Notes under the pieces: generated by a model
The model's input: the letters and a program-made list of their open reading frames with translations, nothing else
The model's database searches: none
Told to the model about the DNA's origin: nothing
Assembly (NCBI GenBank): GCA_965213675.1
Contig: OZ243916.1
Location: forward strand, 1,536,001-1,600,000
Direction: 5' to 3'
Length of the DNA: 64,000 bases
Source of the DNA: an uncultured Candidatus Binatia bacterium
Lineage (GTDB): Bacteria; Desulfobacterota; Binatia; UBA9968; JAJDTQ01
Shown here: in pieces, positions 1 through 64,000 of the stretch
Layout: every line of letters begins with the position of its first letter
How positions within the stretch are numbered: the stretch's first letter is position 1
Position numbers and translations under genes: made by a program

Positions 1-3000
1 GCTGCCGAGGGCGATGGCGTAGGTCTCGCCGCTGCCTTCGCCGATGCCGTCGGCGATGGAGGCGAGTTCCAGGGTCGCGGTCTGCGCCCCGGCGCCGGAG
101 AAGCGCACCGTCGGGGTGGCGCTGTTCGTGTCCAGCAACGTGATGCCGGTGTTTGCGCCGGCCTTCTTCGCCATGCTCCAGTCGCCGGTGTTGACCCCGG
201 TGCCGCCGATGGGCAGGGGCACGTCGATCGTTTCGCCGGTCACCAGCGCACGGCCCAGGGTCACGGTGAACTCGACCATGCCGCCTTCGTTGATGGCACC
301 GCTGCCGGTGCGGGCGAGGCTGACCAGGGTGGGATCGTCGTCGCGGATGGTGACGTCCATGGTGGCCGGACTGATGCCGAGCCCCGCCACCGGCGTCGGC
401 AGGGTGATGGTGGCGCTGTAGGTCTCGTCGGGCTCGTCCACGGTATCGACGACGGACTTGAACGACACCGACTCGGTGGTGTCGCTGGCGGCGATGGTGA
501 AATCGGCGTTGCCGCCTGCGCCGGTGCAGCGGTCGGCGGCGGTAATGACGCCCTGGTAGTCGCTGCCCAGCGTGGCCGTGCCGTCGGTTAGGCAGACGCG
601 GAAGGTCAGGGCGGCGGTGTCCGCTGAAGACAGCGCGACGTTCACCGTCCCGGCGGCGGCAGTCTCGGTGGTGGTCAGGGTTGTGGCCGCCCAGCCGACG
701 GTGCGCACGTTGAGGCCGGCGTCCTTGAGCGTGATGCGGCCGTTGCCGGTGCGCCCGCCCGCGGCGCCGCCGTCGAGGTTGGTGGCGGTCAGGCGTGGGG
801 TGCCGGCGGACGAACTGGTCGGGATGGACACCGTGACGATGTCGTCGCCGGCGTTGTCGTCCACCGCCGCGGTCAGCAGCACGCTGGCCACGGTAGCGCT
901 CGTGGTCGGCCCGGCGAAGGTCAGCTCGCCGGTGGCGCTGTCGAAGGTCACGCCCGCGGGGGTCCCCGACAGGGCGAGGTTGAAGTCGGTGCCCAGGGTG
1001 CCGCCGGAGAATTGCAGCGGCACGATCAGGCTTTCGCTGCCTTCGAGCCCGCGCCCGAGCGTGATGCGAATCTCGGCGGTGTCGTTGGCGTCCGCTTCCG
1101 CCGCGTTGGTATCCGGCGTCGTCAGCGTCACGTCGGTGGCGGTGTCGTCGGTGATGTTGATGTCGATGCCGCTGTCGGCGCTGTTGATATAGCCGTCCGG
1201 CGGTGAGCCGAGTTCGATGCGCAGGGTCTCGGTGATTTCGTCGTCGTTGTCGCGGCGCGCCGTCAGGGTGGCGGTGCCGGTGGTGGCGCCGCTGGCGATG
1301 GTGATGTTCGCGGCCAGCGTGTAGTCGCCGGCTTCGGCGGTGGAGGAGGCCGCGAGGCGCTGCACGGGGATTCTGATCAACTGGCCGGACGGCGCTGCCG
1401 AGACTTCCGCCGTCACCGTCAGCGTGCCGCCCTCGGTCACCGCGCCGCTGTTGTTCACCGACAGGCTCACGTTGGGCGGCGGCGGGGTGTCGTCGTCGAT
1501 CAGCGCGATCTGGCCGCTGCCGGTGCGGGCGCCGCGCACGCCGCCGTCGAGGCCGCTGGCGGTCAGGCCCGGATTACCGTTGGTGGAGGCAGGGATGCTC
1601 ACCGTGACGCGTTCGTGGTTGGCGTCCTGATCGTTGCTCACCGTCAGGGTCAAGGTGACGCTGGTGGCGGTCACCCCGGCGGCGGGGCCGGTGAAAGTCA
1701 CCGCGGCGTTGGCATTGCCGAGATCGGCACAGGCGATGCCGGTGGGCAACGGGCTCGGGCAGGCAAGCGTGAAGTCGGTGCCGGGGACGCCGCCTGAGAA
1801 GCGCAGGGGAACCTTGAGGCTCTCGCCAGAAGCGAGTCCGCGATTGAGCGTCAGGGAGATGCTCGCGGTGTCGCTGCTGTCGCCTTCCATGGCGCTTGCA
1901 TCGGGGGTCTCGAGGGTCACCGAGCTGCGGTCGTTGTCGATGATGGTGACTTCGGCGACGTTCGGCGTGCCGGGGTCGTAGCCGGCGCTTTCGCCACCAC
2001 CGGTCACCCGGGCCCGAATCGCCCCGCTCGGCTCATCGACGCTGTCGCCGTTGGTGAGAATGGGCAGCGTTGCCGTGGTCCTGCCCGCGGCCATCGTGAG
2101 GTCATAGGGGACTTCGAGGGTGGCAGACAGGAAGTCCGAGTCCGGCGCGTCGCTCAAGGTCACCTGCACAGAGATTCTCTTTGCCGGCGCCCTGTTCATC
2201 GTGATAGTGAAGTTCGCGAAGCCGCCCTCGGCGACGGTATTGTTCGAGCTCGGCGTGATGGAGGCCTGGGGCAGACCCAGCTTGTCGTCGTCGAGAATGG
2301 TGAACGCCCGGGAACCGCTGACGCTCATGCCGCCGCCGAGCCCGGAGATGTCCGCGCTCTGGATTTCGGAAAGAGAGACGGAAACCGATTCGCCGGTACC
2401 CTCGTGCCGGCTGTCGTCCTCGGCATTGAGAATTACGGTGGCCGACGCCGCGCTCGAGCCGGTGAAGGTTACCGTGGGGGTGGCGCCTTCCAACGCATAG
2501 CTCACGCCGGATGGCGCGGCGCTGGGTGCAGCCAGGATGAAGTCGGTGCCGAGACTCGCCTTGCCGCTGAAAGCCAGCTTGAGCGCCACGCTCTCCCCCG
2601 CCACCAGCGCCCGGTTCAGCGTCAGGGTGAGCGTCTTGCTGCCGCCGTCCTCGGCGATGTTGCCGGCGGGGGCGGCGAGGGTCGCGCTGCCGCGGTCGTT
2701 GTCGTCCACGATGCGGGTGGCGCTGCCGGCCGTGGCGCTCACCGTGTAGTCGGCGTGGTTGGACAGGGTGACGGTGACCGTGCCGGCGGGTTCGTCAATG
2801 CTGTCCGCAAGGGTGGCCACGCTGATGCTTGCGGCGCCGGGCGTGGCGCCGCCGGCGGGAACGGTCAGGGTCTTCGCGCCGAGGTCGCCGCTGGCGACAT
2901 AGCCGCCGGTGGCGCTGACGTTGTAGTGGAGCGTCACGTCGGAAGTGATGTCGGGCGCGCTGAAATCGAAGGTCACGGCCTGGCCTTCCGTCCGGTTCCC

Positions 3001-6000
3001 ACCGGTGCCCGCCTGCACGCTCGCCGTCGGGCGAAACTCGTCATCGCCCACGAACAGGGTGACGCTGGGCGCGCTGGAGACGCCGGTGTAGCCGCTGACC
3101 TGGTGAGAGATCGTGACGTTCTCGTGGTTCCCGTCGTCGTCCTGCACCGCGGTCACGGTCACCGATCTCGGCGCGTCCCAGTTGCTGGAGTTGAAGCTGA
3201 CTGCGCCGGACACCGTCGCGGCGCCGGTGTCGCTCGAGGCCGGCGTCACCGTGACCGCGCCGCCCGGATCGCTGGCGAGTTCCACGTAGTAGGTGGCCGT
3301 GCCGCCTTCACTCGCCGCAAGATTGATCGGCGAGACGATGACGGCGTCGGCCGGAGTCACGCGCACCGACACTGACGGGACCGACACGCGCCAGAAGCTC
3401 GAATTCGGATTCGATGCGGCGATCCTGTGGTTCAGCGTCACGCTGCCGGCCGCCACGCCCTGCACGGTCACCTGTTGCGTGAGGCCGCGGCCGGGCCCGA
3501 AGGTCACGGGGCTGGGGCTCACGGTAATGCGGCCGCCGAGGCCCGTCGGCGTGACGGTCACGTTCGACGTGGGTTCGGTCGTGGAGGTGAGTGTGTAGCT
3601 GGTACTGGTGCCTTCCTTGACGGTCAGGCTGGTGGGCGAGACCAGAATGCGGCTGCCGGCGTCCTGGACGGTGACGGCCACCACGGGGCCCTGGTTGACG
3701 CCGGAATAGCCACTCACCGCGTGGGTGATGGTGGCGCTTTCGGAAGTGGTGTTGCTGTCCGTGTTGGCGGTGACGGTGACTCGCTGGGGAACGCGGAAAT
3801 TGCTGCTGTTGAAACTCAGCGCGGCGGACAGCGCGATGGCGCTGCTCGTCGTTTGCGGGGTGACGGTGACCGCTGCGCCCGGGTCGGTGTTCAGCCACAC
3901 ATCGTAGGTGCCCGCCGCGCCGTGCTCGACGGCGGTGATCGCCAGCGCCGACACCCGCACCCGGGCGGTGCCCGTCACGGTCACGTCCACCGGGGAAGGG
4001 GTGACGGCGGCGTAGGCGGTATCGGTGCTGGAGACGCTATGACTGATGCGCGCCTGGCCGCCGTTGACGCCGGAGACCTGAATGCTCTTGGCCGAGCTCC
4101 ACTCGGCCGGGGCGAAGGTCACGGCGTTGCCCACCGTGGCCGTTACCGTATCGCCCGAGGTTGGCGTGATGGTGACGCTCGCCGAGGGGCGGCTGTTCAG
4201 CCGGACGCTGTAGCTGCCGTTGGCGCCTTCGTTGACGCTGAGCGCGGTCGGGTTCACGGTCACGCCGGCGCCGCCGTCGATGATGGACACCGTGACACTC
4301 GGTGCCGTGGTAACCGAACCGTAGCCGCTCACGGTGTGGGTGACGGTGACGTCGTCATCGGTGAGGTCAGCGTCGGCCAGACTGGTCAGGTTCACGGGCT
4401 GCCAGTTGCTCCAGTTGCCGGTGTTGAAGCTCAGCGCGCCCGGCACGGTAAGGCGAGTGGAATCGCCGGACTGCGGCGTCACCGTGACCGTGCCCGAACC
4501 CGGGTTGGTATGCAGCTTCACGCGGTAGCTGACGGTGGCGCCCTCATTCACCGACAGGCTGTCCATGTCCACGTCCACTGCCGGTTGGGCGCCTGCATCA
4601 GTGAGCTGGATAGAGCCGCTGCCCGTGCCGCCGGCGCCGCCGTCGAGGCCCGTGGGCGCGATGGTGCCAAGCCGCACGTTCACGCTGCCGTCGGTTTCGT
4701 CCGTGTCTGCCAGTGCCGACACCAAGATGGTGGCCGCGCTCGACGCCCCGGCGCCGCCGTTGAAGGTGACCGTGGGCGGGCTGGCGGCCAGGTCATAGGC
4801 AACGCCGCTCGGGAGCGGGCTCGGGGGGCTGAGGCTGAACTCGCGGCCGATGCGTCCTCCGCGGAAGCTGAGCGCAGCGCTGACCGATTCGCCGGAGACC
4901 AGGGCGCGCGGCAGTGCGAGGCGGACAGTCGCCGTATCGCTGGCGCTGCTCTCGGTGGCGGTGCTGTCGGGCAGCGACAGCGTCACCGTGGTGCGGTCGT
5001 TGTCGCTGACCCGCACCGTATCGCTGGCGGCGGACTGCGCGGGGGTGTAGCCGGTGCCGCTCGCTACGGTGACCGTCACCTCGCCGCGAGGCTCGTCGTT
5101 GCTGTCGTTCACCGTCGCAACCTCGTAGGTCTTCGTCGTCGTGTGCGCCGGGATTTGCACGGTCTGGTTGCCCTGGTTACCGGAGGCGACGAAGTCCGCC
5201 ACACTGTCGTCGGTGACGTTCAGATTGATCGTGAGGGCCTGTTGCGGCGCGGGGCTCGCCTTGAGCATGAACACCGCATTGCTGCCTTCGGCGACCCGGT
5301 TGCCGCCCTCGATGCGAATGACCGGGGTGCCATCGTCGTCGGTGATGTCGAAGGTCGCGCTGCCGGAGCCGCTGGCACCGCCCGCGAGCCCCGTGCCGCT
5401 GGCGGTGGGACTGCCGAGACCGATGGTGACCGACTCCGCCTCGCCCTCGTCGACAAGGTCGGATGTGGCGGATAGGGTGAAGGTCGCCCTGCGCGGCGCG
5501 CCGTTGCTACCGTTGAAGGTGATGCGCGGCGCGTTGCCGGATAGCGCGTAGGTGACGCCGGCCGGTGGCGATGCCGGTTGCCCCAGGCTGTAGTCGCTCG
5601 CGCCGGCCGCACCGGATAGCGTGATCGGCACCGCCAGCACCTCGCCGCTGACCAGTGCCCGGCCGAGGGTCAGGGTGACGCGCTTGACGCCGCCGGTCTC
5701 GGGTATGGCGCTGCTCGATGCCGAGAGGGCAACGCCCGTGGGATCGTTGTCTTCGACCTCCAGGGAGGCGACGCCGGCGCTCGTGGATACCGTGTAGCCC
5801 GTACCGGATGCGAGCGAAACCGTCAGCGAACCCTTGGCCTCGTCCATGCTATCGGCCGTGGTGGCGATGCGGTGGATCACCGAACTCTGACCGGCGGGGA
5901 TGGTAACGGTCTTGCCCGAACCGACGGCGGCGGATGCGACGAACTCGCCCTGCTGGGACAGGGTGTAGGTCACCCGCAGGCCGCTCGATGGCGCGGCCTG

Positions 6001-9000
6001 AGTCGAATCAATGGTGAAGGCGGCGTTCCCACCCTCGGTGACGCCGCTGCCGGCGGTGATGCTCAACTCCGGCACCGCGGCGGCGCTGTCGTCGTCGACG
6101 ATCCGGAAACTCGCCACCGAGCCGCCGCCGGCAACGCCGCCGAGACCGGTCTGGGCAGTCGTGCCGCGGCTGACGGTAATGGTCTCGCCGGCGGCCTCCA
6201 CGGTCGTGTCCTGGGTGGCCGTCAAGGTCAGGGTTGCCACCCGGGATGCCCCGGTGCCGCCGGTGAAGACGACGGTCGGCGGACTGGCGCTCAGGTTGCT
6301 GCTGCCCAGATTGCTGAAACTGACGCCGCTGGGCAGCGGGGAGGGTGCGGCGAGCGTGTAATCGGCGCCAAACGTAGCCGTGCCGCCGAAGGTGAGCCGC
6401 TGGGTCAGGGTCTCGCCGCTGACCAGCGCGCGCCCGAGCGTCAGCTTGATTTCCTTGGCGCCGGAGGCTTCGGAGATGTTGCCCGCGGCAGCGGACAGGG
6501 TAACGTCGGTATTGTCGTTGTCGGCCACCGCCACCGACGCGCTGGCGCTTGAACCCGAGACCTGGTAGCCGCTGCCTGGATCGACGTTGACTGTCACCGA
6601 GCCGGCGGCTTCGTCCTGGCTGTCCGGGGCGGTGGGCACGTTATAGGTCGCCATGCCGCTGCCCGCGTTGATGGTGACCTGTTTCATGCCGCGATCGCCG
6701 GAAGCGACGTAGTCGCCCATCTGCCCCACGTTCAGGTTGACGGTCAGGTTATTGGCGTCGGCAGCGAGCGCGGGGCTGACGCTGACGGTAAAGCTCGCCG
6801 GCGTGCCTTCGGTGACGCCCGAATCGGGAGCGATGCTGACGGTGGGTTGGGTGTCCCCGTCGTCGTCGACGATCCGGAAGGTTGCCGGCGTGGCGCCAGC
6901 GCTCGATGCCCCGCCCCCGAGCCCGGTGCTGGTGGGCGTGCCGAGGGTGACGATCACCGTTTCGTCGTCGTCATCCACCAGGTCCGACACGGCACGGACA
7001 GTGACCGTCGCGAGGACGGAGCTGTTCGGCCCGCCGGTGAACACCACAGTGGGCGACGCGGTGGCGAGCCCTTCGTACCGGATGCCGGATGAACCCGCGA
7101 GCGGGTGCAGCCGATAGTCCGTCCCGAGGCTCGCCGTTCCACCCAGGCTGAGCGGCGCCGACACCGATTCTCCCGCCACCAGTGAGCGATCCAGTTGCAC
7201 GATGAACGTCTGGCCGCCTCCGGTTTCCGCGATACGCGTGCTTCCGGTACTCAGCTTGACCGTGGTGAGGTCGTTGTCTGTGACGGGAACCGTGGCGCTG
7301 CTGTCGCCGCCAAGGCTGTAGCCGGCGCCCGGTTGCAGCGTCAGGATGAAGCTGCCGTCCGGCTCGTCGGTGGTGTCCTGCGTGGTCGGAATGAGGACGA
7401 GGGCGCTACCAGTGTCCGTCGTGGAGATCGTGACGGAGGTCGGAAGCGCGCCAGTGGCGAAATCGCCGTTCTGCTCTACCGTGAACGACACCACAAGGTC
7501 GCTCGCGGGGGCCGGGCTCGCATTGATCGTGAAGCTGGCATCTACGCCCTCGGTGACTCCATTGGCGTTGGCGTTGCTTTCCACCGTGATCACCGGTGGC
7601 GCCGCGGCAAAGACGTTGACAGCCAGGTCGCCCGGCAGCGTAGCGCTAGCGTAGCCGCTGTCGGTGGTGGTGGCATGGGCGTGGCTGATGCTCGCCGCGC
7701 CCGCGGCGACGCCGGTGACCGTGACCGCCACGCCGCTTTGCCAGTTCGCCGACGGGATGGTGACCGAGCTCGGCACGGTGGCGATGGTGGTATCACCGCT
7801 CGTCAGGTCCAGCACCACGTTGCCGGCCGGCTGGCTGGTAAGCCGGATCCTATAGTCCACCGACTGGCCCGCCACGACATCCACCCGCGCCGCTGAGACC
7901 AGGAATCCGGCGCCGGCCTCGGTCACGCTCACGGAGACGTTCGATACCGAGGTCACCCCGGCGTAGCCGCTGATCGTGTGGCTGAGGGTCACGTTGTCGG
8001 CGGCGGTGTCGGCGTCCTCGGCGGCCGCCACGGTGACGCGCTGCCAGGTGCTCCAGTTGCCGTCGGCGCCGCCGGTGAAGCTGAGGCTGGTCGGCGAGAT
8101 GGTCACATCGGGGTTGTCCGACGCCGGGGTGATTTCCACCGTCGCGCCGGAGCCCGGGTCGGTGCCCAGCGCCATGCGGTAGGTCCTGCTGCCGCCCTCG
8201 GCGATGGTCAGGCTGGTCGGTTGTACTTCCACCCTGCCCCTGCCGCTCTCCCCCGTGTCGGTGACGACGACGAGCGCACTGCCGGAACCCACTACGCCGC
8301 CGCCAAGGCCGGTTGCGGTCATGCGCGGCGAACCGCTGGTTGAGCCGGGAATGGAGAATCTCACTGTCTCGCTGTTCTTATCCCCATCGGCATTCGCCTG
8401 GTAGGTCACCGTGGCGGTGAGCGCCGCACTGGTGCCGCCGGTGAAGGTCAGGTCGCGATTGTTGCTGAGGGCGATTCCCGTGGCCGTCGTCAGTGCCAGC
8501 GTGTATTGGGTGTCGGACGCCCCGTCTGCCCGCAAGGGCACCTGCAACGACTCGCCGCTGACCAGGGCCCGGCCGAGGGTCACGGTGAAGGCGCCGGTCT
8601 CGGTGGTGCTGCCCTCGGTGGCGGTGGTGTCCGAGGAGGCCAGGGTGACGGTTGTGGAATCGTCGTCGGTGACGGTCACCGAGGCGCTGCCGGCGCTCGA
8701 AGAAACCGAATAGCCCGTGCCGCTGGCCAGGGTGAGCGTGACCGCGCCGTTGGCTTCGTCGACGCCGTCGCTCAAGGTGGGCACCGAGTAAGTTGCCGAG
8801 GTCTCACCTGCGGGAATCACGACGGACTTGCCCGCGCCGAGTTCGGCGCCGGCGACGAAGCTGCCGCTCTGGGCCGCCGACAGATTCACGCGCAGGCTGC
8901 GGGTGGAGGTGGCGGAGCTGCGCACCGTGAACTGCGCCGCCATGCCTTCCACGGCGGCGGCGCCCGCGGTGACCCGGATCTCGGGTGAGCCGGTGCCGTC

Positions 9001-12000
9001 GGTGATGGCAAAGCTGCCGCTGCCCGTGCCCCGGGCGCCGCCGTGCAGGTTGCTGCCGGTGCTGGCGTTAAGCGTGCCGAGGCCCACCGACAGCGACTCG
9101 TTGGTCTCCACCAGGGTGTCGCTGGTCGCCCGCAGGATGACGGTCGCCGACGTGGCGCCGCCGCCCGACTGGCCGCTGAAGGTGACCGTCGGCGGGCTGG
9201 TGGCCGGGTTGCTGCTCGTGAGATTCGAATAGCTGACGCCCGCTGGCCTGGAGTTGGGTTCCGCCAGGGTGTAGTCGGTGCCGAAGGCCGCATTGCCGGC
9301 AAAGCCGAGGGGCACCGGCAGGGACTCGTTGCTCACCAAGGCGCGGGGCAGGGTCAGGGTGAGGGTCTTGGTGCCACCCGTCTCCGAAATGTTGCCGGAC
9401 GGGACGGTCAGCGTCACGAGGGTCGCATCGTCGTCGTTGACCGTGACGAGGGCGGCGTTCTGCGTGCCGTGGTTGGTATAGCCAGTGCCTGTCACAAGGG
9501 TGGGGCCAACCCGGGCGGAAGGCTCGTCGGTGACGTCGCTTGTCGTCGTCATGGTGTAGCTGAGGCTGGTCTCGCCGGCTTCGAGCACGAGTTCCTTCTG
9601 ACCCTGGTCAGCCGCAGCAAGGAAGTCGCCGCCGTCGTTGAGGTTGAGCGTAATGGTCAGGTCGCTGTCCGACGGGCGGTTCGCGCTGATCGAGTAGGTC
9701 ACCTGCTCGCCTTCGGTGATGGCGCCGCTGCCGCCCTGGCGGGTCAGGCTGATTACGGGTTCGTCGTCATCGTCGTTGATGTTGAAGCTGACCGAGCCGC
9801 TGCCCGAAGCGCCGGCGTCGAGGCCGGTGCCGGAGTTGGCGTCGAGATTCGGCAACGCGATGGTCACCGACTCCGACGTTCCCTCGTCGCGGTTGTCCGG
9901 GGTGGCGCGCAGGATGAGCGTTGTCGAGGCCGCGGTGGCGCCGCTCGTCGGACCGGTGAAGACGATGGTCGGCGGACTGTTGACCGGGTCGGTGCTGCCT
10001 AGGTTCGCGTAGGTGACGCCGGTCGGTATCGGGCTCGGCGCACTCAGGCTGTAGTCGGTACCGAGCGTGGCGGTGCCGCCCAGGGTGAGCGGCAGGCGCA
10101 GCGTCTCGCCGTTCACGAGTCCGCGGTCGATGCCCACGGAGACGGTTTTCGAGCCGCTGGTCTCGGAGATCGCGCTGCCGGAGCCGGACAGGGTCACGCC
10201 GGTGGCGTCGTCGTCAGTCAACGCCACACTGGCGGACCCGGCGCCACTGGCGATTTGATAGCCGGTGCCGTCGGTGAGCGTGATGGTCAGGGAGCCACTG
10301 GGCTCGTCGTTCGAGTCCGCAATGGTGGCGACGGTGTGAGTAACGGAACTCGTCCCCGAGGCGACGCTGAGGGTCTTGTTGCCGATGGCGCTTGCGTTGA
10401 CGAAGGCGCCGGTCTGGCTCACCGAGAAGCCGATGGTCAGGTCCTGCGCGGCGCTACCGTCGACGCTGATGGTGAAGGCCGCCGCATCCCCCTCGGTGAG
10501 TGCGGACGACGGCCCCTGAATGCTGACTTCCGGTTCGGCGTCGTCGTCGTCGATGGTGACGGTGGCGCTGCCCGAGCCCGAAACGCCGCCGTCGAGGCCG
10601 GTGCCCGAATTGGCATCGAGCGCCGGCAGGGTGAAGCTGACGGTTTCGCCCGCCCCCTCGTCGAAGGCATCCTGCACCGCGGTCAGCGTCAGGGTGGCGC
10701 TGCTGGCGCTCTCGCCGCTGTTGGGGCCGGTGAAGGTGATCGTGGGGGTGGCGTTACCGGCGTCGTAAGTTACGCCGGCGGGCAGGGTGGCGGGTTCGGC
10801 GATGGTGTAATCCGTATCCCGCACCGCGGTGCCGCCGATGGTGAGGGGCAGGCTCAGGGCTTCGCCGGCCACGAGCCCGCGCCCGAGGGTCACGGTGATG
10901 GGCGTTTCGCCCGCGGCTTCGGCGATGTTCCCCGCCCCCGAGGCAAGGGCCACGGTGGTGGCGTCGGTGTCGCGGATGACCACCTGCCCCGATGCGGCGG
11001 CCGAATCGACGCTGTAGTTCGATGACGCCCCGAGGGCAATGCGCACCGAGCCGCTGGGATCGTCGCTGGCGAGTTCATCGGTGGTGATGTCGTAATCCAG
11101 CGTGGTCTGGCCGGCGGGCAGGGTGACGGTCTTGCCCCCGGTGTCGCCGACCGCCACGTAGGCGCCGGTGCGGCTCACCGTCAGCCCGACGTCGATGTCC
11201 GTCTGGGACGCGTTGCTGGCGGTGATGGTGAAGCCCGCGGTATTGCCTTCGGTGACTTCGGCGGTGTCGGCGGCGATACCGATTTCGGGTTTGTCATTCG
11301 CCGAAATGGTGATGTCCACGGAGGACGTCTGCGCGGACCCCGGCGGGCGGATGCCGAAAGGCATCTCGCCGAGGGCGATGGTGAAGGTCTCGTCGTCCTC
11401 GAAGAAGCTGTCGTCGGCGACCGCCACGGTGACGGTGGCGCTGCGTTGATTGGCGAGAATGCGCGCCGTGCCCACCGCCGTGTAGTCGGCGTCCGCCGCG
11501 CTGCCGTTGGTGTAGATCAGCGGGATGATCTTGGCGCTGGTGGGCGCGGTGCCGCCCTCAAGGCTGACCCGCACCCGGAGACTGCCGCCTTCGGCAACGG
11601 TCGTCGGGGAGACCGACAGCGTGGCCCGGGGTTCGGTGCTCACCGTCGTCGATGGCTGCGCCTGGGCGGTCAGTTCGATGGAGAGATTGCGATACGACTC
11701 GTCTTCCAGTGCTGTGAATTGTCCGTCGACAAACTCGTCGTAGTTCACGCTGGTGGTGTGGACCAGCGTGGTTGTGCCGTCATTGCCGCCATGCTCGATG
11801 CTCACCCACTGCGGCACATTCCAGTTGTTGGTATTGAATTCGAGGCCGGGAAACTGCCCGACTGGATGCGGCCTGACGGTGTTGAGACTCTGGGAGGAGA
11901 TCCGGACGTCGACTTCGGTGTAGCGCTCCTCGTAGTAGCTCCCGAGCTGGTCAACAACCCAGCGCCTTGCCACCGGCTTGGTTTTCAGCCGCACACTGTA

Positions 12001-13773
12001 GCGGGCGGGAACGTCTCGCTCCACCTTGACCAGGGGCGGGTCGAAAACGAGGCCGCCACCCGCCAGGTTGTCGGTGACGATGACGGTGACGTCGCCGCCC
12101 CGGGTATTGCCGGGCCAGCCGGTGATGGCGTGGCTGACGGTGACGGTCTCGTTGTCGCTGTTGCCGTCCGGTATTGGCATCACCGTGACGGTCTGCGCCG
12201 TGGACCAGGTGCCGCCGCCGCCCCCGGTGAAGGTGAAGCTCTGTGGCGAGACCATGGCTCCGGGAATTTCCTGGGCGAAGTTCCCAGCGGTGGCGACCGA
12301 GGCGTTGACGGTGACCGTGCGTCCGCTGCCCGGATCGCGGCGCAGTTTCAGCGTGTATTGTCCGCTGCCCGATTCCGCGATGGAGAAACGCGGATTGCTG
12401 AATTCGATGGGATCGGCGTTGGCGCCGACGTTGCGGTACTGCACCAGCACCGAGGGCACGTCGACGCCGTTGTAGTCGGAATCCGCGGAGGTGACCGCAT
12501 GGGTGATGGTCACCGGGTTGCTGGCAAAGCCGCTGGTGCTGCCGAGGGAAAGCGAGACGGTCTGCGGCTTGTTCCAGTCGTTCGGGTTGATCGTTACGCT
12601 AGAACCTGTGGCGATGCTCACCCGGGTGCTGTTGCTGCTCGAGAGCGCGATCGTGACCGGCGCGCTCGGCGGAGTGCCGAGACGCAGGGTGTAGTCGCTG
12701 CGTGTGCCCCGCCCCTGGTTGCGGTAGAACGTGTGGTACTGGCGGCTGACCACCACGCCGGCGCCGTCATCGTCGGTGACGCTCACGCCTACGGCGCCGC
12801 CCTGGGTCGTGCTGCCGAGCCCGCTGATGGCGTGATAGACGAACAGGGACTCGTCGCTGCCGTCGTCGTCCGTCACCGGGGTGACGGTGACGCGCCGGGG
12901 CGTCTGCCAGGAGCCCATGTTGCCGCCGGTGAAGGTGAGGGTGGCCGGTGACACGGTGGCGGCGCCGGGATCGCTTGACGTCACGCTGACCGTCACCGTG
13001 TTGCCGTTGCCCGGATCGTTGTTCAGCGCCGTGCGGTACACGCCGGGGGCGCCGTCTTCGCTGAGCCGCACAGGGATGCCATCGAAATCGAGCGGGTGTG
13101 TTGCGTTGCCGGGGGTAATGGTCAGCGGCGCGGAGATGTCGATCCATTCGCTCTGCACGCTGCTGAGGTGCTCGCTGTACATCTCGCCGTCGTCCGGGTC
13201 GAGATAGGTCAGCAGCTCCCGTTTGACGGTCAGTGCGGCGGCAACGTTGCCGGTCAGGGGCGCATCCGCCCCGGAAACGGTGATGTGCACCGTGCGATGG
13301 CCGTTGCCCGTGCCGACGCCGTGCACGTTCTGGAAGGGGTTGTCGATGGTCGCGGCGGTCACTCGCATCCCCGCCGGCGCACCGACAAGGACGATGGCAT
13401 CGAGGAACTTCTGGGTCGGCTGCCCACCCTGGCCGAAGTATCCCCGGTAGAAGGTATTCGCGGTGATGAGGCTGGATAGCTCGGAGCCGATGAAGGCCGA
13501 GTATTGCGGCTGCAACGTGATCCCTCCACCATCGGCGGAGATCGAGGAGACGTTGATGCTGAGGGAATAGGGTGGAATCGGGTTTTGGCCCACAGCGGCA
13601 GTTGGGAGAACCGCAAGAAGCCAAAGAGCGCACAAGAAGATGACGGCGGGAGTCGCGGCGGACCTAAGGTTTCTGATAAACGGCGGCTCTTCGCCCGGCG
13701 CGGCTGCGGCGCGAGTCAACCACCGGGCCACTAGCAGCCCAATGAAACCGAGACCATCCATTGAAATGACCAT
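1..13773 (-). CDS. Giant secreted repeat protein / putative adhesin with Calx-beta- and cadherin-like beta-sandwich modules (>4,590 aa, 3' end outside window)
   Basis: No stop-terminated ORF is listed in this minus-strand frame, so it is open from ATG 13773 (alternative ATG 13761) to the window edge; upstream in-frame stop at 13846-13848. The N-terminus reads MVISMDGLGF...VIFLCALWLLAVLPTAAVG-QNPIPPY (signal-peptide-like). The body is T/V/G/A/D-rich with recurring motifs such as TIDDDD, GRALVxGETL, GTDYxL, NWxxxQxVTV and DEPxGSxTVTL. Confidence 0.9.
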   Translation of the reverse strand, partial: MVISMDGLGFIGLLVARWLTRAAAAPGEEPPFIRNLRSAATPAVIFLCALWLLAVLPTAAVGQNPIPPYSLSINVSSISADGGGITLQPQYSAFIGSELSSLITANTFYRGYFGQGGQPTQKFLDAIVLVGAPAGMRVTAATIDNPFQNVHGVGTGNGHRTVHITVSGADAPLTGNVAAALTVKRELLTYLDPDDGEMYSEHLSSVQSEWIDISAPLTITPGNATHPLDFDGIPVRLSEDGAPGVYRTALNNDPGNGNTVTVSVTSSDPGAATVSPATLTFTGGNMGSWQTPRRVTVTPVTDDDGSDESLFVYHAISGLGSTTQGGAVGVSVTDDDGAGVVVSRQYHTFYRNQGRGTRSDYTLRLGTPPSAPVTIALSSSNSTRVSIATGSSVTINPNDWNKPQTVSLSLGSTSGFASNPVTITHAVTSADSDYNGVDVPSVLVQYRNVGANADPIEFSNPRFSIAESGSGQYTLKLRRDPGSGRTVTVNASVATAGNFAQEIPGAMVSPQSFTFTGGGGGTWSTAQTVTVMPIPDGNSDNETVTVSHAITGWPGNTRGGDVTVIVTDNLAGGGLVFDPPLVKVERDVPARYSVRLKTKPVARRWVVDQLGSYYEERYTEVDVRISSQSLNTVRPHPVGQFPGLEFNTNNWNVPQWVSIEHGGNDGTTTLVHTTSVNYDEFVDGQFTALEDESYRNLSIELTAQAQPSTTVSTEPRATLSVSPTTVAEGGSLRVRVSLEGGTAPTSAKIIPLIYTNGSAADADYTAVGTARILANQRSATVTVAVADDSFFEDDETFTIALGEMPFGIRPPGSAQTSSVDITISANDKPEIGIAADTAEVTEGNTAGFTITASNASQTDIDVGLTVSRTGAYVAVGDTGGKTVTLPAGQTTLDYDITTDELASDDPSGSVRIALGASSNYSVDSAAASGQVVIRDTDATTVALASGAGNIAEAAGETPITVTLGRGLVAGEALSLPLTIGGTAVRDTDYTIAEPATLPAGVTYDAGNATPTITFTGPNSGESASSATLTLTAVQDAFDEGAGETVSFTLPALDANSGTGLDGGVSGSGSATVTIDDDDAEPEVSIQGPSSALTEGDAAAFTISVDGSAAQDLTIGFSVSQTGAFVNASAIGNKTLSVASGTSSVTHTVATIADSNDEPSGSLTITLTDGTGYQIASGAGSASVALTDDDATGVTLSGSGSAISETSGSKTVSVGIDRGLVNGETLRLPLTLGGTATLGTDYSLSAPSPIPTGVTYANLGSTDPVNSPPTIVFTGPTSGATAASTTLILRATPDNRDEGTSESVTIALPNLDANSGTGLDAGASGSGSVSFNINDDDDEPVISLTRQGGSGAITEGEQVTYSISANRPSDSDLTITLNLNDGGDFLAAADQGQKELVLEAGETSLSYTMTTTSDVTDEPSARVGPTLVTGTGYTNHGTQNAALVTVNDDDATLVTLTVPSGNISETGGTKTLTLTLPRALVSNESLPVPLGFAGNAAFGTDYTLAEPNSRPAGVSYSNLTSSNPATSPPTVTFSGQSGGGATSATVILRATSDTLVETNESLSVGLGTLNASTGSNLHGGARGTGSGSFAITDGTGSPEIRVTAGAAAVEGMAAQFTVRSSATSTRSLRVNLSAAQSGSFVAGAELGAGKSVVIPAGETSATYSVPTLSDGVDEANGAVTLTLASGTGYSVSSSAGSASVTVTDDDSTTVTLASSDTTATEGSTTETGAFTVTLGRALVSGESLQVPLRADGASDTQYTLALTTATGIALSNNRDLTFTGGTSAALTATVTYQANADGDKNSETVRFSIPGSTSGSPRMTATGLGGGVVGSGSALVVVTDTGESGRGRVEVQPTSLTIAEGGSRTYRMALGTDPGSGATVEITPASDNPDVTISPTSLSFTGGADGNWSTWQRVTVAAAEDADTAADNVTLSHTISGYAGVTSVSNVSVSVTEAGAGFLVSAARVDVVAGQSVDYRIRLTSQPAGNVVLDLTSGDTTIATVPSSVTIPSANWQSGVAVTVTGVAAGAASISHAHATTTDSGYASATLPGDLAVNVFAAAPPVITVESNANANGVTEGVDASFTINASPAPASDLVVSFTVEQNGDFATGALPTSVTISTTDTGSALVLIPTTQDTTDEPDGSFILTLQPGAGYSLGGDSSATVPVTDNDLTTVKLSTGSTRIAETGGGQTFIVQLDRSLVAGESVSAPLSLGGTASLGTDYRLHPLAGSSGIRYEGLATASPTVVFTGGPNSSVLATVTVRAVSDLVDDDDETVIVTLGTPTSTGLGGGASSAGATPATFRIVDDDGDTQPTVSIAPDSGVTEGTPASFTVSVSPALAADANNLTVNLNVGQMGDYVASGDRGMKQVTINAGSGMATYNVPTAPDSQDEAAGSVTVNVDPGSGYQVSGSSASASVAVADNDNTDVTLSAAAGNISEASGAKEIKLTLGRALVSGETLTQRLTFGGTATFGADYTLAAPSPLPSGVSFSNLGSSNLSASPPTVVFTGGTGASRVATLTLTATQDTTVEAAGETITVSRGTTAQTGLGGVAGGGSVASFRIVDDDSAAAVPELSITAGSGVTEGGNAAFTIDSTQAAPSSGLRVTYTLSQQGEFVASAAVGSGKTVTIPAGQSSVIHRIATTADSMDEAKGSLTVSLASGTGYTVSTSAGVASLEVEDNDPTGVALSASSSAIPETGGVKRVTLTLGRALVSGEVLAVPITLSGAAGASDYSLGQPASPPAGVTYALSGNAPRITFNGSNGAPRRATFTLSATSDLVDEGEAESVTIGLGSPTASGTGLAGGASGSGSATFDITDDDGTPVIRIEGGNRVAEGSNAVFMLKASPAPQQALTINLNVTDDSVADFVASGNQGNQTVQIPAHTTTKTYEVATVNDSNDEPRGEVTVTVASGTGYTPAQSAASDTVRVSDNDRTTVTLSLPDSTATESSASDTATVRLALPRALVSGESVSAALSFRGGRIGREFSLSPPSPLPSGVAYDLAASPPTVTFNGGAGASSAATILVSALADTDETDGSVNVRLGTIAPTGLDGGAGGTGSGSIQLTDAGAQPAVDVDMDSLSVNEGATVSYRVKLHTNPGSGTVTVTPQSGDSTRLTVPGALSFNTGNWSNWQPVNLTSLADADLTDDDVTVTHTVSGYGSVTTAPSVTVSIIDGGAGVTVNPTALSVNEGANGSYSVRLNSRPSASVTITPTSGDTVTATVGNAVTFAPAEWSSAKSIQVSGVNGGQARISHSVSSTDTAYAAVTPSPVDVTVTGTARVRVSALAITAVEHGAAGTYDVWLNTDPGAAVTVTPQTTSSAIALSAALSFNSSNFRVPQRVTVTANTDSNTTSESATITHAVSGYSGVNQGPVVAVTVQDAGSRILVSPTSLTVKEGTSTSYTLTSTTEPTSNVTVTPTGLGGRITVSPSPVTFGPGRGLTQQVTVQGVAAGSVTLNHRIAASNPNSSFWRVSVPSVSVRVTPADAVIVSPINLAASEGGTATYYVELASDPGGAVTVTPASSDTGAATVSGAVSFNSSNWDAPRSVTVTAVQDDDGNHENVTISHQVSGYTGVSSAPSVTLFVGDDEFRPTASVQAGTGGNRTEGQAVTFDFSAPDITSDVTLHYNVSATGGYVASGDLGAKTLTVPAGGATPGAASISVATLADSIDEPAGTVTVTLSNHADYTVSATAGSATRIVDDNDRGSATLAAPAGNIAEDGGSKTLTLTLNRALVAGESVALKLAFSGKASLGTDFILAAPSAAPSGVSYALEGATPTVTFTGSSAASATVILNAEDDSRHEGTGESVSVSLSEIQSADISGLGGGMSVSGSRAFTILDDDKLGLPQASITPSSNNTVAEGGFANFTITMNRAPAKRISVQVTLSDAPDSDFLSATLEVPYDLTMAAGRTTATLPILTNGDSVDEPSGAIRARVTGGGESAGYDPGTPNVAEVTIIDNDRSSVTLETPDASAMEGDSSDTASISLTLNRGLASGESLKVPLRFSGGVPGTDFTLACPSPLPTGIACADLGNANAAVTFTGPAAGVTATSVTLTLTVSNDQDANHERVTVSIPASTNGNPGLTASGLDGGVRGARTGSGQIALIDDDTPPPPNVSLSVNNSGAVTEGGTLTVTAEVSAAPSGQLIRIPVQRLAASSTAEAGDYTLAANITIASGATTGTATLTARRDNDDEITETLRIELGSPPDGYINSADSGIDINITDDTATDVTLTTPDTNAAEADANDTAEIRITLGRGLEGSESLIVPLQFSGGTLGTDFNLALSGTPAGVTFDSATGELTFAGPTTSATVASVLLTAAVDDNAGDDIVTVSIPTSSSAGTPRLTATNLDGGAAGGRTGNGRITLKDAGLNVRTVGWAATTLTTTETAAAGTVNVALSSADTAALTFRVCLTDGTATLGSDYQGVITAADRCTGAGGNADFTIAASDTTESVSFKSVVDTVDEPDETYSATITLPTPVAGLGISPATMDVTIRDDDPTLVSLARTGSGAINEGGMVEFTVTLGRALVTGETIDVPLPIGGTGVNTGDWSMAKKAGANTGITLLDTNSATPTVRFSGAGAQTATLELASIADGIGEGSGETYAIALGS

Positions 13774-13814
13774 CCGGGAAAAAACCCATCCTGTACGAAC
13801 CGCTACCCGTCTCT

Positions 13815-13824
13815 CCCCCCCCCC
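13815..13824 (-). repeat. G10 homopolymer (C10 on + strand) upstream of the giant adhesin start
   Basis: Ten consecutive C at 13815-13824, about 42-51 nt upstream of ATG 13773. Confidence 0.85.
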
Positions 13825-13846
13825 GCAAATCTTCTTGTCGCTTGGT

Positions 13847-13859
13847 TATCAACACCTTG
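13847..13859 (+). promoter_or_regulatory. Putative IHF-binding site
   Basis: TATCAACACCTTG matches the consensus WATCAANNNNTTR exactly, in an AT-rich intergenic stretch. Confidence 0.4.
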
Positions 13860-13878
13860 GACTCAAGGGAAACAATTG

Positions 13879-13907
13879 AATACATCACACAAGATACATG
13901 TTGTCAA
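13879..13907 (-). promoter_or_regulatory. Putative sigma70-type promoter for the giant adhesin
   Basis: Minus strand TTGACA-17 nt-TGTATT; the -10 box is imperfect. Confidence 0.35.
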
Positions 13908-14045
13908 CAGGCTTTGCCCAAGGGATTCGGAAAAGTCAACCACTTTCACAAACGTCCCATCCAGGCGTCGCTTCCCTCGAAGGCGACGACCTGCGCGTAG
14001 GCGAAGGAACCTGGGGATCGAACTTGGAAATCTATCCGACGTGAG

Positions 14046-15542
<1,497 letters not shown>

Positions 15543-15579
15543 GGCAATCCGGAGACTTCTCTTGGGAACGTCCCCTTAC

Positions 15580-15605
15580 TCTCAAGTCATTCTCTCAAGT
15601 CATTC
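15580..15605. repeat. 13-bp tandem duplication (TCTCAAGTCATTC x2) between gltB and gltD
   Basis: Read directly from the sequence. Confidence 0.8.
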
Positions 15606-15795
15606 TCAGGTCGTTGAGGAAACTCTGACGTTTGGGTTACAGGAACCATTCCGTGCGTTGGGGTGGCTTCCCGACGAACCGGACAGGCTCCCAGAAGCTT
15701 GCGCCGCAGGAATTCGCGAAAGCTTGCCCTCGACCCCGATCAGGGGCGGGAAGCCAGGCGGAGCGTCTTTCAGCTTCTGCAACATCGGGGTGAAC

Positions 15796-18700
15796 TCAAG
15801 CCAGGGCGGACGCCGCCGCTCCCACGGGCTCGACCTGGCGCGCGGCCATCTCCCGCAACGCCCGGCGGTAGTCCACCGGCATGACCTTCACGAACGATTC
15901 CTGAAGCTCGGACCAGCGCTCCAGCACGTATGCGCCGCGGTCGCTGCCGGTGCAGCGCACGTGGGCTTCGATGAGACGGCGCACGTGGGCGATGTCGTCG
16001 TCATCGTCCAGGGGCTCAAGGTCCACCATCTGCCGGTTGCACAGGCCGGGGAACGCGCCCTCTTCGTCCAGCACGTAGGCGATGCCGCCGCTCATGCCAG
16101 CGGCGAAGTTGCGCCCCACCGGGCCGATCACCACCACGCGGCCGCCGGTCATGTACTCGCAGCCGTGGTCGCCGACACCCTCGATGACCGTCTCGGCGCC
16201 GCTGTTGCGCACCGCGAAGCGCTCCCCGGCGCGGCCGCGGAAGAAGGCCTGGCCGCCGGTGGCGCCGTACAGCGCCACGTTGCCGATGATGATGTTCTCG
16301 GTGGGATTGAACGCGGCGTTGGCCGGTGGGTACACCGCCATGAGCCCGCCCGACAGTCCCTTGCCGGTGTAGTCGTTGGATTCGCCTTCCAGGAACAGCG
16401 AGACCCCCGGCGCCAGGAATGCCCCGAAGCTTTGTCCCGCCGAGCCGGAGAGGTTGACGTGGATGGTGTCCGGCGGCAGGCCGTCCTCGCCGTAACGGCG
16501 CGACACCTCGGCGCTCAGCAAAGTGCCGGCGGTACGGTCGATGTTGTGGATCTCGTGATGAATCACCACCGGCTTGCGCTCTTCCAACGCATCCCGGGCC
16601 GCCTCGATGAGCCGCTGATCGAGCTTGGCGTCAAGGCCGTGGTCCTGGGTCTGGCAACAGTAGCGCGCCACCGAGGACGGCGCCTCCACCAGCGCCAGCA
16701 GCTTCGAGAAGTCCAGTCCCCTGGCCTTCCAGTGGTCGATGGCCGCACGCGTGTCGAGGCAGTCGGCGCGCCCCACCATCTCGTTGACCGTGCGGAACCC
16801 CAGCTCGGCCATGATCTCGCGCATCTGCTCGGCAATGAAGGTCATGAAGGCAACCACGTGCTCGGGCTTGCCGGTAAACTTCTTGCGCAACTCCTCGTCC
16901 TGGGTGGCCACGCCCACCGAACAGGTGTTCAAGTGACACTTGCGCAGCATGATGCAGCCGCTCACCACCAGCGCGGTGGTGGCGAAGCCGAACTCCTCGG
17001 CCCCCAGCATGCAAGCGATGGCCACGTCCCGGCCGGTCTTGAGCTGGCCGTCGGTCTGCACCACGATGCGGCCGCGCAGGTCGTTCTGCACCAGCACCTG
17101 CTGCGTCTCCGCCACACCCAGCTCCCAGGGAATGCCCGCGTGCTTCATGGAGGACTCCGGCGACGCGCCGGTGCCGCCGTCGTAGCCGCTGATGAGCACC
17201 ACGTCGGCCTTGCCCTTGGAGACCCCGGCCGCCACCGTGCCTACCCCCACCTCGGCCACGAGCTTTACGTGGATGCGCGCGCGGTGGTTGGCGCACTTGA
17301 GGTCGTGGATGAGCTGGGCCAGGTCTTCGATGGAATAGATGTCGTGGTGCGGCGGCGGCGAGATGAGCCCCACCCCCGGTGTGGACTTGCGCACCTTGGC
17401 AATGGGCTCGAACACCTTGTGGCCCGGCAACTGCCCGCCCTCGCCGGGCTTGGCGCCCTGGGCCATCTTGATCTGCAGGTCGGAGCAATTCACCAGATAG
17501 TTGCTCGTGACACCGAAGCGTCCGGACGCCACCTGCTTGATGGCGCTGTTGCGCCAGTCGCCGTTCTCGTCCGGGTGGTAGCGGTCCGGGTCCTCGCCGC
17601 CCTCACCGGAGTTGCTGCGCCCGCCGATGCGGTTCATGGCGATGGCCAGGTTCTCGTGCGCCTCCTTGCTGATGGAGCCGTAGGACATGGCGCCGGTGGA
17701 GAAACGCCGGACGATCTCGGACGCGGGCTCCACTTCCTCGATGGGCACCTCCGGCTGCATGGGCCGGAACTCGAACAGCCCCCGCAGCGTGCCCAGCAGG
17801 CGGGTCTGATCGTCGATCTGCTTCGTGTACTCGCGGAACAGATCGTAGTCCGCGGTGCGCGTGGAGTCCTGGAGCAACGCGATGGTGTGGGGGTTGAACA
17901 GGTGGTGCTCGCCGTCCTTGCGCCACTGGTAGTAGCCGCCCACGTCCAGGGTGCCGTTGCTCGCCACGGCGCGCTCGGGCCAGCCGTGGTGGTGGTGCTG
18001 CCGGTATTCCTGTTCGATCTCGTTCAGACCCACGCCCTCGACGCGCGACGCGGTCCAGGTGAAGTACTTGTCGATGACCGACTGCCTGAGGCCGATGGCC
18101 TCGAAGATCTGCGCGCCGTGATACGACTTGATGGTGGAGATGCCCATCTTCGACATGGTCTTGAGCACGCCCTTGCCCAGCGCCTTGATGACGTTGGCGC
18201 GGGCCTGGTCGCCGGGGATGTCCGCGTCGCCCAGCAGGCCGTCGCGGCACATCCACTCCACCGTCTCCAGGGTCAGATAGGGATTGATGGCGTTGGCGCC
18301 GTAGCCGATGAGCAGGCAGCAGTGCATCACCTCCCGGGCCTCGCCTGATTCCACCACCACGGCGGCGCTGGTGCGCAGCCCCTCGCGGATGAGGTAGTGG
18401 TGCACGGCCGCGGTGGCCAGCAGGCTGGGAATCTGGATCGTGTCCGGCCCCACGCCCCGGTCGGACAGAACCAGCACCGTGGCGCCGCGCTCCTTGATGG
18501 CGCGGCCGGCTTCCATGCACAGGGCGTCCACGGCCTCCTCCAGCGCCCCCGCCGGAGCGGAGCGGGAGAACACGGCCGGCAGCGTCTCGGCCTTGAGTCC
18601 CGGACGGTCGAGCGCCTTGATGCGAGCCAGCTCGCGGTTGGAGATCATCGGCCGGTCGAGCTGGAGCTGGCGGCAATGTTCCGGAGTCTCGGCGAAGAGG

Positions 18701-20355
18701 TCCTGCTCGGAGCCGATGGAGGTCCGCAGCGCCGTTACCAGCTCCTCGCGGATGGCGTCCAGCGGCGGATTGGTCACCTGGGCGAAGAGCTGCTTGAAAT
18801 AGTGGAACAGCAACTGCGGCTTGTTGGACAGCACCGCCAGCGGCGCGTCGTTGCCCATGGAGCCCACCGGCTCCTCGCCGCGCATCGCCATGGGACCGAT
18901 GAGAATCTTCAGTTCCTCGGTGGTGTAGCCGAAGGCGCGCTGCCGTTCCGGGAGGGTCTCCGGGTCGTACCCAGGAGACGCCACGGGTTCGGGCAAATCG
19001 TCCAGCGTGATCATTTCCCGGTCGAGCCACTGGCGGTAGGGCCGGCGCGTGCTGACCTGGTGCTTGATCTCGTCGTCGGCGATGATGCGCCCCTCCAGCG
19101 TGTCCACCAAAAGCAGGCGCCCCGGCTGCAACCGCCCGCGCATGAGGATGCGGTCCGCCGGCACGTCGAGCACGCCGGCCTCGGAGGCGCCGACAATGAA
19201 GTCGTCCCGGGTGACCACGTAGCGGAAGGGCCGCAATCCGTTCCGGTCCAGGGTGGTGCACACGCGGTCGCCGTCGCATGCGGCGATCAGCGCGGGGCCG
19301 TCCCACGGCTCCATGAGGCAGGCGTGGTAGGCGTAGAACGCCTTCTTCTCGTCCGACATGGTCTCATGGTTCTCCCACGCCTCGGGGATCATCATCATGA
19401 GGGCGTGGGGCAGCGAGCGGCCGGTGGACACCAGCAGTTCCAGAGCGTTGTCGAAGCCCGCGGTGTCGCTGGCTCCTTCGCGGATGATGGGGCTCAGCTT
19501 GGCCATGTCGTCGCCGAACAGCGGCGACGAGAACAACGCCTCCCGCGCCCGCATCCAGTTCTGGTTGCCCCGGATGGTGTTGATCTCGCCGTTGTGGCAC
19601 AGCATGCGGTAGGGGTGCGCCAGACGCCACGAGCCGAGCGTGTTGGTGCTGTAACGCGAATGCACGAGCGCCAAGGCCGAAATGATGGAGTCGTCGGACA
19701 GGTCCCCGTAGAAGGCATCCAGTTGATCGGCGCGCAGGAGCCCCTTGTACACCACCGTCTTGCTGGACAGGCTGGAGATGTAGAAGTCGTCGCGCACCTC
19801 GGGAGGGAGGCCCGCGTCCACGGCGTTCTCGATGGCCTTGCGGGTGACGTAGAGCTTGCGCTCGAACGCGTCCGGGGAAGCCGTCTCCGGGCCGGCGCCG
19901 ATGAAGAACTGCCGGATCAGCGGCGCCACCTGGGCGGCCAACTCGCCGCACTGGGTGAAATCCGCGGGCACGTCGCGCCAACCCAGAAATTCCTGACCCT
20001 CGTCCCGAACGGTTTGCTCCACCGCCTGTTCGCACCACCGGTGATGTCCGGTCTCCCGCGGCAGGAAAGCCATGCCGACACCGTAACCGCCCGGCTCCGG
20101 CAGCGCGATGCCCATGGGCTGGCACTGCCGCTGGAAGAAGGCGTGGGGGATCTGAAACAGAATGCCGGCGCCATCCCCTGTGCGCGGGTCGCAGCCGCAC
20201 GCACCCCGGTGCTCCAGGTTGATCAATACCTCGACGGCGCGACGGATGATGTCGTGGGTCCTGTGGCCGTTCAGGTTCGCCACGATGCCCACGCCGCAGG
20301 CGTCGTGGTCGTACGCGGGGTCGTATAGTCCTTGGAATTTGTGGTGCTTCGTCAT
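15796..20355 (-). CDS. gltB: Glutamate synthase large subunit
   Basis: HDACGVG N-terminal nucleophile site, [24 protein letters not shown]-x5-C-x4-C 3Fe-4S motif. Start placed at MTKHHK (20355) rather than the track's 20487. Confidence 0.97.
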
Positions 20356-20517
20356 GTTCAACCGACCTCTGCGGAACGCGCCGGCACGTCCCAGGAGCAT
20401 GCCGCCGCTGCTCGAAACCATCGCGCTTACCACAAAACAGACCCGAATGCAGCCACCCCGCAACCCACGGAACGGCTGCGCGTGCAAGCCTGTGCAAGCA
20501 TGTTGGAGCGATCAGGA

Positions 20518-20543
20518 ATCTACTGCGAGGATCTACTGCGAGG
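20518..20543. repeat. 13-bp tandem duplication (ATCTACTGCGAGG x2) upstream of gltB
   Basis: Read directly from the sequence. Confidence 0.8.
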
Positions 20544-20763
20544 TCAGCGAAGTGCCGTGCCCTTGCGCGACACCACACCGAAGAAACGAAACGCGGTCCG
20601 CCGCGGTGAGCCCTCGATTGTTTCCGTCGATTTCACCGCAAACTTTAACAAGATGGAACGGTTTGCGCCATCGCGGTATACGAGAATACCCTAAGGAACA
20701 ACTGGGCAACTCAGCCTGACCGCTTTTCCTGGAGTTGTGACAACTGATCGGGAGAAACCCACC

Positions 20764-21960
20764 ATGACCTTGGATCTACCGACATTGCAGACTGCCGTAG
20801 CCGGCACGGCGGCAGCGTTCCGTTGCGTAACCACCTATCAGCCGGCGGGAGGCGCCGGCGACAAAGTCTTCCCCCCTACCTACGAAGGTGGAAGATACGC
20901 CACGGAGGAGCGAGTCGATCCCGCGACCGGCGAACACCGACCCTGTGTCCTTCTGGATTCCGTGCAGTCGCAGGCAAACCGCATGGAGTTGGCGTTGCTG
21001 GAAGCGCATCGCGCCGGCCAAGTAGCCCTTCCTCTGCTGGTGGCGCGCTTCGATCAGGAAGAACTGCTCAAAAAGTTCACAGTGACCAGCCTTGAAGCGC
21101 CTCACCGTATTGCGGATGCCCTTTTTCGCGACAGCCGCCTGGATGGAATGATCTTTCGCAAGTCAAAGAAGGGGCGAATCCTCGACACTGCAGACGTGCG
21201 GAACGCCACTGATCTGTTTGGTCTGTGTCCGACCGCTTTGGTGTTCGGACTGTGGGACTCGACCGGACCGCGTGGCGGGTTGGGCTGCAAGTTCCAACGG
21301 GCACTCGTGTCTGAAATAGTTGGGTACGACGCGGTGGCGGGGAAGAAGACGTCCAGCCGCATCGACCCTGCGGAGATCATGCGTAGCGCAGCTACGCTCT
21401 ACGAGCGCACGGCTGAAGGCGACGATGCGCCCCGCTGGACCTTGAACAAGGCGGACGGCAGGAAGCTCAAGACCGGACGGCCTTCGGAGGCCAACCACGG
21501 GAACGTCACTCCCACCATTGCGGATGGCGGATTCACCCTGTCGGGAGCCCGGCAAACGACAACCTTGTCGTTGGCGGTCTTGCGACGCCTCCGTTTTCCG
21601 CTCGATGGCGCCGCCACCTCGGACGCCGCTACCGATCTCGCCGCCCGCACCGCACTGGCTGCCATGGGCCTCGCCGCCGGTAGTCTGGCGCGCGTCGATA
21701 CCGACCTCCGTTCTCGCTGCCAACTGTTTGCGGAGCAAGCACCTGTGTGGGAATTGCTCGAGCGTCCTGGTGAAGTGCCACGACAATTTGAACACGGTCC
21801 CGAAGACGCGCTCGAACTGTTGGCGGAGGCGGTCAAGGTGGCCAAAGATGCCGGCCTGCCGTGGGAGGGCCAGATCGAATTGACTCCGTCGCCCGACTTG
21901 GTCGAACTGGTTCGGCGCAGCCAGGAACTGGCGAGCGCTTCGGAGGCGGAGCAAGGCTGA
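20764..21960 (+). CDS. csb1: Type I-G (I-U) Cas7 backbone subunit Csb1
   Basis: KVFPPTY, LLDSVQSQANRME, PHRIADA, PTALVFGLWDS, SRIDP motifs of Csb1; GGAG RBS before ATG 20764. Confidence 0.93.
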   Translation: MTLDLPTLQTAVAGTAAAFRCVTTYQPAGGAGDKVFPPTYEGGRYATEERVDPATGEHRPCVLLDSVQSQANRMELALLEAHRAGQVALPLLVARFDQEELLKKFTVTSLEAPHRIADALFRDSRLDGMIFRKSKKGRILDTADVRNATDLFGLCPTALVFGLWDSTGPRGGLGCKFQRALVSEIVGYDAVAGKKTSSRIDPAEIMRSAATLYERTAEGDDAPRWTLNKADGRKLKTGRPSEANHGNVTPTIADGGFTLSGARQTTTLSLAVLRRLRFPLDGAATSDAATDLAARTALAAMGLAAGSLARVDTDLRSRCQLFAEQAPVWELLERPGEVPRQFEHGPEDALELLAEAVKVAKDAGLPWEGQIELTPSPDLVELVRRSQELASASEAEQG

Positions 21961-24311
21961 TGTTCGCTCTTGGCATCCGTTACCTGAACGGATGGTCGAT
22001 GGCCGCTGCGGATGGGGCGAGAAAGGAGCGGGCCGAATGGCCGCCGCACCCGGATCGGGTGTTCATGGCCTTGGCCGCGGCTTGGTTCGAGACCGACGGA
22101 GGCGGCTCCGAAGGGGAAGCCCTGCTCTGGCTCGAATCCCTGCCGCCCCCTCAAATCGCCGCGTCGGATGCCGAGTTTCGCGCATCTGTGGTCAGCTACG
22201 TACCCGTCAACGACCCGAGCCTCGGTCGCAAGTTGCCGGCGGGCGGAGGCTTGAACGAGTTGAAGAAGGCCGGACTGGATCAACTCCCGGAGTACCGGTC
22301 GCGCCAGCCCCGCGGTTTTCCTGTCGCCATCCCTCGGGATCCGAAGGTGCACCTGATATGGCCGGACGCCCAAGCAGGTGTGCATCGCGAAGCCCTGGAC
22401 CGGCTGGCTGCCAAAGTCACGCATGTGGGGCATTCGGCATCGTTCGTGCAAGCATGGCTGGAAACCGCCCCGCCCCCGCCCGCGTGGGTTCCGGGGACCG
22501 GCGTCGCGCGTCAGCGCCTGCGTGTGACGAACCCCGGCCGCTTGAAGACGCTGGAAGAGCGCATGAACCGCAACGCCTGGACCGGATACCACGATCTTCG
22601 CCACGAGATCGAGCAGGCCGAGGCCGACATCAAAGCGACGAAGCGCCCGCCCAGGGCGCCTTGGGACTCATTTCCGGATGTGGTTCTGCTGGCCGGCGAA
22701 ATCCAAACCCGACAACATCGCGAGTACGCCGACGCAAAAGCCGCCGACGACGCCGTGGCCGCGGCCAACCTCGTCACCAACCTGGTTGACGAAGCAGCGG
22801 TTGCTGCGGTGCGGACACTGATCGCCCTGGCCAGCAGGAACGGCAGGCCGATCCTGGTCAGCGCGCATGCGTTTGAGGGGCAGGGTCTCAATGCCATTCC
22901 TGCTGCCTTGACGAAACTGCTGAGCGAACGGCTTCGCATCCCGCGCGAGACGACCGTTGTGCAGACGAACATTGTCTCCCACACGGGCGCAGACGGTTAT
23001 GGTCGCCTTGCGCGACAAGCCTGTTTCGACGGCCACATCGAAGCAGGTCAAGAGTACCTTATGGTGGACGACTTCGTCGGCCAGGGCGGTACCTTGGCCA
23101 ATCTGCGCGGCTGGATAGAAAAACAAGGCGGTCGGGTTGTTGGAGCCGTTGCTCTGACCGGCAAACCGTACTCCGCCAGGCTGAACCCTTCGAAGGAGCA
23201 ACTCCATGAACTCCGACAAAAGCACCGGACAGACTTTGAGAAGTGGTGGAAGGCCCACTTCGGCCACGCCTTCGATTGCCTTACTCAATCGGAAGCTCGG
23301 TACCTCGCCCGCTCCCCGGATGTTGACACCATCCGAAATCGCCTTGCTGCGGCAAAGCAAGGTGGAAGTGGATCGAGTCACGGGCGAGGTCCTGGCGAGC
23401 AAAGACAATACGTAAAGGAAATGAAGTCACGTCTGAGAGACCTCTTCCCTGAGGGTGAACCCGTGAGCCTGCGCCCCGTACCGGGCCACTGGCAAGGGTA
23501 CACGGAGGCATTGAAGGAGAGTGTTCCTGAAACACCGGGCTCGGTTTTCGACCCGCGGCTCATTGTCCTCAACATCAAGGGCAAGCGCGTGTCCTTGCCG
23601 GCCACGCTCAAGCTCACCGCGGCTCTGCGCGGCCTGTTGATGCGAGCGTGTGCCGATCAGCCGCCGCCCGAGTGGTTCAGCGGCCATCGCTCGGACGGAA
23701 GGCCAAGCGCCGACCCACATATCGCCCTGATACCCCTTCCCTTCGTCGGCGCCGAACATGCAGACGGTCGCGTCATGGGTTTGGGCCTAGTCCTGCCGGC
23801 CGACCTGGACCCATTGGCAGCCGGCCATTGCCTGGAACCTTTCCTGCACGACCCGGCCACCGGCTTGCCGCGCGAACATCCGTTGTTCGATGGCCAGTGG
23901 TTCGAGTGCGCCATCGAGTTGGAGACACGCGAACGACCGCCGCAGAATCTCCAACCGGCAACATGGACAAGAAAATCGTGCAGTTGGGCAAGCGTAACTC
24001 CAGTAGTCCTGAACCGGCATTTCGACGGGAAGGACAAATGGGCGCGGGCCGCGGACAGTGTGAAAGACGCCTGCCAGCATATCGGCCTGCCCCGCCCCCG
24101 AGAGGTGCTCCTACACCCCGTCTCGCTGGTCGAAAGCGCGCCCCACGCCAGGAACTACCCGCAACTAACCCGCAAGAACGCCGGCGGGGCGCGGAGCCAC
24201 AGCCACGCGGTGATCATCTTTGATGAGCCCGTGCAAGGGCCGGTACTGGTCGGGGCCGGGCGTTTCCGGGGGTATGGATTGTGCCGGCCAATGGATGGGG
24301 GAGGAGAGTAA
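21960..24311 (+). CDS. csb2: Type I-G Cas5/Cas6 fusion Csb2 with an inserted phosphoribosyltransferase domain (783 aa)
   Basis: TGATG overlap with csb1. N-terminal EWPPHPDRVFMAL, YVPVND and GHSASFV; C-terminal WASVTPVVL and Gly-rich GPVLVGAGRFRGYGLC loop. Roughly 250 aa longer than expected because of the internal domain. Confidence 0.92.
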   Translation: MFALGIRYLNGWSMAAADGARKERAEWPPHPDRVFMALAAAWFETDGGGSEGEALLWLESLPPPQIAASDAEFRASVVSYVPVNDPSLGRKLPAGGGLNELKKAGLDQLPEYRSRQPRGFPVAIPRDPKVHLIWPDAQAGVHREALDRLAAKVTHVGHSASFVQAWLETAPPPPAWVPGTGVARQRLRVTNPGRLKTLEERMNRNAWTGYHDLRHEIEQAEADIKATKRPPRAPWDSFPDVVLLAGEIQTRQHREYADAKAADDAVAAANLVTNLVDEAAVAAVRTLIALASRNGRPILVSAHAFEGQGLNAIPAALTKLLSERLRIPRETTVVQTNIVSHTGADGYGRLARQACFDGHIEAGQEYLMVDDFVGQGGTLANLRGWIEKQGGRVVGAVALTGKPYSARLNPSKEQLHELRQKHRTDFEKWWKAHFGHAFDCLTQSEARYLARSPDVDTIRNRLAAAKQGGSGSSHGRGPGEQRQYVKEMKSRLRDLFPEGEPVSLRPVPGHWQGYTEALKESVPETPGSVFDPRLIVLNIKGKRVSLPATLKLTAALRGLLMRACADQPPPEWFSGHRSDGRPSADPHIALIPLPFVGAEHADGRVMGLGLVLPADLDPLAAGHCLEPFLHDPATGLPREHPLFDGQWFECAIELETRERPPQNLQPATWTRKSCSWASVTPVVLNRHFDGKDKWARAADSVKDACQHIGLPRPREVLLHPVSLVESAPHARNYPQLTRKNAGGARSHSHAVIIFDEPVQGPVLVGAGRFRGYGLCRPMDGGGE
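22647..23360 (+). other. Type I PRTase domain inside Csb2
   Basis: PRPP-binding loop YLMVDDFVGQGGTL (23055-23096), preceded by NAIP and VSHTGADGYGRL and followed by GGRVVGAVALTG; flanked by helical, coiled-coil-like segments. Confidence 0.85.
23320..23415 (+). CDS. Possible 31-aa overlapping micro-ORF (MLTPSEIALLRQSKVEVDRVTGEVLASKDNT) in the +1 frame at the PRTase 3' end
   Basis: ATG 23320 to TAA 23415; amphipathic-helix-like; ends close to where Csb2-like sequence resumes. Confidence 0.25.
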   Translation: MLTPSEIALLRQSKVEVDRVTGEVLASKDNT

Positions 24312-24328
24312 CGTGACTGAGTTGACCG
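24312..24328 (+). repeat. Left copy of the 17-bp direct repeat bounding the type III-B block (CGTGACTGAGTTGACCG)
   Basis: 16/17 identical to 32579-32595; both copies contain a GTG start and encode VTELT. Confidence 0.85.
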
Positions 24329-26061
24329 ATGCGGCGCGGGAACACGTGCTACTGACACTGCTCGGAATGAACCCACAGGAGGCACGTTATCGCATAGAGA
24401 ACAAGACGGTGGACGCCACCCTCGCCCCCATCGCCCTGTTTGAGCTATTGCCGGAGGCAGACCGTCCGGACTGGATATTGGCGCTCTGCACGCCAGAGGC
24501 AAAAGGGGCCAGTTTGCCGATCCTCGAAGACGGGTTATCCGGCCAGTGTGTTGTGAAACCCGTTGACATTCCTGCCGGCAACTCTCAGGCGAACGTCCAT
24601 TCCTTCTTGGCTACAGTTGCCGCAGCCATACCGGAGAGAGCTGACCTCACGGTAGATGTTACCCACGGGTTCCGGCATTTTTCGTTCCTTACCTATGTCG
24701 CCGTCCTGTACGTATCGGCGCTTCGAGGCATACGGATACGCGGCGCGTACTACGGCATGTTGAGTCGCAATGATGTGAGTCCTTTTCTCGATTTGCGGCC
24801 GCTTCTTGAACTGCCCCGCTGGCTTCACGCGCTGCAGGTGTTGAAGGATACGGGGAGCGCCGCGTCCATTGCCCGCATCCTCAATGACGGCTCACAAGGA
24901 CAGGCGTCGCGGCGAATCGCAAAACGTCTGTCGCAGTTCTCGGAAGCGTACTTGTCCGGTCTTCCGCTCGAACTCGGCCGTCACGCGGATGAGTTCGAGC
25001 AGCAATCAATGAAGCCATTGAAGAAGCTACTCCAGAAGGATCACGCCTTACCCCTCGGGAACGAGTTGGCTGATCAACTTGCAGGGTTCCTGAAGCCGTT
25101 GGCCTTGGGATCACAAGTTTCAGGGAGCGGGTGGAAGCAAAAGATGGCGCTGTCGAAGGAGGAATTGGAGCGCCAAGCCGCAGTCATCGACAATCTGCTG
25201 CGCCACGGAAGCGTCACAGCCGCATTGGGTCTCATGAACGAGTGGACCGTATCGTGGGTGATTTGGGTCCGCGCGGAACGCAAAAGCGAGTGGCTCGACT
25301 ACCGCAAGGTCCGGCGCGACGCTGCGAGCCGTCTCGGCGCCATAAGGGCCATCGGCAACGACTCTGAATTGTGTTCGCTGTTGACGAAGGAACAGCGTTT
25401 GCTCGGAGCTTTTTGGAGAAAACTGTCTGACCTTCGCAATGGATACCACCACCACGGCATGCGCCCGCAGGTCCTGATCGGCGACGCGCAAACCGAGAAT
25501 GAGCTTCAGTGTGTGCGAGAATACTGGACGACAACGCTACGATCATGCCCTGAGAATTTCAGGTTCTCGCTCGGTGATTCGTCTGGAGGCCAAGTGCTGG
25601 TCAGTCCCATCGGGATGCGGCCCGGCGTACTGTACAGCGCATTGCACGCATGCAAGGGGGACAACAGCAAGAACATGTTGTCGCATTGCCTCGTGATCTG
25701 CTCGCCCGAAACCCAAGGGAGGATCGACGAAGCAGTAGAGCACGCGGGGTACAAAGGGCCTGTTGAACCGCTTGTTATCGAAGACGCATTCGGCGGTGGC
25801 TCCGGGGAAATCCACAGCGTCGTGGCGAGAGGGCGAAAACACATCATCGGCGCCGAGGCCGTCTTCGTGAACGTCACCGGCGGCACGACGCTCATGGGCC
25901 TTGCCGCCGAAGCCCTCGCCAGTGCAGGGCGTGAACTTGCCTGTCCGGTGCGCCGGTTCGGTATGATCGACCGCCGGCCGCCAAGAGAACAGGAGGACGA
26001 CCCCTACCGGGCCGGTGAACCCTTCTGGCTGGACGCGGGAGAAGACAAGGATGCCAACTGA
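24313..26061 (+). CDS. csx1: Csx1/TM1812-family CARF-HEPN ribonuclease with an extra C-terminal CARF domain (582 aa)
   Basis: DVTHGFRH CARF motif (24655), HEPN R-x4-H motif RNGYHH (25435-25452), second CARF-like domain VLVSPIGMRPGVL...VNVTGGTTLM (25591-26061). Confidence 0.85.
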   Translation: MTELTDAAREHVLLTLLGMNPQEARYRIENKTVDATLAPIALFELLPEADRPDWILALCTPEAKGASLPILEDGLSGQCVVKPVDIPAGNSQANVHSFLATVAAAIPERADLTVDVTHGFRHFSFLTYVAVLYVSALRGIRIRGAYYGMLSRNDVSPFLDLRPLLELPRWLHALQVLKDTGSAASIARILNDGSQGQASRRIAKRLSQFSEAYLSGLPLELGRHADEFEQQSMKPLKKLLQKDHALPLGNELADQLAGFLKPLALGSQVSGSGWKQKMALSKEELERQAAVIDNLLRHGSVTAALGLMNEWTVSWVIWVRAERKSEWLDYRKVRRDAASRLGAIRAIGNDSELCSLLTKEQRLLGAFWRKLSDLRNGYHHHGMRPQVLIGDAQTENELQCVREYWTTTLRSCPENFRFSLGDSSGGQVLVSPIGMRPGVLYSALHACKGDNSKNMLSHCLVICSPETQGRIDEAVEHAGYKGPVEPLVIEDAFGGGSGEIHSVVARGRKHIIGAEAVFVNVTGGTTLMGLAAEALASAGRELACPVRRFGMIDRRPPREQEDDPYRAGEPFWLDAGEDKDAN

Positions 26062-27064
26062 AATTCAGGCAACGTATCGTGTCATCACCCCGCTGTTCTG
26101 CGCTGGCGCCACTCGCTCTCACGCCGAACTTCGGACATCGTCCTTCAAGGGCGTGCTGCGCTTCTGGTGGCGGGCGCTGGCATGGTCGCGGCATAATGGA
26201 GATCTTCAAAGTATCCAGGATCACGAGAATCTGATCTTCGGAGCGGCCACTGTTGGCCAATCTCGCGTTTCCATTCTGCCGATTTCGATCAATGAAACAG
26301 TGTCCGGTTTCGGACACAATTTGGGACTTGGCCAAAGCGCTCGCTACTTGGCCCATGGCCTTCTGGAGAAAGACGAGAACAAGAAACGGGGGTTTCTTGA
26401 TCCAGATTTTAACCTCGTTGTTAGGATGAGAGTACGCGACTGTGATGACCGTCAAAAAGACCTGCTGAGAGATGCCTTGATCGCCTTGGGAATGTTCGGC
26501 GGCATGGGTGCAAGAAGTCGCAAGGGATTTGGCTCGACTTCTATCCGCTCTTTTCGCTTCGCAGGCGAACAGCAATCATTCGAGGTAGGGTCCGTACGGG
26601 AGTTGAGCCGCACGATCAAGCAGGTGTGTAGCGCTTATCGTCTATCAATCATGCCCGAATATACAGGGTTATCCAAAAGGGCTCGCCATCTGCTCCTTTC
26701 GAGCGACGGAAGTAACCCGCTTCAGTTGCTCGACAAGATCGGCGAAGAACTCAGGGAGGCCATTAGAACCGTACCACCTCTTCAGCGCATCGCCTTCGGT
26801 CTGCCACGCAAACCCCGCAACGACCGCCGCGCCAGCCCTTTGTTTATCCACATTCACGAGTGTGGTGATTCTCCGGTCGCCGTACTGTCGTTCCTCCCCG
26901 CGCGATTTCTGCCTGAACCCAAAGCGAATACTCCGGCCGCGGGAAACGGAATTGCTCAGCGTCCGATTCATGAACTCTACCGCCCGATTCACGACTTTCT
27001 TGACCGCCTGCTCGATCCGCAACGGAAGGGCCAGTTCACCGTTGTCCAGGAGGTGCAGCCGTGA
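26051..27064 (+). CDS. cmr1: Type III-B RAMP subunit Cmr1
   Basis: ITPLFCAGA, SFKGVLRFWWRA, GGMGARSRKGFGS, FGLP and RRASPLFI motifs. Confidence 0.92.
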   Translation: MPTEIQATYRVITPLFCAGATRSHAELRTSSFKGVLRFWWRALAWSRHNGDLQSIQDHENLIFGAATVGQSRVSILPISINETVSGFGHNLGLGQSARYLAHGLLEKDENKKRGFLDPDFNLVVRMRVRDCDDRQKDLLRDALIALGMFGGMGARSRKGFGSTSIRSFRFAGEQQSFEVGSVRELSRTIKQVCSAYRLSIMPEYTGLSKRARHLLLSSDGSNPLQLLDKIGEELREAIRTVPPLQRIAFGLPRKPRNDRRASPLFIHIHECGDSPVAVLSFLPARFLPEPKANTPAAGNGIAQRPIHELYRPIHDFLDRLLDPQRKGQFTVVQEVQP

Positions 27065-29028
27065 CGATGCGTCTCGACATCTCCATCGGACCCGTGCAGG
27101 GCCTCGTCACCCAGTCTCGACGCACGCGCGATCTGTGGGGCAGATCTTACTTGCTGTCATTCTTGTCCGCCCACGCGATGCGCGGCGCACAAGTGGCAGG
27201 CGGCAGGTTCATCCAACCGGTGGCCGAAGTTGTCGAAACGGACCATCTTTACCGTTGGGTTCGCGGCCAACGGGAGGACGAATCGCCGCGAATCGGTTCG
27301 GTCTCGAACCATTTTGCTCTGGAAGTGGATGGAGATGTGCAAGAGGTTGCCGAGGAGAGCAGACGGGCGTTCGACGAGGCCTGGATGCGTGTGTGCAGAG
27401 CCGTTTGGGAGCGTTTCGTCAGGCATGCCTGTTCGCACGGGAATGCCACGGATGGCATCTGGCACCGTCAGATTGGTGGGTTCTGGGAGGTCATGTGGAC
27501 GGCGGGGGCATCGAACACCGGGGGCGGTTTGCTTGGCCGCCGCAAGCATTGGCGCAGTCACCATCCGCCCGAGGAACCCGGCGACAAGTGTACAGTCATG
27601 CACGATTGGCAGGAGTTGTCGGGCCACGTTCGAGGGGAAAGCCGAACAAGTCGTGACTTGCAGGATCGGTTTTGGAAGACCGTCCGCGAGGGCACCGGGC
27701 GCCTGGGCTTGCGGGACAACGAGCGTTTGTGCGCCGTCGCGTTGGTGAAGCGGCTGTTCCCGGAGGTCGCCCGTGAAGCCTTGGGCTGGCGGGTCGACGC
27801 GTCGCACTGGCCGTCAACCGTTTACGTCGGCGCCTTGCCCTGGATCTGCCGGGTGGTGCAGACCGAACCGGAACTGGCAAGCGAATATGCCGCAGCTGTC
27901 AAGCAGAGCACCACCACAGGCGTTCTGGCGGAGCGGAAGCCTTTGTTCGCCGGCCTGGAGAAGGAGAATGCTGGCGACTTCGCCAAACTCGACGCGAACT
28001 ACATGCGGCGTGAATCCGTCGCCAATGAACGGCTTTGTCCGTTGAATGATGACGCTATAGCCGGCACCCGCGAGAAGCTGGACAGCCTGTTGAAAGCCGT
28101 CTACGACGCCCGCGACGAATCCGGCCGCAAACTTGGGCCGCCGCCAGCCTTCTACGCCCTCCTCCTTGCTGACGGCGACCATCTCGGCAAGCTGTTGGGT
28201 GACCTCGGAGGCGAGACGGTGAGCCGGGCGTTGGCGGCTTTCACAACCAAGGTTCCGCAGATCGTGGGCGATTCTCGAGGCGTCACGATCTATGCGGGTG
28301 GAGACGACGTGCTCGCCATGCTGCCTGTACCGGGCGCCCTGGACTGTGCGGACAAGCTCGCCGAGGCATATCGAGCGGCATTTGAAGACGCCGGGGCGCC
28401 TGCCGGGACGACCCTGTCCGCGGCGGTGATCTTCGCCCACATTCGTTTGCCGCTCAACCACGTCGTTGGCGAAGCGCATCGGCTGCTGGACGATGTTGCC
28501 AAGGACGGGAATGGCCGCAATTCCCTGGTTGCGGCGGTTCTAAAGCCGGGTGGCATGCAGTGCCAATGGACAACGACGTGGGTCCGCAGTGGTCCGGAAG
28601 GCGCCATGAGCGCGGTGGGGTCGCTCGGTAATCTGATTGGACAACTCAAAAGCAGCACAACGGAACCCGGCCTTTCCTCCTCGCTCATTTACCGGATGCG
28701 GGACACCCTCACCCGGCTCTGCGGCTGGGACTCATGGCAACCCGGCAATTGGGGTGCGCTGCCTCAAGGTCTGGATGTTCGCGCATTCCTGCGGGCGGAG
28801 ATACACCACAGCCTGGATTCAAGAATGGATGGCGGCGCGGACGCTCGGGCCGACGTAATGGCCGATTGCGTCTGGAACCTGCTGGGTTCGGCGCGGAATC
28901 CACAAGGCGACAACCCTGATGCACTACTGGCTGGCAACGCGAACATGTCCGTTGCCGAAGCTGGCGTTGATTCGCTGTTGCTCGCCCGATTTCTCGCAGA
29001 CCCTGAAGAACAGGAGTCAAACCGATGA
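27061..29028 (+). CDS. cas10: Type III-B Cas10/Cmr2, no HD domain, intact GGDD palm
   Basis: Starts directly with SIGPVQ..SRRTRDLW; YALLLADGDHLG and IYAGGDDVLA (GGDD at 28297-28308). Confidence 0.94.
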   Translation: MTMRLDISIGPVQGLVTQSRRTRDLWGRSYLLSFLSAHAMRGAQVAGGRFIQPVAEVVETDHLYRWVRGQREDESPRIGSVSNHFALEVDGDVQEVAEESRRAFDEAWMRVCRAVWERFVRHACSHGNATDGIWHRQIGGFWEVMWTAGASNTGGGLLGRRKHWRSHHPPEEPGDKCTVMHDWQELSGHVRGESRTSRDLQDRFWKTVREGTGRLGLRDNERLCAVALVKRLFPEVAREALGWRVDASHWPSTVYVGALPWICRVVQTEPELASEYAAAVKQSTTTGVLAERKPLFAGLEKENAGDFAKLDANYMRRESVANERLCPLNDDAIAGTREKLDSLLKAVYDARDESGRKLGPPPAFYALLLADGDHLGKLLGDLGGETVSRALAAFTTKVPQIVGDSRGVTIYAGGDDVLAMLPVPGALDCADKLAEAYRAAFEDAGAPAGTTLSAAVIFAHIRLPLNHVVGEAHRLLDDVAKDGNGRNSLVAAVLKPGGMQCQWTTTWVRSGPEGAMSAVGSLGNLIGQLKSSTTEPGLSSSLIYRMRDTLTRLCGWDSWQPGNWGALPQGLDVRAFLRAEIHHSLDSRMDGGADARADVMADCVWNLLGSARNPQGDNPDALLAGNANMSVAEAGVDSLLLARFLADPEEQESNR

Positions 29029-30143
29029 TTGGCGTTCGGCTTCAGCCGGTTGACACCTGGTTCTTTCGCGACGGGACACCGTTCACCCAGGACAGCACGC
29101 CCCAGGAGAACGTCCGCAGTTTTTTTCCACCGCATCCGCCGACGGTCGTGGGCGCGCTCCGGGCGGCTTTGGCCCGCGACAACGGTTGGACGGGCCAAGG
29201 ACGTTGGCCGCAACGAATTTGCGACGTGCTCGGCGACGGCCCGGAGCACCTGGGGGCTCTTTCCTTTGTCGGCCCCTTTCTTCTCCGCAACGAAGAACCG
29301 CTGTTTCACGCACCGCGTCATCTGCTGGGTTCGACGGCCGGCGCGCTTTGGCACCCAGACGCCTTCCTCCGGCCCGGCGCTCCGGTGATGTGCGATCTGG
29401 CTCCGAGGGAGGGAATCCGGCTCCCTGAAGTATCCAGCAACACAGAAGACATCGAAAAACTCAAGACCGGCGATGGCCGTTGGCTGACACGGGACGGCAT
29501 GGGCACCGTGCTTCGTGGTGGTCTTCCGCGCCCCAACGACGTGATACCAGATCGTTGCCTGTGGTCCGACGAACCGCGCATTGGCTTGGAACGCGACAAC
29601 ACGACGCGCACGGCCATGGAAGGCATGCTCTACAGCAACCAGCACATTCGCCCGCTACGAGAAGTTGCGCTCGGCATGAAAGTTGCCGGCCTGCCCCAAG
29701 GATGGACGCCGCCCTTCGAAGAGTTGATACCCTTGGGCGGCGAGAGCCGCCTCGCCGAGTGTCAGGAGTGGAACACGGATTTGGCTCTTGAGACGGACAT
29801 GGAGAAAATCAAAGCCACCGGAAAGGCCGCTGTCATCGCTCTTTCGCCGGTGGAACTGACGGAGGACATATGTCGCGGGGCCGAACCGATTGACGATCTG
29901 TGCGGCGCCCGTATCGTATCGGCCTGTCTGGACCGGCCGTCGCGAATCGGCGGGTGGAATTCCTTGGCGTGCCGTCCGTTGCCGCTGCGATCCGTGTTGG
30001 GATCGGGCAGCGTCCTCTTTTGCGAGATCGACGACCCGGAACATTTCGCGGAGAACATGGCAACCGGCGACGGGCTGGCGCGCATAGGTTCTCGCCGTGA
30101 ATGGGGTTTTGGTCTCGTCGCGGTCGGCAATTGGCCAGATTAA
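29025..30143 (+). CDS. cmr3: Type III-B subunit Cmr3
   Basis: PVDTWFFRDGTPF, PPHPPTVVGALR, LGGESR, IGGWN and terminal GFG motifs. Confidence 0.93.
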   Translation: MIGVRLQPVDTWFFRDGTPFTQDSTPQENVRSFFPPHPPTVVGALRAALARDNGWTGQGRWPQRICDVLGDGPEHLGALSFVGPFLLRNEEPLFHAPRHLLGSTAGALWHPDAFLRPGAPVMCDLAPREGIRLPEVSSNTEDIEKLKTGDGRWLTRDGMGTVLRGGLPRPNDVIPDRCLWSDEPRIGLERDNTTRTAMEGMLYSNQHIRPLREVALGMKVAGLPQGWTPPFEELIPLGGESRLAECQEWNTDLALETDMEKIKATGKAAVIALSPVELTEDICRGAEPIDDLCGARIVSACLDRPSRIGGWNSLACRPLPLRSVLGSGSVLFCEIDDPEHFAENMATGDGLARIGSRREWGFGLVAVGNWPD

Positions 30144-30157
30144 CAGGAGGAAAATTC

Positions 30158-30982
30158 ATGAGAGCAGCGATGCTGGGGCTGTTGGCCGAAACACCCATCC
30201 ATCCTGGTGCCGGGCGCGGCATGGGCGTGGTGGACCTGCCTGTGGCCCGAGAGGCTGCCACCGACTATCCCGTGCTCGTCGGATCGAGCTTGAAGGGCGC
30301 ACTGCGTGACAAGGCGGACGACAGTTCCAGCGACGAGCGGTTCGGGAGACCAGATCACGCGGGTGACCTGCTGGTGTCGGACGCACGGCTGTTGCTGTTG
30401 CCAGTTCGCAGTCTGACCGGTGCATACCGCTGGACCACTTGTCCGCATCTCATCGAACGGTACGTTCGCGATTGTGCCCGCTCGGGTAGACAAACAGAGT
30501 CTTTGGCGAGCCTAGATGTGGACAAGGGAAAGGTGCTTGCGAACGGTTCCGGCGACCTGTTGTTCCTTGAAGAAAGGCAGTTCACCATCCAAGAACCTGC
30601 ACCCGGCTTGAAAGCCATCATCGCGCCGCTACTGCTTCATGAAGAAACGCGAAATCGGTTGGATGAACAGATCGCCGTACTGAACGATGACGATTTCGCT
30701 TGGTTCGTGCGTTACGGCCTTTCTGTACAGGCACGCAACGTTCTGGATAAAGATGGGAGCAAAAGGAGCAAAAACCTGTGGTACGAGGAAACTCTGCCTC
30801 CCGATACGGTGCTATATGCCGTCATCACGGGCCGAAGCAACACGGCTCTGGACACTTTGGATTCCATCTTTCCCGATAGCGACCCCTACCTGCAAGCCGG
30901 CGGCAACGAAACCGTCGGTCAGGGCTGGTTCGCCGTCAGCGTCCTCAAGCCCGCCGCCAAAAATGGGGAGAACTCCCAATGA
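30158..30982 (+). CDS. cmr4: Type III-B backbone RNase Cmr4
   Basis: ETPIHPGAG..VVDLPVARE (catalytic Asp retained), GSSLKGALR, LWYEETLPPDT, QAGGNETVGQG; AGGAGG RBS. Confidence 0.95.
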   Translation: MRAAMLGLLAETPIHPGAGRGMGVVDLPVAREAATDYPVLVGSSLKGALRDKADDSSSDERFGRPDHAGDLLVSDARLLLLPVRSLTGAYRWTTCPHLIERYVRDCARSGRQTESLASLDVDKGKVLANGSGDLLFLEERQFTIQEPAPGLKAIIAPLLLHEETRNRLDEQIAVLNDDDFAWFVRYGLSVQARNVLDKDGSKRSKNLWYEETLPPDTVLYAVITGRSNTALDTLDSIFPDSDPYLQAGGNETVGQGWFAVSVLKPAAKNGENSQ

Positions 30983-31389
30983 GGACCATCGAACAGGAAC
31001 GTGCGGCAAACGCCCTTGGGCGTGTGAGCGAACTGAGTAGCGAGATCCAAAGCGTCAAGGTGCGTTACAGAAGTTACGTGGATCGCCTCGGACCGGCCAT
31101 CGTGATGAACGGTTTGGGGCAGGCACTGGCTACGGAGCTTGCGGCGGCTGGCTCAGAACCGAACAATCCGGAGGCGAAGGCGCACCAGTATCTCTATAAA
31201 AGTGTCCAGGGGTGGCTTTGCCGCGACGGCGGCGTTTATCCGCCCGATACAGATCTCTTGCAGGTTCTTATGGAGAAGGACGAAGCGCATTACGTCCGCG
31301 CCCAAGCCGAAGCGTTGGCGTGGCTTGAGTGGCACAAGAAGTGCTGCCGAGCCTCTCTTCCGAAGGCGACACAAGGAGACGATTCGTGA
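30979..31389 (+). CDS. cmr5: Type III-B small subunit Cmr5
   Basis: EQERAANAL, MNGLGQALA, EALAWLEWHKK; sits between cmr4 and cmr6. Confidence 0.92.
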   Translation: MRTIEQERAANALGRVSELSSEIQSVKVRYRSYVDRLGPAIVMNGLGQALATELAAAGSEPNNPEAKAHQYLYKSVQGWLCRDGGVYPPDTDLLQVLMEKDEAHYVRAQAEALAWLEWHKKCCRASLPKATQGDDS

Positions 31390-32528
31390 CCCTTCCGCTT
31401 TACAAGGCCGCGGCTGACCGACCGCCGAGCCGGGCAGCTTCCGGACACGCGGGCTTGTGGTTCGACAAATTCTGCAACCAGTGGCGCCGTGAGCAGTCCA
31501 CCTGGACCATGAAGGGCCGCGACGAGCACAACCCCAAGCCCGAATGGATCAAGACCTTGACGAAAGGAAAGGTCGGTGCAGATTCGCACCTCCGGGAGAA
31601 CGCGTTGCGCGTTGCGGCACTGGTCGACAGCCGTAACGGGTACTTTGAAGTGTTCACCACGACGTCACGCTTCGTAACGGGCTTGGGCCGCAGCCATCCC
31701 ATCGAGAACGGCTTTGCCTGGCATCCCACATTGGGAACGCCGTATGTGCCGGGAAGCTCAGTCAAGGGTCTGGTCTGCTCCTGGGCCAGGCTGGACGCCG
31801 AGCCTCATCCCGACAAACAGCTTCGGGAACGCCTGCTTGGAACGCCCGATAAAGCCGGGAGCCTGTGTTTCCTCGATGCCATCCCCGTTGCACCCGTGCA
31901 ACTCGAAGCCGACGTGATGACGCCTCACTACGCGGGCTGGAGTGTGAATGACCCCCCGGGAGACTGGCGGTCGCCAACACCCATCCCGTTCCTGACTACG
32001 GCCGCGGATACACCCTTCCTGTTCGCGACGATCCCGGCCCGTGACATTTCTGACGCTGATCTGAGTGACGTCCGGGAATGGCTGTGTGCCGCACTTACGT
32101 GGGGCGGGGCAGGCGCCAAGACGATGATCGGTTACGGCCGTTTCGAGAGCAGCGAGCACGAAACGACCAGTTTGAGGGACAAACTGCGCAAGCGCAAAGA
32201 AGATCTCGAAACGCTGATGCAAGCCGAACGTACGGCCAGGGAGCGTGAGGAGCGGTTGGCAACCCTCAGTCCTACGGAGCGCGAGATCGAGGAATTGCTC
32301 AATGAGCGTCAGGACAGAAACATGCATGAAATCACCGCCGTCATGCAGGTGATCGAGAGCGGACGTTGGACTGGAGAAGCCAGGACTGAAGCCGCACGGT
32401 GGCTGGAGAACCGGATGAAGGGTGCGAAGCGATGGAAGGAAACCAGCCAGAAAAAACGCCCTGCCAAGGACCGGGACCATCAGAACACGTTACGCGTCAT
32501 GCGCTGGCTGCGGGGCGAAGCATCGTGA
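31386..32528 (+). CDS. cmr6: Type III-B RAMP subunit Cmr6 with a charged helical C-terminal extension
   Basis: GLGRSHPIENG, GTPYVPGSSVKG, DVMTPHY, PTPIPFL, GAGAKTMIGYG motifs. Confidence 0.92.
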   Translation: MTLPLYKAAADRPPSRAASGHAGLWFDKFCNQWRREQSTWTMKGRDEHNPKPEWIKTLTKGKVGADSHLRENALRVAALVDSRNGYFEVFTTTSRFVTGLGRSHPIENGFAWHPTLGTPYVPGSSVKGLVCSWARLDAEPHPDKQLRERLLGTPDKAGSLCFLDAIPVAPVQLEADVMTPHYAGWSVNDPPGDWRSPTPIPFLTTAADTPFLFATIPARDISDADLSDVREWLCAALTWGGAGAKTMIGYGRFESSEHETTSLRDKLRKRKEDLETLMQAERTAREREERLATLSPTEREIEELLNERQDRNMHEITAVMQVIESGRWTGEARTEAARWLENRMKGAKRWKETSQKKRPAKDRDHQNTLRVMRWLRGEAS

Positions 32529-32578
32529 GGGGCCGCATCGGGTGCCTCAACACTGACCTTGCCTGACGAAGTGAACCC

Positions 32579-32595
32579 CGTGACCGAGTTGACCG
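32579..32595 (+). repeat. Right copy of the 17-bp direct repeat (CGTGACCGAGTTGACCG) at the cas3 start
   Basis: 16/17 identical to 24312-24328. Confidence 0.85.
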
Positions 32596-35500
32596 CAACC
32601 AACTTCGTCGACTTCTTCACAGCGTCGTGGGGCCATCCGCCCTTTGCATGGCAGCGGACCTTGGCGGAGCGCGTGCTGGAACGTACCGAGGCCCCGTGGC
32701 CCGAGGCGATCGCTCTACCGACGGCTTCCGGCAAGACCGCTTGCATGGATGTCGCCGTGTTCGCGTTGGCGGCGCAAGCGTCGCGGATGGCGTCCAAGCA
32801 GACCATCACTATGCCTCGCCGCATCTTCTTCGTGGTGGACCGGCGCGTGATCGTGGACGAGGCGTATGAACGCGCCAGACGATTGGCCCAGAAACTGGAT
32901 GAAGCGGATGAGGGTATCGTCAAGAGCGTCGCGGACAATCTTCGGCAGATCGCCCACGGCGAACCAGAGGGATACGATCACGAGCGACCGCTGGCTGCCC
33001 ACTTGTTACGCGGCGGGATGTACCGCTCCGAAGCCTGGGCGCGGAATCCGTTGCAACCGACTGTGGTCGCATCCACCGTTGACCAGATCGGCTCTCGCCT
33101 GCTGTTCCGCGCCTATGGACGCGGCTCCGGCACTTGGCCGATCTATGCGGGACTCATCGCCAACGACAGCCTCATCCTGCTCGACGAGGCGCACTGCGCT
33201 CAACCGTTTCTTCAGACCCTGCGGGCGGTTCGACGTTTTCAGACTTGGGGGCATACCCCGCTCAAGCGATTCTTCTGTCCCGTGGTCATATCCGCCACGC
33301 CGCCCGCAGGAATAACGGACGTATTCGAGGACCGGTCCGATGAACGTTCCGATCCGCTTCATCCGCTCGGCCGGCGGCAAACCGCGCATAAGCCGGCGGT
33401 CCTGGAGACAGTCGAGAAAGCCAAAGGAAACCGAGCCACGCATGTGTTGGCTCAGGCTTTGGCCGATGCAGCAACCGGCTTGGTCAGTGAACAACGTCGA
33501 GCGATCGTGATATTCGCCAACCGCGTGGCCACGGCGCGGGAGACTCACCGGCTATTACGGAACGATTACGGAGACCGTGCGATCTTGCTCACCGGCCGTA
33601 TGCGCCCCGTGGATCGAGACGCCGTCGTTCAACAGCGTTTGACGCCCCTTTACTCTCATCGGTCAGAGCAACGCGTACTGAAAGAGCCGCTGGTTGTCGT
33701 AGCTACGCAGACCCTGGAAGTCGGTGCAGACCTTGATTTCGACGGTCTTGTCACGGAATGCTCAAGTCTTGACGCCCTGCGTCAACGCTTCGGCCGCTTG
33801 AACCGCATGGGACGGGCCATCGAAGCGCGAGCAAGGATTCTTGTCCGCGGAGACCAGGCTCACGCGGCCTCGGAAAATCCGGAGTCGGCGAAACAGAAGA
33901 CACGGATGGACGACGACCCGGTTTACGGTGCAGCCTTGGCCCGGACGTGGACGTGGCTCAACATGCACAAGGACGACGGGGATGCGATCGACTTCGGAAT
34001 CATCCATCTCGAACAGCAATTGACGGATGGCGGGTCCCTCGCGGCCCTTGACGCCCCGGCCCGTGACGCCGCGGTGATGCTTCCCGCCCACCTCGATTGC
34101 TGGGCGCAGACGGCCCCGGTCCCATGCCCGTCCCCTGACGTCGGCCTGTTCCTGCACGGCCCGCGCGAAGGAGTGGCTGACATTCAGGTCTGCTGGCGCG
34201 CGGACCTGGATCTGATCGGGGAACAGGAAACGGCGCTGGAGTTGCTATCCTTGTGCCCACCGAGCAGCAACGAAACCCTGCCCGTGCCCATCGGCGTGTT
34301 CCGGCGATGGCTGGCGCGGGGAGATGTCGAAGACGACAGTGCGGACGTGGAGGGAATCGAGGGAATCGGCACGGAGGACGATAGCGACAGAAAAAGTGCA
34401 CCGGTGGTCCGGTGGCGCGGGGCAGACACCGGCCGGGACGACATCACGGACGATCCCAAGGCCATTCGACCCGGCGACGTGATCGTGATTCCGGCCAGCC
34501 ATCCGGGACAGGCGCGCCAACTCGGCGACGTGCCGCCCGACGCTGCCCTCGACGTGGGTGACGAGGCTTATCGTCGCGCCCGTGCCAAATCCATCCTTCG
34601 GCTTCATCCGGCGCTCGTGAACGATTGGCCGGACTTCATCCCGGCGCAGACAGCCGCAGCCGAACTGCTGAAGAGTCTCGAGCAGAAGATGGAGTGCGAG
34701 GACGATTCGAACGACGTGGGTGATGCCTTGCGGGAGATACTGGCGGAGTTGGCCGCCTCGGAACCGACTTCGGAACGGTGGGCCTGGCTGCCGAAAACAG
34801 CCGGAGAGTTGCTGGAAGAGTACCGAAGCGGCGGGTTGGACCGCGCCTGCCGGATTGTCGGCAACGAAAGCATCGTCCTCGTCGGGCATCGCCACCTACG
34901 TCACCTCGCCCACGAAGCCGACAACTTCAGCGACGAGGATGACGCCGCCGCATCCGGCATTTCGCACCGGGACGGAGAACCTGTCCTGCTCGAAAAACAT
35001 CTTCCGGGGGTGGAAACGTTCGCCCGGCGTCACGCCGTGGGCTGTGGACTGCCGGATGAACTGGCGGATGCCGTGGCGCGGGCGGGGCTGTTGCACGATC
35101 TGGGCAAGGCCGACCGACGGTTTCAGTCCATGTTGCGCGGCGGCGCCCTCTGGTCCGACGGGCTGCTCCTGGCGAAATCCTCACGAATGCCCAAAACCCG
35201 AGCGGCCCGCGGTCGTGCGCACGCGGAATCCGGCTATCCCAGACGAGGCCGGCACGAATTGCTCTCAGTGCGTATGGCCGAGACCGCTTCGGCGCTTTTG
35301 CCCAAGGACGAGGAACTGCGCGACGTGGTTCTGCACCTGGTTGCCAGCCATCACGGCTACTGTCGGCCGTTCGCTCCCGTGGTATCTGATCCCGAGGGCG
35401 TGGAGGTTGAGTATGAACTGAACGGGTCGAAGATGTGCTGGTCCGGCCCTACCGGCCTTGAGCGCCTCGATTCCGGCATCGCAGACCGCTACTGGAGATT

Positions 35501-35606
35501 GGTGAGGCGCTATGGCTGGTGGGGCGTGGCTTGGCTGGAAGCCTTGTTGCGACTGGCAGACTGGCGGCGAAGCGAATGGGAGGAGACGCACGGTGCCGAC
35601 GAGTGA
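32580..35606 (+). CDS. cas3: Type I-G Cas3 (N-terminal SF2 helicase, C-terminal HD nuclease)
   Basis: PFAWQ, LPTASGKT (Walker A), VVDRRVIVD, LLDEAH, QRFGRLNR; C-terminal LLHDLGKAD (HD at 35094), RHE and SHHG. Alternative TTG start at 32559. Confidence 0.95.
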   Translation: MTELTATNFVDFFTASWGHPPFAWQRTLAERVLERTEAPWPEAIALPTASGKTACMDVAVFALAAQASRMASKQTITMPRRIFFVVDRRVIVDEAYERARRLAQKLDEADEGIVKSVADNLRQIAHGEPEGYDHERPLAAHLLRGGMYRSEAWARNPLQPTVVASTVDQIGSRLLFRAYGRGSGTWPIYAGLIANDSLILLDEAHCAQPFLQTLRAVRRFQTWGHTPLKRFFCPVVISATPPAGITDVFEDRSDERSDPLHPLGRRQTAHKPAVLETVEKAKGNRATHVLAQALADAATGLVSEQRRAIVIFANRVATARETHRLLRNDYGDRAILLTGRMRPVDRDAVVQQRLTPLYSHRSEQRVLKEPLVVVATQTLEVGADLDFDGLVTECSSLDALRQRFGRLNRMGRAIEARARILVRGDQAHAASENPESAKQKTRMDDDPVYGAALARTWTWLNMHKDDGDAIDFGIIHLEQQLTDGGSLAALDAPARDAAVMLPAHLDCWAQTAPVPCPSPDVGLFLHGPREGVADIQVCWRADLDLIGEQETALELLSLCPPSSNETLPVPIGVFRRWLARGDVEDDSADVEGIEGIGTEDDSDRKSAPVVRWRGADTGRDDITDDPKAIRPGDVIVIPASHPGQARQLGDVPPDAALDVGDEAYRRARAKSILRLHPALVNDWPDFIPAQTAAAELLKSLEQKMECEDDSNDVGDALREILAELAASEPTSERWAWLPKTAGELLEEYRSGGLDRACRIVGNESIVLVGHRHLRHLAHEADNFSDEDDAAASGISHRDGEPVLLEKHLPGVETFARRHAVGCGLPDELADAVARAGLLHDLGKADRRFQSMLRGGALWSDGLLLAKSSRMPKTRAARGRAHAESGYPRRGRHELLSVRMAETASALLPKDEELRDVVLHLVASHHGYCRPFAPVVSDPEGVEVEYELNGSKMCWSGPTGLERLDSGIADRYWRLVRRYGWWGVAWLEALLRLADWRRSEWEETHGADE

Positions 35607-36525
35607 ATTGCCTCCAGGAATTCTACTGGGCGGGATCGACGGGAGCAATCCGCTCGGGTTTCTTGCGGCCATCGGGACGTTGCGGATGGCGACCCGTGCG
35701 TCCCCCTCATCCAACTGGCACCTTCAGTGGCAGGTGTGTGACGGGACATGGACGCCAAAACTGCTGGGGTACGATTCGTTTTCAGAAGACGACCTGATCG
35801 ATCTGCTGATGCCGCCGCTCGAGAAAGCGAAGGACCAACCCGCGCTGACATTTGCCCAGAATCTCAACGTCAGTTGTGAACGGTTCAGAGCCGTAACCGA
35901 AAGAGCCCAGGCAGCAGCCACTCTCACAGATAGGGACGAGGCCGACTTTGTGGCGGCGTTCGGCTGCGAGAGCATGCCCGTTTCAGGCAAGGACCCGACC
36001 ATCCAGGACACCGCGCTGAGAACCATGAGCGGTGCCGGCCATCAACACTTTCTCGGTTCCATGCTGGAACTGACTCAAACGACGGGGCCGGACCATCTAC
36101 GTGCTTCGTTGTTTTTTCCATGGCGGTACTCGGACGACAGACCGAACCTGCGCTGGGACCCCGTGGACGACCGCCGGTATGCCTTGCGTTGGAACGAGCC
36201 CTCGGGCGACCCGGTACGAACCATGCGGGGCGCCAACCGTCTGGCGGTCGAAGCTCTCCCCCTTTTCCCTACCGCTGCCGGAGAAACTCGACTTCAAACA
36301 ACGGGATTTTCGCAACGGCGCCGCGAAGGTGTATTGTTCACATGGCCGATATGGAACTTGCCTTTGAACATCGACACTGTTCGCTCCGTGCTCAGTCTGC
36401 CCGAGTTGCAAGAGCCAAGGCCGAACCGTGACGGACTGTTGGCGATGGGTATCGTCGAGATTTATCAGAGTGAACGAATTACCAGGGACAAGTACCGCAA
36501 CTTCACCGCGGCAACACCCACATGA
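35593..36525 (+). CDS. csb3: Type I-G short large-subunit-like protein Csb3 (Cas8u2-like)
   Basis: GIDGSNPLGFLAAIG, LRWDP and ANRLAVEALPLFP motifs; directly after cas3; AGGAG RBS. Confidence 0.8.
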   Translation: MPTSELPPGILLGGIDGSNPLGFLAAIGTLRMATRASPSSNWHLQWQVCDGTWTPKLLGYDSFSEDDLIDLLMPPLEKAKDQPALTFAQNLNVSCERFRAVTERAQAAATLTDRDEADFVAAFGCESMPVSGKDPTIQDTALRTMSGAGHQHFLGSMLELTQTTGPDHLRASLFFPWRYSDDRPNLRWDPVDDRRYALRWNEPSGDPVRTMRGANRLAVEALPLFPTAAGETRLQTTGFSQRRREGVLFTWPIWNLPLNIDTVRSVLSLPELQEPRPNRDGLLAMGIVEIYQSERITRDKYRNFTAATPT

Positions 36526-36579
36526 CACAGAGCGTACGGCCTTGAATGGCTTTCCGTTCCCTGTATTGCTCTTCCTCGC

Positions 36580-38292
36580 ATGACTTCTGACGAACAACTC
36601 ACCCTGGCCCTGCCACCGCCTCCGGCCACCGGCGACACGCCGCTTGTCCCGGTCCGCATGATCAACGAATGGGTCTACTGCCCGCGTCTCGCCTACCTGG
36701 AATGGGTGGAGGGAGAATGGGCCGACAGCCAGGCCACGGCGGAGGGAAGACGCGCCCACGCACGGGTCGACGAAGGCGGTGGGCGGCTGCCTGCGCCGGA
36801 AGAACTCGACGAGGACCTTGCCCGCGCCAGGGCAGTCACCCTGTCCTCGGAACGCCTGGGCATCATCGCGAAGATGGACGTGGTGGAGGCTGACGGAGAA
36901 TCGGCCACGCCGGTGGACTTCAAGAAAGGCAAGAGGCCGCATGTGGCCGCTGGCGCTTATGAGCCCGAGCGGGTTCAAGTCTGCGCCCAAGCCATGATCC
37001 TGGAGGACAACGGCTACCGGGTGGAGCGGGGCGCTTTGTGGTACGCCGGCTCACGAGAACGTGTGCCGGTGGCGCTGGACCCCGAGCTGCGGGCGCGGAC
37101 CCTGGAAGCCATATCGGGCCTGCGCGCGGCTGCTGCTTCGGGTCGCCGCCCGCCGCCTCTGCAGAACAGCCCCAAGTGCCCGCGCTGCTCCCTCGCCGGC
37201 ATCTGCTTGCCGGACGAGACCAACCTGTTCCGCAAGGGTTATCCGCCTCGCCAGCTCAACCCTTCGGACAACCCGGCGCTGCCGCTCTACGTACAGACCC
37301 CAGGCGCAAAACTGCGCAAGAGTGGCGAACAGTTGGTCGTCGAAGTGGAGGAAGAGAAAGTGGAGGTGCCGATGATCGACGTGTCCCAAGTGGCGTTGTT
37401 CGGCCCGGTTTCCGTGACCACGCCGGCGCTTCACGCCCTGATGCGCGCCGAGGTTCCGGTTTCGTGGTTCTCAACCGGGGGATGGTTCCTCGGCCACACG
37501 GTGAGCACCGGGAACGGCAACGTGGCGGTGCGCGAGGCCCAGTACCGTTTCGCCTTCGATGAAGGCCGCAGTCTCGCCTTCTCTCGTGACTTGGTCGCGG
37601 CCAAGATACGCAACTCACGGACCCTGTTGCGCCGCAACTGGCGCGACGACCGGGAAGCAGGCGACAAGGCTGAGGCGTTGGAACGGCTGAGACGGCTGGC
37701 CCAACGTGCAACCTACACGGAAAATGCTCAACAACTATTGGGTATGGAGGGTGAGGCCGCGGCCATCTACTTCGCCCGCTTCGAGAACATGCTCGCGCCC
37801 AACGCGGATGAAGGCGTGGCAGCCTTCTCCTTCTCGACGCGCAACCGGCGTCCGCCTACGGACCCTGTAAACGCCATGCTGTCGCTGGCCTATGCCCTTC
37901 TGACACGGACCTTGACCACCGCGATCTCGGCGACGGGACTCGACCCCTACATGGGACTGTACCACCGGCCGCGGCACGGCCGCCCGGCCCTGGCCCTCGA
38001 CCTCATGGAGCCGTTCCGGCCCATTGTCGCCGATTCATGCGTGATCCAGGCCGTCAACAACGGCGAGGTCAAACCAAGCGATTTCGTTTTCAACGGGCCG
38101 AGTTGTGCGCTCAAGCCGGGCGGTCGCAAGGCGTTCATGGCGGCCTTCGAGCGCCGCATGGAACAGGAAACCACGCATCCGGTGTTCGGCTACCGCGTGT
38201 CCATGCGGCGGTTGATGGATGTGCAAGCGCGGCTGCTCGCCCGGCATTTCCAGGGAGAGATCCAGGCGTATCCGCACTATCTGCCCCGGTGA
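36580..38292 (+). CDS. cas1: Cas4-Cas1 fusion
   Basis: Cas4: YCPR, DVVE..DFKKG, CPRCSLAGIC. Cas1: LGMEGEAA, RNRRPPTDPVNAMLSLAY, LALDLMEPFRPIVAD. The fusion is typical of type I-G. Confidence 0.96.
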   Translation: MTSDEQLTLALPPPPATGDTPLVPVRMINEWVYCPRLAYLEWVEGEWADSQATAEGRRAHARVDEGGGRLPAPEELDEDLARARAVTLSSERLGIIAKMDVVEADGESATPVDFKKGKRPHVAAGAYEPERVQVCAQAMILEDNGYRVERGALWYAGSRERVPVALDPELRARTLEAISGLRAAAASGRRPPPLQNSPKCPRCSLAGICLPDETNLFRKGYPPRQLNPSDNPALPLYVQTPGAKLRKSGEQLVVEVEEEKVEVPMIDVSQVALFGPVSVTTPALHALMRAEVPVSWFSTGGWFLGHTVSTGNGNVAVREAQYRFAFDEGRSLAFSRDLVAAKIRNSRTLLRRNWRDDREAGDKAEALERLRRLAQRATYTENAQQLLGMEGEAAAIYFARFENMLAPNADEGVAAFSFSTRNRRPPTDPVNAMLSLAYALLTRTLTTAISATGLDPYMGLYHRPRHGRPALALDLMEPFRPIVADSCVIQAVNNGEVKPSDFVFNGPSCALKPGGRKAFMAAFERRMEQETTHPVFGYRVSMRRLMDVQARLLARHFQGEIQAYPHYLPR

Positions 38293-38298
38293 ACTGCC

Positions 38299-38592
38299 AT
38301 GGCCAATGAGCGTCTCTACATAGTGACTTACGACATCGCCGAGCCCAAGCGCTGGCAAAAGATATTCAAGACCATGAAGGGATACGGTCACTGGCTCCAA
38401 CTGTCGGTCTTTCAGTGTCGGCTCACGGCGCGCCGGCGCGCTGAGATGGCCATGCGCTTGGAAGACCTGATCCGGCCCTCGGAGGATCACATCCTGATCG
38501 TCGACCTCGGTCCCGCCGACAGCGTCGACCCGCGCGTCGAGAGCCTGGGCAAGAGCTACGAGGCGCCGGACCGTCGAGCCACGATCGTTTAG
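38299..38592 (+). CDS. cas2: CRISPR-associated endoribonuclease Cas2
   Basis: YIVTYDI..KRW, GYGHWLQLSVF; 97 aa. Confidence 0.96.
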   Translation: MANERLYIVTYDIAEPKRWQKIFKTMKGYGHWLQLSVFQCRLTARRRAEMAMRLEDLIRPSEDHILIVDLGPADSVDPRVESLGKSYEAPDRRATIV

Positions 38593-38801
38593 GGATCTGA
38601 GGTGCCGAGCCTCTTTCAACCGCTCCCGTAAGGGCAAAATACCGGACAGTGCTCGCAACCTGTTTTTTGTTGTAGGATAAGGAGATATCCAGCTTGGCGT
38701 GGGACTTTCGAGACAGCTTCTGGTACTCTGCGGAACAAGGACCCCCAGCGCTCGCGTTCAGCAAAAATATGCCAGCCCCAAAGGGAAGTTCAGAGGGGGC
38801 T
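38593..38801 (+). promoter_or_regulatory. CRISPR leader
   Basis: Non-coding, lower GC, between cas2 and the first repeat; contains recurring GCTCGC motifs and a T-rich patch. Confidence 0.75.
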
Positions 38802-41800
38802 GATTCCGAGGCGTGATTGCCTCGGCCTCATTGAAGCTTGATCAGCGGCTTTGACTTTTTCTGGAATGCCATGTGATTCCGAGGCGTGATTGCCTCGGCC
38901 TCATTGAAGCCTACTCCCTAGTTATGGGCCATGCGGCCCGCCATCAATGATTCCGAGGCGTGATTGCCTCGGCCTCATTGAAGCATTGCGACGGGCCGAT
39001 AGGCACAACGAAGTGGTGTAGATTCCGAGGCGTGATTGCCTCGGCCTCATTGAAGCAACCACCCCGGGCACTTCAGGAGATCGTAGAGGCGCTGGGATTC
39101 CGAGGCGTGATTGCCTCGGCCTCATTGAAGCCGGTACACCTTTGGTCGTTTTGGAACGCTTGGCATTCGATTCCGAGGCGTGATTGCCTCGGCCTCATTG
39201 AAGCCAGATGTCCACGGTCCTCGAACGAACCAAGATCGAACAAGGATTCCGAGGCGTGATTGCCTCGGCCTCATTGAAGCCTGGCGCCAGGCCATCTGGG
39301 CCTGCTTGCTGCGCCGATTCCGAGGCGTGATTGCCTCGGCCTCATTGAAGCTTGAGAACGCCGAGGATCGCGCGTTCCAACGCGGACATGATTCCGAGGC
39401 GTGATTGCCTCGGCCTCATTGAAGCCATGAAATCGCACGGTATACCGGACTTACTACGTCCAGATTCCGAGGCGTGATTGCCTCGGCCTCATTGAAGCGC
39501 ACTGGGGATCCTTGGGCTGTAGCCCACACCCATCCTGATTCCGAGGCGTGATTGCCTCGGCCTCATTGAAGCGATGAGGGCTTGCGCGACAAGTTCAATG
39601 CCGGTGGACGATTCCGAGGCGTGATTGCCTCGGCCTCATTGAAGCGACCAGGTGGTTGAACTGTGCCAGCTGGGTGAAGCTCGATTCCGAGGCGTGATTG
39701 CCTCGGCCTCATTGAAGCACGAGGAACTCGCCGTGGCCGTGGGCGCCGCAACCGAGAAGATTCCGAGGCGTGATTGCCTCGGCCTCATTGAAGCTCGTCC
39801 AGCACCACGATCCCTTGCCGTTCGAGATCGAGGATTCCGAGGCGTGATTGCCTCGGCCTCATTGAAGCTACCGCCCGGCGCGCCGCCGCGAACACCGGGA
39901 TCCCCTGATTCCGAGGCGTGATTGCCTCGGCCTCATTGAAGCCGGATGTTCGGTTTACCAAGAATGGCGCGCTTCCAGGGCGATTCCGAGGCGTGATTGC
40001 CTCGGCCTCATTGAAGCCAGTTCTACCAGCGCGAGGGCGCGATCACAGACAGGATTCCGAGGCGTGATTGCCTCGGCCTCATTGAAGCCGACTACGCCGA
40101 ATATACGATCCCGGAGTTGATCCGGGAAGATTCCGAGGCGTGATTGCCTCGGCCTCATTGAAGCATGTGGGACGGGTTTGGGGTAGTCGAGTCGCGTGTA
40201 GAGATTCCGAGGCGTGATTGCCTCGGCCTCATTGAAGCTTCTGCCGCACGTCGAAGGACGAGTAGAAGTAGCGCTGATTCCGAGGCGTGATTGCCTCGGC
40301 CTCATTGAAGCGCGCATATTTAGGGGGGGGGTATGTGTTTTTGCGGTTGATTCCGAGGCGTGATTGCCTCGGCCTCATTGAAGCAATAGCAGTTTTGATT
40401 GCTGCCATCGCCTTCTCTCGCGATTCCGAGGCGTGATTGCCTCGGCCTCATTGAAGCCACGGCCACGCAATGGGCAGAAATCGAGCGGGCGTCGATTCCG
40501 AGGCGTGATTGCCTCGGCCTCATTGAAGCTACGGGCACGAAGCCCATGTGTTCCCGGAGAATGGGGATTCCGAGGCGTGATTGCCTCGGCCTCATTGAAG
40601 CGGGCATGGGATTAGGTTTGTGCCAGATGATTTCCGAGATTCCGAGGCGTGATTGCCTCGGCCTCATTGAAGCATCCCGCCCTTCATGGACTTCGTGCCG
40701 TTCATCAAGATTCCGAGGCGTGATTGCCTCGGCCTCATTGAAGCGAACTCCCATGGCGCCGTTGCATGGGTCCGGGTCCAAGGGGATTCCGAGGCGTGAT
40801 TGCCTCGGCCTCATTGAAGCGAACTCCCATGGCGCCGTTGCATGGGTCCGGGTCCAAGGGGATTCCGAGGCGTGATTGCCTCGGCCTCATTGAAGCGATC
40901 ATTTCTTCCTCCTACTAGGCCTGATGTCGGGCCGATTCCGAGGCGTGATTGCCTCGGCCTCATTGAAGCCACTTCCGGCAACCCTTCAATGCCGTTCTCG
41001 TAGAGATTCCGAGGCGTGATTGCCTCGGCCTCATTGAAGCGGCGCCAGCTTCTTGATTTTCTCGAAGATCAGCCGCGAGGATTCCGAGGCGTGATTGCCT
41101 CGGCCTCATTGAAGCGTACGTGCGAGCGTGTACACCTCCCGGTTTGACAGGGGGATTCCGAGGCGTGATTGCCTCGGCCTCATTGAAGCCCTCATTGTCA
41201 TCAGAGTATAGCGGATGCCTTCGGGCGATTCCGAGGCGTGATTGCCTCGGCCTCATTGAAGCTACTTCCACATCCACGCGTGCTCTGGATCGTCCGCGGG
41301 ATTCCGAGGCGTGATTGCCTCGGCCTCATTGAAGCGCGCTCTGCCACATTACGACTTGCATCGTGGTTTTCCTGATTCCGAGGCGTGATTGCCTCGGCCT
41401 CATTGAAGCTGACATTCATGTTTCTGTAAGGAGGAGATATGAGACGATTCCGAGGCGTGATTGCCTCGGCCTCATTGAAGCGTTTTGCCCGCGGCGCCGG
41501 TCTGATCCCACGGCAGCGATTCCGAGGCGTGATTGCCTCGGCCTCATTGAAGCGCCATGAGATCGTCCATCGTGTCGCGGTACCGGTCGTGATTCCGAGG
41601 CGTGATTGCCTCGGCCTCATTGAAGCAACGGCGATGCGTCGACGATGATTTCCAGAGCTTCCTCGATTCCGAGGCGTGATTGCCTCGGCCTCATTGAAGC
41701 GTACACGTCGCGGCCCTGACGGCGGGCGACGTGCAGCGGATTCCGAGGCGTGATTGCCTCGGCCTCATTGAAGCATTGACCAGTGGATCGGAGACTGGGT

Positions 41801-43603
41801 GATCTCCGTGGATTCCGAGGCGTGATTGCCTCGGCCTCATTGAAGCAGTAAAGTCTCCCGACTCCATCAGCGTCCGTTCGTTATGATTCCGAGGCGTGAT
41901 TGCCTCGGCCTCATTGAAGCCGAGGTAGCCTGCGCCGAACAATCCGAGGAGGCCGGCAGGATTCCGAGGCGTGATTGCCTCGGCCTCATTGAAGCGCGGA
42001 ACAATCGGGTTTCCATGAATTAAGGGAGGCAAGGACGATTCCGAGGCGTGATTGCCTCGGCCTCATTGAAGCGAATTTGTCAAGGCAATTGACACGGCGC
42101 TGTCACGCGGGATTCCGAGGCGTGATTGCCTCGGCCTCATTGAAGCGTGCGGCTGTCGGGCGGGGGTGGATCAAGCGAGGGGAGATTCCGAGGCGTGATT
42201 GCCTCGGCCTCATTGAAGCCAGCGGCGCGGCTTTCGCAGGTTCGAGGCGGTAGAGATGATTCCGAGGCGTGATTGCCTCGGCCTCATTGAAGCCTCGCTA
42301 CACACCACGCAGTACACTGGCTCCTCGCCGATTCCGAGGCGTGATTGCCTCGGCCTCATTGAAGCCGGGAATCAGCGACTTGACGAGAAGCCAGCCTGTC
42401 TCGATTCCGAGGCGTGATTGCCTCGGCCTCATTGAAGCCACCGGGTTCAGGGTGGTGTTGACGCTTGGCGTGGATGATTCCGAGGCGTGATTGCCTCGGC
42501 CTCATTGAAGCCATACGATCCGAGAAAGTTACTTCTTTTGGACCCCACCGATTCCGAGGCGTGATTGCCTCGGCCTCATTGAAGCAGGAATATGCACGCC
42601 ATTGAAGAGAACATAGCGCAGATTCCGAGGCGTGATTGCCTCGGCCTCATTGAAGCCAATATTCTTGTTGACAACCACGACATCCGAATCGAAGGGGATT
42701 CCGAGGCGTGATTGCCTCGGCCTCATTGAAGCCCGACGCCGTACCAACCGGTTACAGCGCGGGGGCCGTGATTCCGAGGCGTGATTGCCTCGGCCTCATT
42801 GAAGCATCGAGACTCCGGCCCGCCTCCACCAGCGTCCGAAACGGATTCCGAGGCGTGATTGCCTCGGCCTCATTGAAGCCCGACATGATGGAGGATATTC
42901 AAGGCCAGGAAATCGCGGATTCCGAGGCGTGATTGCCTCGGCCTCATTGAAGCCGATCCTCCTTCGTAGAGATCTTCTCCACGTAGTAAGTGATTCCGAG
43001 GCGTGATTGCCTCGGCCTCATTGAAGCAAGTAGCCACCGCATCGAGGTTGCCGCCTCGCGCACCCGATTCCGAGGCGTGATTGCCTCGGCCTCATTGAAG
43101 CGCCACCCCTTGTGTATGGTCGGCGGCGGATGCGGCGGATTCCGAGGCGTGATTGCCTCGGCCTCATTGAAGCTGGTGGACCAGACTTCGGCCGCGCTGA
43201 CAAAGGCCGGGCGATTCCGAGGCGTGATTGCCTCGGCCTCATTGAAGCTCCTCATCCGCGTCCCCGTCCAGTGTGGGCGGTTCGGATTCCGAGGCGTGAT
43301 TGCCTCGGCCTCATTGAAGCGCGGCGATGTGGCCGTGGTGGATCGTGGCGACATGGACGATTCCGAGGCGTGATTGCCTCGGCCTCATTGAAGCGTGAGC
43401 GTCTTCGCCGGGTCGCCGATCACATCCAACGCGATTCCGAGGCGTGATTGCCTCGGCCTCATTGAAGCTTCTCCTGCTCGATCTGCGCCTTCGCCTTGTC
43501 GGCAAGATTCCGAGGCGTGATTGCCTCGGCCTCATTGAAGCCTCCTTGAAATGTGGTTGAAGTAATATGTGGCCACGATTCCGAGGCGTGATTGCCTCGG
43601 CCT
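38802..43603 (+). CRISPR. CRISPR array: repeat GATTCCGAGGCGTGATTGCCTCGGCCTCATTGAAGC (36 bp), 65 full repeats plus one truncated, 65 spacers of about 35-41 nt
   Basis: Counted manually. 7-bp stem CCGAGGC/GCCTCGG and 3' ATTGAAGC handle. Spacers 27 and 28 are identical. The last repeat (43577-43603) is cut after 27 nt. Confidence 0.98.
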
Positions 43604-43817
43604 TGTAGCGGACAACTGTAAATGTCCCATTTGTGTCAATCGAAAATGTCCCACATTGAAGATTGCGAGGAGGTGTACGTCGGGCCAGTCTGTTGGCAAA
43701 AGCCAACAGGAATGGAGCGGCGAACCGATGCACGGATGGGAGACGAGGATGCTGCTCAGGCACTACCTAGAGCAAGGTGTAACGAAGACGGAGCTGTCGT
43801 GGCGGTTCGGGCTGAGT
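43604..43817 (+). mobile_element. IS21-family remnant (left end plus 5' stub of istA) inserted into a CRISPR repeat
   Basis: Begins TGT with repeated AAATGTCCCA sub-motifs typical of IS21 ends; the ORF from 43728, MHGWETRMLLRHYLEQGVTKTELSWRFGLS, resembles the N-terminal HTH of IstA and then breaks off. Confidence 0.75.
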
Positions 43818-43994
43818 GAGGTGGTCATGGTGTTCTCCTGAAAGGTTGGTTATCCGTAAACACGAACCTATTCCTTCCAGGAGCGGTGTCGCCACCGCCG
43901 GCGCCCTCCTCGCTTGCCTTTGGACGCTGATGGCGGGACTGTCACGTGATTACCGTCTCAATACACACTGGCGGTGTCCCCGCCCACGCCCCGC

Positions 43995-44022
43995 CTGGAT
44001 TCCCGCTTTCGCGGGAATGACG
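43995..44022. repeat. REP-like palindromic element (CTGGATTCCCGCTTTCGCGGGAATGACG)
   Basis: ATTCCCGC/GCGGGAAT stem; matches the widespread proteobacterial GTCATTCCCGCGAAAGCGGGAATCC repeat type. Confidence 0.75.
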
Positions 44023-44094
44023 CTTCGTAGGCCGTGTTTCGAATCGCTCTTCACGAACTATTTTGCAACATTGGGATTTGGCTGACACGCTCGA

Positions 44095-44130
44095 GATTCC
44101 GAGGCGTGATTGCCTCGGCCTCTTTGAAGC
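44095..44130 (+). CRISPR. Stranded terminal CRISPR repeat with one mismatch (…CCTCTTTGAAGC)
   Basis: 35/36 identity to the array repeat, about 490 bp past the truncated repeat. Confidence 0.9.
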
Positions 44131-44233
44131 AGGCCGCTCCCTTACTTCGGTACGGTTGGCGATAACAAACCGGCTTGACATCACATCTGGCCGGTCCAAT
44201 AATCCAGCCATGACAACTGGACGAGGATACGGG

Positions 44234-44485
44234 TTGGCGGAGTGGCCGCTGCAAGATGGGCGGAACAGATTCAGGGCCATGCTGGACGCGGCACGGCCAA
44301 GTGTGCCGCAACGAATGACCCGACGCGGCAAACCCGTCGTCGTGTTGGCCGTCGATGAATTTGAGTGCCTGCGCCACGTCGAGAGGGCGAGGGCGCCTGG
44401 ATTCGCGGAGTTGCTGCGCGCGATTCCACAGGATGGGGCGTATCTCGACCGGCTTGCATCGCCGTCACGGCCAGTGGACGCCTGA
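44234..44485 (+). CDS. Phd/YefM-family antitoxin (possibly decaying)
   Basis: EWPLQDGRNRFRAMLDAA..PQRMTRRGKPVVVL; GAGGA RBS before TTG; TGATG coupling to the PIN remnant. Confidence 0.75.
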   Translation: MAEWPLQDGRNRFRAMLDAARPSVPQRMTRRGKPVVVLAVDEFECLRHVERARAPGFAELLRAIPQDGAYLDRLASPSRPVDA

Positions 44486-44661
44486 TGTTTTTGATCGACA
44501 TGGATGTCTTGACCGCCCTCAGGAAGAGCGAACGTAACCCCGCGGATTTGCTGCGCGCGGCCACCGCACTCGAACATGGGCTGACCGTGATGACTTGCAA
44601 CATCCGCCACTTCAAAGCTGCCGGCGTCCCTGTGGACGACCCGCCCGCACCCCGCTCCTGA
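44485..44661 (+). pseudogene. vapC: VapC/PIN toxin with a large in-frame internal deletion
   Basis: N-terminal MFLIDMDVLTALRK is joined directly to C-terminal ADLLRAATALEHGLTVMTCNIRHF; only 58 aa versus about 135 expected. Confidence 0.8.
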
Positions 44662-44711
44662 TCCACGTCACCGTGTTCCCATGCAATTCCACACAACCCG
44701 GAGATTTCTCG

Positions 44712-46994
44712 ATGATGAAATACGTCGGCCGATCAGTCCGCAGCCTGGACGCGGATGAAAAAGTCACCGGCACGGCCGTCTACACGGCGGACCTCACCAT
44801 GCCGGGCATGAAGTTCGCCCGGATCGTGTCGAGCCCTCACGCCCATGCGCGCATCGACGGTTTCGACCTCGACGCGGCGCGGGCGGTGCCGGGTGTGTGC
44901 GCCGTCGTGACGTACGGCAGCCTGGAGATCGGGCGGCTGGGTTGCATTCGGGCGCTCAAGCTCTATGGGCAATCGGTCAAGGACCGCCCGGTGCTGGCCC
45001 ACGGGAAGACCCGCTTTCAGGGGGAGCCGGTGGCCATCGTGGTGGCGGACAGCGAGACCGCGGCGGTGGAGGGGGCGGCGCGGGTGGAGGTGCGATACAC
45101 GCCGCTGCCGGAGGTGGCCGACGTGATGCCCGCCATCGAGGGCGGCACACTGGTGCACGACGCTGGCGCGGTGTACGACACCGAGGGCGCCGACGACTTC
45201 GAATACGACTACGCCCACAACCACTGCGGCGGCACCCACTTCATGGAAGGCGATCCGGAGCGCGCCTTTGGCGAGGCCGCCCGGGTCATCGAGGACCGCT
45301 TCACGTTCCCGTCGCTGTTCCACTATCCCATGGAGCCCCACTGCGCCGTGGCCATGGTGGACGAGTCTTCGGTCACCGTGCACAGCTCCTCCCAGGCGCC
45401 CTTTCCGGTGCGCGACGAGCTGGCGCGCATGTTCGGGCTGGAGCCCGGGCAGGTGACGGTGAAGGTGCCCTACGTGGGCGGCGGCTTCGGCGCCAAGGGA
45501 CACGTGAGCATGGAGCATCTGGCCGTGCTGGCGGCGGCCGCCACCGGGGCGCCGGTGCAGCTTCGCCTGTCCATGGAGGAAACCGCGTTCACCGCCCGGC
45601 GCCATCCGGCCGAGATCGCCATCCGCACCGGCATCAGGGAAGATGGCACGCTCTTGTGCCGCGAGGCGAAGATCTACCTCGACACCGGTGCCTACGCGGA
45701 TTTCGGCATTCAGGTGACGCGCAAGGCCGCGTTCCGCTCGGTGGGACCCTACCGCGTGGAACACGCGCGCGCCGATTGCTACTCGGTGTACACCAACAAG
45801 GTGCCCGCCGGGGCCTTTCGCGGCATCGGCAGCGTGCAGCTCGGCTGGGCGTGCGAGGCGCATACCGACCACATCTGCGCCGAACTGGGCTACGACCCCA
45901 TCGAGTTCCGCCGCAAGAACCTGCTGCGCTCCGGCGAGAAGTACGTGCTCGGGGGACCGCCCCTGGATGGCAGCCCGCTGGACACGTTTCAGGTGTGCCT
46001 GGAACGCTTCGAGGCGTCCCGGCGGGAACGCGCGCCGGAGTCCCTGGCCCGGCCGGGGGAAAAGATCGGCACCGGCATCGCCTGCGCCATCAAGGACCTG
46101 TCCACCACCCTGTACAACGCCCGCATCGTCTTCGAGGACGACGCCACCTTTACCGTGCATGCCAACGCCCCGGAGATCGGCGGCGGCGCCAAGACCGTGC
46201 TGGCGCAGACCGCGGCCGAAGTGCTGGGCGTCGGCATCGAGCGGATCACCATCGCCCCCTACGACACCAGCACCGCGCCCGGCGCCTCCGGCGTCTACGG
46301 CAGCCGCATCACCGTGCTCATGGGCAACGCGGTGAAGCGCGCGTCCGAAGAACTGCGGGAGCTGCTGCTGCAACAGGCCGCGGCCCTCACCGACCGGGAC
46401 GTGCAGAACCTCTCGCTGGACGACGGCGTGTTTTCGAACAGCGGCGAGCCGGTGATGAACCTGGAGGAACTGGCGGAACGCACCACGGGCACGCTGGTGG
46501 GCCGGGGCATGGACAAGGCCCTCACCCGCGACCGCATCGACATCCGCACCTGGGAGATCAACGCAGGCATCGCGGTGATGGCGGTGGATCCCGAAACCGG
46601 CCGCACACGCTGTCTGAGCTACGTTTCCTCGGCCGACATCGGCCAAGCCATGCACCCGCTGCGGTGCGAGGGCCAGGAGCAGGGCTCGGTCATGTTCGGC
46701 ATGGGCAACTCCCTCACCGAGGAACAGGTGTTCGACGGCGCCCTGCTGCTGAACCCCAGCGCCATCGACTACGCGCTGCCGCGCTTCAAGGACCTGCCCG
46801 CGGTGTTCGACTCGGTCCTCATCGAGAACGGTGATGGCCCCGGCCCCTTCGGCAGCAAGGGCATGGCCGAAGGCGGCCTCGCCCCGGTGGCCCCCGCCAT
46901 CGCCGCCGCCCTGTACAATGCTGTGGGCGTGGTGGTGCGTGACCTGCCCATGAGCCCCGAGCGGGTGTACCGTCTGATGGATGACGGACGCTGA
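44712..46994 (+). CDS. Xanthine dehydrogenase-family molybdopterin-binding subunit
   Basis: EKVTGTAVY, SPHAHARI, VGGGFGAKG, GAFRGIG, GPFGSKGMAE motifs. Confidence 0.92.
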   Translation: MMKYVGRSVRSLDADEKVTGTAVYTADLTMPGMKFARIVSSPHAHARIDGFDLDAARAVPGVCAVVTYGSLEIGRLGCIRALKLYGQSVKDRPVLAHGKTRFQGEPVAIVVADSETAAVEGAARVEVRYTPLPEVADVMPAIEGGTLVHDAGAVYDTEGADDFEYDYAHNHCGGTHFMEGDPERAFGEAARVIEDRFTFPSLFHYPMEPHCAVAMVDESSVTVHSSSQAPFPVRDELARMFGLEPGQVTVKVPYVGGGFGAKGHVSMEHLAVLAAAATGAPVQLRLSMEETAFTARRHPAEIAIRTGIREDGTLLCREAKIYLDTGAYADFGIQVTRKAAFRSVGPYRVEHARADCYSVYTNKVPAGAFRGIGSVQLGWACEAHTDHICAELGYDPIEFRRKNLLRSGEKYVLGGPPLDGSPLDTFQVCLERFEASRRERAPESLARPGEKIGTGIACAIKDLSTTLYNARIVFEDDATFTVHANAPEIGGGAKTVLAQTAAEVLGVGIERITIAPYDTSTAPGASGVYGSRITVLMGNAVKRASEELRELLLQQAAALTDRDVQNLSLDDGVFSNSGEPVMNLEELAERTTGTLVGRGMDKALTRDRIDIRTWEINAGIAVMAVDPETGRTRCLSYVSSADIGQAMHPLRCEGQEQGSVMFGMGNSLTEEQVFDGALLLNPSAIDYALPRFKDLPAVFDSVLIENGDGPGPFGSKGMAEGGLAPVAPAIAAALYNAVGVVVRDLPMSPERVYRLMDDGR

Positions 46995-47072
46995 GGCGAA
47001 ACCGGGCGGTTCGCGTGGGCCCGGACCGTCACTCCATTTGGCGTTCGCCCCAAGTCACGTTAAACTACCGAC

Positions 47073-47264
47073 ATGGCTCAACCGAGAACAACCTTCGCCA
47101 AGCGCCAACGGGAGCGCGCGAAGCAAGAGAAGAAAGAGGAGAAGGCCAGACGGCGCGCCGAGCGCAAGGAAGCGCGGCAGGATCGGCCGGAACGCGGCGA
47201 TGACGTCGATCCCGACATCGCGGATATCGTTCCCGGCCCGCAGCCTCCCATTGAGGACCTCTGA
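47073..47264 (+). CDS. Small basic/acidic hypothetical protein
   Basis: KRQRE..K.EKK.EK..RR and DPDIADIVPGPQP; coding-like codon use; next to RNA-metabolism genes. Confidence 0.75.
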   Translation: MAQPRTTFAKRQRERAKQEKKEEKARRRAERKEARQDRPERGDDVDPDIADIVPGPQPPIEDL

Positions 47265-47372
47265 TCGCGAGTCGGCCATTGAGTCGTCTGCCAATCCGTC
47301 ATCTTCGGTTCACTACCGGCATCGTCACTGGTAGGGGCGTGGTGGGCCGTTGCGACCGCCCGCCCGCGCCCG

Positions 47373-47401
47373 TTGACACGGACGCCGGATGCCGCTACAG
47401 T
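47373..47401 (+). promoter_or_regulatory. Sigma70-type promoter upstream of the RRM gene
   Basis: TTGACA-17 nt-TACAGT. Confidence 0.6.
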
Positions 47402-47411
47402 TCCTGTTCAA

Positions 47412-47458
47412 GTTGTGTTCCAGCCTAACGTTGTGTTCCAGCCCGTTGTGTTCCAGCC
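47412..47458 (+). repeat. Three copies of GTTGTGTTCCAGCC in the predicted 5' UTR
   Basis: Copies at 47412, 47430 and 47445. Confidence 0.85.
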
Positions 47459-47591
47459 TAGTCTTCCCGCCAAAGCACCAGTCGAAAGCAAAAATCACCA
47501 CGTGCCGTGAAGGACGCATGTTCTTGCCCAAGGCGGCGGTCCCAGGGTCGGACAGACTGGTTTTCTTTTGTATCAACCATTGGAGAGAAAC

Positions 47592-47924
47592 ATGAGTCAG
47601 AAATTGTACGTGGGCGGTTTGCCCTATTCCGTAACAGATGGCCAGCTCGAGGAGATTTTCACCGAGCACGGGACCGTAGAGTCCGCCACGGTCATCGCGG
47701 ACAAGTTCACCGGCCAGTCGCGCGGCTTCGGTTTCGTGGAAATGGGTTCGAGCGACGAGTGCCAGAAGGCCATCGACGCGCTCAACGGCAAAGAGCTTCA
47801 GGGCCGTACGCTCACGGTGAACGAGGCACGGCCGCAGGAACGACGGTCCGGTTTTGGTAACGCGGGAGGCGGCGGCGGAGGAGGAAACCGGCGGTCGGGC
47901 GGAGGCAGGCCGGGCCGCTGGTAG
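47592..47924 (+). CDS. RRM (RNP-1) RNA-binding protein with Gly/Arg-rich tail
   Basis: KLYVGGL (RNP2), RGFGFVEM (RNP1), VNEARP. Confidence 0.95.
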   Translation: MSQKLYVGGLPYSVTDGQLEEIFTEHGTVESATVIADKFTGQSRGFGFVEMGSSDECQKAIDALNGKELQGRTLTVNEARPQERRSGFGNAGGGGGGGNRRSGGGRPGRW

Positions 47925-47955
47925 CGGCACCCGTATTCTGCTAGCCAACCCACCC

Positions 47956-47983
47956 AACTTGGCGGTCACGGGACCGCCAAGTT
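47956..47983. terminator. Perfect 12-bp stem-loop between the RRM and DEAD-box genes
   Basis: AACTTGGCGGTC-ACGG-GACCGCCAAGTT; no clear U-tract, so it may be a stability or processing element. Confidence 0.5.
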
Positions 47984-48092
47984 CCACAACCCAAGTCTCA
48001 TATCCCAAGTCTCAATTCCTTGGCTGAAGGATGTGGATCCTCGGCCACCAACAATTCTCCCAATACGGACTCGCCACCCAAAGAAATCATTT

Positions 48093-49394
48093 ATGCCAAA
48101 CTCAGACTCCCCCTCCTTCGACACATTCGGTCTGTCCGACCCCCTGCTCAAGGATCTCGCCAGGGTCGGCTTCGTTTCCCCCACTCCCATACAGGCAAAG
48201 GCTCTGCCCGCGGCGCTCGAAGGCCGCGATGTCCTCGGCTGCGCGCAGACCGGAACGGGCAAGACCGCGGCGTTCGTGATCCCCATGGTGGAGCGGCTCG
48301 CGGGCTCGCCGGAGGGACCGCCCCGAGGCTTGATTCTGGCGCCGACCCGCGAACTGGCGTACCAGATCCAGGAGACCATCGACCAGCTCGGACACGCGCT
48401 GCGGGTATACGCCACCACCGTGGTGGGCGGCGCGGACATGCAGGCGCAACTACGCGGCCTCGGGCGGCACCCCGAGATCGTGGTGGCCACGCCGGGCCGG
48501 CTGCTGGACCTGATGTGGGACGGGCATCTCGACTTGAGAGACGTGGAAGTGGTGGTCCTGGACGAGGCCGACCGCATGCTCGACATGGGCTTTGCCGATC
48601 AACTGAACCAGGTCATCGACGCGCTCCCGCCCGAACGGCAGAGCTTCCTCTACTCCGCCACCCTGCCCACCGACCTGCGGGAGCTGGTGCGCATGTCGCT
48701 GCGGGATCCGTTCAAGGCGGTGGTCGCAAGGCCCGCCACACCCGCGGACGGCGTCACCCACACGCTCCACAACACCACGCCGGGGGCCAAGACATCGCTC
48801 CTGCTGTCGCTTCTCAAGGACAACCACGAATCCGTGCTCGTCTTCACCCGCACCAAGAGCCGCGCCGACCTCATCGCCGAAACCCTGCGGCGCAGCGGCC
48901 ATCGCGCCGCCGAGATCCACGGCAACCTGTCGCTGGAACGGCGCCGCGGCGCCCTCGAAGGGTTCCGCCGGGGCCGCCACCGCATCCTCGTGGCCACCGA
49001 CATCGCCGCCCGCGGCCTCGACATCGACAACATCGGTCACGTCATCAACTACGACCTCCCCTACACGCCGGAGGACTACGTGCACCGCATCGGCCGCACC
49101 GCGCGCATGGCCGCCGTCGGCCGGGCCACGAGCTTCGCCACCGCCGCGGACAGCAAGTCCGTGCTGGCCATCGAGAAGATCCTCGGGCAATCCATCCCGA
49201 GGCCATCGGAAGGACACCCGGGCAAAATGCGCCCGAACCGCAACGCGGGCCCGGAAGCCCCCGACGCCAAGCGCACCCCTCCCGCCGCCAAACGCCGCCG
49301 GCCGCGCAAGCGGTCCAGTCAGTCCGGCGCGCGCCGCGAGCCGCATGCGGAGGCTGCCCCCCGGCAAGCCGCACCGGTCACCGAACAGCCGTAG
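48093..49394 (+). CDS. DEAD-box RNA helicase (RhlE-like)
   Basis: [34 protein letters not shown]; basic C-terminal tail. Confidence 0.95.
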
Positions 49395-49588
49395 CCGGCC
49401 GGCTTCAAGCGCTTGACGAAAATGCGCGGGAGTGCTTGAAGTCGTTGCGGAAAGTTTCCCGCTTTCGTGGACGTGAAGCAGTGGCATTGTGCCCGCCCCG
49501 TGAATTTCGAAGCAGCCTGTCTCGCGGCATCGACCTGATTGGCGCGAAGAGACCCTGCCCGCAGTGGCGCGACTCTGACGAGGAATCC

Positions 49589-50065
49589 ATGGAACATCCC
49601 GCAAGAACCATCCACATTACCGTGAACGGCACGGCGCACGCGGCCGAAGTGGAGCCGCGTCTACTGCTGGTGCACTTTCTACGCGAGAACCTGGGACTCA
49701 CGGGCACCCACGTGGGCTGCGACACGAGCCAGTGCGGCGCGTGCACCGTGCACCTCGACGGGGCCGCGGTGAAGTCCTGCACCGTACTGGCGGTGCAGGC
49801 CGACGGCGCCGGGGTCACCACCATCGAGGGCATGGCGGACGGCGCCACCCTGCACCCGATACAGGCGGCCTTTCAGGAAGAACACGGCCTCCAGTGCGGT
49901 TTTTGCACGCCGGGCATGGTGATGACCGCCGCGCATCTGCTGGAGACCCAGCCCGATGCGGACGACGACGCCATCAAGCACGCCTTGGAGGGGAACCTGT
50001 GCCGCTGCACCGGCTATGTGAACATCGTCAAGGCCATCCGCGCGGCGGCCGGGCAACTGAGGTAA
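49589..50065 (+). CDS. CoxS/CutS-like 2Fe-2S subunit
   Basis: [29 protein letters not shown]. Real start is MEHPART (AGGA RBS), not 48020. Confidence 0.93.
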
Positions 50066-50071
50066 CCGCAC

Positions 50072-50935
50072 ATGCATCCAGCCAGCTTCGGATATGAGGC
50101 GCCGGGCTCCCTTCAGGAAGCCTTCGGCCTTTTGCGGCAACACGGGGAAGACGCCAAGCTCCTGGCGGGAGGACACAGCCTGCTGCCCGCCATGAAGCTG
50201 CGCCTGACCCAGCCCGAGGTGCTAATCGACCTGAGCCGGATCCCCGGGCTGCGCGGCATCCGGCAGGACGGGGACAACCTGATCATCGGCGCCCTGACGA
50301 CCCACACCGAGGTTTCCACGTCGGAGACGATTCGGAGCCTTCTGCCGGGCCTGGCGGACACGGCTTCGGTCATCGGCGATTTGCAGGTGCGGAATCGCGG
50401 CACCATGGGCGGCAGCGTCGCTCACGCCGATCCCGGCGCCGATCTGCCTGTGACGCTCACCGCGCTGGGCGCGTCGTTCGTGCTCACCGCGGCCGGCGGC
50501 GAGCGCACGGTGGCGGCGGGCGACTTCTTTGTGGATTTCTTCACCACGGCCCTGGAGCCCGACGAGGTCCTCACGGCCATCCGGATCCCGCTGCCGGTCA
50601 CCCCCGCCGCGACGAGCTACGCCAAGCTGCCGCACCCGGCCTCGGGCTACGTGGTGGTGAGCGCGGCGGCGGCGCTGACCATGGACGGCGCCGGCGCGTG
50701 CACCGGCGCGCGCGTCGTTCTGGGCGGCGTGGGCGGAACGCCGCACCGGGCCACGGGGAGCGAAACCGCACTGGAAGGCCAGCCGCTGACGCCCGAGGTG
50801 ATGGCGGCAGCGGCCGCGCGCGCCGCGGAAGGCATCGACCCGCACGCCGATTCCTACGCCGACGAGGAATACAAGCGCCACATGGCCGTGGTTTACGCGC
50901 GCCGCGCCATCGAAGCGGCGGCCGCGCGAAGGTAG
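50072..50935 (+). CDS. CoxM/CutM-like FAD-binding subunit
   Basis: LAGGHSLLPAMKLR, QVRNRGTMGG, HADPGAD. Confidence 0.93.
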   Translation: MHPASFGYEAPGSLQEAFGLLRQHGEDAKLLAGGHSLLPAMKLRLTQPEVLIDLSRIPGLRGIRQDGDNLIIGALTTHTEVSTSETIRSLLPGLADTASVIGDLQVRNRGTMGGSVAHADPGADLPVTLTALGASFVLTAAGGERTVAAGDFFVDFFTTALEPDEVLTAIRIPLPVTPAATSYAKLPHPASGYVVVSAAAALTMDGAGACTGARVVLGGVGGTPHRATGSETALEGQPLTPEVMAAAAARAAEGIDPHADSYADEEYKRHMAVVYARRAIEAAAARR

Positions 50936-51010
50936 AAACGTGTTGGCGGCTGCGGCCGCGCCTGTTCCACGGCGAAAGCCTGTTCCACAGCGAAGGACAG
51001 AGGACACCTC

Positions 51011-53326
51011 ATGAGCACCGAGCAAAGCAGCCCCCACAGCCTGATTGGCGCTTCCATCCGAAGAGTTGAGGACCCGCCCCTGCTCACCGGGCAGGGATGC
51101 TATGTGGACGACGTGAAGCTGCCGGGGATTCTGCACGTGGCGATCCACCGGAGCACCCACCCCCACGCCCGCATCCTGTCCATCGACACCAGCGAGGCCG
51201 CGGCCAGGCCCGGCGTCGTGTGTGTGCTCACGGGTGACGACACCGGTGACTTGGCGTTGCGCGCGCCGCGGTTGATGCCCGACATGAACATGCCGGAGCA
51301 CCCGGTGCTGGCGCGCGGCGCGGTGCATGCGGTGGGCGCGCCCATCGCGGCGGTGGTGGCCGAGAGCCGCGCCTTGGCGGACGACGCTGCCGCGGCCGTC
51401 CACGTCACCTATGACCCCCTGCCGGTGGTCACGGACGCCGAGGCCGCGCTGGAGCCGGACGCACCCCTGGCCCACGAGGAACTGGGCACCAACCACTGCT
51501 ACACCATGAAGAAGGAGAACGGCGACGTCGACAAGGCGTTCGCCGAGGCCGATCACATCTGCCGGCTGCACATGAAGAGCCCGCGGCTCGTGGCCATGTC
51601 CATGGAGGCGCGGGGCGTGCTGGCGCATCCCGATCCGGTACGAAACGAGCTCACGGTGTGGCTTTCCACCCAGGGACCGCACCGGGCGCGCGCCGACCTG
51701 GCCAACTCCCTGGGTTTCCCCGAAAACCGCATCCACGTCATCGCGCCGGACGTGGGCGGGGGCTTCGGCAGCAAGGGCTGCGTCTATCGCGAGGATGTGC
51801 TGGTGTGCCACGTGGCGCGGAAGCTGGGCCGGCCGGTCAAATGGATGGCCACCCGCAGCGAGGATTTTCTCACCACCTGCCAGGGCCGCGACCAGGCCAT
51901 GACCTCGGAGCTGGCGCTGAGCAAGGACGGCAAGATGCTGGGCCTCAAGGTGCGCGTGGTCGCCAACCTGGGCGCGTACCTGCACTCCGCCACCGCCGGA
52001 CCGCCCCAGCGCATGCTGGTGATGGCCCCGGGCTGCTACCAGATTCAGGATGTGCGGGTGGAGATCGTCTCGGCGTTCACCAACACCGTGCCCACCGGAC
52101 CCTACCGCGGCGCCGGCCGGCCGGAATCGGTGCTCAACATCGAACGGCTGGCGGACACGGCCGCCCGCGATCTGGGTCTGGACCCGCTGGAGATTCGGCG
52201 CAAGAACTACATCCAGCCGGACCAGTTCCCCTACCGCACCGGCGCCGGCGTCGAATACGACTCGGGGGACTACGAGAAGTCCCTGAACGAGGCGCTGAGG
52301 CTGTCGGACTACGACCAACTCATCCGCATGCGCGACGAGGCGCGGGCGCGCGGCGAACTGGTGGGCGTCGGCGTATCGACGTTCGTGGAACCCAGCGGTG
52401 GCGCCGGATTCGAAAGCGGCGCCGTTCGGGTGGAACGCACCGGGGCGATCACCGTGCTCACCGGCTCCAGCTCCCACGGCCAGGGGCACGAAACCGTGTG
52501 GGCGCAAGTGGCCGCGGAGAAGCTCAAGGTCCCCATGGACAACGTGGTGGTGCGCCACGGCGACACCATCGCCATCCAACAGGGTACCGGCACCTTCGGC
52601 AGCCGCAGCGCGGTCATGGGCGGAGGCGCCCTGGCCACGGCCGCCGACCGCGTCATCGCCAAAGCCAAGGCCATTGCCGGGAACCTCATGGAAGCGTCCG
52701 CGGACGACGTAGTTCAGGTGGACGGCGGCTTCGCCGTGGCCGGCGTACCGGAACGAAACGTGACCTGGCGCCAAGTGGCCGGCGCCGCCTACGCCAAGGG
52801 CACACCGGCGGGCATGGATCCCGGTCTCAACGAAGTCGCCTTCTTCGATCCCAACCGCGAGGCCTGGGGCTTCGGCGCCCACGTGGCGCTGGTGCGCATT
52901 GACGCCGACACCGGCGCCCTCACCATCGAGAAGCTCGTGCTGGTGGACGACATCGGCGTCGTCCTGAACCCCATGGTGGTGGAGGCCCAGGTCCACGGCG
53001 GCCTCGCCCAGGGCCTGGGGGAAGTCCTGTGCGAACACATGGTCTTTGACGAGGACGGCCAGCCCCGCACCGGCACCCTCATGGACTACGCCGTCCCCCG
53101 CGCCGCCACCATGCCGCCCTTGGTGGTGGGCGAAACCGAGACTCCGAACCCCTTCAACCCCCTGGGCGTCAAGGGCGTGGGCGAGGCCGGCACCAACGGC
53201 GCGCCCCCCGCCGTCGCCAACGCCCTCATGGACGCACTATCCCCCCTGGGCATCGACCACATCGACATGCCCTACACCGCGCCGAAACTGTGGCGGGCGA
53301 TCCGGGAGGCGCGGAACGACGGGTGA
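51011..53326 (+). CDS. CoxL-like molybdopterin large subunit (form II-like, not form I CO dehydrogenase)
   Basis: DVGGGFGSK, active-site PYRGAGR, HGQGHET, GVKGVGEAG. Confidence 0.92.
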   Translation: MSTEQSSPHSLIGASIRRVEDPPLLTGQGCYVDDVKLPGILHVAIHRSTHPHARILSIDTSEAAARPGVVCVLTGDDTGDLALRAPRLMPDMNMPEHPVLARGAVHAVGAPIAAVVAESRALADDAAAAVHVTYDPLPVVTDAEAALEPDAPLAHEELGTNHCYTMKKENGDVDKAFAEADHICRLHMKSPRLVAMSMEARGVLAHPDPVRNELTVWLSTQGPHRARADLANSLGFPENRIHVIAPDVGGGFGSKGCVYREDVLVCHVARKLGRPVKWMATRSEDFLTTCQGRDQAMTSELALSKDGKMLGLKVRVVANLGAYLHSATAGPPQRMLVMAPGCYQIQDVRVEIVSAFTNTVPTGPYRGAGRPESVLNIERLADTAARDLGLDPLEIRRKNYIQPDQFPYRTGAGVEYDSGDYEKSLNEALRLSDYDQLIRMRDEARARGELVGVGVSTFVEPSGGAGFESGAVRVERTGAITVLTGSSSHGQGHETVWAQVAAEKLKVPMDNVVVRHGDTIAIQQGTGTFGSRSAVMGGGALATAADRVIAKAKAIAGNLMEASADDVVQVDGGFAVAGVPERNVTWRQVAGAAYAKGTPAGMDPGLNEVAFFDPNREAWGFGAHVALVRIDADTGALTIEKLVLVDDIGVVLNPMVVEAQVHGGLAQGLGEVLCEHMVFDEDGQPRTGTLMDYAVPRAATMPPLVVGETETPNPFNPLGVKGVGEAGTNGAPPAVANALMDALSPLGIDHIDMPYTAPKLWRAIREARNDG

Positions 53327-53552
53327 ATCGAGGATGACGCTCCCGCTTGCCGTGACAGGCACGGCATCCCGCGGCGCTGCACCCTGCGCCTTGGCGTCGT
53401 CCATGGTCGAAAACCCTCTTCGGACCAGTTTCGGACCCCCTGCGGCCAGTTTCAGAGTGGAGTGTACCGGGAATCGGCAAGGCTGTACGAGTTATGTACA
53501 GACAGGTTGAATTGTCACCGTCTTGAACGCCAGCGCGCTGGCGCCCGGCACC

Positions 53553-54506
53553 TCACCGGCGTTGGGTCGCGCGCCAGCGCCAAGGCGGCACGACTTCGCC
53601 GCGCCACACCCCACGCCTCTCCGTACGCGCACGCGCCTCCTCGCCAACGTACGCTTGCGAGTACCTCCGGTACGCGAAGGCCCAACCCTCCGCCACCATC
53701 CAGGCGTTGAGGTCCCGGCCCGCGATGCGGCACACCGCCACGACCCGGCCATAGCTGTCCCGGTCGCGAACGTCGCACACAACGGGTTTGCCGTTGACTT
53801 GGCTGGCCAGCGCCCGCGTCGCGTTCCGGCCACATGGCCACCGGCGGCCCGCCACTCGGCAGGTTTGTTTATGCTCGGGAGCGTCGATGCCGTGCAGACG
53901 GATGCGCATGCCGTTCATGTCGAGGGTGTCCCCGTCCACGGCCCGCGCCCGTCCTGAAATTCCACGGCCGGCACGAGGGGCTCGCACGCCCGACCCGTCC
54001 TTCATTCGTGGACGGCCACGGAGGACTCGCACGCCCGATCCGTCCTTCCCCGGCCTTGTGGGCGCGTAAACCTGGTCGCCACGGAATACCGTCACGGAGT
54101 CCCGCGATTTGGGCGTCCTGGCCGCCACACGAGGTTCCGCCGGGCGGGAACGGGCGGCAGGCGTGCGCATCCCGGCGTGAGGGTTCGGTTGCATCGGAAC
54201 GCGCGTCACCTCTCCAGGCACTGGCGCCGTGACGGGATCTTCATCTTCGGCGAAGCGGATGGCGGACCTTTCCCGACTCAGACAGAACTCCTCGGCCACG
54301 CGTTCCATGGTCGGTCGGACCATGTTCTCGACGACAGCGAAGAAGTAACGTGCGGCGTTGCCGACTTCGGGCCAGATTGAGTTCAGCAGCACGAACGCGG
54401 CCAGCAACGACGAGACAACCAACCCGGCGCGCATCACGAACGCAGCCGCCCGCCACATCCGTCGCTTCAGACGCCACCAATACCAGAAGAAACCCCGTCG
54501 GTGCAT
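53553..54506 (-). CDS. Membrane-anchored thermonuclease (SNase-like)
   Basis: N-terminal hydrophobic segment; VDGDTL, IRLHGIDAPE, DSYGRVVA, RRGVW..PWRWR; internal 45-bp-unit duplication encoding KDGSGVR twice. Confidence 0.88.
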   Translation of the reverse strand: MHRRGFFWYWWRLKRRMWRAAAFVMRAGLVVSSLLAAFVLLNSIWPEVGNAARYFFAVVENMVRPTMERVAEEFCLSRERSAIRFAEDEDPVTAPVPGEVTRVPMQPNPHAGMRTPAARSRPAEPRVAARTPKSRDSVTVFRGDQVYAPTRPGKDGSGVRVLRGRPRMKDGSGVRAPRAGRGISGRARAVDGDTLDMNGMRIRLHGIDAPEHKQTCRVAGRRWPCGRNATRALASQVNGKPVVCDVRDRDSYGRVVAVCRIAGRDLNAWMVAEGWAFAYRRYSQAYVGEEARARTERRGVWRGEVVPPWRWRATQRR

Positions 54507-54670
54507 GGGTCAGTCACCCCCCTGCGCTTTCCCGGCTTGCGCCCCTGAATCGGGCCTCTCCCTCGGATGGCTCGCCAACACCTGACCTGCAGCCCAACCT
54601 GCCTTCTCCGTCAGGACTACCCGAAAGCGCAACGGACCCGGAGGAACCACGGGAGAGGTTCAGAAGCGCG

Positions 54671-55696
54671 TCATACGCCTCCGAAGCCCTGATCCTGCGC
54701 CTCGCCCACGAGCCACGGGTCGTTGATTTCGGTGGTGGGGGGCTGGCCCTGGAGGACGCGGATCACTTCGCGGGCGGCGTGGGTCTGGCAGTCGACGTAG
54801 GACTCGTTGGAGTTGGCGGCGGTGTGGCACGTGACGATGACGTTGGGGAGAGTCAGGATGGGGTGGTCCGCGGGCATGGGCTCGGGATCGGTGACATCAA
54901 GGGCGGCGCCGGCGATCTGGTGGGTGGTGAGAGCGTCGTAGAGGGCGTCGGTATCCACCAGGCCGCCGCGGGCGCAGTTGAGGAAGTACGCGGTGCTCTT
55001 CATGGCCGCGAACTGCTCTTTGCCGAACATCTTGCGGGTGGCGGGGACCAGCGGCGCGTGCAGGGTGATGACATCCGAGCTGCCCACCAGTTCGTCCAGG
55101 GAGACCAGCTTGACGCCCATGGCTTCGGCGATCTCCGGGGCCACGTAGGGGTCCACGGCCTGGACGTTCATCTTCATGCCCTGGGCGCGGGGCGCCACCT
55201 GACGCCCCACGTTGCCCAGGCCCACGATGCCCAGGGTCTGTCCGGCGATGCGCGACACCGGGCCGCGGTAGGCGTGCAGCTCGGCCGTATGGCGGCGCCA
55301 GCGGCCCTCGCGCACGTACTGGTTCATGCGCACGAGCTTCCGGGAGATGGCGATCATGAGACCGATCATCTGCTCCGACACTTCGATGGAGTTGCAGCCG
55401 GCGGCGTTGCACACGGTCACGCCGTGCTCCCTGGCCGCGGCCAGGTCCAGCCGGTCCACGCCCACGCCGGTGCGGCACACCACCTTGCAGCGGTTGAGCT
55501 TCTCGATGATCTCGCGGGTGAACGGCAAGGCGCCGTGGAAGATCATGCCGTCGGCGTCGCGCCCGGCCTCGGCCAACTCCTGGTCGTTGGTGGGCCTGGC
55601 GACCACCAACTCCGCATCCCCGTCGCGCAGGATCGGTTCGATCAGATCGACGGGAACATCGTTGCTGCCGCAGTAGACGACACGGAATTTCGCCAT
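54671..55696 (-). CDS. D-isomer-specific 2-hydroxyacid dehydrogenase (CtBP/SerA-like)
   Basis: RTGVGVD, GIVGLGNVG, NCARGGLVD, ALDVTDPEP. Confidence 0.92.
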   Translation of the reverse strand: MAKFRVVYCGSNDVPVDLIEPILRDGDAELVVARPTNDQELAEAGRDADGMIFHGALPFTREIIEKLNRCKVVCRTGVGVDRLDLAAAREHGVTVCNAAGCNSIEVSEQMIGLMIAISRKLVRMNQYVREGRWRRHTAELHAYRGPVSRIAGQTLGIVGLGNVGRQVAPRAQGMKMNVQAVDPYVAPEIAEAMGVKLVSLDELVGSSDVITLHAPLVPATRKMFGKEQFAAMKSTAYFLNCARGGLVDTDALYDALTTHQIAGAALDVTDPEPMPADHPILTLPNVIVTCHTAANSNESYVDCQTHAAREVIRVLQGQPPTTEINDPWLVGEAQDQGFGGV

Positions 55697-55729
55697 CGTG
55701 GGTGCCCCGCTGGACTCGGTTACGCCTTG

Positions 55730-56863
55730 TTACATTCCCAGCCCGAACATCTGCACCGGGTTGTCCCACAGGATCTTGCGGCGCGTCTCCTCGGACAGAT
55801 TCTCGTTGGCGCTCAGGGCGCCCACGGTGAGATCCGGCCACTTGTCGATGCAGTCGCTGTGGGGATAGTCGGTGGCCATGGTGAGGCGATCGTTGCCCAC
55901 GTGCTCGACGAAGCTCGGCACCAGTTCCTCACCGGCCTCGCAGCTTACCCAGCACTGCCGCTGGAAGTAGAAGCTCGGCTTCTCCGGGGTGATCTTGGCG
56001 GAGCCGTGGGACTCGTGCTCCCAATGCTCGTCCATGCGCTCCAGCCAGAAGGGCACCCAGCCGCAGCCGGACTCCAGGTAGGCCACCTTGAGCCTGGGGA
56101 AACGCTCCAGGACGCCGTCCGCGCACAAGCTCAGGCATGCCAGCATCTGTTCGAGGGGATGACAGGCCACGTGCCGCCCGAACTCGCTGTAGCGGTCGCT
56201 GCCGGCCTGCTCCAGCACCGTGCGCGCGCCTTCGTGGACGCAGACGGTGACGCCCAGATCCTGGGCCGCCTCGTAAACGGGATAGTATTCGGGGCTCGCC
56301 AGCGTACGGCCGCAGAGCTTGTTGGGACGCCAGAAAATACCCACCAGGCCGAGTTGCTCGCGGGCGTGGCGCAATTCCTCAACGGCCCGGGCCGGGTCCT
56401 GCAAGGGTATCAGCATGACGCCCCGCAGCCGCGACTCGTCGTGACTGCAGTATTCCGCGAGCCAGGTGTTGTAGGCGCGGCAAATGGCCTGGCTCAACTC
56501 CGGATCGATATCCGAGCTCCACATGACGTAGAGGCCCATGGTGGGGAACAGCACACTCAGGTCGATGCCTTCCCTGTCCATGTCGCGGAGGTTGGACGCG
56601 GGGTCGAAGCCCGTGGCAATGGCCTCGGCGAAAGTCTCGCGCCAGGACGCATTGCTGGCGAAGATGAAGCCATGGTCGGTGACCTCGCGTTCGGGCCGCC
56701 GGTTGGAGTCGGAGACGGGCTTGCCGTCCACGTAGCGGTTGGACTGGTTGGGTCCAGTGATCTTCACCCGCCCGCGGAACTTCTCCGGCATGTACCGGTC
56801 GTACATGTCCGACGGTTCCATGATATGCCGATCCGAATCGATCACGCGAAATCCGTCCTTCAT
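55730..56863 (-). CDS. Amidohydrolase-2 family protein
   Basis: IDSDRHIMEP, DMDREGID, VHEG, ESGCGW, TDYPHSD. Confidence 0.92.
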   Translation of the reverse strand: MKDGFRVIDSDRHIMEPSDMYDRYMPEKFRGRVKITGPNQSNRYVDGKPVSDSNRRPEREVTDHGFIFASNASWRETFAEAIATGFDPASNLRDMDREGIDLSVLFPTMGLYVMWSSDIDPELSQAICRAYNTWLAEYCSHDESRLRGVMLIPLQDPARAVEELRHAREQLGLVGIFWRPNKLCGRTLASPEYYPVYEAAQDLGVTVCVHEGARTVLEQAGSDRYSEFGRHVACHPLEQMLACLSLCADGVLERFPRLKVAYLESGCGWVPFWLERMDEHWEHESHGSAKITPEKPSFYFQRQCWVSCEAGEELVPSFVEHVGNDRLTMATDYPHSDCIDKWPDLTVGALSANENLSEETRRKILWDNPVQMFGLGM

Positions 56864-57222
56864 GGCTTGACTCCTTCCTGCAACGGGCGGTGCGCCGCCT
56901 CCTGGGCCGGGTGCCTCCGGTGTCCTTTGAAACGTTCAGTGAAAGCCTTGGGAAGCGCTTCGGCGACGGTCGCCAAAGCAACGCCACTATAGATCAACGC
57001 CCGTTCCCTATCAAACGCCGGAACCCCGCCTTGACGCCGGGAGCGCGACGCCTTTGCCTGCCCGGATCGGACCGGTTTTCCGCGCCTGGAGACGGTTGCG
57101 GAAAGCGGCCTGGAGACCGGTGCGGAAGGCGACATGACAGCAGGAAAGGCTTGCTTGACCGGGCCGGGGACCAACGTTAACATCCCTGCCGACAATCACC
57201 CCGGAGGATCAAGGAGGACATC

Positions 57223-58464
57223 ATGGGAGTGGAGCCTGGCGCGGAATTGTTCGATTTCAACGAACCCTCGGCCACCGGCAAGGCCGGCTTCGGCACGTGG
57301 GAGAACCCCAAGTCGCCCTACGACCGTTTCATGGAAGACCAGGGCGTCCCCATCCACCGGGCCATCGGCGTGCACAAGGTGCAGGACCTGCCGCTGGCGC
57401 CGTGGAAGCGCCTGGGCGGGCGCGGCACCGGCATCCAGCTTCTGGGCACCGAGCACCTCTGGGGCATGTACGTGGTGGAGGTCCCCGGCGCGGGCGCCCT
57501 CAACGCCGAACGCCATCTCTACGAAGAAACCTACTACGTCGTGGAGGGGCGTGGCACCACCGAGGTGTGGCACGAGAGCGAGAGCAGGAAACTCACCTTC
57601 GAGTGGGGACCCGGTTCGCTCTTCGGCATCCCGCTGAACGCCTGGCACCGCGTGGTCAACGCCACCTCGGCCCCAGCCATGCTGCTGGCCGCCACCACTG
57701 CCCCCAACATCCTGAATCTCGTGCGCGACGCCGAGTTCGTGATGAACTGCCCCTACGAGTTCGGCAAGCGCTTTTCCGGGGAAGACGACTACTTCAAGCC
57801 GGTGGAGGACATCCACGCCGACCCGGTGCGCGGCCTCGCCATGCGCCTTACCAACGTCATACCCGACATCGTCCACTGCGAGCTGCCTCGGGACAACCGC
57901 CGTTCCTTCAGCTACCGCCGGGTGGAGCCGCACATGGCCGGGGCGAATTTCTACATGAAGATCGCCCAGTACGAGACCGGGCAATACTCCAAGGCCCACA
58001 AGCACACATCCGGCGCCATCCTGGTGTGCATCAAGGGCAAGGGGTTCAGCTACACGTGGCCGGACACCCTGGGGATGCGGCCGTGGCAGAAAGGACGCGG
58101 GGATGACGTCAAGCAGCAGACCTACGAGCCCGTGGGCATGATCAGCGCCGCGCCCATGCGCGGCGACTGGTTCCACCAGCACTTCGGCACCGACCCGGAA
58201 GGCTTGCGGTTACTCATCTTCGACGGTCCCTACGGGCCGGGCTTCCGGCGCGGCGGCGCCCCCGGCGCCCAGGCCAGGGACGTGGGTGCGGTGGACACCC
58301 GCGACGGCGGCAACGCCATCTCGTACACGGACGAGGACCCGCAAATCCGCCAGACCTACGAGGCCGAGTTGTCCGCCAACGGCATGCAGAGCCGCATGCC
58401 GCAGTGGGCCTACGAGACGCGCACGCCGCCGGAGGGAGCGCTGGAGCCCGGGGCGGGGTTCTGA
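57223..58464 (+). CDS. Bicupin protein of unknown substrate
   Basis: RHLYEE..VEGRG..PLNAWH and KAHKH..WFHQHF cupin metal motifs; AGGAGG RBS. Confidence 0.85.
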   Translation: MGVEPGAELFDFNEPSATGKAGFGTWENPKSPYDRFMEDQGVPIHRAIGVHKVQDLPLAPWKRLGGRGTGIQLLGTEHLWGMYVVEVPGAGALNAERHLYEETYYVVEGRGTTEVWHESESRKLTFEWGPGSLFGIPLNAWHRVVNATSAPAMLLAATTAPNILNLVRDAEFVMNCPYEFGKRFSGEDDYFKPVEDIHADPVRGLAMRLTNVIPDIVHCELPRDNRRSFSYRRVEPHMAGANFYMKIAQYETGQYSKAHKHTSGAILVCIKGKGFSYTWPDTLGMRPWQKGRGDDVKQQTYEPVGMISAAPMRGDWFHQHFGTDPEGLRLLIFDGPYGPGFRRGGAPGAQARDVGAVDTRDGGNAISYTDEDPQIRQTYEAELSANGMQSRMPQWAYETRTPPEGALEPGAGF

Positions 58465-58587
58465 GCAGGTTGCCGGAACCCGTGGTCCCGGAGGCTTGTC
58501 ATCCTGGTCCGGGTCGTCAGCGAGCGGAATCATGGTGAGGACGGATTTTGCCGCGGGGCGGAGGAGGCATCCGGGGCGGAGGAACGC

Positions 58588-59508
58588 TCAACCCTCCCAC
58601 AGCTCCCGGAACTGCACCGCGGCGACCTGCTCGTATGCCACCGGCCCCGGCAGGTGGCCGACGGACTGGGCGAAGGCGTTGAGCTTGGTCACCCTCTCCT
58701 CGGAGATGGCGGGCTCGTAGAACGGCACGTCGCGCTCCACGATGCGGGTGATGAGCGCGGTGGCGTCCTCGGGGAAGAGTCCCTCCCCCACGCGCGCCGC
58801 CTTCGAGGGATCGGCGCGCAGCGCCTTCTGCGCCTTCACGATGGCGCGCACGGCCGCGGCGCACTGTTCCGGCTGCCGCTCGATGAAGGCGTCCGTGGTG
58901 CCGAGGCCCGCGAAGGTGCAGTAGCGCACCTCGGCGGGATCGTCGCCGCGCCGCACGTCCACGTGCACCTTGCCCACGCCGAGGGACACCGCGGTGGCAC
59001 TGCCCATGGCGTTGGACCAGAAGCCGTCGATCTGCCCGGACTCCAGGCCGCGGGCCGCGTACACGCCGAACGAGACGTCCCGCGCCTCGGAACCCGGCAG
59101 GTGCACGATGTTCACGTCCCGCTCCAGGTCCAGCCCGCCCGCCGCCAGCAGCGCCTTGAACACCAGGTCCGGCCCCTCCGCCGCCGTGAGCCGCAGACCC
59201 TTCAACGCCTTGAAGTCTCCCCGTTCGGCGTCGAGGTCCGCACGTACCGTCAAAAGCCACGGCGTCCCCTGGGACAGCGCCACCAGGAGCTTCGCCCCGC
59301 GCCAGCCCGGAAACTCCCGCAAGAGGTCGTGCACCGACCCCGCGATCATGGCGTCCGCGCTGCCCTCCCGGAGCGCCCGCGTGGCGCCGATCTGGGACAC
59401 CAGCTCGATCTCCACGTCCGCTCCCTCCTCGCGATAGAAACCCAGTTCCTGGGCCGCGAGCGCCGGGAAACAGGTGTTGCTCACCAAGTCTACCGCCGCG
59501 ATACGCAT
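58588..59508 (-). CDS. NMT1/SsuA-like ABC transporter substrate-binding-fold protein
   Basis: AQELGFYREEG, LKGLRL, GLDLERDVNIV, AIVKAQKAL patterns; no evident signal peptide. Confidence 0.8.
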   Translation of the reverse strand: MRIAAVDLVSNTCFPALAAQELGFYREEGADVEIELVSQIGATRALREGSADAMIAGSVHDLLREFPGWRGAKLLVALSQGTPWLLTVRADLDAERGDFKALKGLRLTAAEGPDLVFKALLAAGGLDLERDVNIVHLPGSEARDVSFGVYAARGLESGQIDGFWSNAMGSATAVSLGVGKVHVDVRRGDDPAEVRYCTFAGLGTTDAFIERQPEQCAAAVRAIVKAQKALRADPSKAARVGEGLFPEDATALITRIVERDVPFYEPAISEERVTKLNAFAQSVGHLPGPVAYEQVAAVQFRELWEG

Positions 59509-59895
59509 ATCAAGATCGTCTCCTGTCTGGCCGTTACTGGCCCCCACTCGCCTCCGCCGCCCAAAACGGCAGGTAGCGACGATTTCTCGTGCCGCCGTTG
59601 GCTTCGTGCGCACACGACGGGTCCCACATTATAGCGTCTTGGAGCGGTTGCAGACACCGCCTTTCATCAACCAACCATCAAACAAACGGGAACAGGGAAA
59701 CATCCGTTATTACAATGGGTTGGCGACACCCCGGGGCGGGTGTTGGGGAACTTTCGGGGCTTTCCATCAAACAACCCTCGAGCGATGGAAACGGACCGAA
59801 GGAGTACCCTTGATCCGCGACCCGGCCAGGCATAGGCTTGCCCTGCCGCCGGCCGGTATCCGGGCGGCGGTGATCGACTATCCAGGAGGAGGCGG

Positions 59896-61344
59896 ATGAT
59901 GACGGATCGTGACCTGGCAGAACTGACAATCGCGGATGCGGCGGCGGCGATCAGACGCGGGGAGCTTGCCCCGGTGGAGCTGACGAGACTCATGCTGGCG
60001 CGCATCGAACGACTTGACCCGGAGCTGGTTGCGTACGTGACCGTGGCGCGGGAGGAGGCGCTGGCGGACGCGCGGGCGGCAGAGGCGGAGATACGCGACG
60101 GGCGGTACCGCGGGCCGCTTCACGGCATTCCCCTTTCCATCAAGGACAACATCGCAACGCGCGGCATTCGCACCACGGCAGGGTCCAGGGTGTTGGAGGA
60201 CTGCGTGCCGGATGACGACGCCACCGTGGTGGCGCGACTGAGGGAGGCGGGGGCGGTCATCCTGGGCAAGACCAACATGCACGAGTGGGCCAACGGCGGC
60301 ACCACCATCAACCCGTTCTACGGCACGACGCGCAACCCGTGGGACACGGAACGCATCGCCGGGGGGTCCAGCGGCGGGTCGGCCGCCGGGCTGGCCGCGG
60401 GCCTGTGCCTGGGCTCCATCGGCACCGACAACGGCGGCTCGGTGCGAAACCCGGCGTCGCTGTGCGGCATCGTGGGCTTCAAGCCTACCTACGGGCGCGT
60501 CAGCCGTTTCGGACACGTGCCCGGGGACGGCGGCTTCAGCACCAACCACGTGGGGGTATTCAGCAAGACGGCGCGGGACTGCGCCCTGATCCTGCAGGCC
60601 GTCGCCGGGGCCGACCCCAAAGACCCCAACAGCGCGGATGCGCCGGTGCCCGACTACGCCGGCGGCATGGACGCGGGCATCGAGGGTCTCCGGGTGGGGA
60701 TCGTCATGGATTACTTCGACCGGTCCATGACCCGGCCGGTACGCGAGGCCTTCACGGCGGCCCAGCGGCAACTCCAATCCCTCGGCGCCACCATGGTGGA
60801 GGTGGCGGTGCCGCACATCGACACGACGCGGTTCGTCTGGCCCTGCATCACGCGGCCGGAGAACGTGGTGGAGAACCTGCCCTACCTGAAGGCCCGCCCG
60901 CGGGACTACAGCCCGCGCCTGCTTCTCCAGAACATCGGCGCCATGCTGATCCCCGCCGAAGCCTACGTCACCGCCCAGCGCATCCGGCGGATGTTGTGCC
61001 GGGAGTTCGACGAGGCCTTCGCGCAGGTGGACCTCATCGCCGCGCCCACGGCGGCGGTGCCCGCACCCACCATCGAGGAGTCCAGGCGAGCGGTGATGGA
61101 GGTGGACGGCGAGGAAATCCGCCTGGAAGGCGCAGGCGTGAACTTCCGCTCGCTCTTCACCACGCCCTTCAACCTCACCGGCCTGCCGGCCCTGAGCGTC
61201 AACTGCGGATTCACCGGCGGCGGCCTGCCCATCGGGCTCCAGCTCGTGGGGCCGCGTTTCAGCGAGGAACGGGTCCTGCGCGCGGCCCATGCCTACGAGC
61301 AGGCGGCCGGCTGGTACCGGCGCAGGCCGCCGGTGGGAGGGTGA
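59896..61344 (+). CDS. Amidase signature family protein (GatA-like)
   Basis: IKDNI, GKTNMHE, GGSSGGS, GTDNGGSVRNPA, FNLTGLPALS. Confidence 0.94.
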   Translation: MMTDRDLAELTIADAAAAIRRGELAPVELTRLMLARIERLDPELVAYVTVAREEALADARAAEAEIRDGRYRGPLHGIPLSIKDNIATRGIRTTAGSRVLEDCVPDDDATVVARLREAGAVILGKTNMHEWANGGTTINPFYGTTRNPWDTERIAGGSSGGSAAGLAAGLCLGSIGTDNGGSVRNPASLCGIVGFKPTYGRVSRFGHVPGDGGFSTNHVGVFSKTARDCALILQAVAGADPKDPNSADAPVPDYAGGMDAGIEGLRVGIVMDYFDRSMTRPVREAFTAAQRQLQSLGATMVEVAVPHIDTTRFVWPCITRPENVVENLPYLKARPRDYSPRLLLQNIGAMLIPAEAYVTAQRIRRMLCREFDEAFAQVDLIAAPTAAVPAPTIEESRRAVMEVDGEEIRLEGAGVNFRSLFTTPFNLTGLPALSVNCGFTGGGLPIGLQLVGPRFSEERVLRAAHAYEQAAGWYRRRPPVGG

Positions 61345-61362
61345 CCGCACCCGGATGTTGAA

Positions 61363-61388
61363 GGGTCCTGCTTTCGCGGAAGTCACGG
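61363..61388. repeat. Degenerate REP-like element between convergent genes
   Basis: GGGTCCTGCTTTCGCGGAAGTCACGG resembles the element at 43995. Confidence 0.45.
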
Positions 61389-61412
61389 ATGGAGGCGGAA
61401 CGGCCCGAAGCG

Positions 61413-62153
61413 TCACGCCACGGAACGCATTGCCGCGCCTGCCGACTCCGTAGCCAGCACCCGGTCGAGGAAGTTCGTGGCCAGCGGCCAGGTCAGTTTG
61501 GCCAAGGCGGGATCGTAGGCGTCGCCGTCGGCCAAGGCAAAGCCGTGCCCGGCCCGCGGGAAGAAATGCCACTCCACGTCCGGCGTGCCTTCCAGGAAGC
61601 ACCCGCGCAGCTTCTCCTGCACCGGCACCGGCGCCACCCGGTCCTGACCGCCGAACAGGACCATGGACGGACAGTGTATTTCACGCGCGGCGTCGTTGGG
61701 ATGGCGCGGCCGCAACGCGCTGGGACTCTCGTCCCGCACCGAGGGATAGTAGCCCAGGAACGCGGCGGCCTCGGGCGTGGCCGCGGCGAAGTGAATGCCG
61801 ATACGACCACCCATGCACAGGCCCATCACCGCCACACGATTCTCGTCCACATCGTCCCGCCCGCAAAGGTAGCGCCAACCCTGGCCGATGACCTCCACGA
61901 AACGCCCGTCCGTGGTCTGCTTCTGGACACCGTGGTAGTCCGGGAAGCCCAGCATGTCATAGAGCGCGGGAACCATGGTGGCGTATCCTGCCTCGGCGAA
62001 CTCGCAGGCCATGTGTTTGATGTGGCCCGTGACGCCGTAGTGATGATGGATGATGAGCAGCGCCGGTCCCGGCGCCGACCTCTCCGGGGAAGCGATGAAA
62101 CCCGGCACTCCATCCTGTTCCTGCGTCAGCGCGCGCGTGATGATCTTCGACAT
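61413..62153 (-). CDS. Dienelactone hydrolase family protein
   Basis: GLCMGG nucleophile elbow, GGQD, AGHGF. Confidence 0.9.
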   Translation of the reverse strand: MSKIITRALTQEQDGVPGFIASPERSAPGPALLIIHHHYGVTGHIKHMACEFAEAGYATMVPALYDMLGFPDYHGVQKQTTDGRFVEVIGQGWRYLCGRDDVDENRVAVMGLCMGGRIGIHFAAATPEAAAFLGYYPSVRDESPSALRPRHPNDAAREIHCPSMVLFGGQDRVAPVPVQEKLRGCFLEGTPDVEWHFFPRAGHGFALADGDAYDPALAKLTWPLATNFLDRVLATESAGAAMRSVA

Positions 62154-62280
62154 GAGGTCCCCTTCCAGAAAATTCGCGCAATGCGGCGATCATGCCCGCG
62201 ATACCGCCGGCCGTCAATCTCGCCGGCCCGCGCGGGCGTACTGGCGAGTGCCAACTCGGGCGCCACCGCAAGCGAATTCA

Positions 62281-63351
62281 TCAAAAGCCGTACAAGCGCG
62301 CTGGGTTGTCGCTCAGAATCTTGTCGGCCACGCCGGCGGCGAGGACGCCGTCCTGCGACAGTTTGGCGATGGCTTCCATATCGTTGGAATAGTCCGCGTG
62401 CCCGTAGTCGGTGCCGACAATGATGCTGTCCTCGCCCGCATATTCCAGCACGTACGGGAGATCGTCCGTGGTCTGGCACGCCACGTAGATGCGGTTGTCG
62501 CGGAGCAGGTGCTTGTCCGACAGTTCCCGGGGCGCGCCGCGCACGCCGGCCAGGGCGCTGCCGGCGTGTTTGCGCCGAAACGCCAACTCGGCCGCGGTGC
62601 GTATCTGCAGGTCGTTCAGCGCGTAGGGAACCCACTGGGAGGTGGCTTCGACGAAGCACCAGCGCAGATCCGGGAATTTGTCGGGAACACCCTTGTAGAT
62701 GAGATTGTTGAACGCCCCCACGGTGGAAAGCTTGAAGCGCGAGAACGTGTCTTGGAGGAACAGGTCGTAGTGGTCGAAGCTGCCCCCGCCGGCATGCACG
62801 CACATGGGGAGGTCGAGGTCGCTGGCCTCCTGGTATATGGGAAACAGCGTGTCGTCGGAGAGCAGCCGCCCGGCCTCGATGCCGTGCATGAAGACGCCGC
62901 AGGCGCCGTTTGCCTTGCCGAAGTGAATCTCTTCGATGGCCCGGTCCATGGAACGCAGCGGCGCCAGCACCACCCAGCGCAGGCGCCCTCCCCCTTGCTT
63001 CCAGATCTCCGCCAGCCAGCGATTGTAGCCCCGGTACAGCGCCCGCTCCACCTCGGCCCGCGCGGTCAGGGGCCGCAGGAACAGGGTGGGGTAGATCACC
63101 TGGACGTCCACGGACAGCTCGTCCATGTGGGCGATGCGCGCGCCCACGTCGGCCAACTCTCGGGATTCCGCGGTGGTGTTGAGGCCGATATTGGTATTGG
63201 GCACGACGCGCTCGTCGATGCGCCAGTAACGCAACCCCGTGCCTTGCGACACCACCAGGTCGGGGGCGAGGTGGCGGTCCTCCTCGGCCATGAACTCCCA
63301 GGTCTGTTCGTTCTCGATGACGTGCGCATCGGCGTCTATGAACATGGACAT
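62281..63351 (-). CDS. Amidohydrolase-2 family protein
   Basis: IDADAHVIE, MDELSVDVQVIYPT, CVHAG, GTDYGHAD; start MSMFID with GGAGG RBS. Confidence 0.9.
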   Translation of the reverse strand: MSMFIDADAHVIENEQTWEFMAEEDRHLAPDLVVSQGTGLRYWRIDERVVPNTNIGLNTTAESRELADVGARIAHMDELSVDVQVIYPTLFLRPLTARAEVERALYRGYNRWLAEIWKQGGGRLRWVVLAPLRSMDRAIEEIHFGKANGACGVFMHGIEAGRLLSDDTLFPIYQEASDLDLPMCVHAGGGSFDHYDLFLQDTFSRFKLSTVGAFNNLIYKGVPDKFPDLRWCFVEATSQWVPYALNDLQIRTAAELAFRRKHAGSALAGVRGAPRELSDKHLLRDNRIYVACQTTDDLPYVLEYAGEDSIIVGTDYGHADYSNDMEAIAKLSQDGVLAAGVADKILSDNPARLYGF

Positions 63352-63564
63352 CGTCGTTTCCCTCCAGCGGATTGGTTGGGCCCGGTATCGGGCCGGCGCA
63401 AGCTCCTGGCCAAGACTCATTCTCGCCCAGGAGGCCGTGAAGGTTCAACCCGGCGGCCCTCGCGCATCGTCACTCCATTTGATACAGATTCGACACGTCG
63501 GCCCGGCTGGCTCGCGATCCTTGCGGCGCCATGCGCCGGAACCGGCAGAACGGGAGGTGGACTC

Positions 63565-64000
63565 ATGGCACAGGCAGGCTACGCGCGCCCGGACCTGTTG
63601 ACGGAGACGGACTGGCTGGAGCAGCATCTCGACGACCCGGATCTCCGCATCGTCGACTGCGATCCCTACGACGCCTACCGCCGCGCGCACATCAAGGGCG
63701 CGGTGGGCATTCGCGTGCATCACTACATCAAGCAGCCGGAATACCCCACGGACCCGCGCAAGTACCCGCTGGTGGCGCCCCCGGATACGGCCAGGGAGGT
63801 GCTGGAGAGCCTGGGCATCGGCGAAGGCACCCGCGTCGTGGCCTACGACAGCAACGGATCGCTGTGGGCCGCGCGCCTGTGGTGGGTGTTGCGCTACTAC
63901 GGCCACACCGAAGTGACGGTGCTCAACGGCGGCTGGCAGAAGTGGTTCGACGAAGGACGTCCGACGACCCTCGACGTGCCCGCTCCCGCCTCCGCGACCT
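63565..64000 (+). CDS. Rhodanese-type sulfurtransferase (SseA-like), 3' end outside window
   Basis: MAQAGYARPDLLTETDWL..LRIVDC..YRRAHIKGAV..VVAYD..AARLWWVLRYYGH..LNGGWQKW; GGAGG RBS; absent from the ORF track because it is open-ended. Confidence 0.92.
   Translation, partial: MAQAGYARPDLLTETDWLEQHLDDPDLRIVDCDPYDAYRRAHIKGAVGIRVHHYIKQPEYPTDPRKYPLVAPPDTAREVLESLGIGEGTRVVAYDSNGSLWAARLWWVLRYYGHTEVTVLNGGWQKWFDEGRPTTLDVPAPASAT

What the first reader, a model, noticed from the sequence alone, without database searches (positions are those of the whole stretch)
20764..43603. Single-operon I-G/III-B hybrid that appears to share one array, one adaptation module and one crRNA-processing enzyme
Seen: 13 co-oriented, mostly overlapping or abutting cas genes; no stand-alone cas6 in the window; Cas10 lacks an HD domain but keeps GGDD; Cas3 keeps helicase and HD motifs; one array whose repeat ends in ATTGAAGC. 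Established: type III complexes need crRNA with an 8-nt 5' tag made by a Cas6-type enzyme, and in type I-G that activity resides in Csb2. Inference: the PRTase-bearing Csb2 supplies crRNA to both complexes, giving a division of labour - DNA destruction by I-G/Cas3, RNA sensing and cyclic-oligoadenylate signalling by Cmr. Type I/III co-occurrence is known; the nesting inside one operon is the unusual part.
Basis: partly seen in the sequence, partly recalled or inferred. Interest (0 to 1): 0.7.

Follow-up and report, generated by a model that had tools for sequence, protein, structure and literature searches.

The report
Nested type I-G/III-B CRISPR locus
One gene cluster in an uncultured bacterium holds a DNA-cutting and an RNA-sensing CRISPR system that most likely share one spacer array and one RNA-processing enzyme; similar sharing is already known, but that enzyme carries an extra domain otherwise seen in phage proteins.

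Summary
Thirteen co-oriented cas genes (20764-38592) are followed by a 65-spacer array. The order is csb1, csb2, a Csx1-type CARF-HEPN-CARF gene, cmr1-6, cas3g, a short Cas8g, cas4-cas1 and cas2. The 97.7%-complete genome has one Cas1, one Cas10, one array and no Cas6 by five models.

Csb2 makes 8-nt-handle crRNA in type I-G (Shangguan 2022). Haliangium cmr1-6 plus csb2 plus a mini-array works in E. coli (Steens 2023). Pyrococcus furiosus nests Cmr beside a type I module with shared Cas6 and arrays (Elmore 2015).

New evidence here:
- Ten spacers match a phage contig of the same assembly, with a 5'-TTC PAM in 7 of 10.
- The same III-B nest occurs in 2 of 77 related loci, and a III-A-like nest in 4 more.
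- All tested genes are under purifying selection.

The less expected result is the insert in Csb2. It is a real PRTase fold with an invariant PRPP loop. It is found in at least 370 Csb2 clusters and belongs to the PRTase family of phage and plasmid polyvalent proteins. My searches found no description of this fusion.

Verdict: a new member or variant of a known kind, of moderate interest.

The parts
20764..21960 (+). csb1 (Cas7g backbone subunit of type I-G). The longest ORF starts at 20737; the likely start is the ATG at 20764 with a GGGAGAA Shine-Dalgarno.
   Evidence: PF09617 E 6.7e-53 and TIGR02570; start codons
21960..24311 (+). csb2 (Cas5-Cas6 fusion, 783 aa). It has a Cas5-like N domain, a PRTase-like insert at about residues 262-505 of the 816-aa ORF numbering (window about 22640-23380), and a Cas6-like C domain with an invariant HxH and a G-rich loop.
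   Evidence: TIGR02165 E 1.8e-88; PADLOC Cas56g; insert delimited against 21 short forms; AF2 plus Foldseek give a PRTase fold; conserved His residues
24295..26061 (+). Csx1-family cOA effector, CARF(DxTHG)-HEPN(RNxxxH)-CARF, 588 aa
   Evidence: PDLC01840 E 1.6e-141; TIGR02221/TIGR02549; invariant D-THG and R-N-xxx-H in 49 homologues; AF2 pLDDT 87.4; best fold match Csx1-Crn2 8y6z, E 2e-14
26051..27064 (+). cmr1 (start uncertain: 26015 GTG or 26051 ATG)
   Evidence: TIGR01894, PF03787
27061..29028 (+). cmr2/cas10, without an HD domain, cyclase GGDD present
   Evidence: PF22335 E 3.7e-31, PF12469 from residue 6, TIGR02577; sequence; the only Cas10 palm in the genome
29025..30143 (+). cmr3
   Evidence: PF09700 E 6.8e-59
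30158..30982 (+). cmr4 (longest ORF from 30101; likely start 30158 after AGGAGG)
   Evidence: TIGR02580 E 3e-49; sequence with 'VVDLPV'; starts
30979..31389 (+). cmr5
   Evidence: PF09701 E 9.3e-29
31386..32528 (+). cmr6 (longest ORF from 31329; likely start 31386)
   Evidence: TIGR01898 E 9.3e-37; starts
32559..35606 (+). cas3g, helicase with a C-terminal HD nuclease
   Evidence: TIGR02621 E 4.8e-213; PF22590, PF18019
35593..36525 (+). short Cas8g large subunit (NCBIfam name 'Cas3-extension family'). Longest ORF from 35512.
   Evidence: NF049934 E 4.5e-82; PADLOC Cas8g PDLC01514 E 8.8e-92; N-terminal motif aligns to Cas8g1/Csx17 of L030, hhalign probability 90.5
36580..38292 (+). cas4-cas1 fusion
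   Evidence: NF049935 E 4.5e-237
38299..38592 (+). cas2
   Evidence: PF09827, TIGR01573
38593..38801 (+). leader (209 nt, with a T-rich stretch)
   Evidence: sequence; orientation from the PAM side and from phage-matching spacers near this end
38802..43603 (+). CRISPR array: 65 perfect 36-nt repeats, 65 spacers of 35-41 nt, and a terminal truncated repeat at 43577-43603
44095..44130 (+). orphan repeat (1 mismatch) beyond an IS-like fragment; a remnant of the old array end

Best explanation
This is a composite CRISPR-Cas locus of an uncultured bacterium; its closest relatives are 'Candidatus Binatia' MAGs.

The host module is a complete type I-G system of the variant with a short Cas8g: csb1, csb2, cas3g, cas8g-short, cas4-cas1, cas2 and the array. 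A complete type III-B effector (cmr1-6) and its Csx1-type CARF-HEPN-CARF RNase are inserted at the csb2/cas3 junction.

Proposed mechanism:
1. Cas4-Cas1-Cas2 acquire spacers next to a 5'-TTC PAM. This step is shown indirectly, by the protospacers.
2. The array is transcribed from the cas2 side.
3. The Cas6-like C-terminal domain of Csb2 cuts each repeat 4 nt after the hairpin, leaving the 8-nt AUUGAAGC handle. This is inferred from the repeat geometry and published I-G biochemistry.
4. The crRNAs go to two complexes. One is Csb1-Csb2-Cas8g Cascade, which recruits Cas3g to destroy PAM-flanked DNA. The other is Cmr, which binds complementary transcripts and cleaves them through Cmr4. Because its Cas10 lacks HD, Cmr acts mainly by making cyclic oligoadenylate, which switches on the HEPN RNase. 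The second CARF domain probably limits the signal. All of step 4 is inferred.

The type III part adds PAM-independent, transcription-dependent back-up for those guides that happen to be antisense to mRNAs.
For: - Gene identities.
- Single system in the genome: one array, one Cas1, one Cas10, RAMPs only here, and no Cas6 by 5 models.
- Repeat fold: a stem, then 4 nt, then an unpaired 8-nt AUUGAAGC. MFE is -16.1 kcal/mol, z = -3.0. This matches the Csb2 cleavage geometry reported for Thioalkalivibrio I-G.
- The Csb2 C domain keeps H609, H620, H720, H780, H782 and the G-rich loop in at least 70 of 73 homologues.
- Ten strong spacer matches fall on contig C20 of the same assembly. C20 is a tailed phage with terminase, major head, adaptor and helicase genes. 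TTC sits 5' of 7 of the 10 protospacers, P = 1.5e-10. Four of the first 11 spacers match it strongly (a fifth, sp2, only weakly, 28 of 38), which fits recent leader-end acquisition.
- The same csb1-csb2-CARF-cmr1-6-cas3 order occurs in L014 (Binatia) and L020 (Latescibacterota). Neither genome has a Cas6 match to PF01881 or TIGR01877.
- dN/dS is 0.13-0.35 for 10 genes against L014, and 0.10-0.26 for 9 of 10 genes against L020 (cmr4 could not be computed there).
- Precedents: Haliangium cmr1-6 plus csb2 plus a mini-array gives target-RNA-dependent cA3 signalling in E. coli. P. furiosus has Cst and Cmr in one locus with shared Cas6 and arrays.
Against: - There is no expression, processing or loading evidence of any kind.
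- The genome is a MAG-like assembly, 97.7% complete with 8% contamination. A cas6 could lie in missing sequence or be too divergent for the five models.
- In I-G, Csb2 stays bound to the cleaved hairpin as a Cascade subunit. Hand-over to Cmr therefore needs release or 3' trimming, which is unexplained.
- The Steens construct had no csb2-minus control in the text I read. It shows that csb2 is sufficient, not that it is needed.
- Only 2 of 11 phage protospacers lying in an ORF (1 of 5 in homology-verified genes) give a crRNA antisense to the predicted mRNA. Binomial P = 0.065 two-sided. This gives no sign of selection by type III.
- The two other genomes with the III-B nest each hold 3 Cas1 genes. 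Other CRISPR loci could serve Cmr there.
- Phage C20 carries perfect TTC-flanked protospacers yet co-occurs in the sample. This is compatible with population heterogeneity but also with weak interference.
Confidence: 0.68

Rival explanations
1. Cmr obtains its crRNAs by another route. Candidates are a housekeeping RNase, an undetected divergent Cas6, or processing within the Cmr complex. In that case Csb2 serves only the I-G Cascade, to which it stays bound.
For: Csb2 binds its hairpin product tightly and is an integral Cascade subunit (Shangguan 2022 passages). The assembly is not closed. A 17-bit sub-threshold Cas6e-like match exists on contig C14.
Against: Five Cas6 models and the RAMP model find nothing outside the locus. 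Csb2 sufficed as the only Cas6-type protein for a Cmr system in E. coli. Cmr needs the 8-nt handle that Csb2-type cleavage would produce on this repeat.
Confidence: 0.12
2. Only one of the two effector modules is active. Either the I-G part survives mainly as a biogenesis and adaptation platform for Cmr, or the Cmr nest is a passenger that no longer works.
For: Perfectly matched, TTC-flanked protospacers persist on a co-assembled phage contig. cmr1 is far more diverged than its neighbours (45% identity against 77-80%, dN 0.41). In close relatives the same site holds a different type III cassette, so the nest turns over quickly.
Against: All 13 ORFs are intact. dN/dS is 0.13-0.35 for both modules. 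Cas3g keeps its helicase and HD domains. Cas10 keeps GGDD, and the effector keeps DxTHG and RNxxxH. The TTC PAM is what I-G interference uses (TTN).
Confidence: 0.12
3. The PRTase insert changes what Csb2 does. It might make crRNA processing or Cascade activity depend on PRPP or a nucleotide. It might instead add an enzymatic output. On this reading the locus is not simply I-G plus III-B.
For: The insert is as conserved as the flanking domains (64% against 63-66% mean pairwise identity). Its DD...GQGGT PRPP loop is invariant in 49 sequences. It has a confident PRTase fold. Close relatives sit in phage and plasmid polyvalent proteins.
Against: Short-form Csb2 without the insert sits in otherwise identical loci. 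The insert state changes at least 8 times on the Csb2 tree, so it is dispensable for the core function. Most loci with the insert have no type III genes within the flanks held.
Confidence: 0.08

Closest known systems
Type I-G CRISPR-Cas (Thioalkalivibrio sulfidiphilus; Shangguan et al. 2022, NAR, PMC9638904; passages read)
   Same: Csb1 backbone; Csb2 as a Cas5-Cas6 fusion; Cas3 with a C-terminal HD; Cas4-Cas1 fusion; 36-nt repeat with a stem, 4 nt, then the 8-nt handle; TTN-type PAM (TTC here).
   Different: The large subunit is the short (about 300 aa) Cas8g variant, not Cas8g1/Csx17. Csb2 carries a roughly 245-aa PRTase-like insert in the interdomain linker. A type III-B module sits inside the operon.
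Pyrococcus furiosus Cst + Cmr locus (Elmore et al. 2015, PMC4666368, passages read; Majumdar et al. 2015, listing and abstract only)
   Same: Type I and type III-B effector genes lie in one locus, flanked by the processing enzyme and the adaptation genes. One Cas6 activity, one adaptation set and shared arrays feed several effector complexes.
   Different: The processing enzyme there is a free-standing Cas6. The type I module is Cst (called 'I-G' by those authors, but not the Csb1/Csb2 system). It is archaeal, has seven arrays, and its Cas10 has an HD domain (recalled).
Haliangium ochraceum type III-B (Steens et al. 2023 preprint, 10.1101/2023.06.23.546230; passages and section 6 read)
   Same: [quoted passage not shown] Signalling by cyclic oligoadenylate depended on target RNA.
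   Different: The effectors there are SAVED-CHAT and PCaspase, not Csx1. I could not see the native position of csb2 relative to cmr, because figures and supplements are not held. Whether that Csb2 has the PRTase insert is unknown.
Marinomonas mediterranea I-F / III-B (Silas et al. 2017, eLife; listing and abstract only)
   Same: A type III-B system gives redundancy to a type I system against escape.
   Different: Those are separate loci. Its III-B has its own adaptation genes, and the type I partner is I-F with Cas6f.
PRTase domain of phage and plasmid polyvalent proteins (Iyer et al. 2017, PMC5512222; passages read)
   Same: The Csb2 insert profile hits solo proteins, MuF fusions and giant polyvalent proteins at E 1e-55 to 1e-134. 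It has the DD motif. ComF is the best TM-score match.
   Different: Here the domain sits inside a host Cas protein rather than in a protein of an invading element. The passages I read do not mention such a fusion.

Membership tests
Type I-G CRISPR-Cas | csb2 (Cas5-Cas6 fusion) present | tested here: met
   TIGR02165 E 1.8e-88, over cut-off; PADLOC Cas56g
Type I-G CRISPR-Cas | Csb1/Cas7g backbone subunit | tested here: met
   PF09617 E 6.7e-53; TIGR02570 74.5 bits, over cut-off
Type I-G CRISPR-Cas | Cas3g helicase-nuclease with C-terminal HD | tested here: met
   TIGR02621 710 bits, full length; Cas3_HD at residues 819-935
Type I-G CRISPR-Cas | Large subunit Cas8g | tested here: met
   No Cas8g1/Csx17. 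The 300-aa protein at 35593-36525 matches PADLOC Cas8g (CAS-I-U effector_LS), E 8.8e-92. It shares the N-terminal motif of Csx17 (hhalign probability 90.5). It is present in 67 of 77 related loci.
Type I-G CRISPR-Cas | Cas4-Cas1 fusion plus Cas2 | tested here: met
   NF049935 788 bits; TIGR01573
Type I-G CRISPR-Cas | Csb2 cleaves the repeat to give an 8-nt 5' handle | not testable with these tools
   Only consistent features were seen: repeat geometry, an invariant HxH and a G-rich loop. I could not map the published catalytic H503 because I did not have that sequence.
Type I-G CRISPR-Cas | 5'-TTN PAM | tested here: met
   TTC in 7 of 10 strong protospacers and TT at -3/-2 in 8 of 10. This shows acquisition preference, not interference.
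Type III-B (Cmr) | Cas10/Cmr2 plus Cmr1, 3, 4, 5, 6 | tested here: met
   All six were found. Cmr3 (76 bits against a cut-off of 100) is below the NCBIfam cut-off but far above the Pfam one (200 bits).
Type III-B (Cmr) | Cyclase-competent Cas10 (GGDD) | tested here: met
   GGDD present; palm2 E 3.7e-31. Activity was not tested.
Type III-B (Cmr) | HD nuclease domain of Cas10 | tested here: not met
   The protein begins with Cmr2_N at residue 6, and no HD family matched at E <= 0.01. HD-less Cas10 occurs in III-B (recalled), so this does not exclude membership.
Type III-B (Cmr) | Own cas6 and own array (common but not defining) | tested here: not met
   None in the genome
Csx1/Csm6 CARF-HEPN effectors | CARF domain with a ligand-site motif, and HEPN Rx4-6H | tested here: met
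   D121-T123-H124-G125 and R381-N382-xxx-H386 are invariant in 49 sequences. PADLOC CARF_HEPN_CARF E 1.6e-141. Fold match to Csx1-Crn2, E 2e-14.
Type I PRTase superfamily (the Csb2 insert) | PRTase fold with a PRPP-binding loop (acidic pair, then a G/T-rich loop) | tested here: met
   AF2 pLDDT 85. Foldseek found 78 PDB hits at E <= 1e-3, and every listed row is a PRTase-fold protein. D149 D150 ... G153 Q154 G155 G156 T157 are invariant. The Pfam Pribosyltran score is below its cut-off (17.8 against 26.3). Catalysis was not tested.

The most novel reading that the evidence does not exclude
The roughly 245-aa domain inserted between the Cas5 and Cas6 halves of Csb2 is a captured copy of the PRTase that phages and conjugative elements carry in MuF fusions and giant polyvalent proteins. 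It would give a Cascade complex a built-in PRPP- or nucleotide-binding or enzymatic activity. It might make or destroy a nucleotide signal, or hold single-stranded nucleic acid as ComF does, when foreign DNA is met. In hybrid loci such as this one it could cross-talk with cyclic-oligoadenylate signalling. That would be an RNA-guided type I effector with a second, non-nuclease output.
Probability: 0.2. Interest if true: 0.8.

Novelty: new variant of a known kind. Interest (0 to 1): 0.45.

Why it matters
Sharing of arrays, adaptation genes and a processing enzyme between type I and type III systems is established, so the hybrid itself adds a case rather than a principle. It is, however, a clean natural case. 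The genome has a single array, a single Cas1 and no free Cas6, so an integral Cascade subunit (Csb2) must also serve a type III complex. This raises a concrete, testable question: how is crRNA released from Csb2 and handed to Cmr?

Closely related loci carry either a III-B or a III-A-like cassette at the same junction. This suggests that this I-G lineage acts as a docking platform for cas6-less type III modules.

The PRTase insert in Csb2 is widespread, as conserved as the flanking Csb2 domains, and related to a domain of phage and plasmid polyvalent proteins whose role Iyer et al. call 'somewhat enigmatic'. Because Cascade is an experimentally tractable setting, this fusion may give a handle on what that domain does.

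Tried and rejected
- Expression: the look-up of sequencing runs listed no RNA holder. Read laying was therefore not used, and the one-transcript claim stays untested.
- Promoter and terminator scan of 20300-39000: 1 promoter-like site (3.4 expected) and 13 terminator-like sites (18.5 expected), so it is uninformative.
- PDB sequence searches: Csb2 gave only weak APRT-loop matches (E about 0.02). The short Cas8g and the CARF protein gave nothing.
- SAVED search of the genome: no hit, but the control genomes did not ring either, so it carries no information.
- Spacers against the host chromosome: only partial matches of 22 nt or less outside the array, so there is no self-targeting.
- An apparent similarity of the CARF ORF to Cas3 ORFs of other loci is an artefact. 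The ORF's upstream extension lies in another frame of the conserved csb2 3' end.
- An apparent cmr6 hit in L057 lies beside a transposase and an AAA-ATPase. Pfam gave it only a weak ResIII match. I treat it as a relic or chance and did not follow it up.
- I considered that the missing Csx17 meant an incomplete I-G system. I rejected this after PADLOC and hhalign identified the short Cas8g.
- Link between the insert and type III nests: all 7 nested loci have the long Csb2, but so do about 50 of 71 others, and the nests cluster on the tree. No independent association can be claimed.
- Literature: 'phosphoribosyltransferase' + 'Csb2' gave 1 irrelevant paper. 'PRTase' + 'CRISPR' + 'Cas6' gave 2 papers, neither opened. 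'type I-U' + 'type III-B' + 'cas6' + 'hybrid' gave 4 papers; I opened one (Shah 2018), and it did not bear on this. 'type I-G' + 'type III-B' gave 36 papers, of which 25 were listed. The Mycobacteriaceae paper was not relevant.
- Supplements are closed. Supplementary Figure S9 of Shangguan 2022 (Cas8g variants), File S2 of Iyer 2017 (PRTase alignment) and the Extended Data of Steens 2023 (locus map, construct) may bear on the Cas8g-short, PRTase and csb2-position statements.


Full report
WHAT IS THERE

Between a minus-strand gltB (15796-20487) and a molybdopterin enzyme gene (44595-) lie 13 plus-strand cas genes and an array. Pfam, NCBIfam and PADLOC give this order:
- csb1/cas7g
- csb2/cas5-6g
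- a CARF-HEPN-CARF protein
- cmr1, cas10/cmr2, cmr3, cmr4, cmr5, cmr6
- cas3g
- a 300-aa protein that NCBIfam names 'Cas3-extension family' and PADLOC names Cas8g (E 8.8e-92)
- cas4-cas1
- cas2

With the most likely start codons, neighbouring genes overlap by 1-17 nt or lie 1-14 nt apart. The exceptions are cmr6/cas3 (30-42 nt) and cas8g/cas4-cas1 (54 nt). A consensus scan for promoters and terminators was uninformative. A single operon is therefore likely from the anatomy but is not shown.

The array has 65 perfect 36-nt repeats at 38802-43541, with none expected by chance. A truncated last repeat lies at 43577-43603. An orphan repeat lies about 490 bp further on, beyond an IS-like fragment.

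IS IT THE ONLY SYSTEM?

The window lies in a 4.53-Mb assembly of 21 contigs, 97.7% complete with 8% contamination.
- The repeat occurs only here.
- My k-mer scan found no other array of 4 or more units.
- There is one Cas1 and one Cas10 palm domain.
- The three RAMP matches are Cmr1, Cmr4 and Cmr6.
- Five Cas6 models gave nothing over threshold: PF01881, PF10040, TIGR01877, Cas6f PF09618 and Cas6e PF08798. The last gave one 17-bit match on C14.

The only Cas6-type domain seen is thus the C-terminal half of Csb2.

THE I-G MODULE IS COMPLETE

I first suspected a missing large subunit, because no Csx17/Cas8g1 is present. Three results argue against that:
- The 300-aa protein after cas3 is conserved in 67 of 77 related loci.
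- It matches PADLOC's I-U/I-G large-subunit model over its full length.
- Its N-terminal motif aligns to a bona fide Cas8g1/Csx17 from locus L030 (TIGR04113, E 3.7e-190) with hhalign probability 90.5.

Shangguan et al. 2022 state that I-G large subunits come in three size variants (passage).

THE III-B MODULE AND ITS EFFECTOR

Cas10 (655 aa) begins with the Cmr2_N region, has no HD match, and keeps GGDD. Cmr4 has the 'VVDLPV' stretch where, from memory, the catalytic Asp lies.

The gene between csb2 and cmr1 is a Csx1-family protein:
- DxTHG and RNxxxH are invariant in 49 homologues.
- The PADLOC family is CARF_HEPN_CARF.
- The AF2 model has pLDDT 87.4.
- Its best PDB match is the Marinitoga Csx1-Crn2 ribonuclease (E 2e-14).

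The family has at least 539 clusters, which sources name 'DxTHG motif protein'. With an HD-less Cas10, cOA signalling to this RNase is the expected main output.

DIRECTION, PAM AND TARGETS

Ten spacers match contig C20 of the same assembly at 33 or more identities, and four of them match perfectly. Two more match weakly. C20 is 70.6 kb with 56% GC. It encodes terminase, major head protein, a head-tail adaptor and a helicase. It is therefore a tailed phage binned with the host.

On the spacer-identical strand, the three bases 5' of the protospacer are TTC in 7 of 10 cases. The others are CTT (a 1-nt slip), TAC and TTG. The probability is 1.5e-10 given a 2% TTC frequency. This fixes the transcription direction: the leader is at the cas2 side and the handle is AUUGAAGC. 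It also matches the TTN PAM of I-G. Four of the first 11 spacers match this phage strongly, and a fifth (sp2) only weakly (28 of 38), as expected for recent acquisition at the leader end.

Strand test for type III. Of 11 protospacers that lie in an ORF, 2 give a crRNA complementary to the predicted mRNA. Among the 5 that lie in genes verified by PHROG hits, 1 does (sp30, helicase). This is not significantly different from 50:50 (two-sided P = 0.065). It shows no selection by RNA targeting. Against this phage, most guides are usable only by the DNA-targeting I-G complex.

REPEAT GEOMETRY

The repeat folds into a stem followed by 4 nt and then the unpaired 8-nt AUUGAAGC. Shangguan et al. report that Csb2 cuts '4 nt downstream of the 7 bp stem', leaving a canonical 8-nt handle, through a C-terminal His, H503.

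In 73 Csb2 homologues, H609, H620, H720, H780 and H782 and the terminal G-rich loop are kept in at least 70. I could not map H503, because I lacked that sequence. A BLAST alignment to a canonical Csb2 at 24% identity places an HxH in the same region in both proteins.

COMPARATIVE EVIDENCE

A scan of species-representative genomes with Csb2 found 184 confirmed stretches. Of these, 77 distinct loci were kept.

The usual order is csb1-csb2-cas3-cas8g(short)-cas4/cas1-cas2, or cas3-cas8g-csb1-csb2. The full CARF plus cmr1-6 nest at the csb2/cas3 junction recurs in L014 (Binatia) and L020 (Latescibacterota).

Four other loci carry a Cas10 of about 500 aa without HD:
- In L013 and L017 I annotated its neighbours as Csm2, Csm3, Csm4 and a CARF protein.
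- L015 is cut by its contig end, and L029 was judged only by likeness to L017.
- The cassette sits at csb2/cas3 in L013 and L015, and at cas8g/cas4-cas1 in L017 and L029.

On a Csb2 tree built without the insert columns, all seven nested loci fall in one 19-row clade (SH-aLRT 95). The four Binatia rows form a clade (98) in which two carry III-B and two carry the III-A-like set at the same site. This implies cassette replacement.

Cas6 in the other genomes:
- The genomes of L014 and L020 have no match to PF01881 or TIGR01877.
- Those of L013 and L015 have a Cas6 elsewhere.
- Those of L017 and L029 have sub-threshold matches.
- All six genomes have 2-6 Cas1 matches, so they hold other CRISPR loci.

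Selection. dN/dS against L014 is 0.13-0.35 for the ten genes csb1 to cas3. Against L020 it is 0.10-0.26, with cmr4 not computable.

THE PRTase INSERT

Relative to 21 short Csb2 forms of about 528 aa, the window's protein has an insert at residues about 262-505. This is exactly the linker between the two domains (the linker is at R260 in the published protein).

- At least 370 clusters at 90% identity carry it, with 64-94% identity to the window over the insert. Sources annotate them simply as Csb2.
- In 49 sequences the PRPP loop D149 D150 ... G153 Q154 G155 G156 T157 is invariant.
- The AF2 model is confident (pLDDT 85, pTM 0.85).
- Foldseek returns 78 PDB hits at E <= 1e-3, and every listed row is a PRTase-fold protein: OPRT, APRT, XPRT, HPRT, ComF, PurR, ShosT and PRPP synthetase. 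ComF gives the best query-normalised TM-score.
- The insert is as conserved as the flanking domains.
- Its presence changes at least 8 times on the tree.

A profile search of 1.84 billion representatives found 2549 proteins at E <= 1e-3 and 844 at E <= 1e-30. Only a few of the best 150 have Csb2's length and domain position. They include solo proteins of about 240-250 aa, C-terminal fusions, and giants of 1,400-4,683 aa. I scanned 7 of them against Pfam:
- 2 are MuF fusions.
- 3 carry large-polyvalent-protein domains (LPD37, LPD38, LPD39, ddrB-ParB, ART-PolyVal).
- 1 has only Pribosyltran.
- 1 has no match.

This is the 'invasive-element PRTase' of Iyer et al. 2017, whose role they call enigmatic (passages). 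In the window's genome only Csb2 carries it. I found no paper that links it to Csb2.

COMPARISON AND VERDICT

The functional idea is established: one array, one adaptation set and one processing enzyme feed both a type I and a type III-B complex. P. furiosus shows it, with the effector genes even in one locus. M. mediterranea shows type III-B giving redundancy to a type I system (abstract only). Csb2 has already been used as the Cas6 of a Cmr system.

The present locus is a clean bacterial example with an integral Cascade subunit as the shared enzyme. It belongs to a small lineage of I-G loci that repeatedly host cas6-less type III cassettes.

The part that lies furthest from what is described is the PRTase-bearing Csb2.

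Confidence that the locus works as a shared-crRNA I-G/III-B composite is about 0.68. Interest is 0.45.

Noticed in passing
G000 contig C20 (loci L091-L095), outside the window: A 70.6-kb, 56% GC contig of the same assembly is a tailed-phage genome fragment with terminase, major head, head-tail adaptor and helicase genes. It carries 10 strong and 2 weak protospacers for this array. Four are perfect matches, three with a TTC PAM and one with CTT (a 1-nt slip), yet the phage co-occurs with the host in the sample.
   Followed up: partly
window 22640-23380 (the Csb2 insert) and proteins P0245-P0394: The PRTase-like insert belongs to a large family (2549 representatives at E <= 1e-3). Members are found as solo proteins, MuF fusions and domains of giant phage or plasmid polyvalent proteins.
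   Followed up: partly
window 26015-27064 (cmr1): cmr1 is only 45% identical to its L014 orthologue (dN 0.41). The flanking genes are 77-80% identical (dN about 0.11). This suggests local replacement of this one gene.
   Followed up: no
L030:4000-22454: A PRTase-type I-G effector set without adaptation genes is followed in tandem by a canonical I-G system (cas3, Cas8g1/Csx17, csb1, a 556-aa csb2, cas4-cas1). Several other loci with the order cas3-cas8g-csb1-csb2 also lack nearby cas1/cas2.
   Followed up: partly
L013:12421-17412 and L017:16492-21214: A minimal III-A-like cassette is nested in I-G loci. It has an HD-less Cas10/Csm1 of about 500 aa, Csm2, Csm3, Csm4 and a CARF protein (Csm6-like in L013, ring-nuclease-like in L017). 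No Csm5 and no cas6 were seen in the cassette.
   Followed up: partly
window 43577-44610: The trailer end of the array is broken. It holds a truncated repeat, a short HTH ORF resembling an IS fragment, an orphan repeat at 44095-44130, then an antitoxin-like ORF and a truncated PIN-like ORF. These names come from reading the translation, not from a family search.
   Followed up: no
window 40745-40784 and 40821-40860: Spacers 27 and 28 are identical (a 40-nt duplicated repeat-spacer unit).
   Followed up: no
L057:15342-17429: A 143-aa ORF similar to the window's cmr6 ORF (E 3e-24) lies next to a DDE transposase. It may be a relic of a lost nest.
   Followed up: no
G000:C14:29272-29622 (L090): A weak Cas6e-family match (17 bits, below the 25-bit cut-off) lies inside a 619-aa open frame on a small contig. 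It is probably chance.
   Followed up: no

Follow-up and report, generated by a model that had tools for sequence, protein, structure and literature searches.

A type III-B block at the csb2/cas3 junction of a type I-G CRISPR-Cas operon, and a 17-nt direct repeat as the probable footprint of an old rearrangement

Gene content of the hybrid operon and its flanking repeat

The window analyzed here is the whole 64,000-nt stretch of DNA from an uncultured Candidatus Binatia bacterium (contig OZ243916.1), and it carries a hybrid CRISPR-Cas operon followed by a CRISPR array (Table 1). Gene names were assigned by NCBIfam profiles, which confirmed those proposed in a preliminary description of this DNA (csb1, csb2, csx1-like, cmr1-6, cas3, csb3, cas4/1, and cas2). 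Type I-G is represented by Cas3g, by Csb1/Cas7g together with the Csb2 fusion, and by the Cas4g/Cas1g fusion with Cas2 and an adjacent array. Type III-B (Cmr) is represented by Cas10/Cmr2 and Cmr1, 3, 4, 5, and 6 in one block, five of these six proteins scoring above their NCBIfam cut-offs. The csb2 ORF is open from 21861, its start at ATG 21960 being deduced from the sister species G011, in which stop codons precede MFALGIRYL. The array repeat consists of a 7-bp hairpin, then CCTC, then ATTGAAGC. GC content along the locus is flat (0.59-0.67) except for a dip at cmr1, and a promoter and terminator scan of 20000-39000 yielded fewer sites than shuffled sequences.

Table 1. Features of the hybrid locus (window coordinates; bit scores refer to the profile named).
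Feature	Position	Strand	Basis and remarks
csb1 (Cas7g), first gene of the I-G effector set	20737..21960	+	TIGR02570, 74.5 bits (cut-off 38)
csb2 (Cas5-Cas6 fusion), 783 aa from ATG 21960	21960..24311	+	TIGR02165, 297.9 bits (cut-off 45); PF09609
Shine-Dalgarno GGAGGAG	24300..24306	+	in csb2 tail, 6 nt ahead of GTG 24313; direct reading
Left 17-nt repeat copy	24312..24328	+	CGTGACTGAGTTGACCG; csx1 GTG at 24313 (direct reading); probable former csb2/cas3 junction, now csx1 5' end
csx1-like CARF protein	24313..26061	+	TIGR02549, 28.3 bits (cut-off 21); TIGR02221, 65.7 bits (below cut-off 76.25)
cmr1	26015..27064	+	TIGR01894, 55.2 bits (cut-off 28.65)
cmr2 / cas10	27061..29028	+	TIGR02577, 133.9 bits (cut-off 79.4)
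cmr3	29025..30143	+	TIGR01888, 76.2 bits (below cut-off 100.4); full-length alignment
cmr4	30101..30982	+	TIGR02580, 168.4 bits (cut-off 87)
cmr5	30979..31389	+	TIGR01881, 48.2 bits (cut-off 27.9)
cmr6, final gene of the inserted block	31329..32528	+	TIGR01898, 127.1 bits (cut-off 51.1)
Spacer from cmr6 stop to right repeat	32529..32578	+	likeness to csb2 tails not significant
Right 17-nt repeat copy	32579..32595	+	CGTGACCGAGTTGACCG; cas3 GTG at 32580 (direct reading); cas3's own start, ATG or GTG at the same position in relatives
cas3g helicase-nuclease	32580..35606	+	TIGR02621, 710.5 bits (cut-off 400), full length
Type I-G Cas3-extension family protein (csb3 of the preliminary description)	35512..36525	+	NF049934, 276 bits
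cas4g/cas1g fusion	36580..38292	+	NF049935, 787.8 bits (cut-off 560)
cas2	38299..38592	+	TIGR01573, 40.8 bits
CRISPR array, 36-nt repeats, at least 44 copies	38802..42000	+	repeat search; searched region ended at 42000

Seven abutting or overlapping ORFs (csx1 and cmr1-6) fill 24313-32528 without a gap and therefore leave no space in the block for an integrase or transposase, as had been stated previously. Terminal inverted repeats at the block ends were absent among the 25 longest of the 128 inverted pairs found. In gene content and at its ends, the block does not show the hallmarks of a mobile element, be it a transposon (transposase, terminal inverted repeats) or an integrative element (integrase, att sites).

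The block is bounded by a direct repeat whose previously reported particulars all hold on the sequence: the copies lie 8,267 bp apart (start to start), match at 16 of 17 positions, and both encode VTELT, the sole mismatch (T at 24318, C at 32585) being synonymous (ACT and ACC, both Thr). The left copy spans the start codon plus 4 2/3 codons and lies just 3' of the csb2 stop codon TAA (24309-24311); read in the csb2 frame, it still contains CGT GAC TGA, with TGA at the position of the csb2 stop in four related loci discussed below (L037, G011, L025, and L089). A repeat search recovered the same pair (family D7), and the window holds two matches to the 17-mer at up to two mismatches, compared to 0.02 expected from 100 shuffles. 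However, a third copy with 16/17 identity occurs in the 4.5-Mb genome, within an unrelated transporter-like ORF, so the match by itself is not beyond chance at genome scale; the case for shared descent rests on the placement of the copies at two gene starts and on their colinearity with empty sites. An extension of the duplication upstream of the 17-mer, to 30-55 nt, was considered and dropped. Local alignment of the 51-nt cmr6-cas3 spacers of the window and G011 with six csb2 tails (1000 shuffles each) gave a best p value of 0.038 in one of 12 comparisons and values of 0.08-0.98 in the rest; since this likeness is non-significant, the demonstrable duplication is only about 17-19 nt.

Empty and filled csb2/cas3 sites in related loci

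Alignment with type I-G loci lacking cmr genes had been proposed as a way of finding the empty site, and such sites were found. In three congeners (G008, G013, and G010), out of seven genomes of the genus that carry the I-G lineage of the window, cas3 abuts or overlaps csb2 with no cassette between them. Among 80 metagenome loci, cas3 follows in all 66 with sequence downstream of csb2, the other 14 ending at csb2, and no type III genes were matched in any of the 80. Empty-site sequences match the left flank of the window as far as the 17-mer extends and the right flank from the point where it begins, with an overlap of 19-27 nt containing the 17-mer: in L025 the left match runs through ...GTTGAACG and the right one begins at CCATGAG (19 nt), and in L026 the overlap is 27 nt.

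Filled sites occur in both near and distant relatives. In L037, a metagenome-assembled genome (MAG) of Latescibacterota, the order is csb1-csb2-csx1-cmr1-6-cas3-csb3, and its left junction is colinear with the empty site L025 up to the same base as in the window, where the two diverge. The csb2 TGA of L037 lies within codons 2-3 of csx1, like that of csb2/cas3 in L025 and L089, and 15 of 17 positions agree between the cas3 start of L025 and the csx1 start of L037, with the preceding csb2 tail colinear. Insertion boundaries at other positions in relatives would have spoken against the preliminary description; instead, this independent hybrid has the identical left breakpoint. The sister species G011 shares the gene order of the window and again has the csb2 stop in codons 2-3 of csx1. 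Because the two repeat copies of G011 match at only 10 of 17 positions and the cas3 of L037 lacks the two codons following the start, the near-identical copies of the window are not general, and their near-identity could owe something to chance retention or gene conversion. Two further sister species, G022 and G026, carry a different, III-A-like cassette at the csb2/cas3 site, which is a new observation; that of G022 has no flanking duplication.

On a Cas3 tree of 19 chosen rows, the hybrids do not group together: L037 has the empty L089 as its sister (support 100/99), and the sister of the window clade is the empty L024 (support 100/100). A single origin therefore requires later precise losses or lateral transfer of the junction. 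A recombination patch was considered as a sign of such transfer and rejected: the L037 cas3 is nearer the window clade than L089 only in alignment columns 150-400 (79-85% vs 69-78%), not in the first 150, and this difference is within noise for 150-nt windows.

Origin of the junction and alternative explanations

The 17-nt repeat is very probably the footprint of an old duplicative rearrangement that placed a Cas6-less csx1-cmr1-6 block at the csb2/cas3 junction. In the recipient type I-G operon, csb2 and cas3 would have been translationally coupled at exactly this point. The left copy would represent the original junction, with its Shine-Dalgarno sequence, start codon, csb2 stop in codons 2-3, and cas3 codons 1-5, the former cas3 start now being joined in frame to roughly the sixth codon of csx1; translation of Csx1 would therefore begin where that of Cas3 once did, immediately after csb2. 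The right copy would be cas3's own start, retained so that both genes stayed intact. The duplication probably survives here because csb2 and cas3 overlap in empty sites, and only an insertion that duplicates the overlap would leave both genes whole. For the first join, the likelier routes would be a circular piece integrating by a single crossover, or template switching at short homology, and a less likely one would be tandem duplication followed by deletion. Empty sites, the colinear left breakpoint, and the leader comparison below support the earlier proposal that the block entered a I-G operon and that csx1 inherited the cas3 start. On the sequence evidence, csx1 appears to be a chimeric ORF with codons 1-5 derived from cas3. 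The scar is ancient rather than recent, predating the split between the window species and G011, with the same junction in the Latescibacterota MAG.

The start of Csx1 bears directly on this reading. The public gene call (P0001, 588 aa) begins at ATG 24295, six codons upstream of GTG 24313, a position that is retained as GTG in L037 and G011 and is preceded by the Shine-Dalgarno sequence. The protein has a CARF domain with a DxTHG motif (TIGR02549) and 450 homologues, and its homologue alignment contains a conserved stretch, RNGYxHHGMR, found when a HEPN R-x4-6-H motif was sought; Csx1 matched no Pfam family, and a PDB sequence search (E up to 0.1) was likewise empty. If the leader came from cas3, Csx1 homologues should lack VTELT and Cas3 homologues should keep it, and this expectation held in part. 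Among 60 distinct Cas3g N-termini, 25 show x-x-[ED]-L-[TSN] and all 60 have F/Y at residue 9; an x-E/D-L-T/S/N start is common across Cas3g and a minority trait in Csx1. Csx1 proteins outside hybrids have unrelated, variable leaders ahead of a conserved (E/D)HLLLTVLG core, and a TEL-like start was absent from those of 38 other, non-hybrid GTDB loci; in G002 and G006, with the cassette upstream of csb1, Csx1 starts with MHVDD... and MNTEE..., respectively. The expectation failed for a minority: of 116 Csx1 homologues, 11 have TEL-like leaders, namely that of the window, its 93% relative, and nine others.

These nine make it conceivable that the TEL leader is native to a Csx1 subgroup, so that a pre-existing likeness to the cas3 start served as recombination homology and the two 17-mers came separately from donor and recipient. 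A single crossover at short homology would yield exactly the present structure, and on a Csx1 tree (leader trimmed, 36 chosen rows) TEL-types fall in at least three clades, intermixed with non-TEL proteins. Genomic context was readable for two of the nine, leaving seven unplaced (P0008, P0013, P0034, P0049, P0056, P0102, and P0115). Yet both readable cases, L037 (P0036) and P0118, lie behind csb2 like the window, P0118 being placed by its called N-terminal extension, which resembles the conserved C-terminus of Csb2 read in the +1 frame; the window and L037 show the same. Together with the non-hybrid leaders, the family-wide motif in Cas3g, and a left junction that is colinear with empty sites from deep in csb2 through the 17-mer at identical spacing, this makes a native leader improbable.

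It is very unlikely that the repeats still act as recombination sites through which the block loops out, re-enters, or is exchanged in present populations. Hybrids interleaved with empty sites on the Cas3 tree and the different cassette in G022 and G026 would fit such exchange, and precise loss via the repeat would restore a normal csb2-cas3 junction. Homology of 17 nt with one mismatch is, however, very short for homologous recombination; moreover, the repeat has decayed in G011 and L037 although the cassette is retained, and the III-A-like cassette of G022 lacks a flanking duplication. Eight runs were found, seven of them containing the sequence, in two studies, and none recorded as RNA, and the Logan contigs of four were examined over 23300-33600. 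Contigs bridge the left junction in X1, X2, and, in X5, in a relative of roughly 95% identity, and none among those listed bridges 32493-32547. A joint skipping 24312-32579 (8,267 nt) was absent from the four sets of contigs, and contigs cannot show rare variants; the suggestion that the block might still loop out found no evidence there, and the block is probably not an active element. A match arising by chance or convergence of two translation-initiation regions, without common descent, is scarcely credible: the third genomic copy and the GC-rich start regions at both sites would allow it, but the excess over shuffles, the placement of the copies at the starts of both genes flanking the insert, the L025/L037 match with its colinear csb2 tail, and a breakpoint identical in two phyla all argue against it.

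Beyond the old duplicative rearrangement itself, the csb2/cas3 junction might be a docking site at which type III cassettes (III-B with csx1; III-A-like with csm6) are gained, swapped, and precisely lost without a dedicated recombinase, the duplicated cas3 start providing short homology for excision or re-entry and hybrid operons or junctions spreading between phyla of co-resident bacteria; we regard this broader scheme as doubtful.

Relation to known systems and possible crRNA sharing

The window locus belongs among the known composite type I/III loci, as a neat example of them and not as a new principle. As in the Pyrococcus furiosus Cst locus with its Cmr module, in the published account (PMC4666368), a Cmr module lies at a type I locus, and the two systems have CRISPR arrays, a single crRNA-processing enzyme, and a single adaptation set in common. 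By that description, the window differs in having its III-B genes inside the I-G operon, between csb2 and cas3, in having as first gene an apparent in-frame chimera with the cas3 start, the join being readable to the base, and in that a Cas5-Cas6 fusion, instead of a free Cas6, would provide the Cas6 activity. Koonin and Makarova, 2019 (PMC6452270), outline how the histories of adaptation and effector modules are partly independent, and the same applies here: between loci whose effector genes share 30-46% identity, cas4/1 is 80-98% identical. That account, in the part considered, concerns a gene-level pattern, whereas the window locus offers a nucleotide-level junction, together with empty sites and another type of cassette at that position. 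As in transposon target-site or Campbell-type att duplication, short direct repeats flank the block and one copy is present in the empty site; in contrast to these, there is no transposase, integrase, or terminal inverted repeat, and the repeat is 17 nt long, coding, and decaying in relatives. A full-text search covering titles and abstract openings, with supplements outside its scope, returned no published description of a junction of this kind, which is not proof of absence.

Conflicting gene trees are the usual evidence for CRISPR module shuffling; at this locus the join can be read base by base, since empty sites are available and the filled site has a base-level breakpoint. The first gene, apparently chimeric, uses the initiation site and the upstream coupling that belonged to the displaced cas3, and in sister species this position is taken by a second type III cassette unrelated to the first.

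The operon, with one Cas4/1-Cas2 adaptation module and one array, would supply both a DNA-targeting I-G complex and an RNA-sensing Cmr complex that has Csx1 as its effector. The crRNAs of both complexes would carry an 8-nt handle produced by the Cas6 domain of Csb2. Type III complexes need an 8-nt crRNA tag. The genome, at 97.7% completeness, yielded no stand-alone cas6 (TIGR01877). In the available description of Thioalkalivibrio sulfidiphilus (PMC9638904), the site at which Csb2 cleaves the 36-nt repeat lies 4 nt 3' of the hairpin, and cleavage leaves an 8-nt handle, and the window repeat has the same layout (36 nt, hairpin and CCTC). Judged from these sequence features, crRNAs may be shared between the I-G and Cmr effectors. 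In this compact natural design, a DNA-targeting and an RNA-sensing effector may both depend on a single Cas5-Cas6 fusion, a single adaptation module, and a single array.

According to the same description, T. sulfidiphilus I-G resembles the window in its Csb2 Cas5-Cas6 fusion and 36-nt repeat, and a III-B locus is also present, described there as separate, whereas that of the window lies inside the I-G operon (PMC9638904). Its large subunit is Cas8g/Csx17, in contrast to the csb1-csb2-cas3-Cas3-extension order of the window lineage, and the Csb2 of the window contains an extra insert of about 250 aa relative to that of T. sulfidiphilus (PMC9638904). This insert gives a weak phosphoribosyltransferase-like match (PF00156, below its cut-off).

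A repeated cas3 start around the type III-B block

NCBIfam searches confirmed all gene names in the window, namely csb1, csb2, a DxTHG CARF protein (csx1-like), cmr1-6, cas3g, the Cas3-extension protein (csb3), cas4g/cas1g, and cas2, in that order, followed by a CRISPR array of at least 44 repeats of 36 nt. The 17-nt direct repeat noticed at the csx1 and cas3 starts was verified by direct reading and by a repeat search, in which the pair was recovered as family D7; the copies are identical at 16/17 positions, their sole difference (ACT vs. ACC) preserves Thr, and the two starts lie 8,267 bp apart. With up to two mismatches allowed, the window contains 2 matches to the 17-mer vs. 0.02 expected. 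A third 16/17 copy in the whole genome, located within a 589-aa membrane-transporter-like ORF (...AVTELTGV...), is a chance match; therefore, the 17-mer match by itself is not decisive, whereas the position of the copies is. As the preliminary description stated, the block contains no integrase or transposase: its seven genes (csx1, cmr1-6) abut or overlap one another, leaving no space for a recombinase, and an inverted-repeat search found no terminal inverted repeats at its ends.

Coordinates of features in the window and, where a genome or locus is named, in related sequences
Feature	Position	Remark
ORF upstream of csb1	15502-18348	948 aa
ORF upstream of csb1	18397-20328	643 aa
csb2	21960-24311	783 aa
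csb2 stop TAA	24309-24311	read directly
Left 17-mer copy	24312-24328	csx1 GTG at 24313; the alternative ATG at 24295 would give MGEESN...
GC drop (cmr1)	26000-26999	GC 0.555
cmr1	26015-27064	
Segment replaced in a related strain's contig (X5, a run of Logan contigs)	26192-26972	974 different letters
Right 17-mer copy	32579-32595	cas3 GTG at 32580
Two neighbouring repeat-spacer units	40709-40860	100% identical
Third 17-mer copy, window's own genome (L087)	G000:C1:633649-633665	16/17
csb2-cas3 insert, related genome G022	L021 5026-10017	about 5 kb; short Cas10/Csm1 (507 aa), Csm2, Csm3, Csm4, TIGR02710 CARF-HEPN (Csm6-type) protein
ORF upstream of csx1, another Binatia MAG	L054 9410-9868	152 aa
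Bryobacterales locus	L081 8074-10897	cas3-csb3-csb1-csb2-csx1

Empty sites and the ancestry of the csx1 start

A Cas3 search across 61 related genomes found the I-G lineage of the window in seven genomes of the genus (Cas3 identity of 69-100%), and 20-kb stretches were then searched with the window proteins by tblastn. Three genomes (G008, G013, and G010) showed the order csb1-csb2-cas3-csb3-cas4/1, with cas3 immediately behind csb2; G011 shares the gene order of the window, G022 and G026 carry other genes between csb2 and cas3, and G002 and G006, whose I-G type is distant, carry csx1-cmr1-6 upstream of csb1. Scanning metagenomes with a Csb2 alignment yielded 80 loci, 14 of which end at csb2; cas3 is next after csb2 in 66/66 loci having downstream sequence (including L164, counted although its Cas3 identity of 40% is below the filter used), and none of the 80 gave a type III match. 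Thus, csb1-csb2-cas3 is the standard order, as had been proposed, and the window is the exception.

In the empty sites L025, L026, and L089, where cas3 directly follows csb2, the csb2 stop TGA falls inside the first cas3 codons, and the two genes are translationally coupled. Local alignment, the comparison proposed in the preliminary description, matched L025 to the left flank of the window, starting well inside csb2 and continuing through ...GTTGAACG, and to the right flank from CCATGAG on, resulting in an overlap of 19 nt; the corresponding overlap for L026 is 27 nt, so the same empty-site piece is present on both flanks. Read in the csb2 frame, the left copy still contains CGT GAC TGA; this TGA is the ancestral csb2 stop position, although TAA now occurs two codons earlier, and its T is the single difference between the copies. 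The right-hand spacer is not significantly similar to csb2 tails; it does not support a duplication extending upstream of the 17-mer.

Among 60 distinct Cas3g N-termini (73 loci), 25 start with x-x-[ED]-L-[TSN], 46 have L as residue 4, and all 60 have F or Y as residue 9, so ELT is native to Cas3g. Csx1 homologues, considered among the best 120 of 450 matches, share the core (E/D)HLLLTVLG, preceded by leaders varying in length and sequence. The expected contrast is seen between the widely ELT-like Cas3g and the variable Csx1 leaders; 11 of the 116 listed Csx1 homologues with an intact start have a TEL-like leader. Among 40 GTDB loci with a readable csx1 start, only the hybrids, with csx1-cmr1-6 between csb2 and cas3, stand out: L037 starts with VTELND and G011 with VVESN, which has decayed but can still be likened to the cas3 start of L025. 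The called extension of the homologue P0118 (MDCAGPW...) is what results when the conserved Csb2 C-terminus is read in the +1 frame, as also seen for L037 and the window. Its csx1 also lies behind csb2, as do those of the window and L037, the other TEL types with a readable context; the TEL-like set further includes P0008, P0013, P0034, P0049, P0056, P0102, and P0115.

The interpretation of the repeat as the scar of a csx1-cmr1-6 insertion into a I-G operon stands; the alternative of a TEL leader native to Csx1 that supplied microhomology is unlikely. Candidate mechanisms for the insertion would be single-crossover integration of a circle or template switching at short homology and, less likely, a tandem duplication with subsequent deletion. 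The suggestion that the block may still loop out gained no support, since the 8,267-nt skip is absent from contigs of four runs, rare events being beyond the reach of contigs. Earlier work has described composite I/III loci and module shuffling (PMC6452270); to these the present case adds a scar that can be read, a chimeric start, and re-use of the site.

Recurrence, probable replacement, and possible spread of the cassette

L037, from a Latescibacterota MAG, encodes csb1 (81%), csb2 (74%), csx1 (58%), cmr1-6, cas3 (66%), and csb3, ordered as in the window. Across the csb2/csx1 junction it stays colinear with L025 up to the base at which the window also departs, and from there diverges into csx1; its cas3 lacks two codons after the start, which overlaps the cmr6 stop. 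Only 10/17 positions match between the two copies in G011, which indicates an old scar, decaying where unconstrained. A Cas3 tree (19 chosen rows) pairs L037 with the empty L089 (support 100/99) and the window clade with the empty L024 (100/100) as sisters, and on a Csx1 tree (36 chosen rows, leader trimmed) TEL-type proteins occur in at least three clades. Because hybrids and empty sites are mixed on the former and TEL types scattered on the latter, a single origin requires either that the cassette was afterwards lost precisely or that the junction spread laterally. Such spread might proceed via recombination in the conserved flanks, for which the only sign in a sliding-window comparison was weak.

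The same site holds another, compact III-A-like cassette in the sister species G022 and G026, in which csm5 was not seen; G026 (L170, L022) has the G022-type csb2-csm1 junction and csm4-csm6-cas3 on separate contigs. The G022 csb2 tail tracks that of the window to 24308 and then diverges, with no flanking duplication visible at the cassette. Since G022 and G026 are nested on the Cas3 tree among the III-B carriers (the window and G011), the most economical reading is that the III-A-like cassette replaced III-B, with the window-G022 fork supported at only 80/68.

In L054, the 152-aa ORF matches the N-terminus of Cas3g over its first ~100 residues. It precedes csx1-cmr1-6 by about 70 nt, an amidase gene is found farther upstream, and no I-G genes were detected; the ORF is likely what a deletion left of a cas3...csb2-csx1 arrangement. 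In L081, csx1 overlaps csb2 at an ATGA and its product begins with MTTHPD...; the csx1 match is interrupted by about 1 kb. At 50-65% identity, csx1-cmr1-6 occurs (L035-L085) in MAGs titled Entotheonella, Poribacteria, Latescibacterota, Dehalococcoidia, Gemmatimonadota, Acidobacteriota, and others, which suggests that the cassette spread laterally widely. The window cmr1 is only 45% identical to its G011 counterpart, compared with 77-80% for neighbouring genes, and the stretch looks like a swapped variable segment.

crRNA supply and neighbouring features

Type III complexes use an 8-nt tag. The III-B block lacks cas6, and a TIGR01877 search of the genome (97.7% complete) found none. The 36-nt repeat of the window comprises a 7-bp hairpin, CCTC, and then ATTGAAGC, the predicted 8-nt handle. 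In T. sulfidiphilus, as one report describes, Csb2 is a Cas5-Cas6 fusion that cuts a 36-nt repeat 4 nt 3' of the hairpin, leaving an 8-nt handle (PMC9638904). Given this likeness and the type III tag, we infer that both the I-G and the III-B effector would be armed by a single array and a single Cas4/1-Cas2 set. In Pyrococcus, arrays, the crRNA-processing enzyme, and the adaptation set are shared in a comparable way, as another study describes (PMC4666368).

Over L021-L034, cas4/cas1 is 80-98% identical, although csb1, csb2, and cas3 there are only 30-46% identical to those of the window; exchange or conservation of the adaptation module does not follow that of the effector genes. Neither NCBIfam nor Pfam gave a match for the two large ORFs upstream of csb1, which are kept at 69-74% in the same place in G022. 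Window Csb2 exceeds the about 530 aa of most metagenome relatives by an insert (residues about 260-520) with a weak phosphoribosyltransferase-like match (PF00156, E 0.002, below its cut-off). In three other loci (L048, L074, and L082), the sequence immediately upstream of csx1 includes stretches that share 38-73% identity with this insert. The identical adjacent units in the array indicate that one spacer was duplicated.
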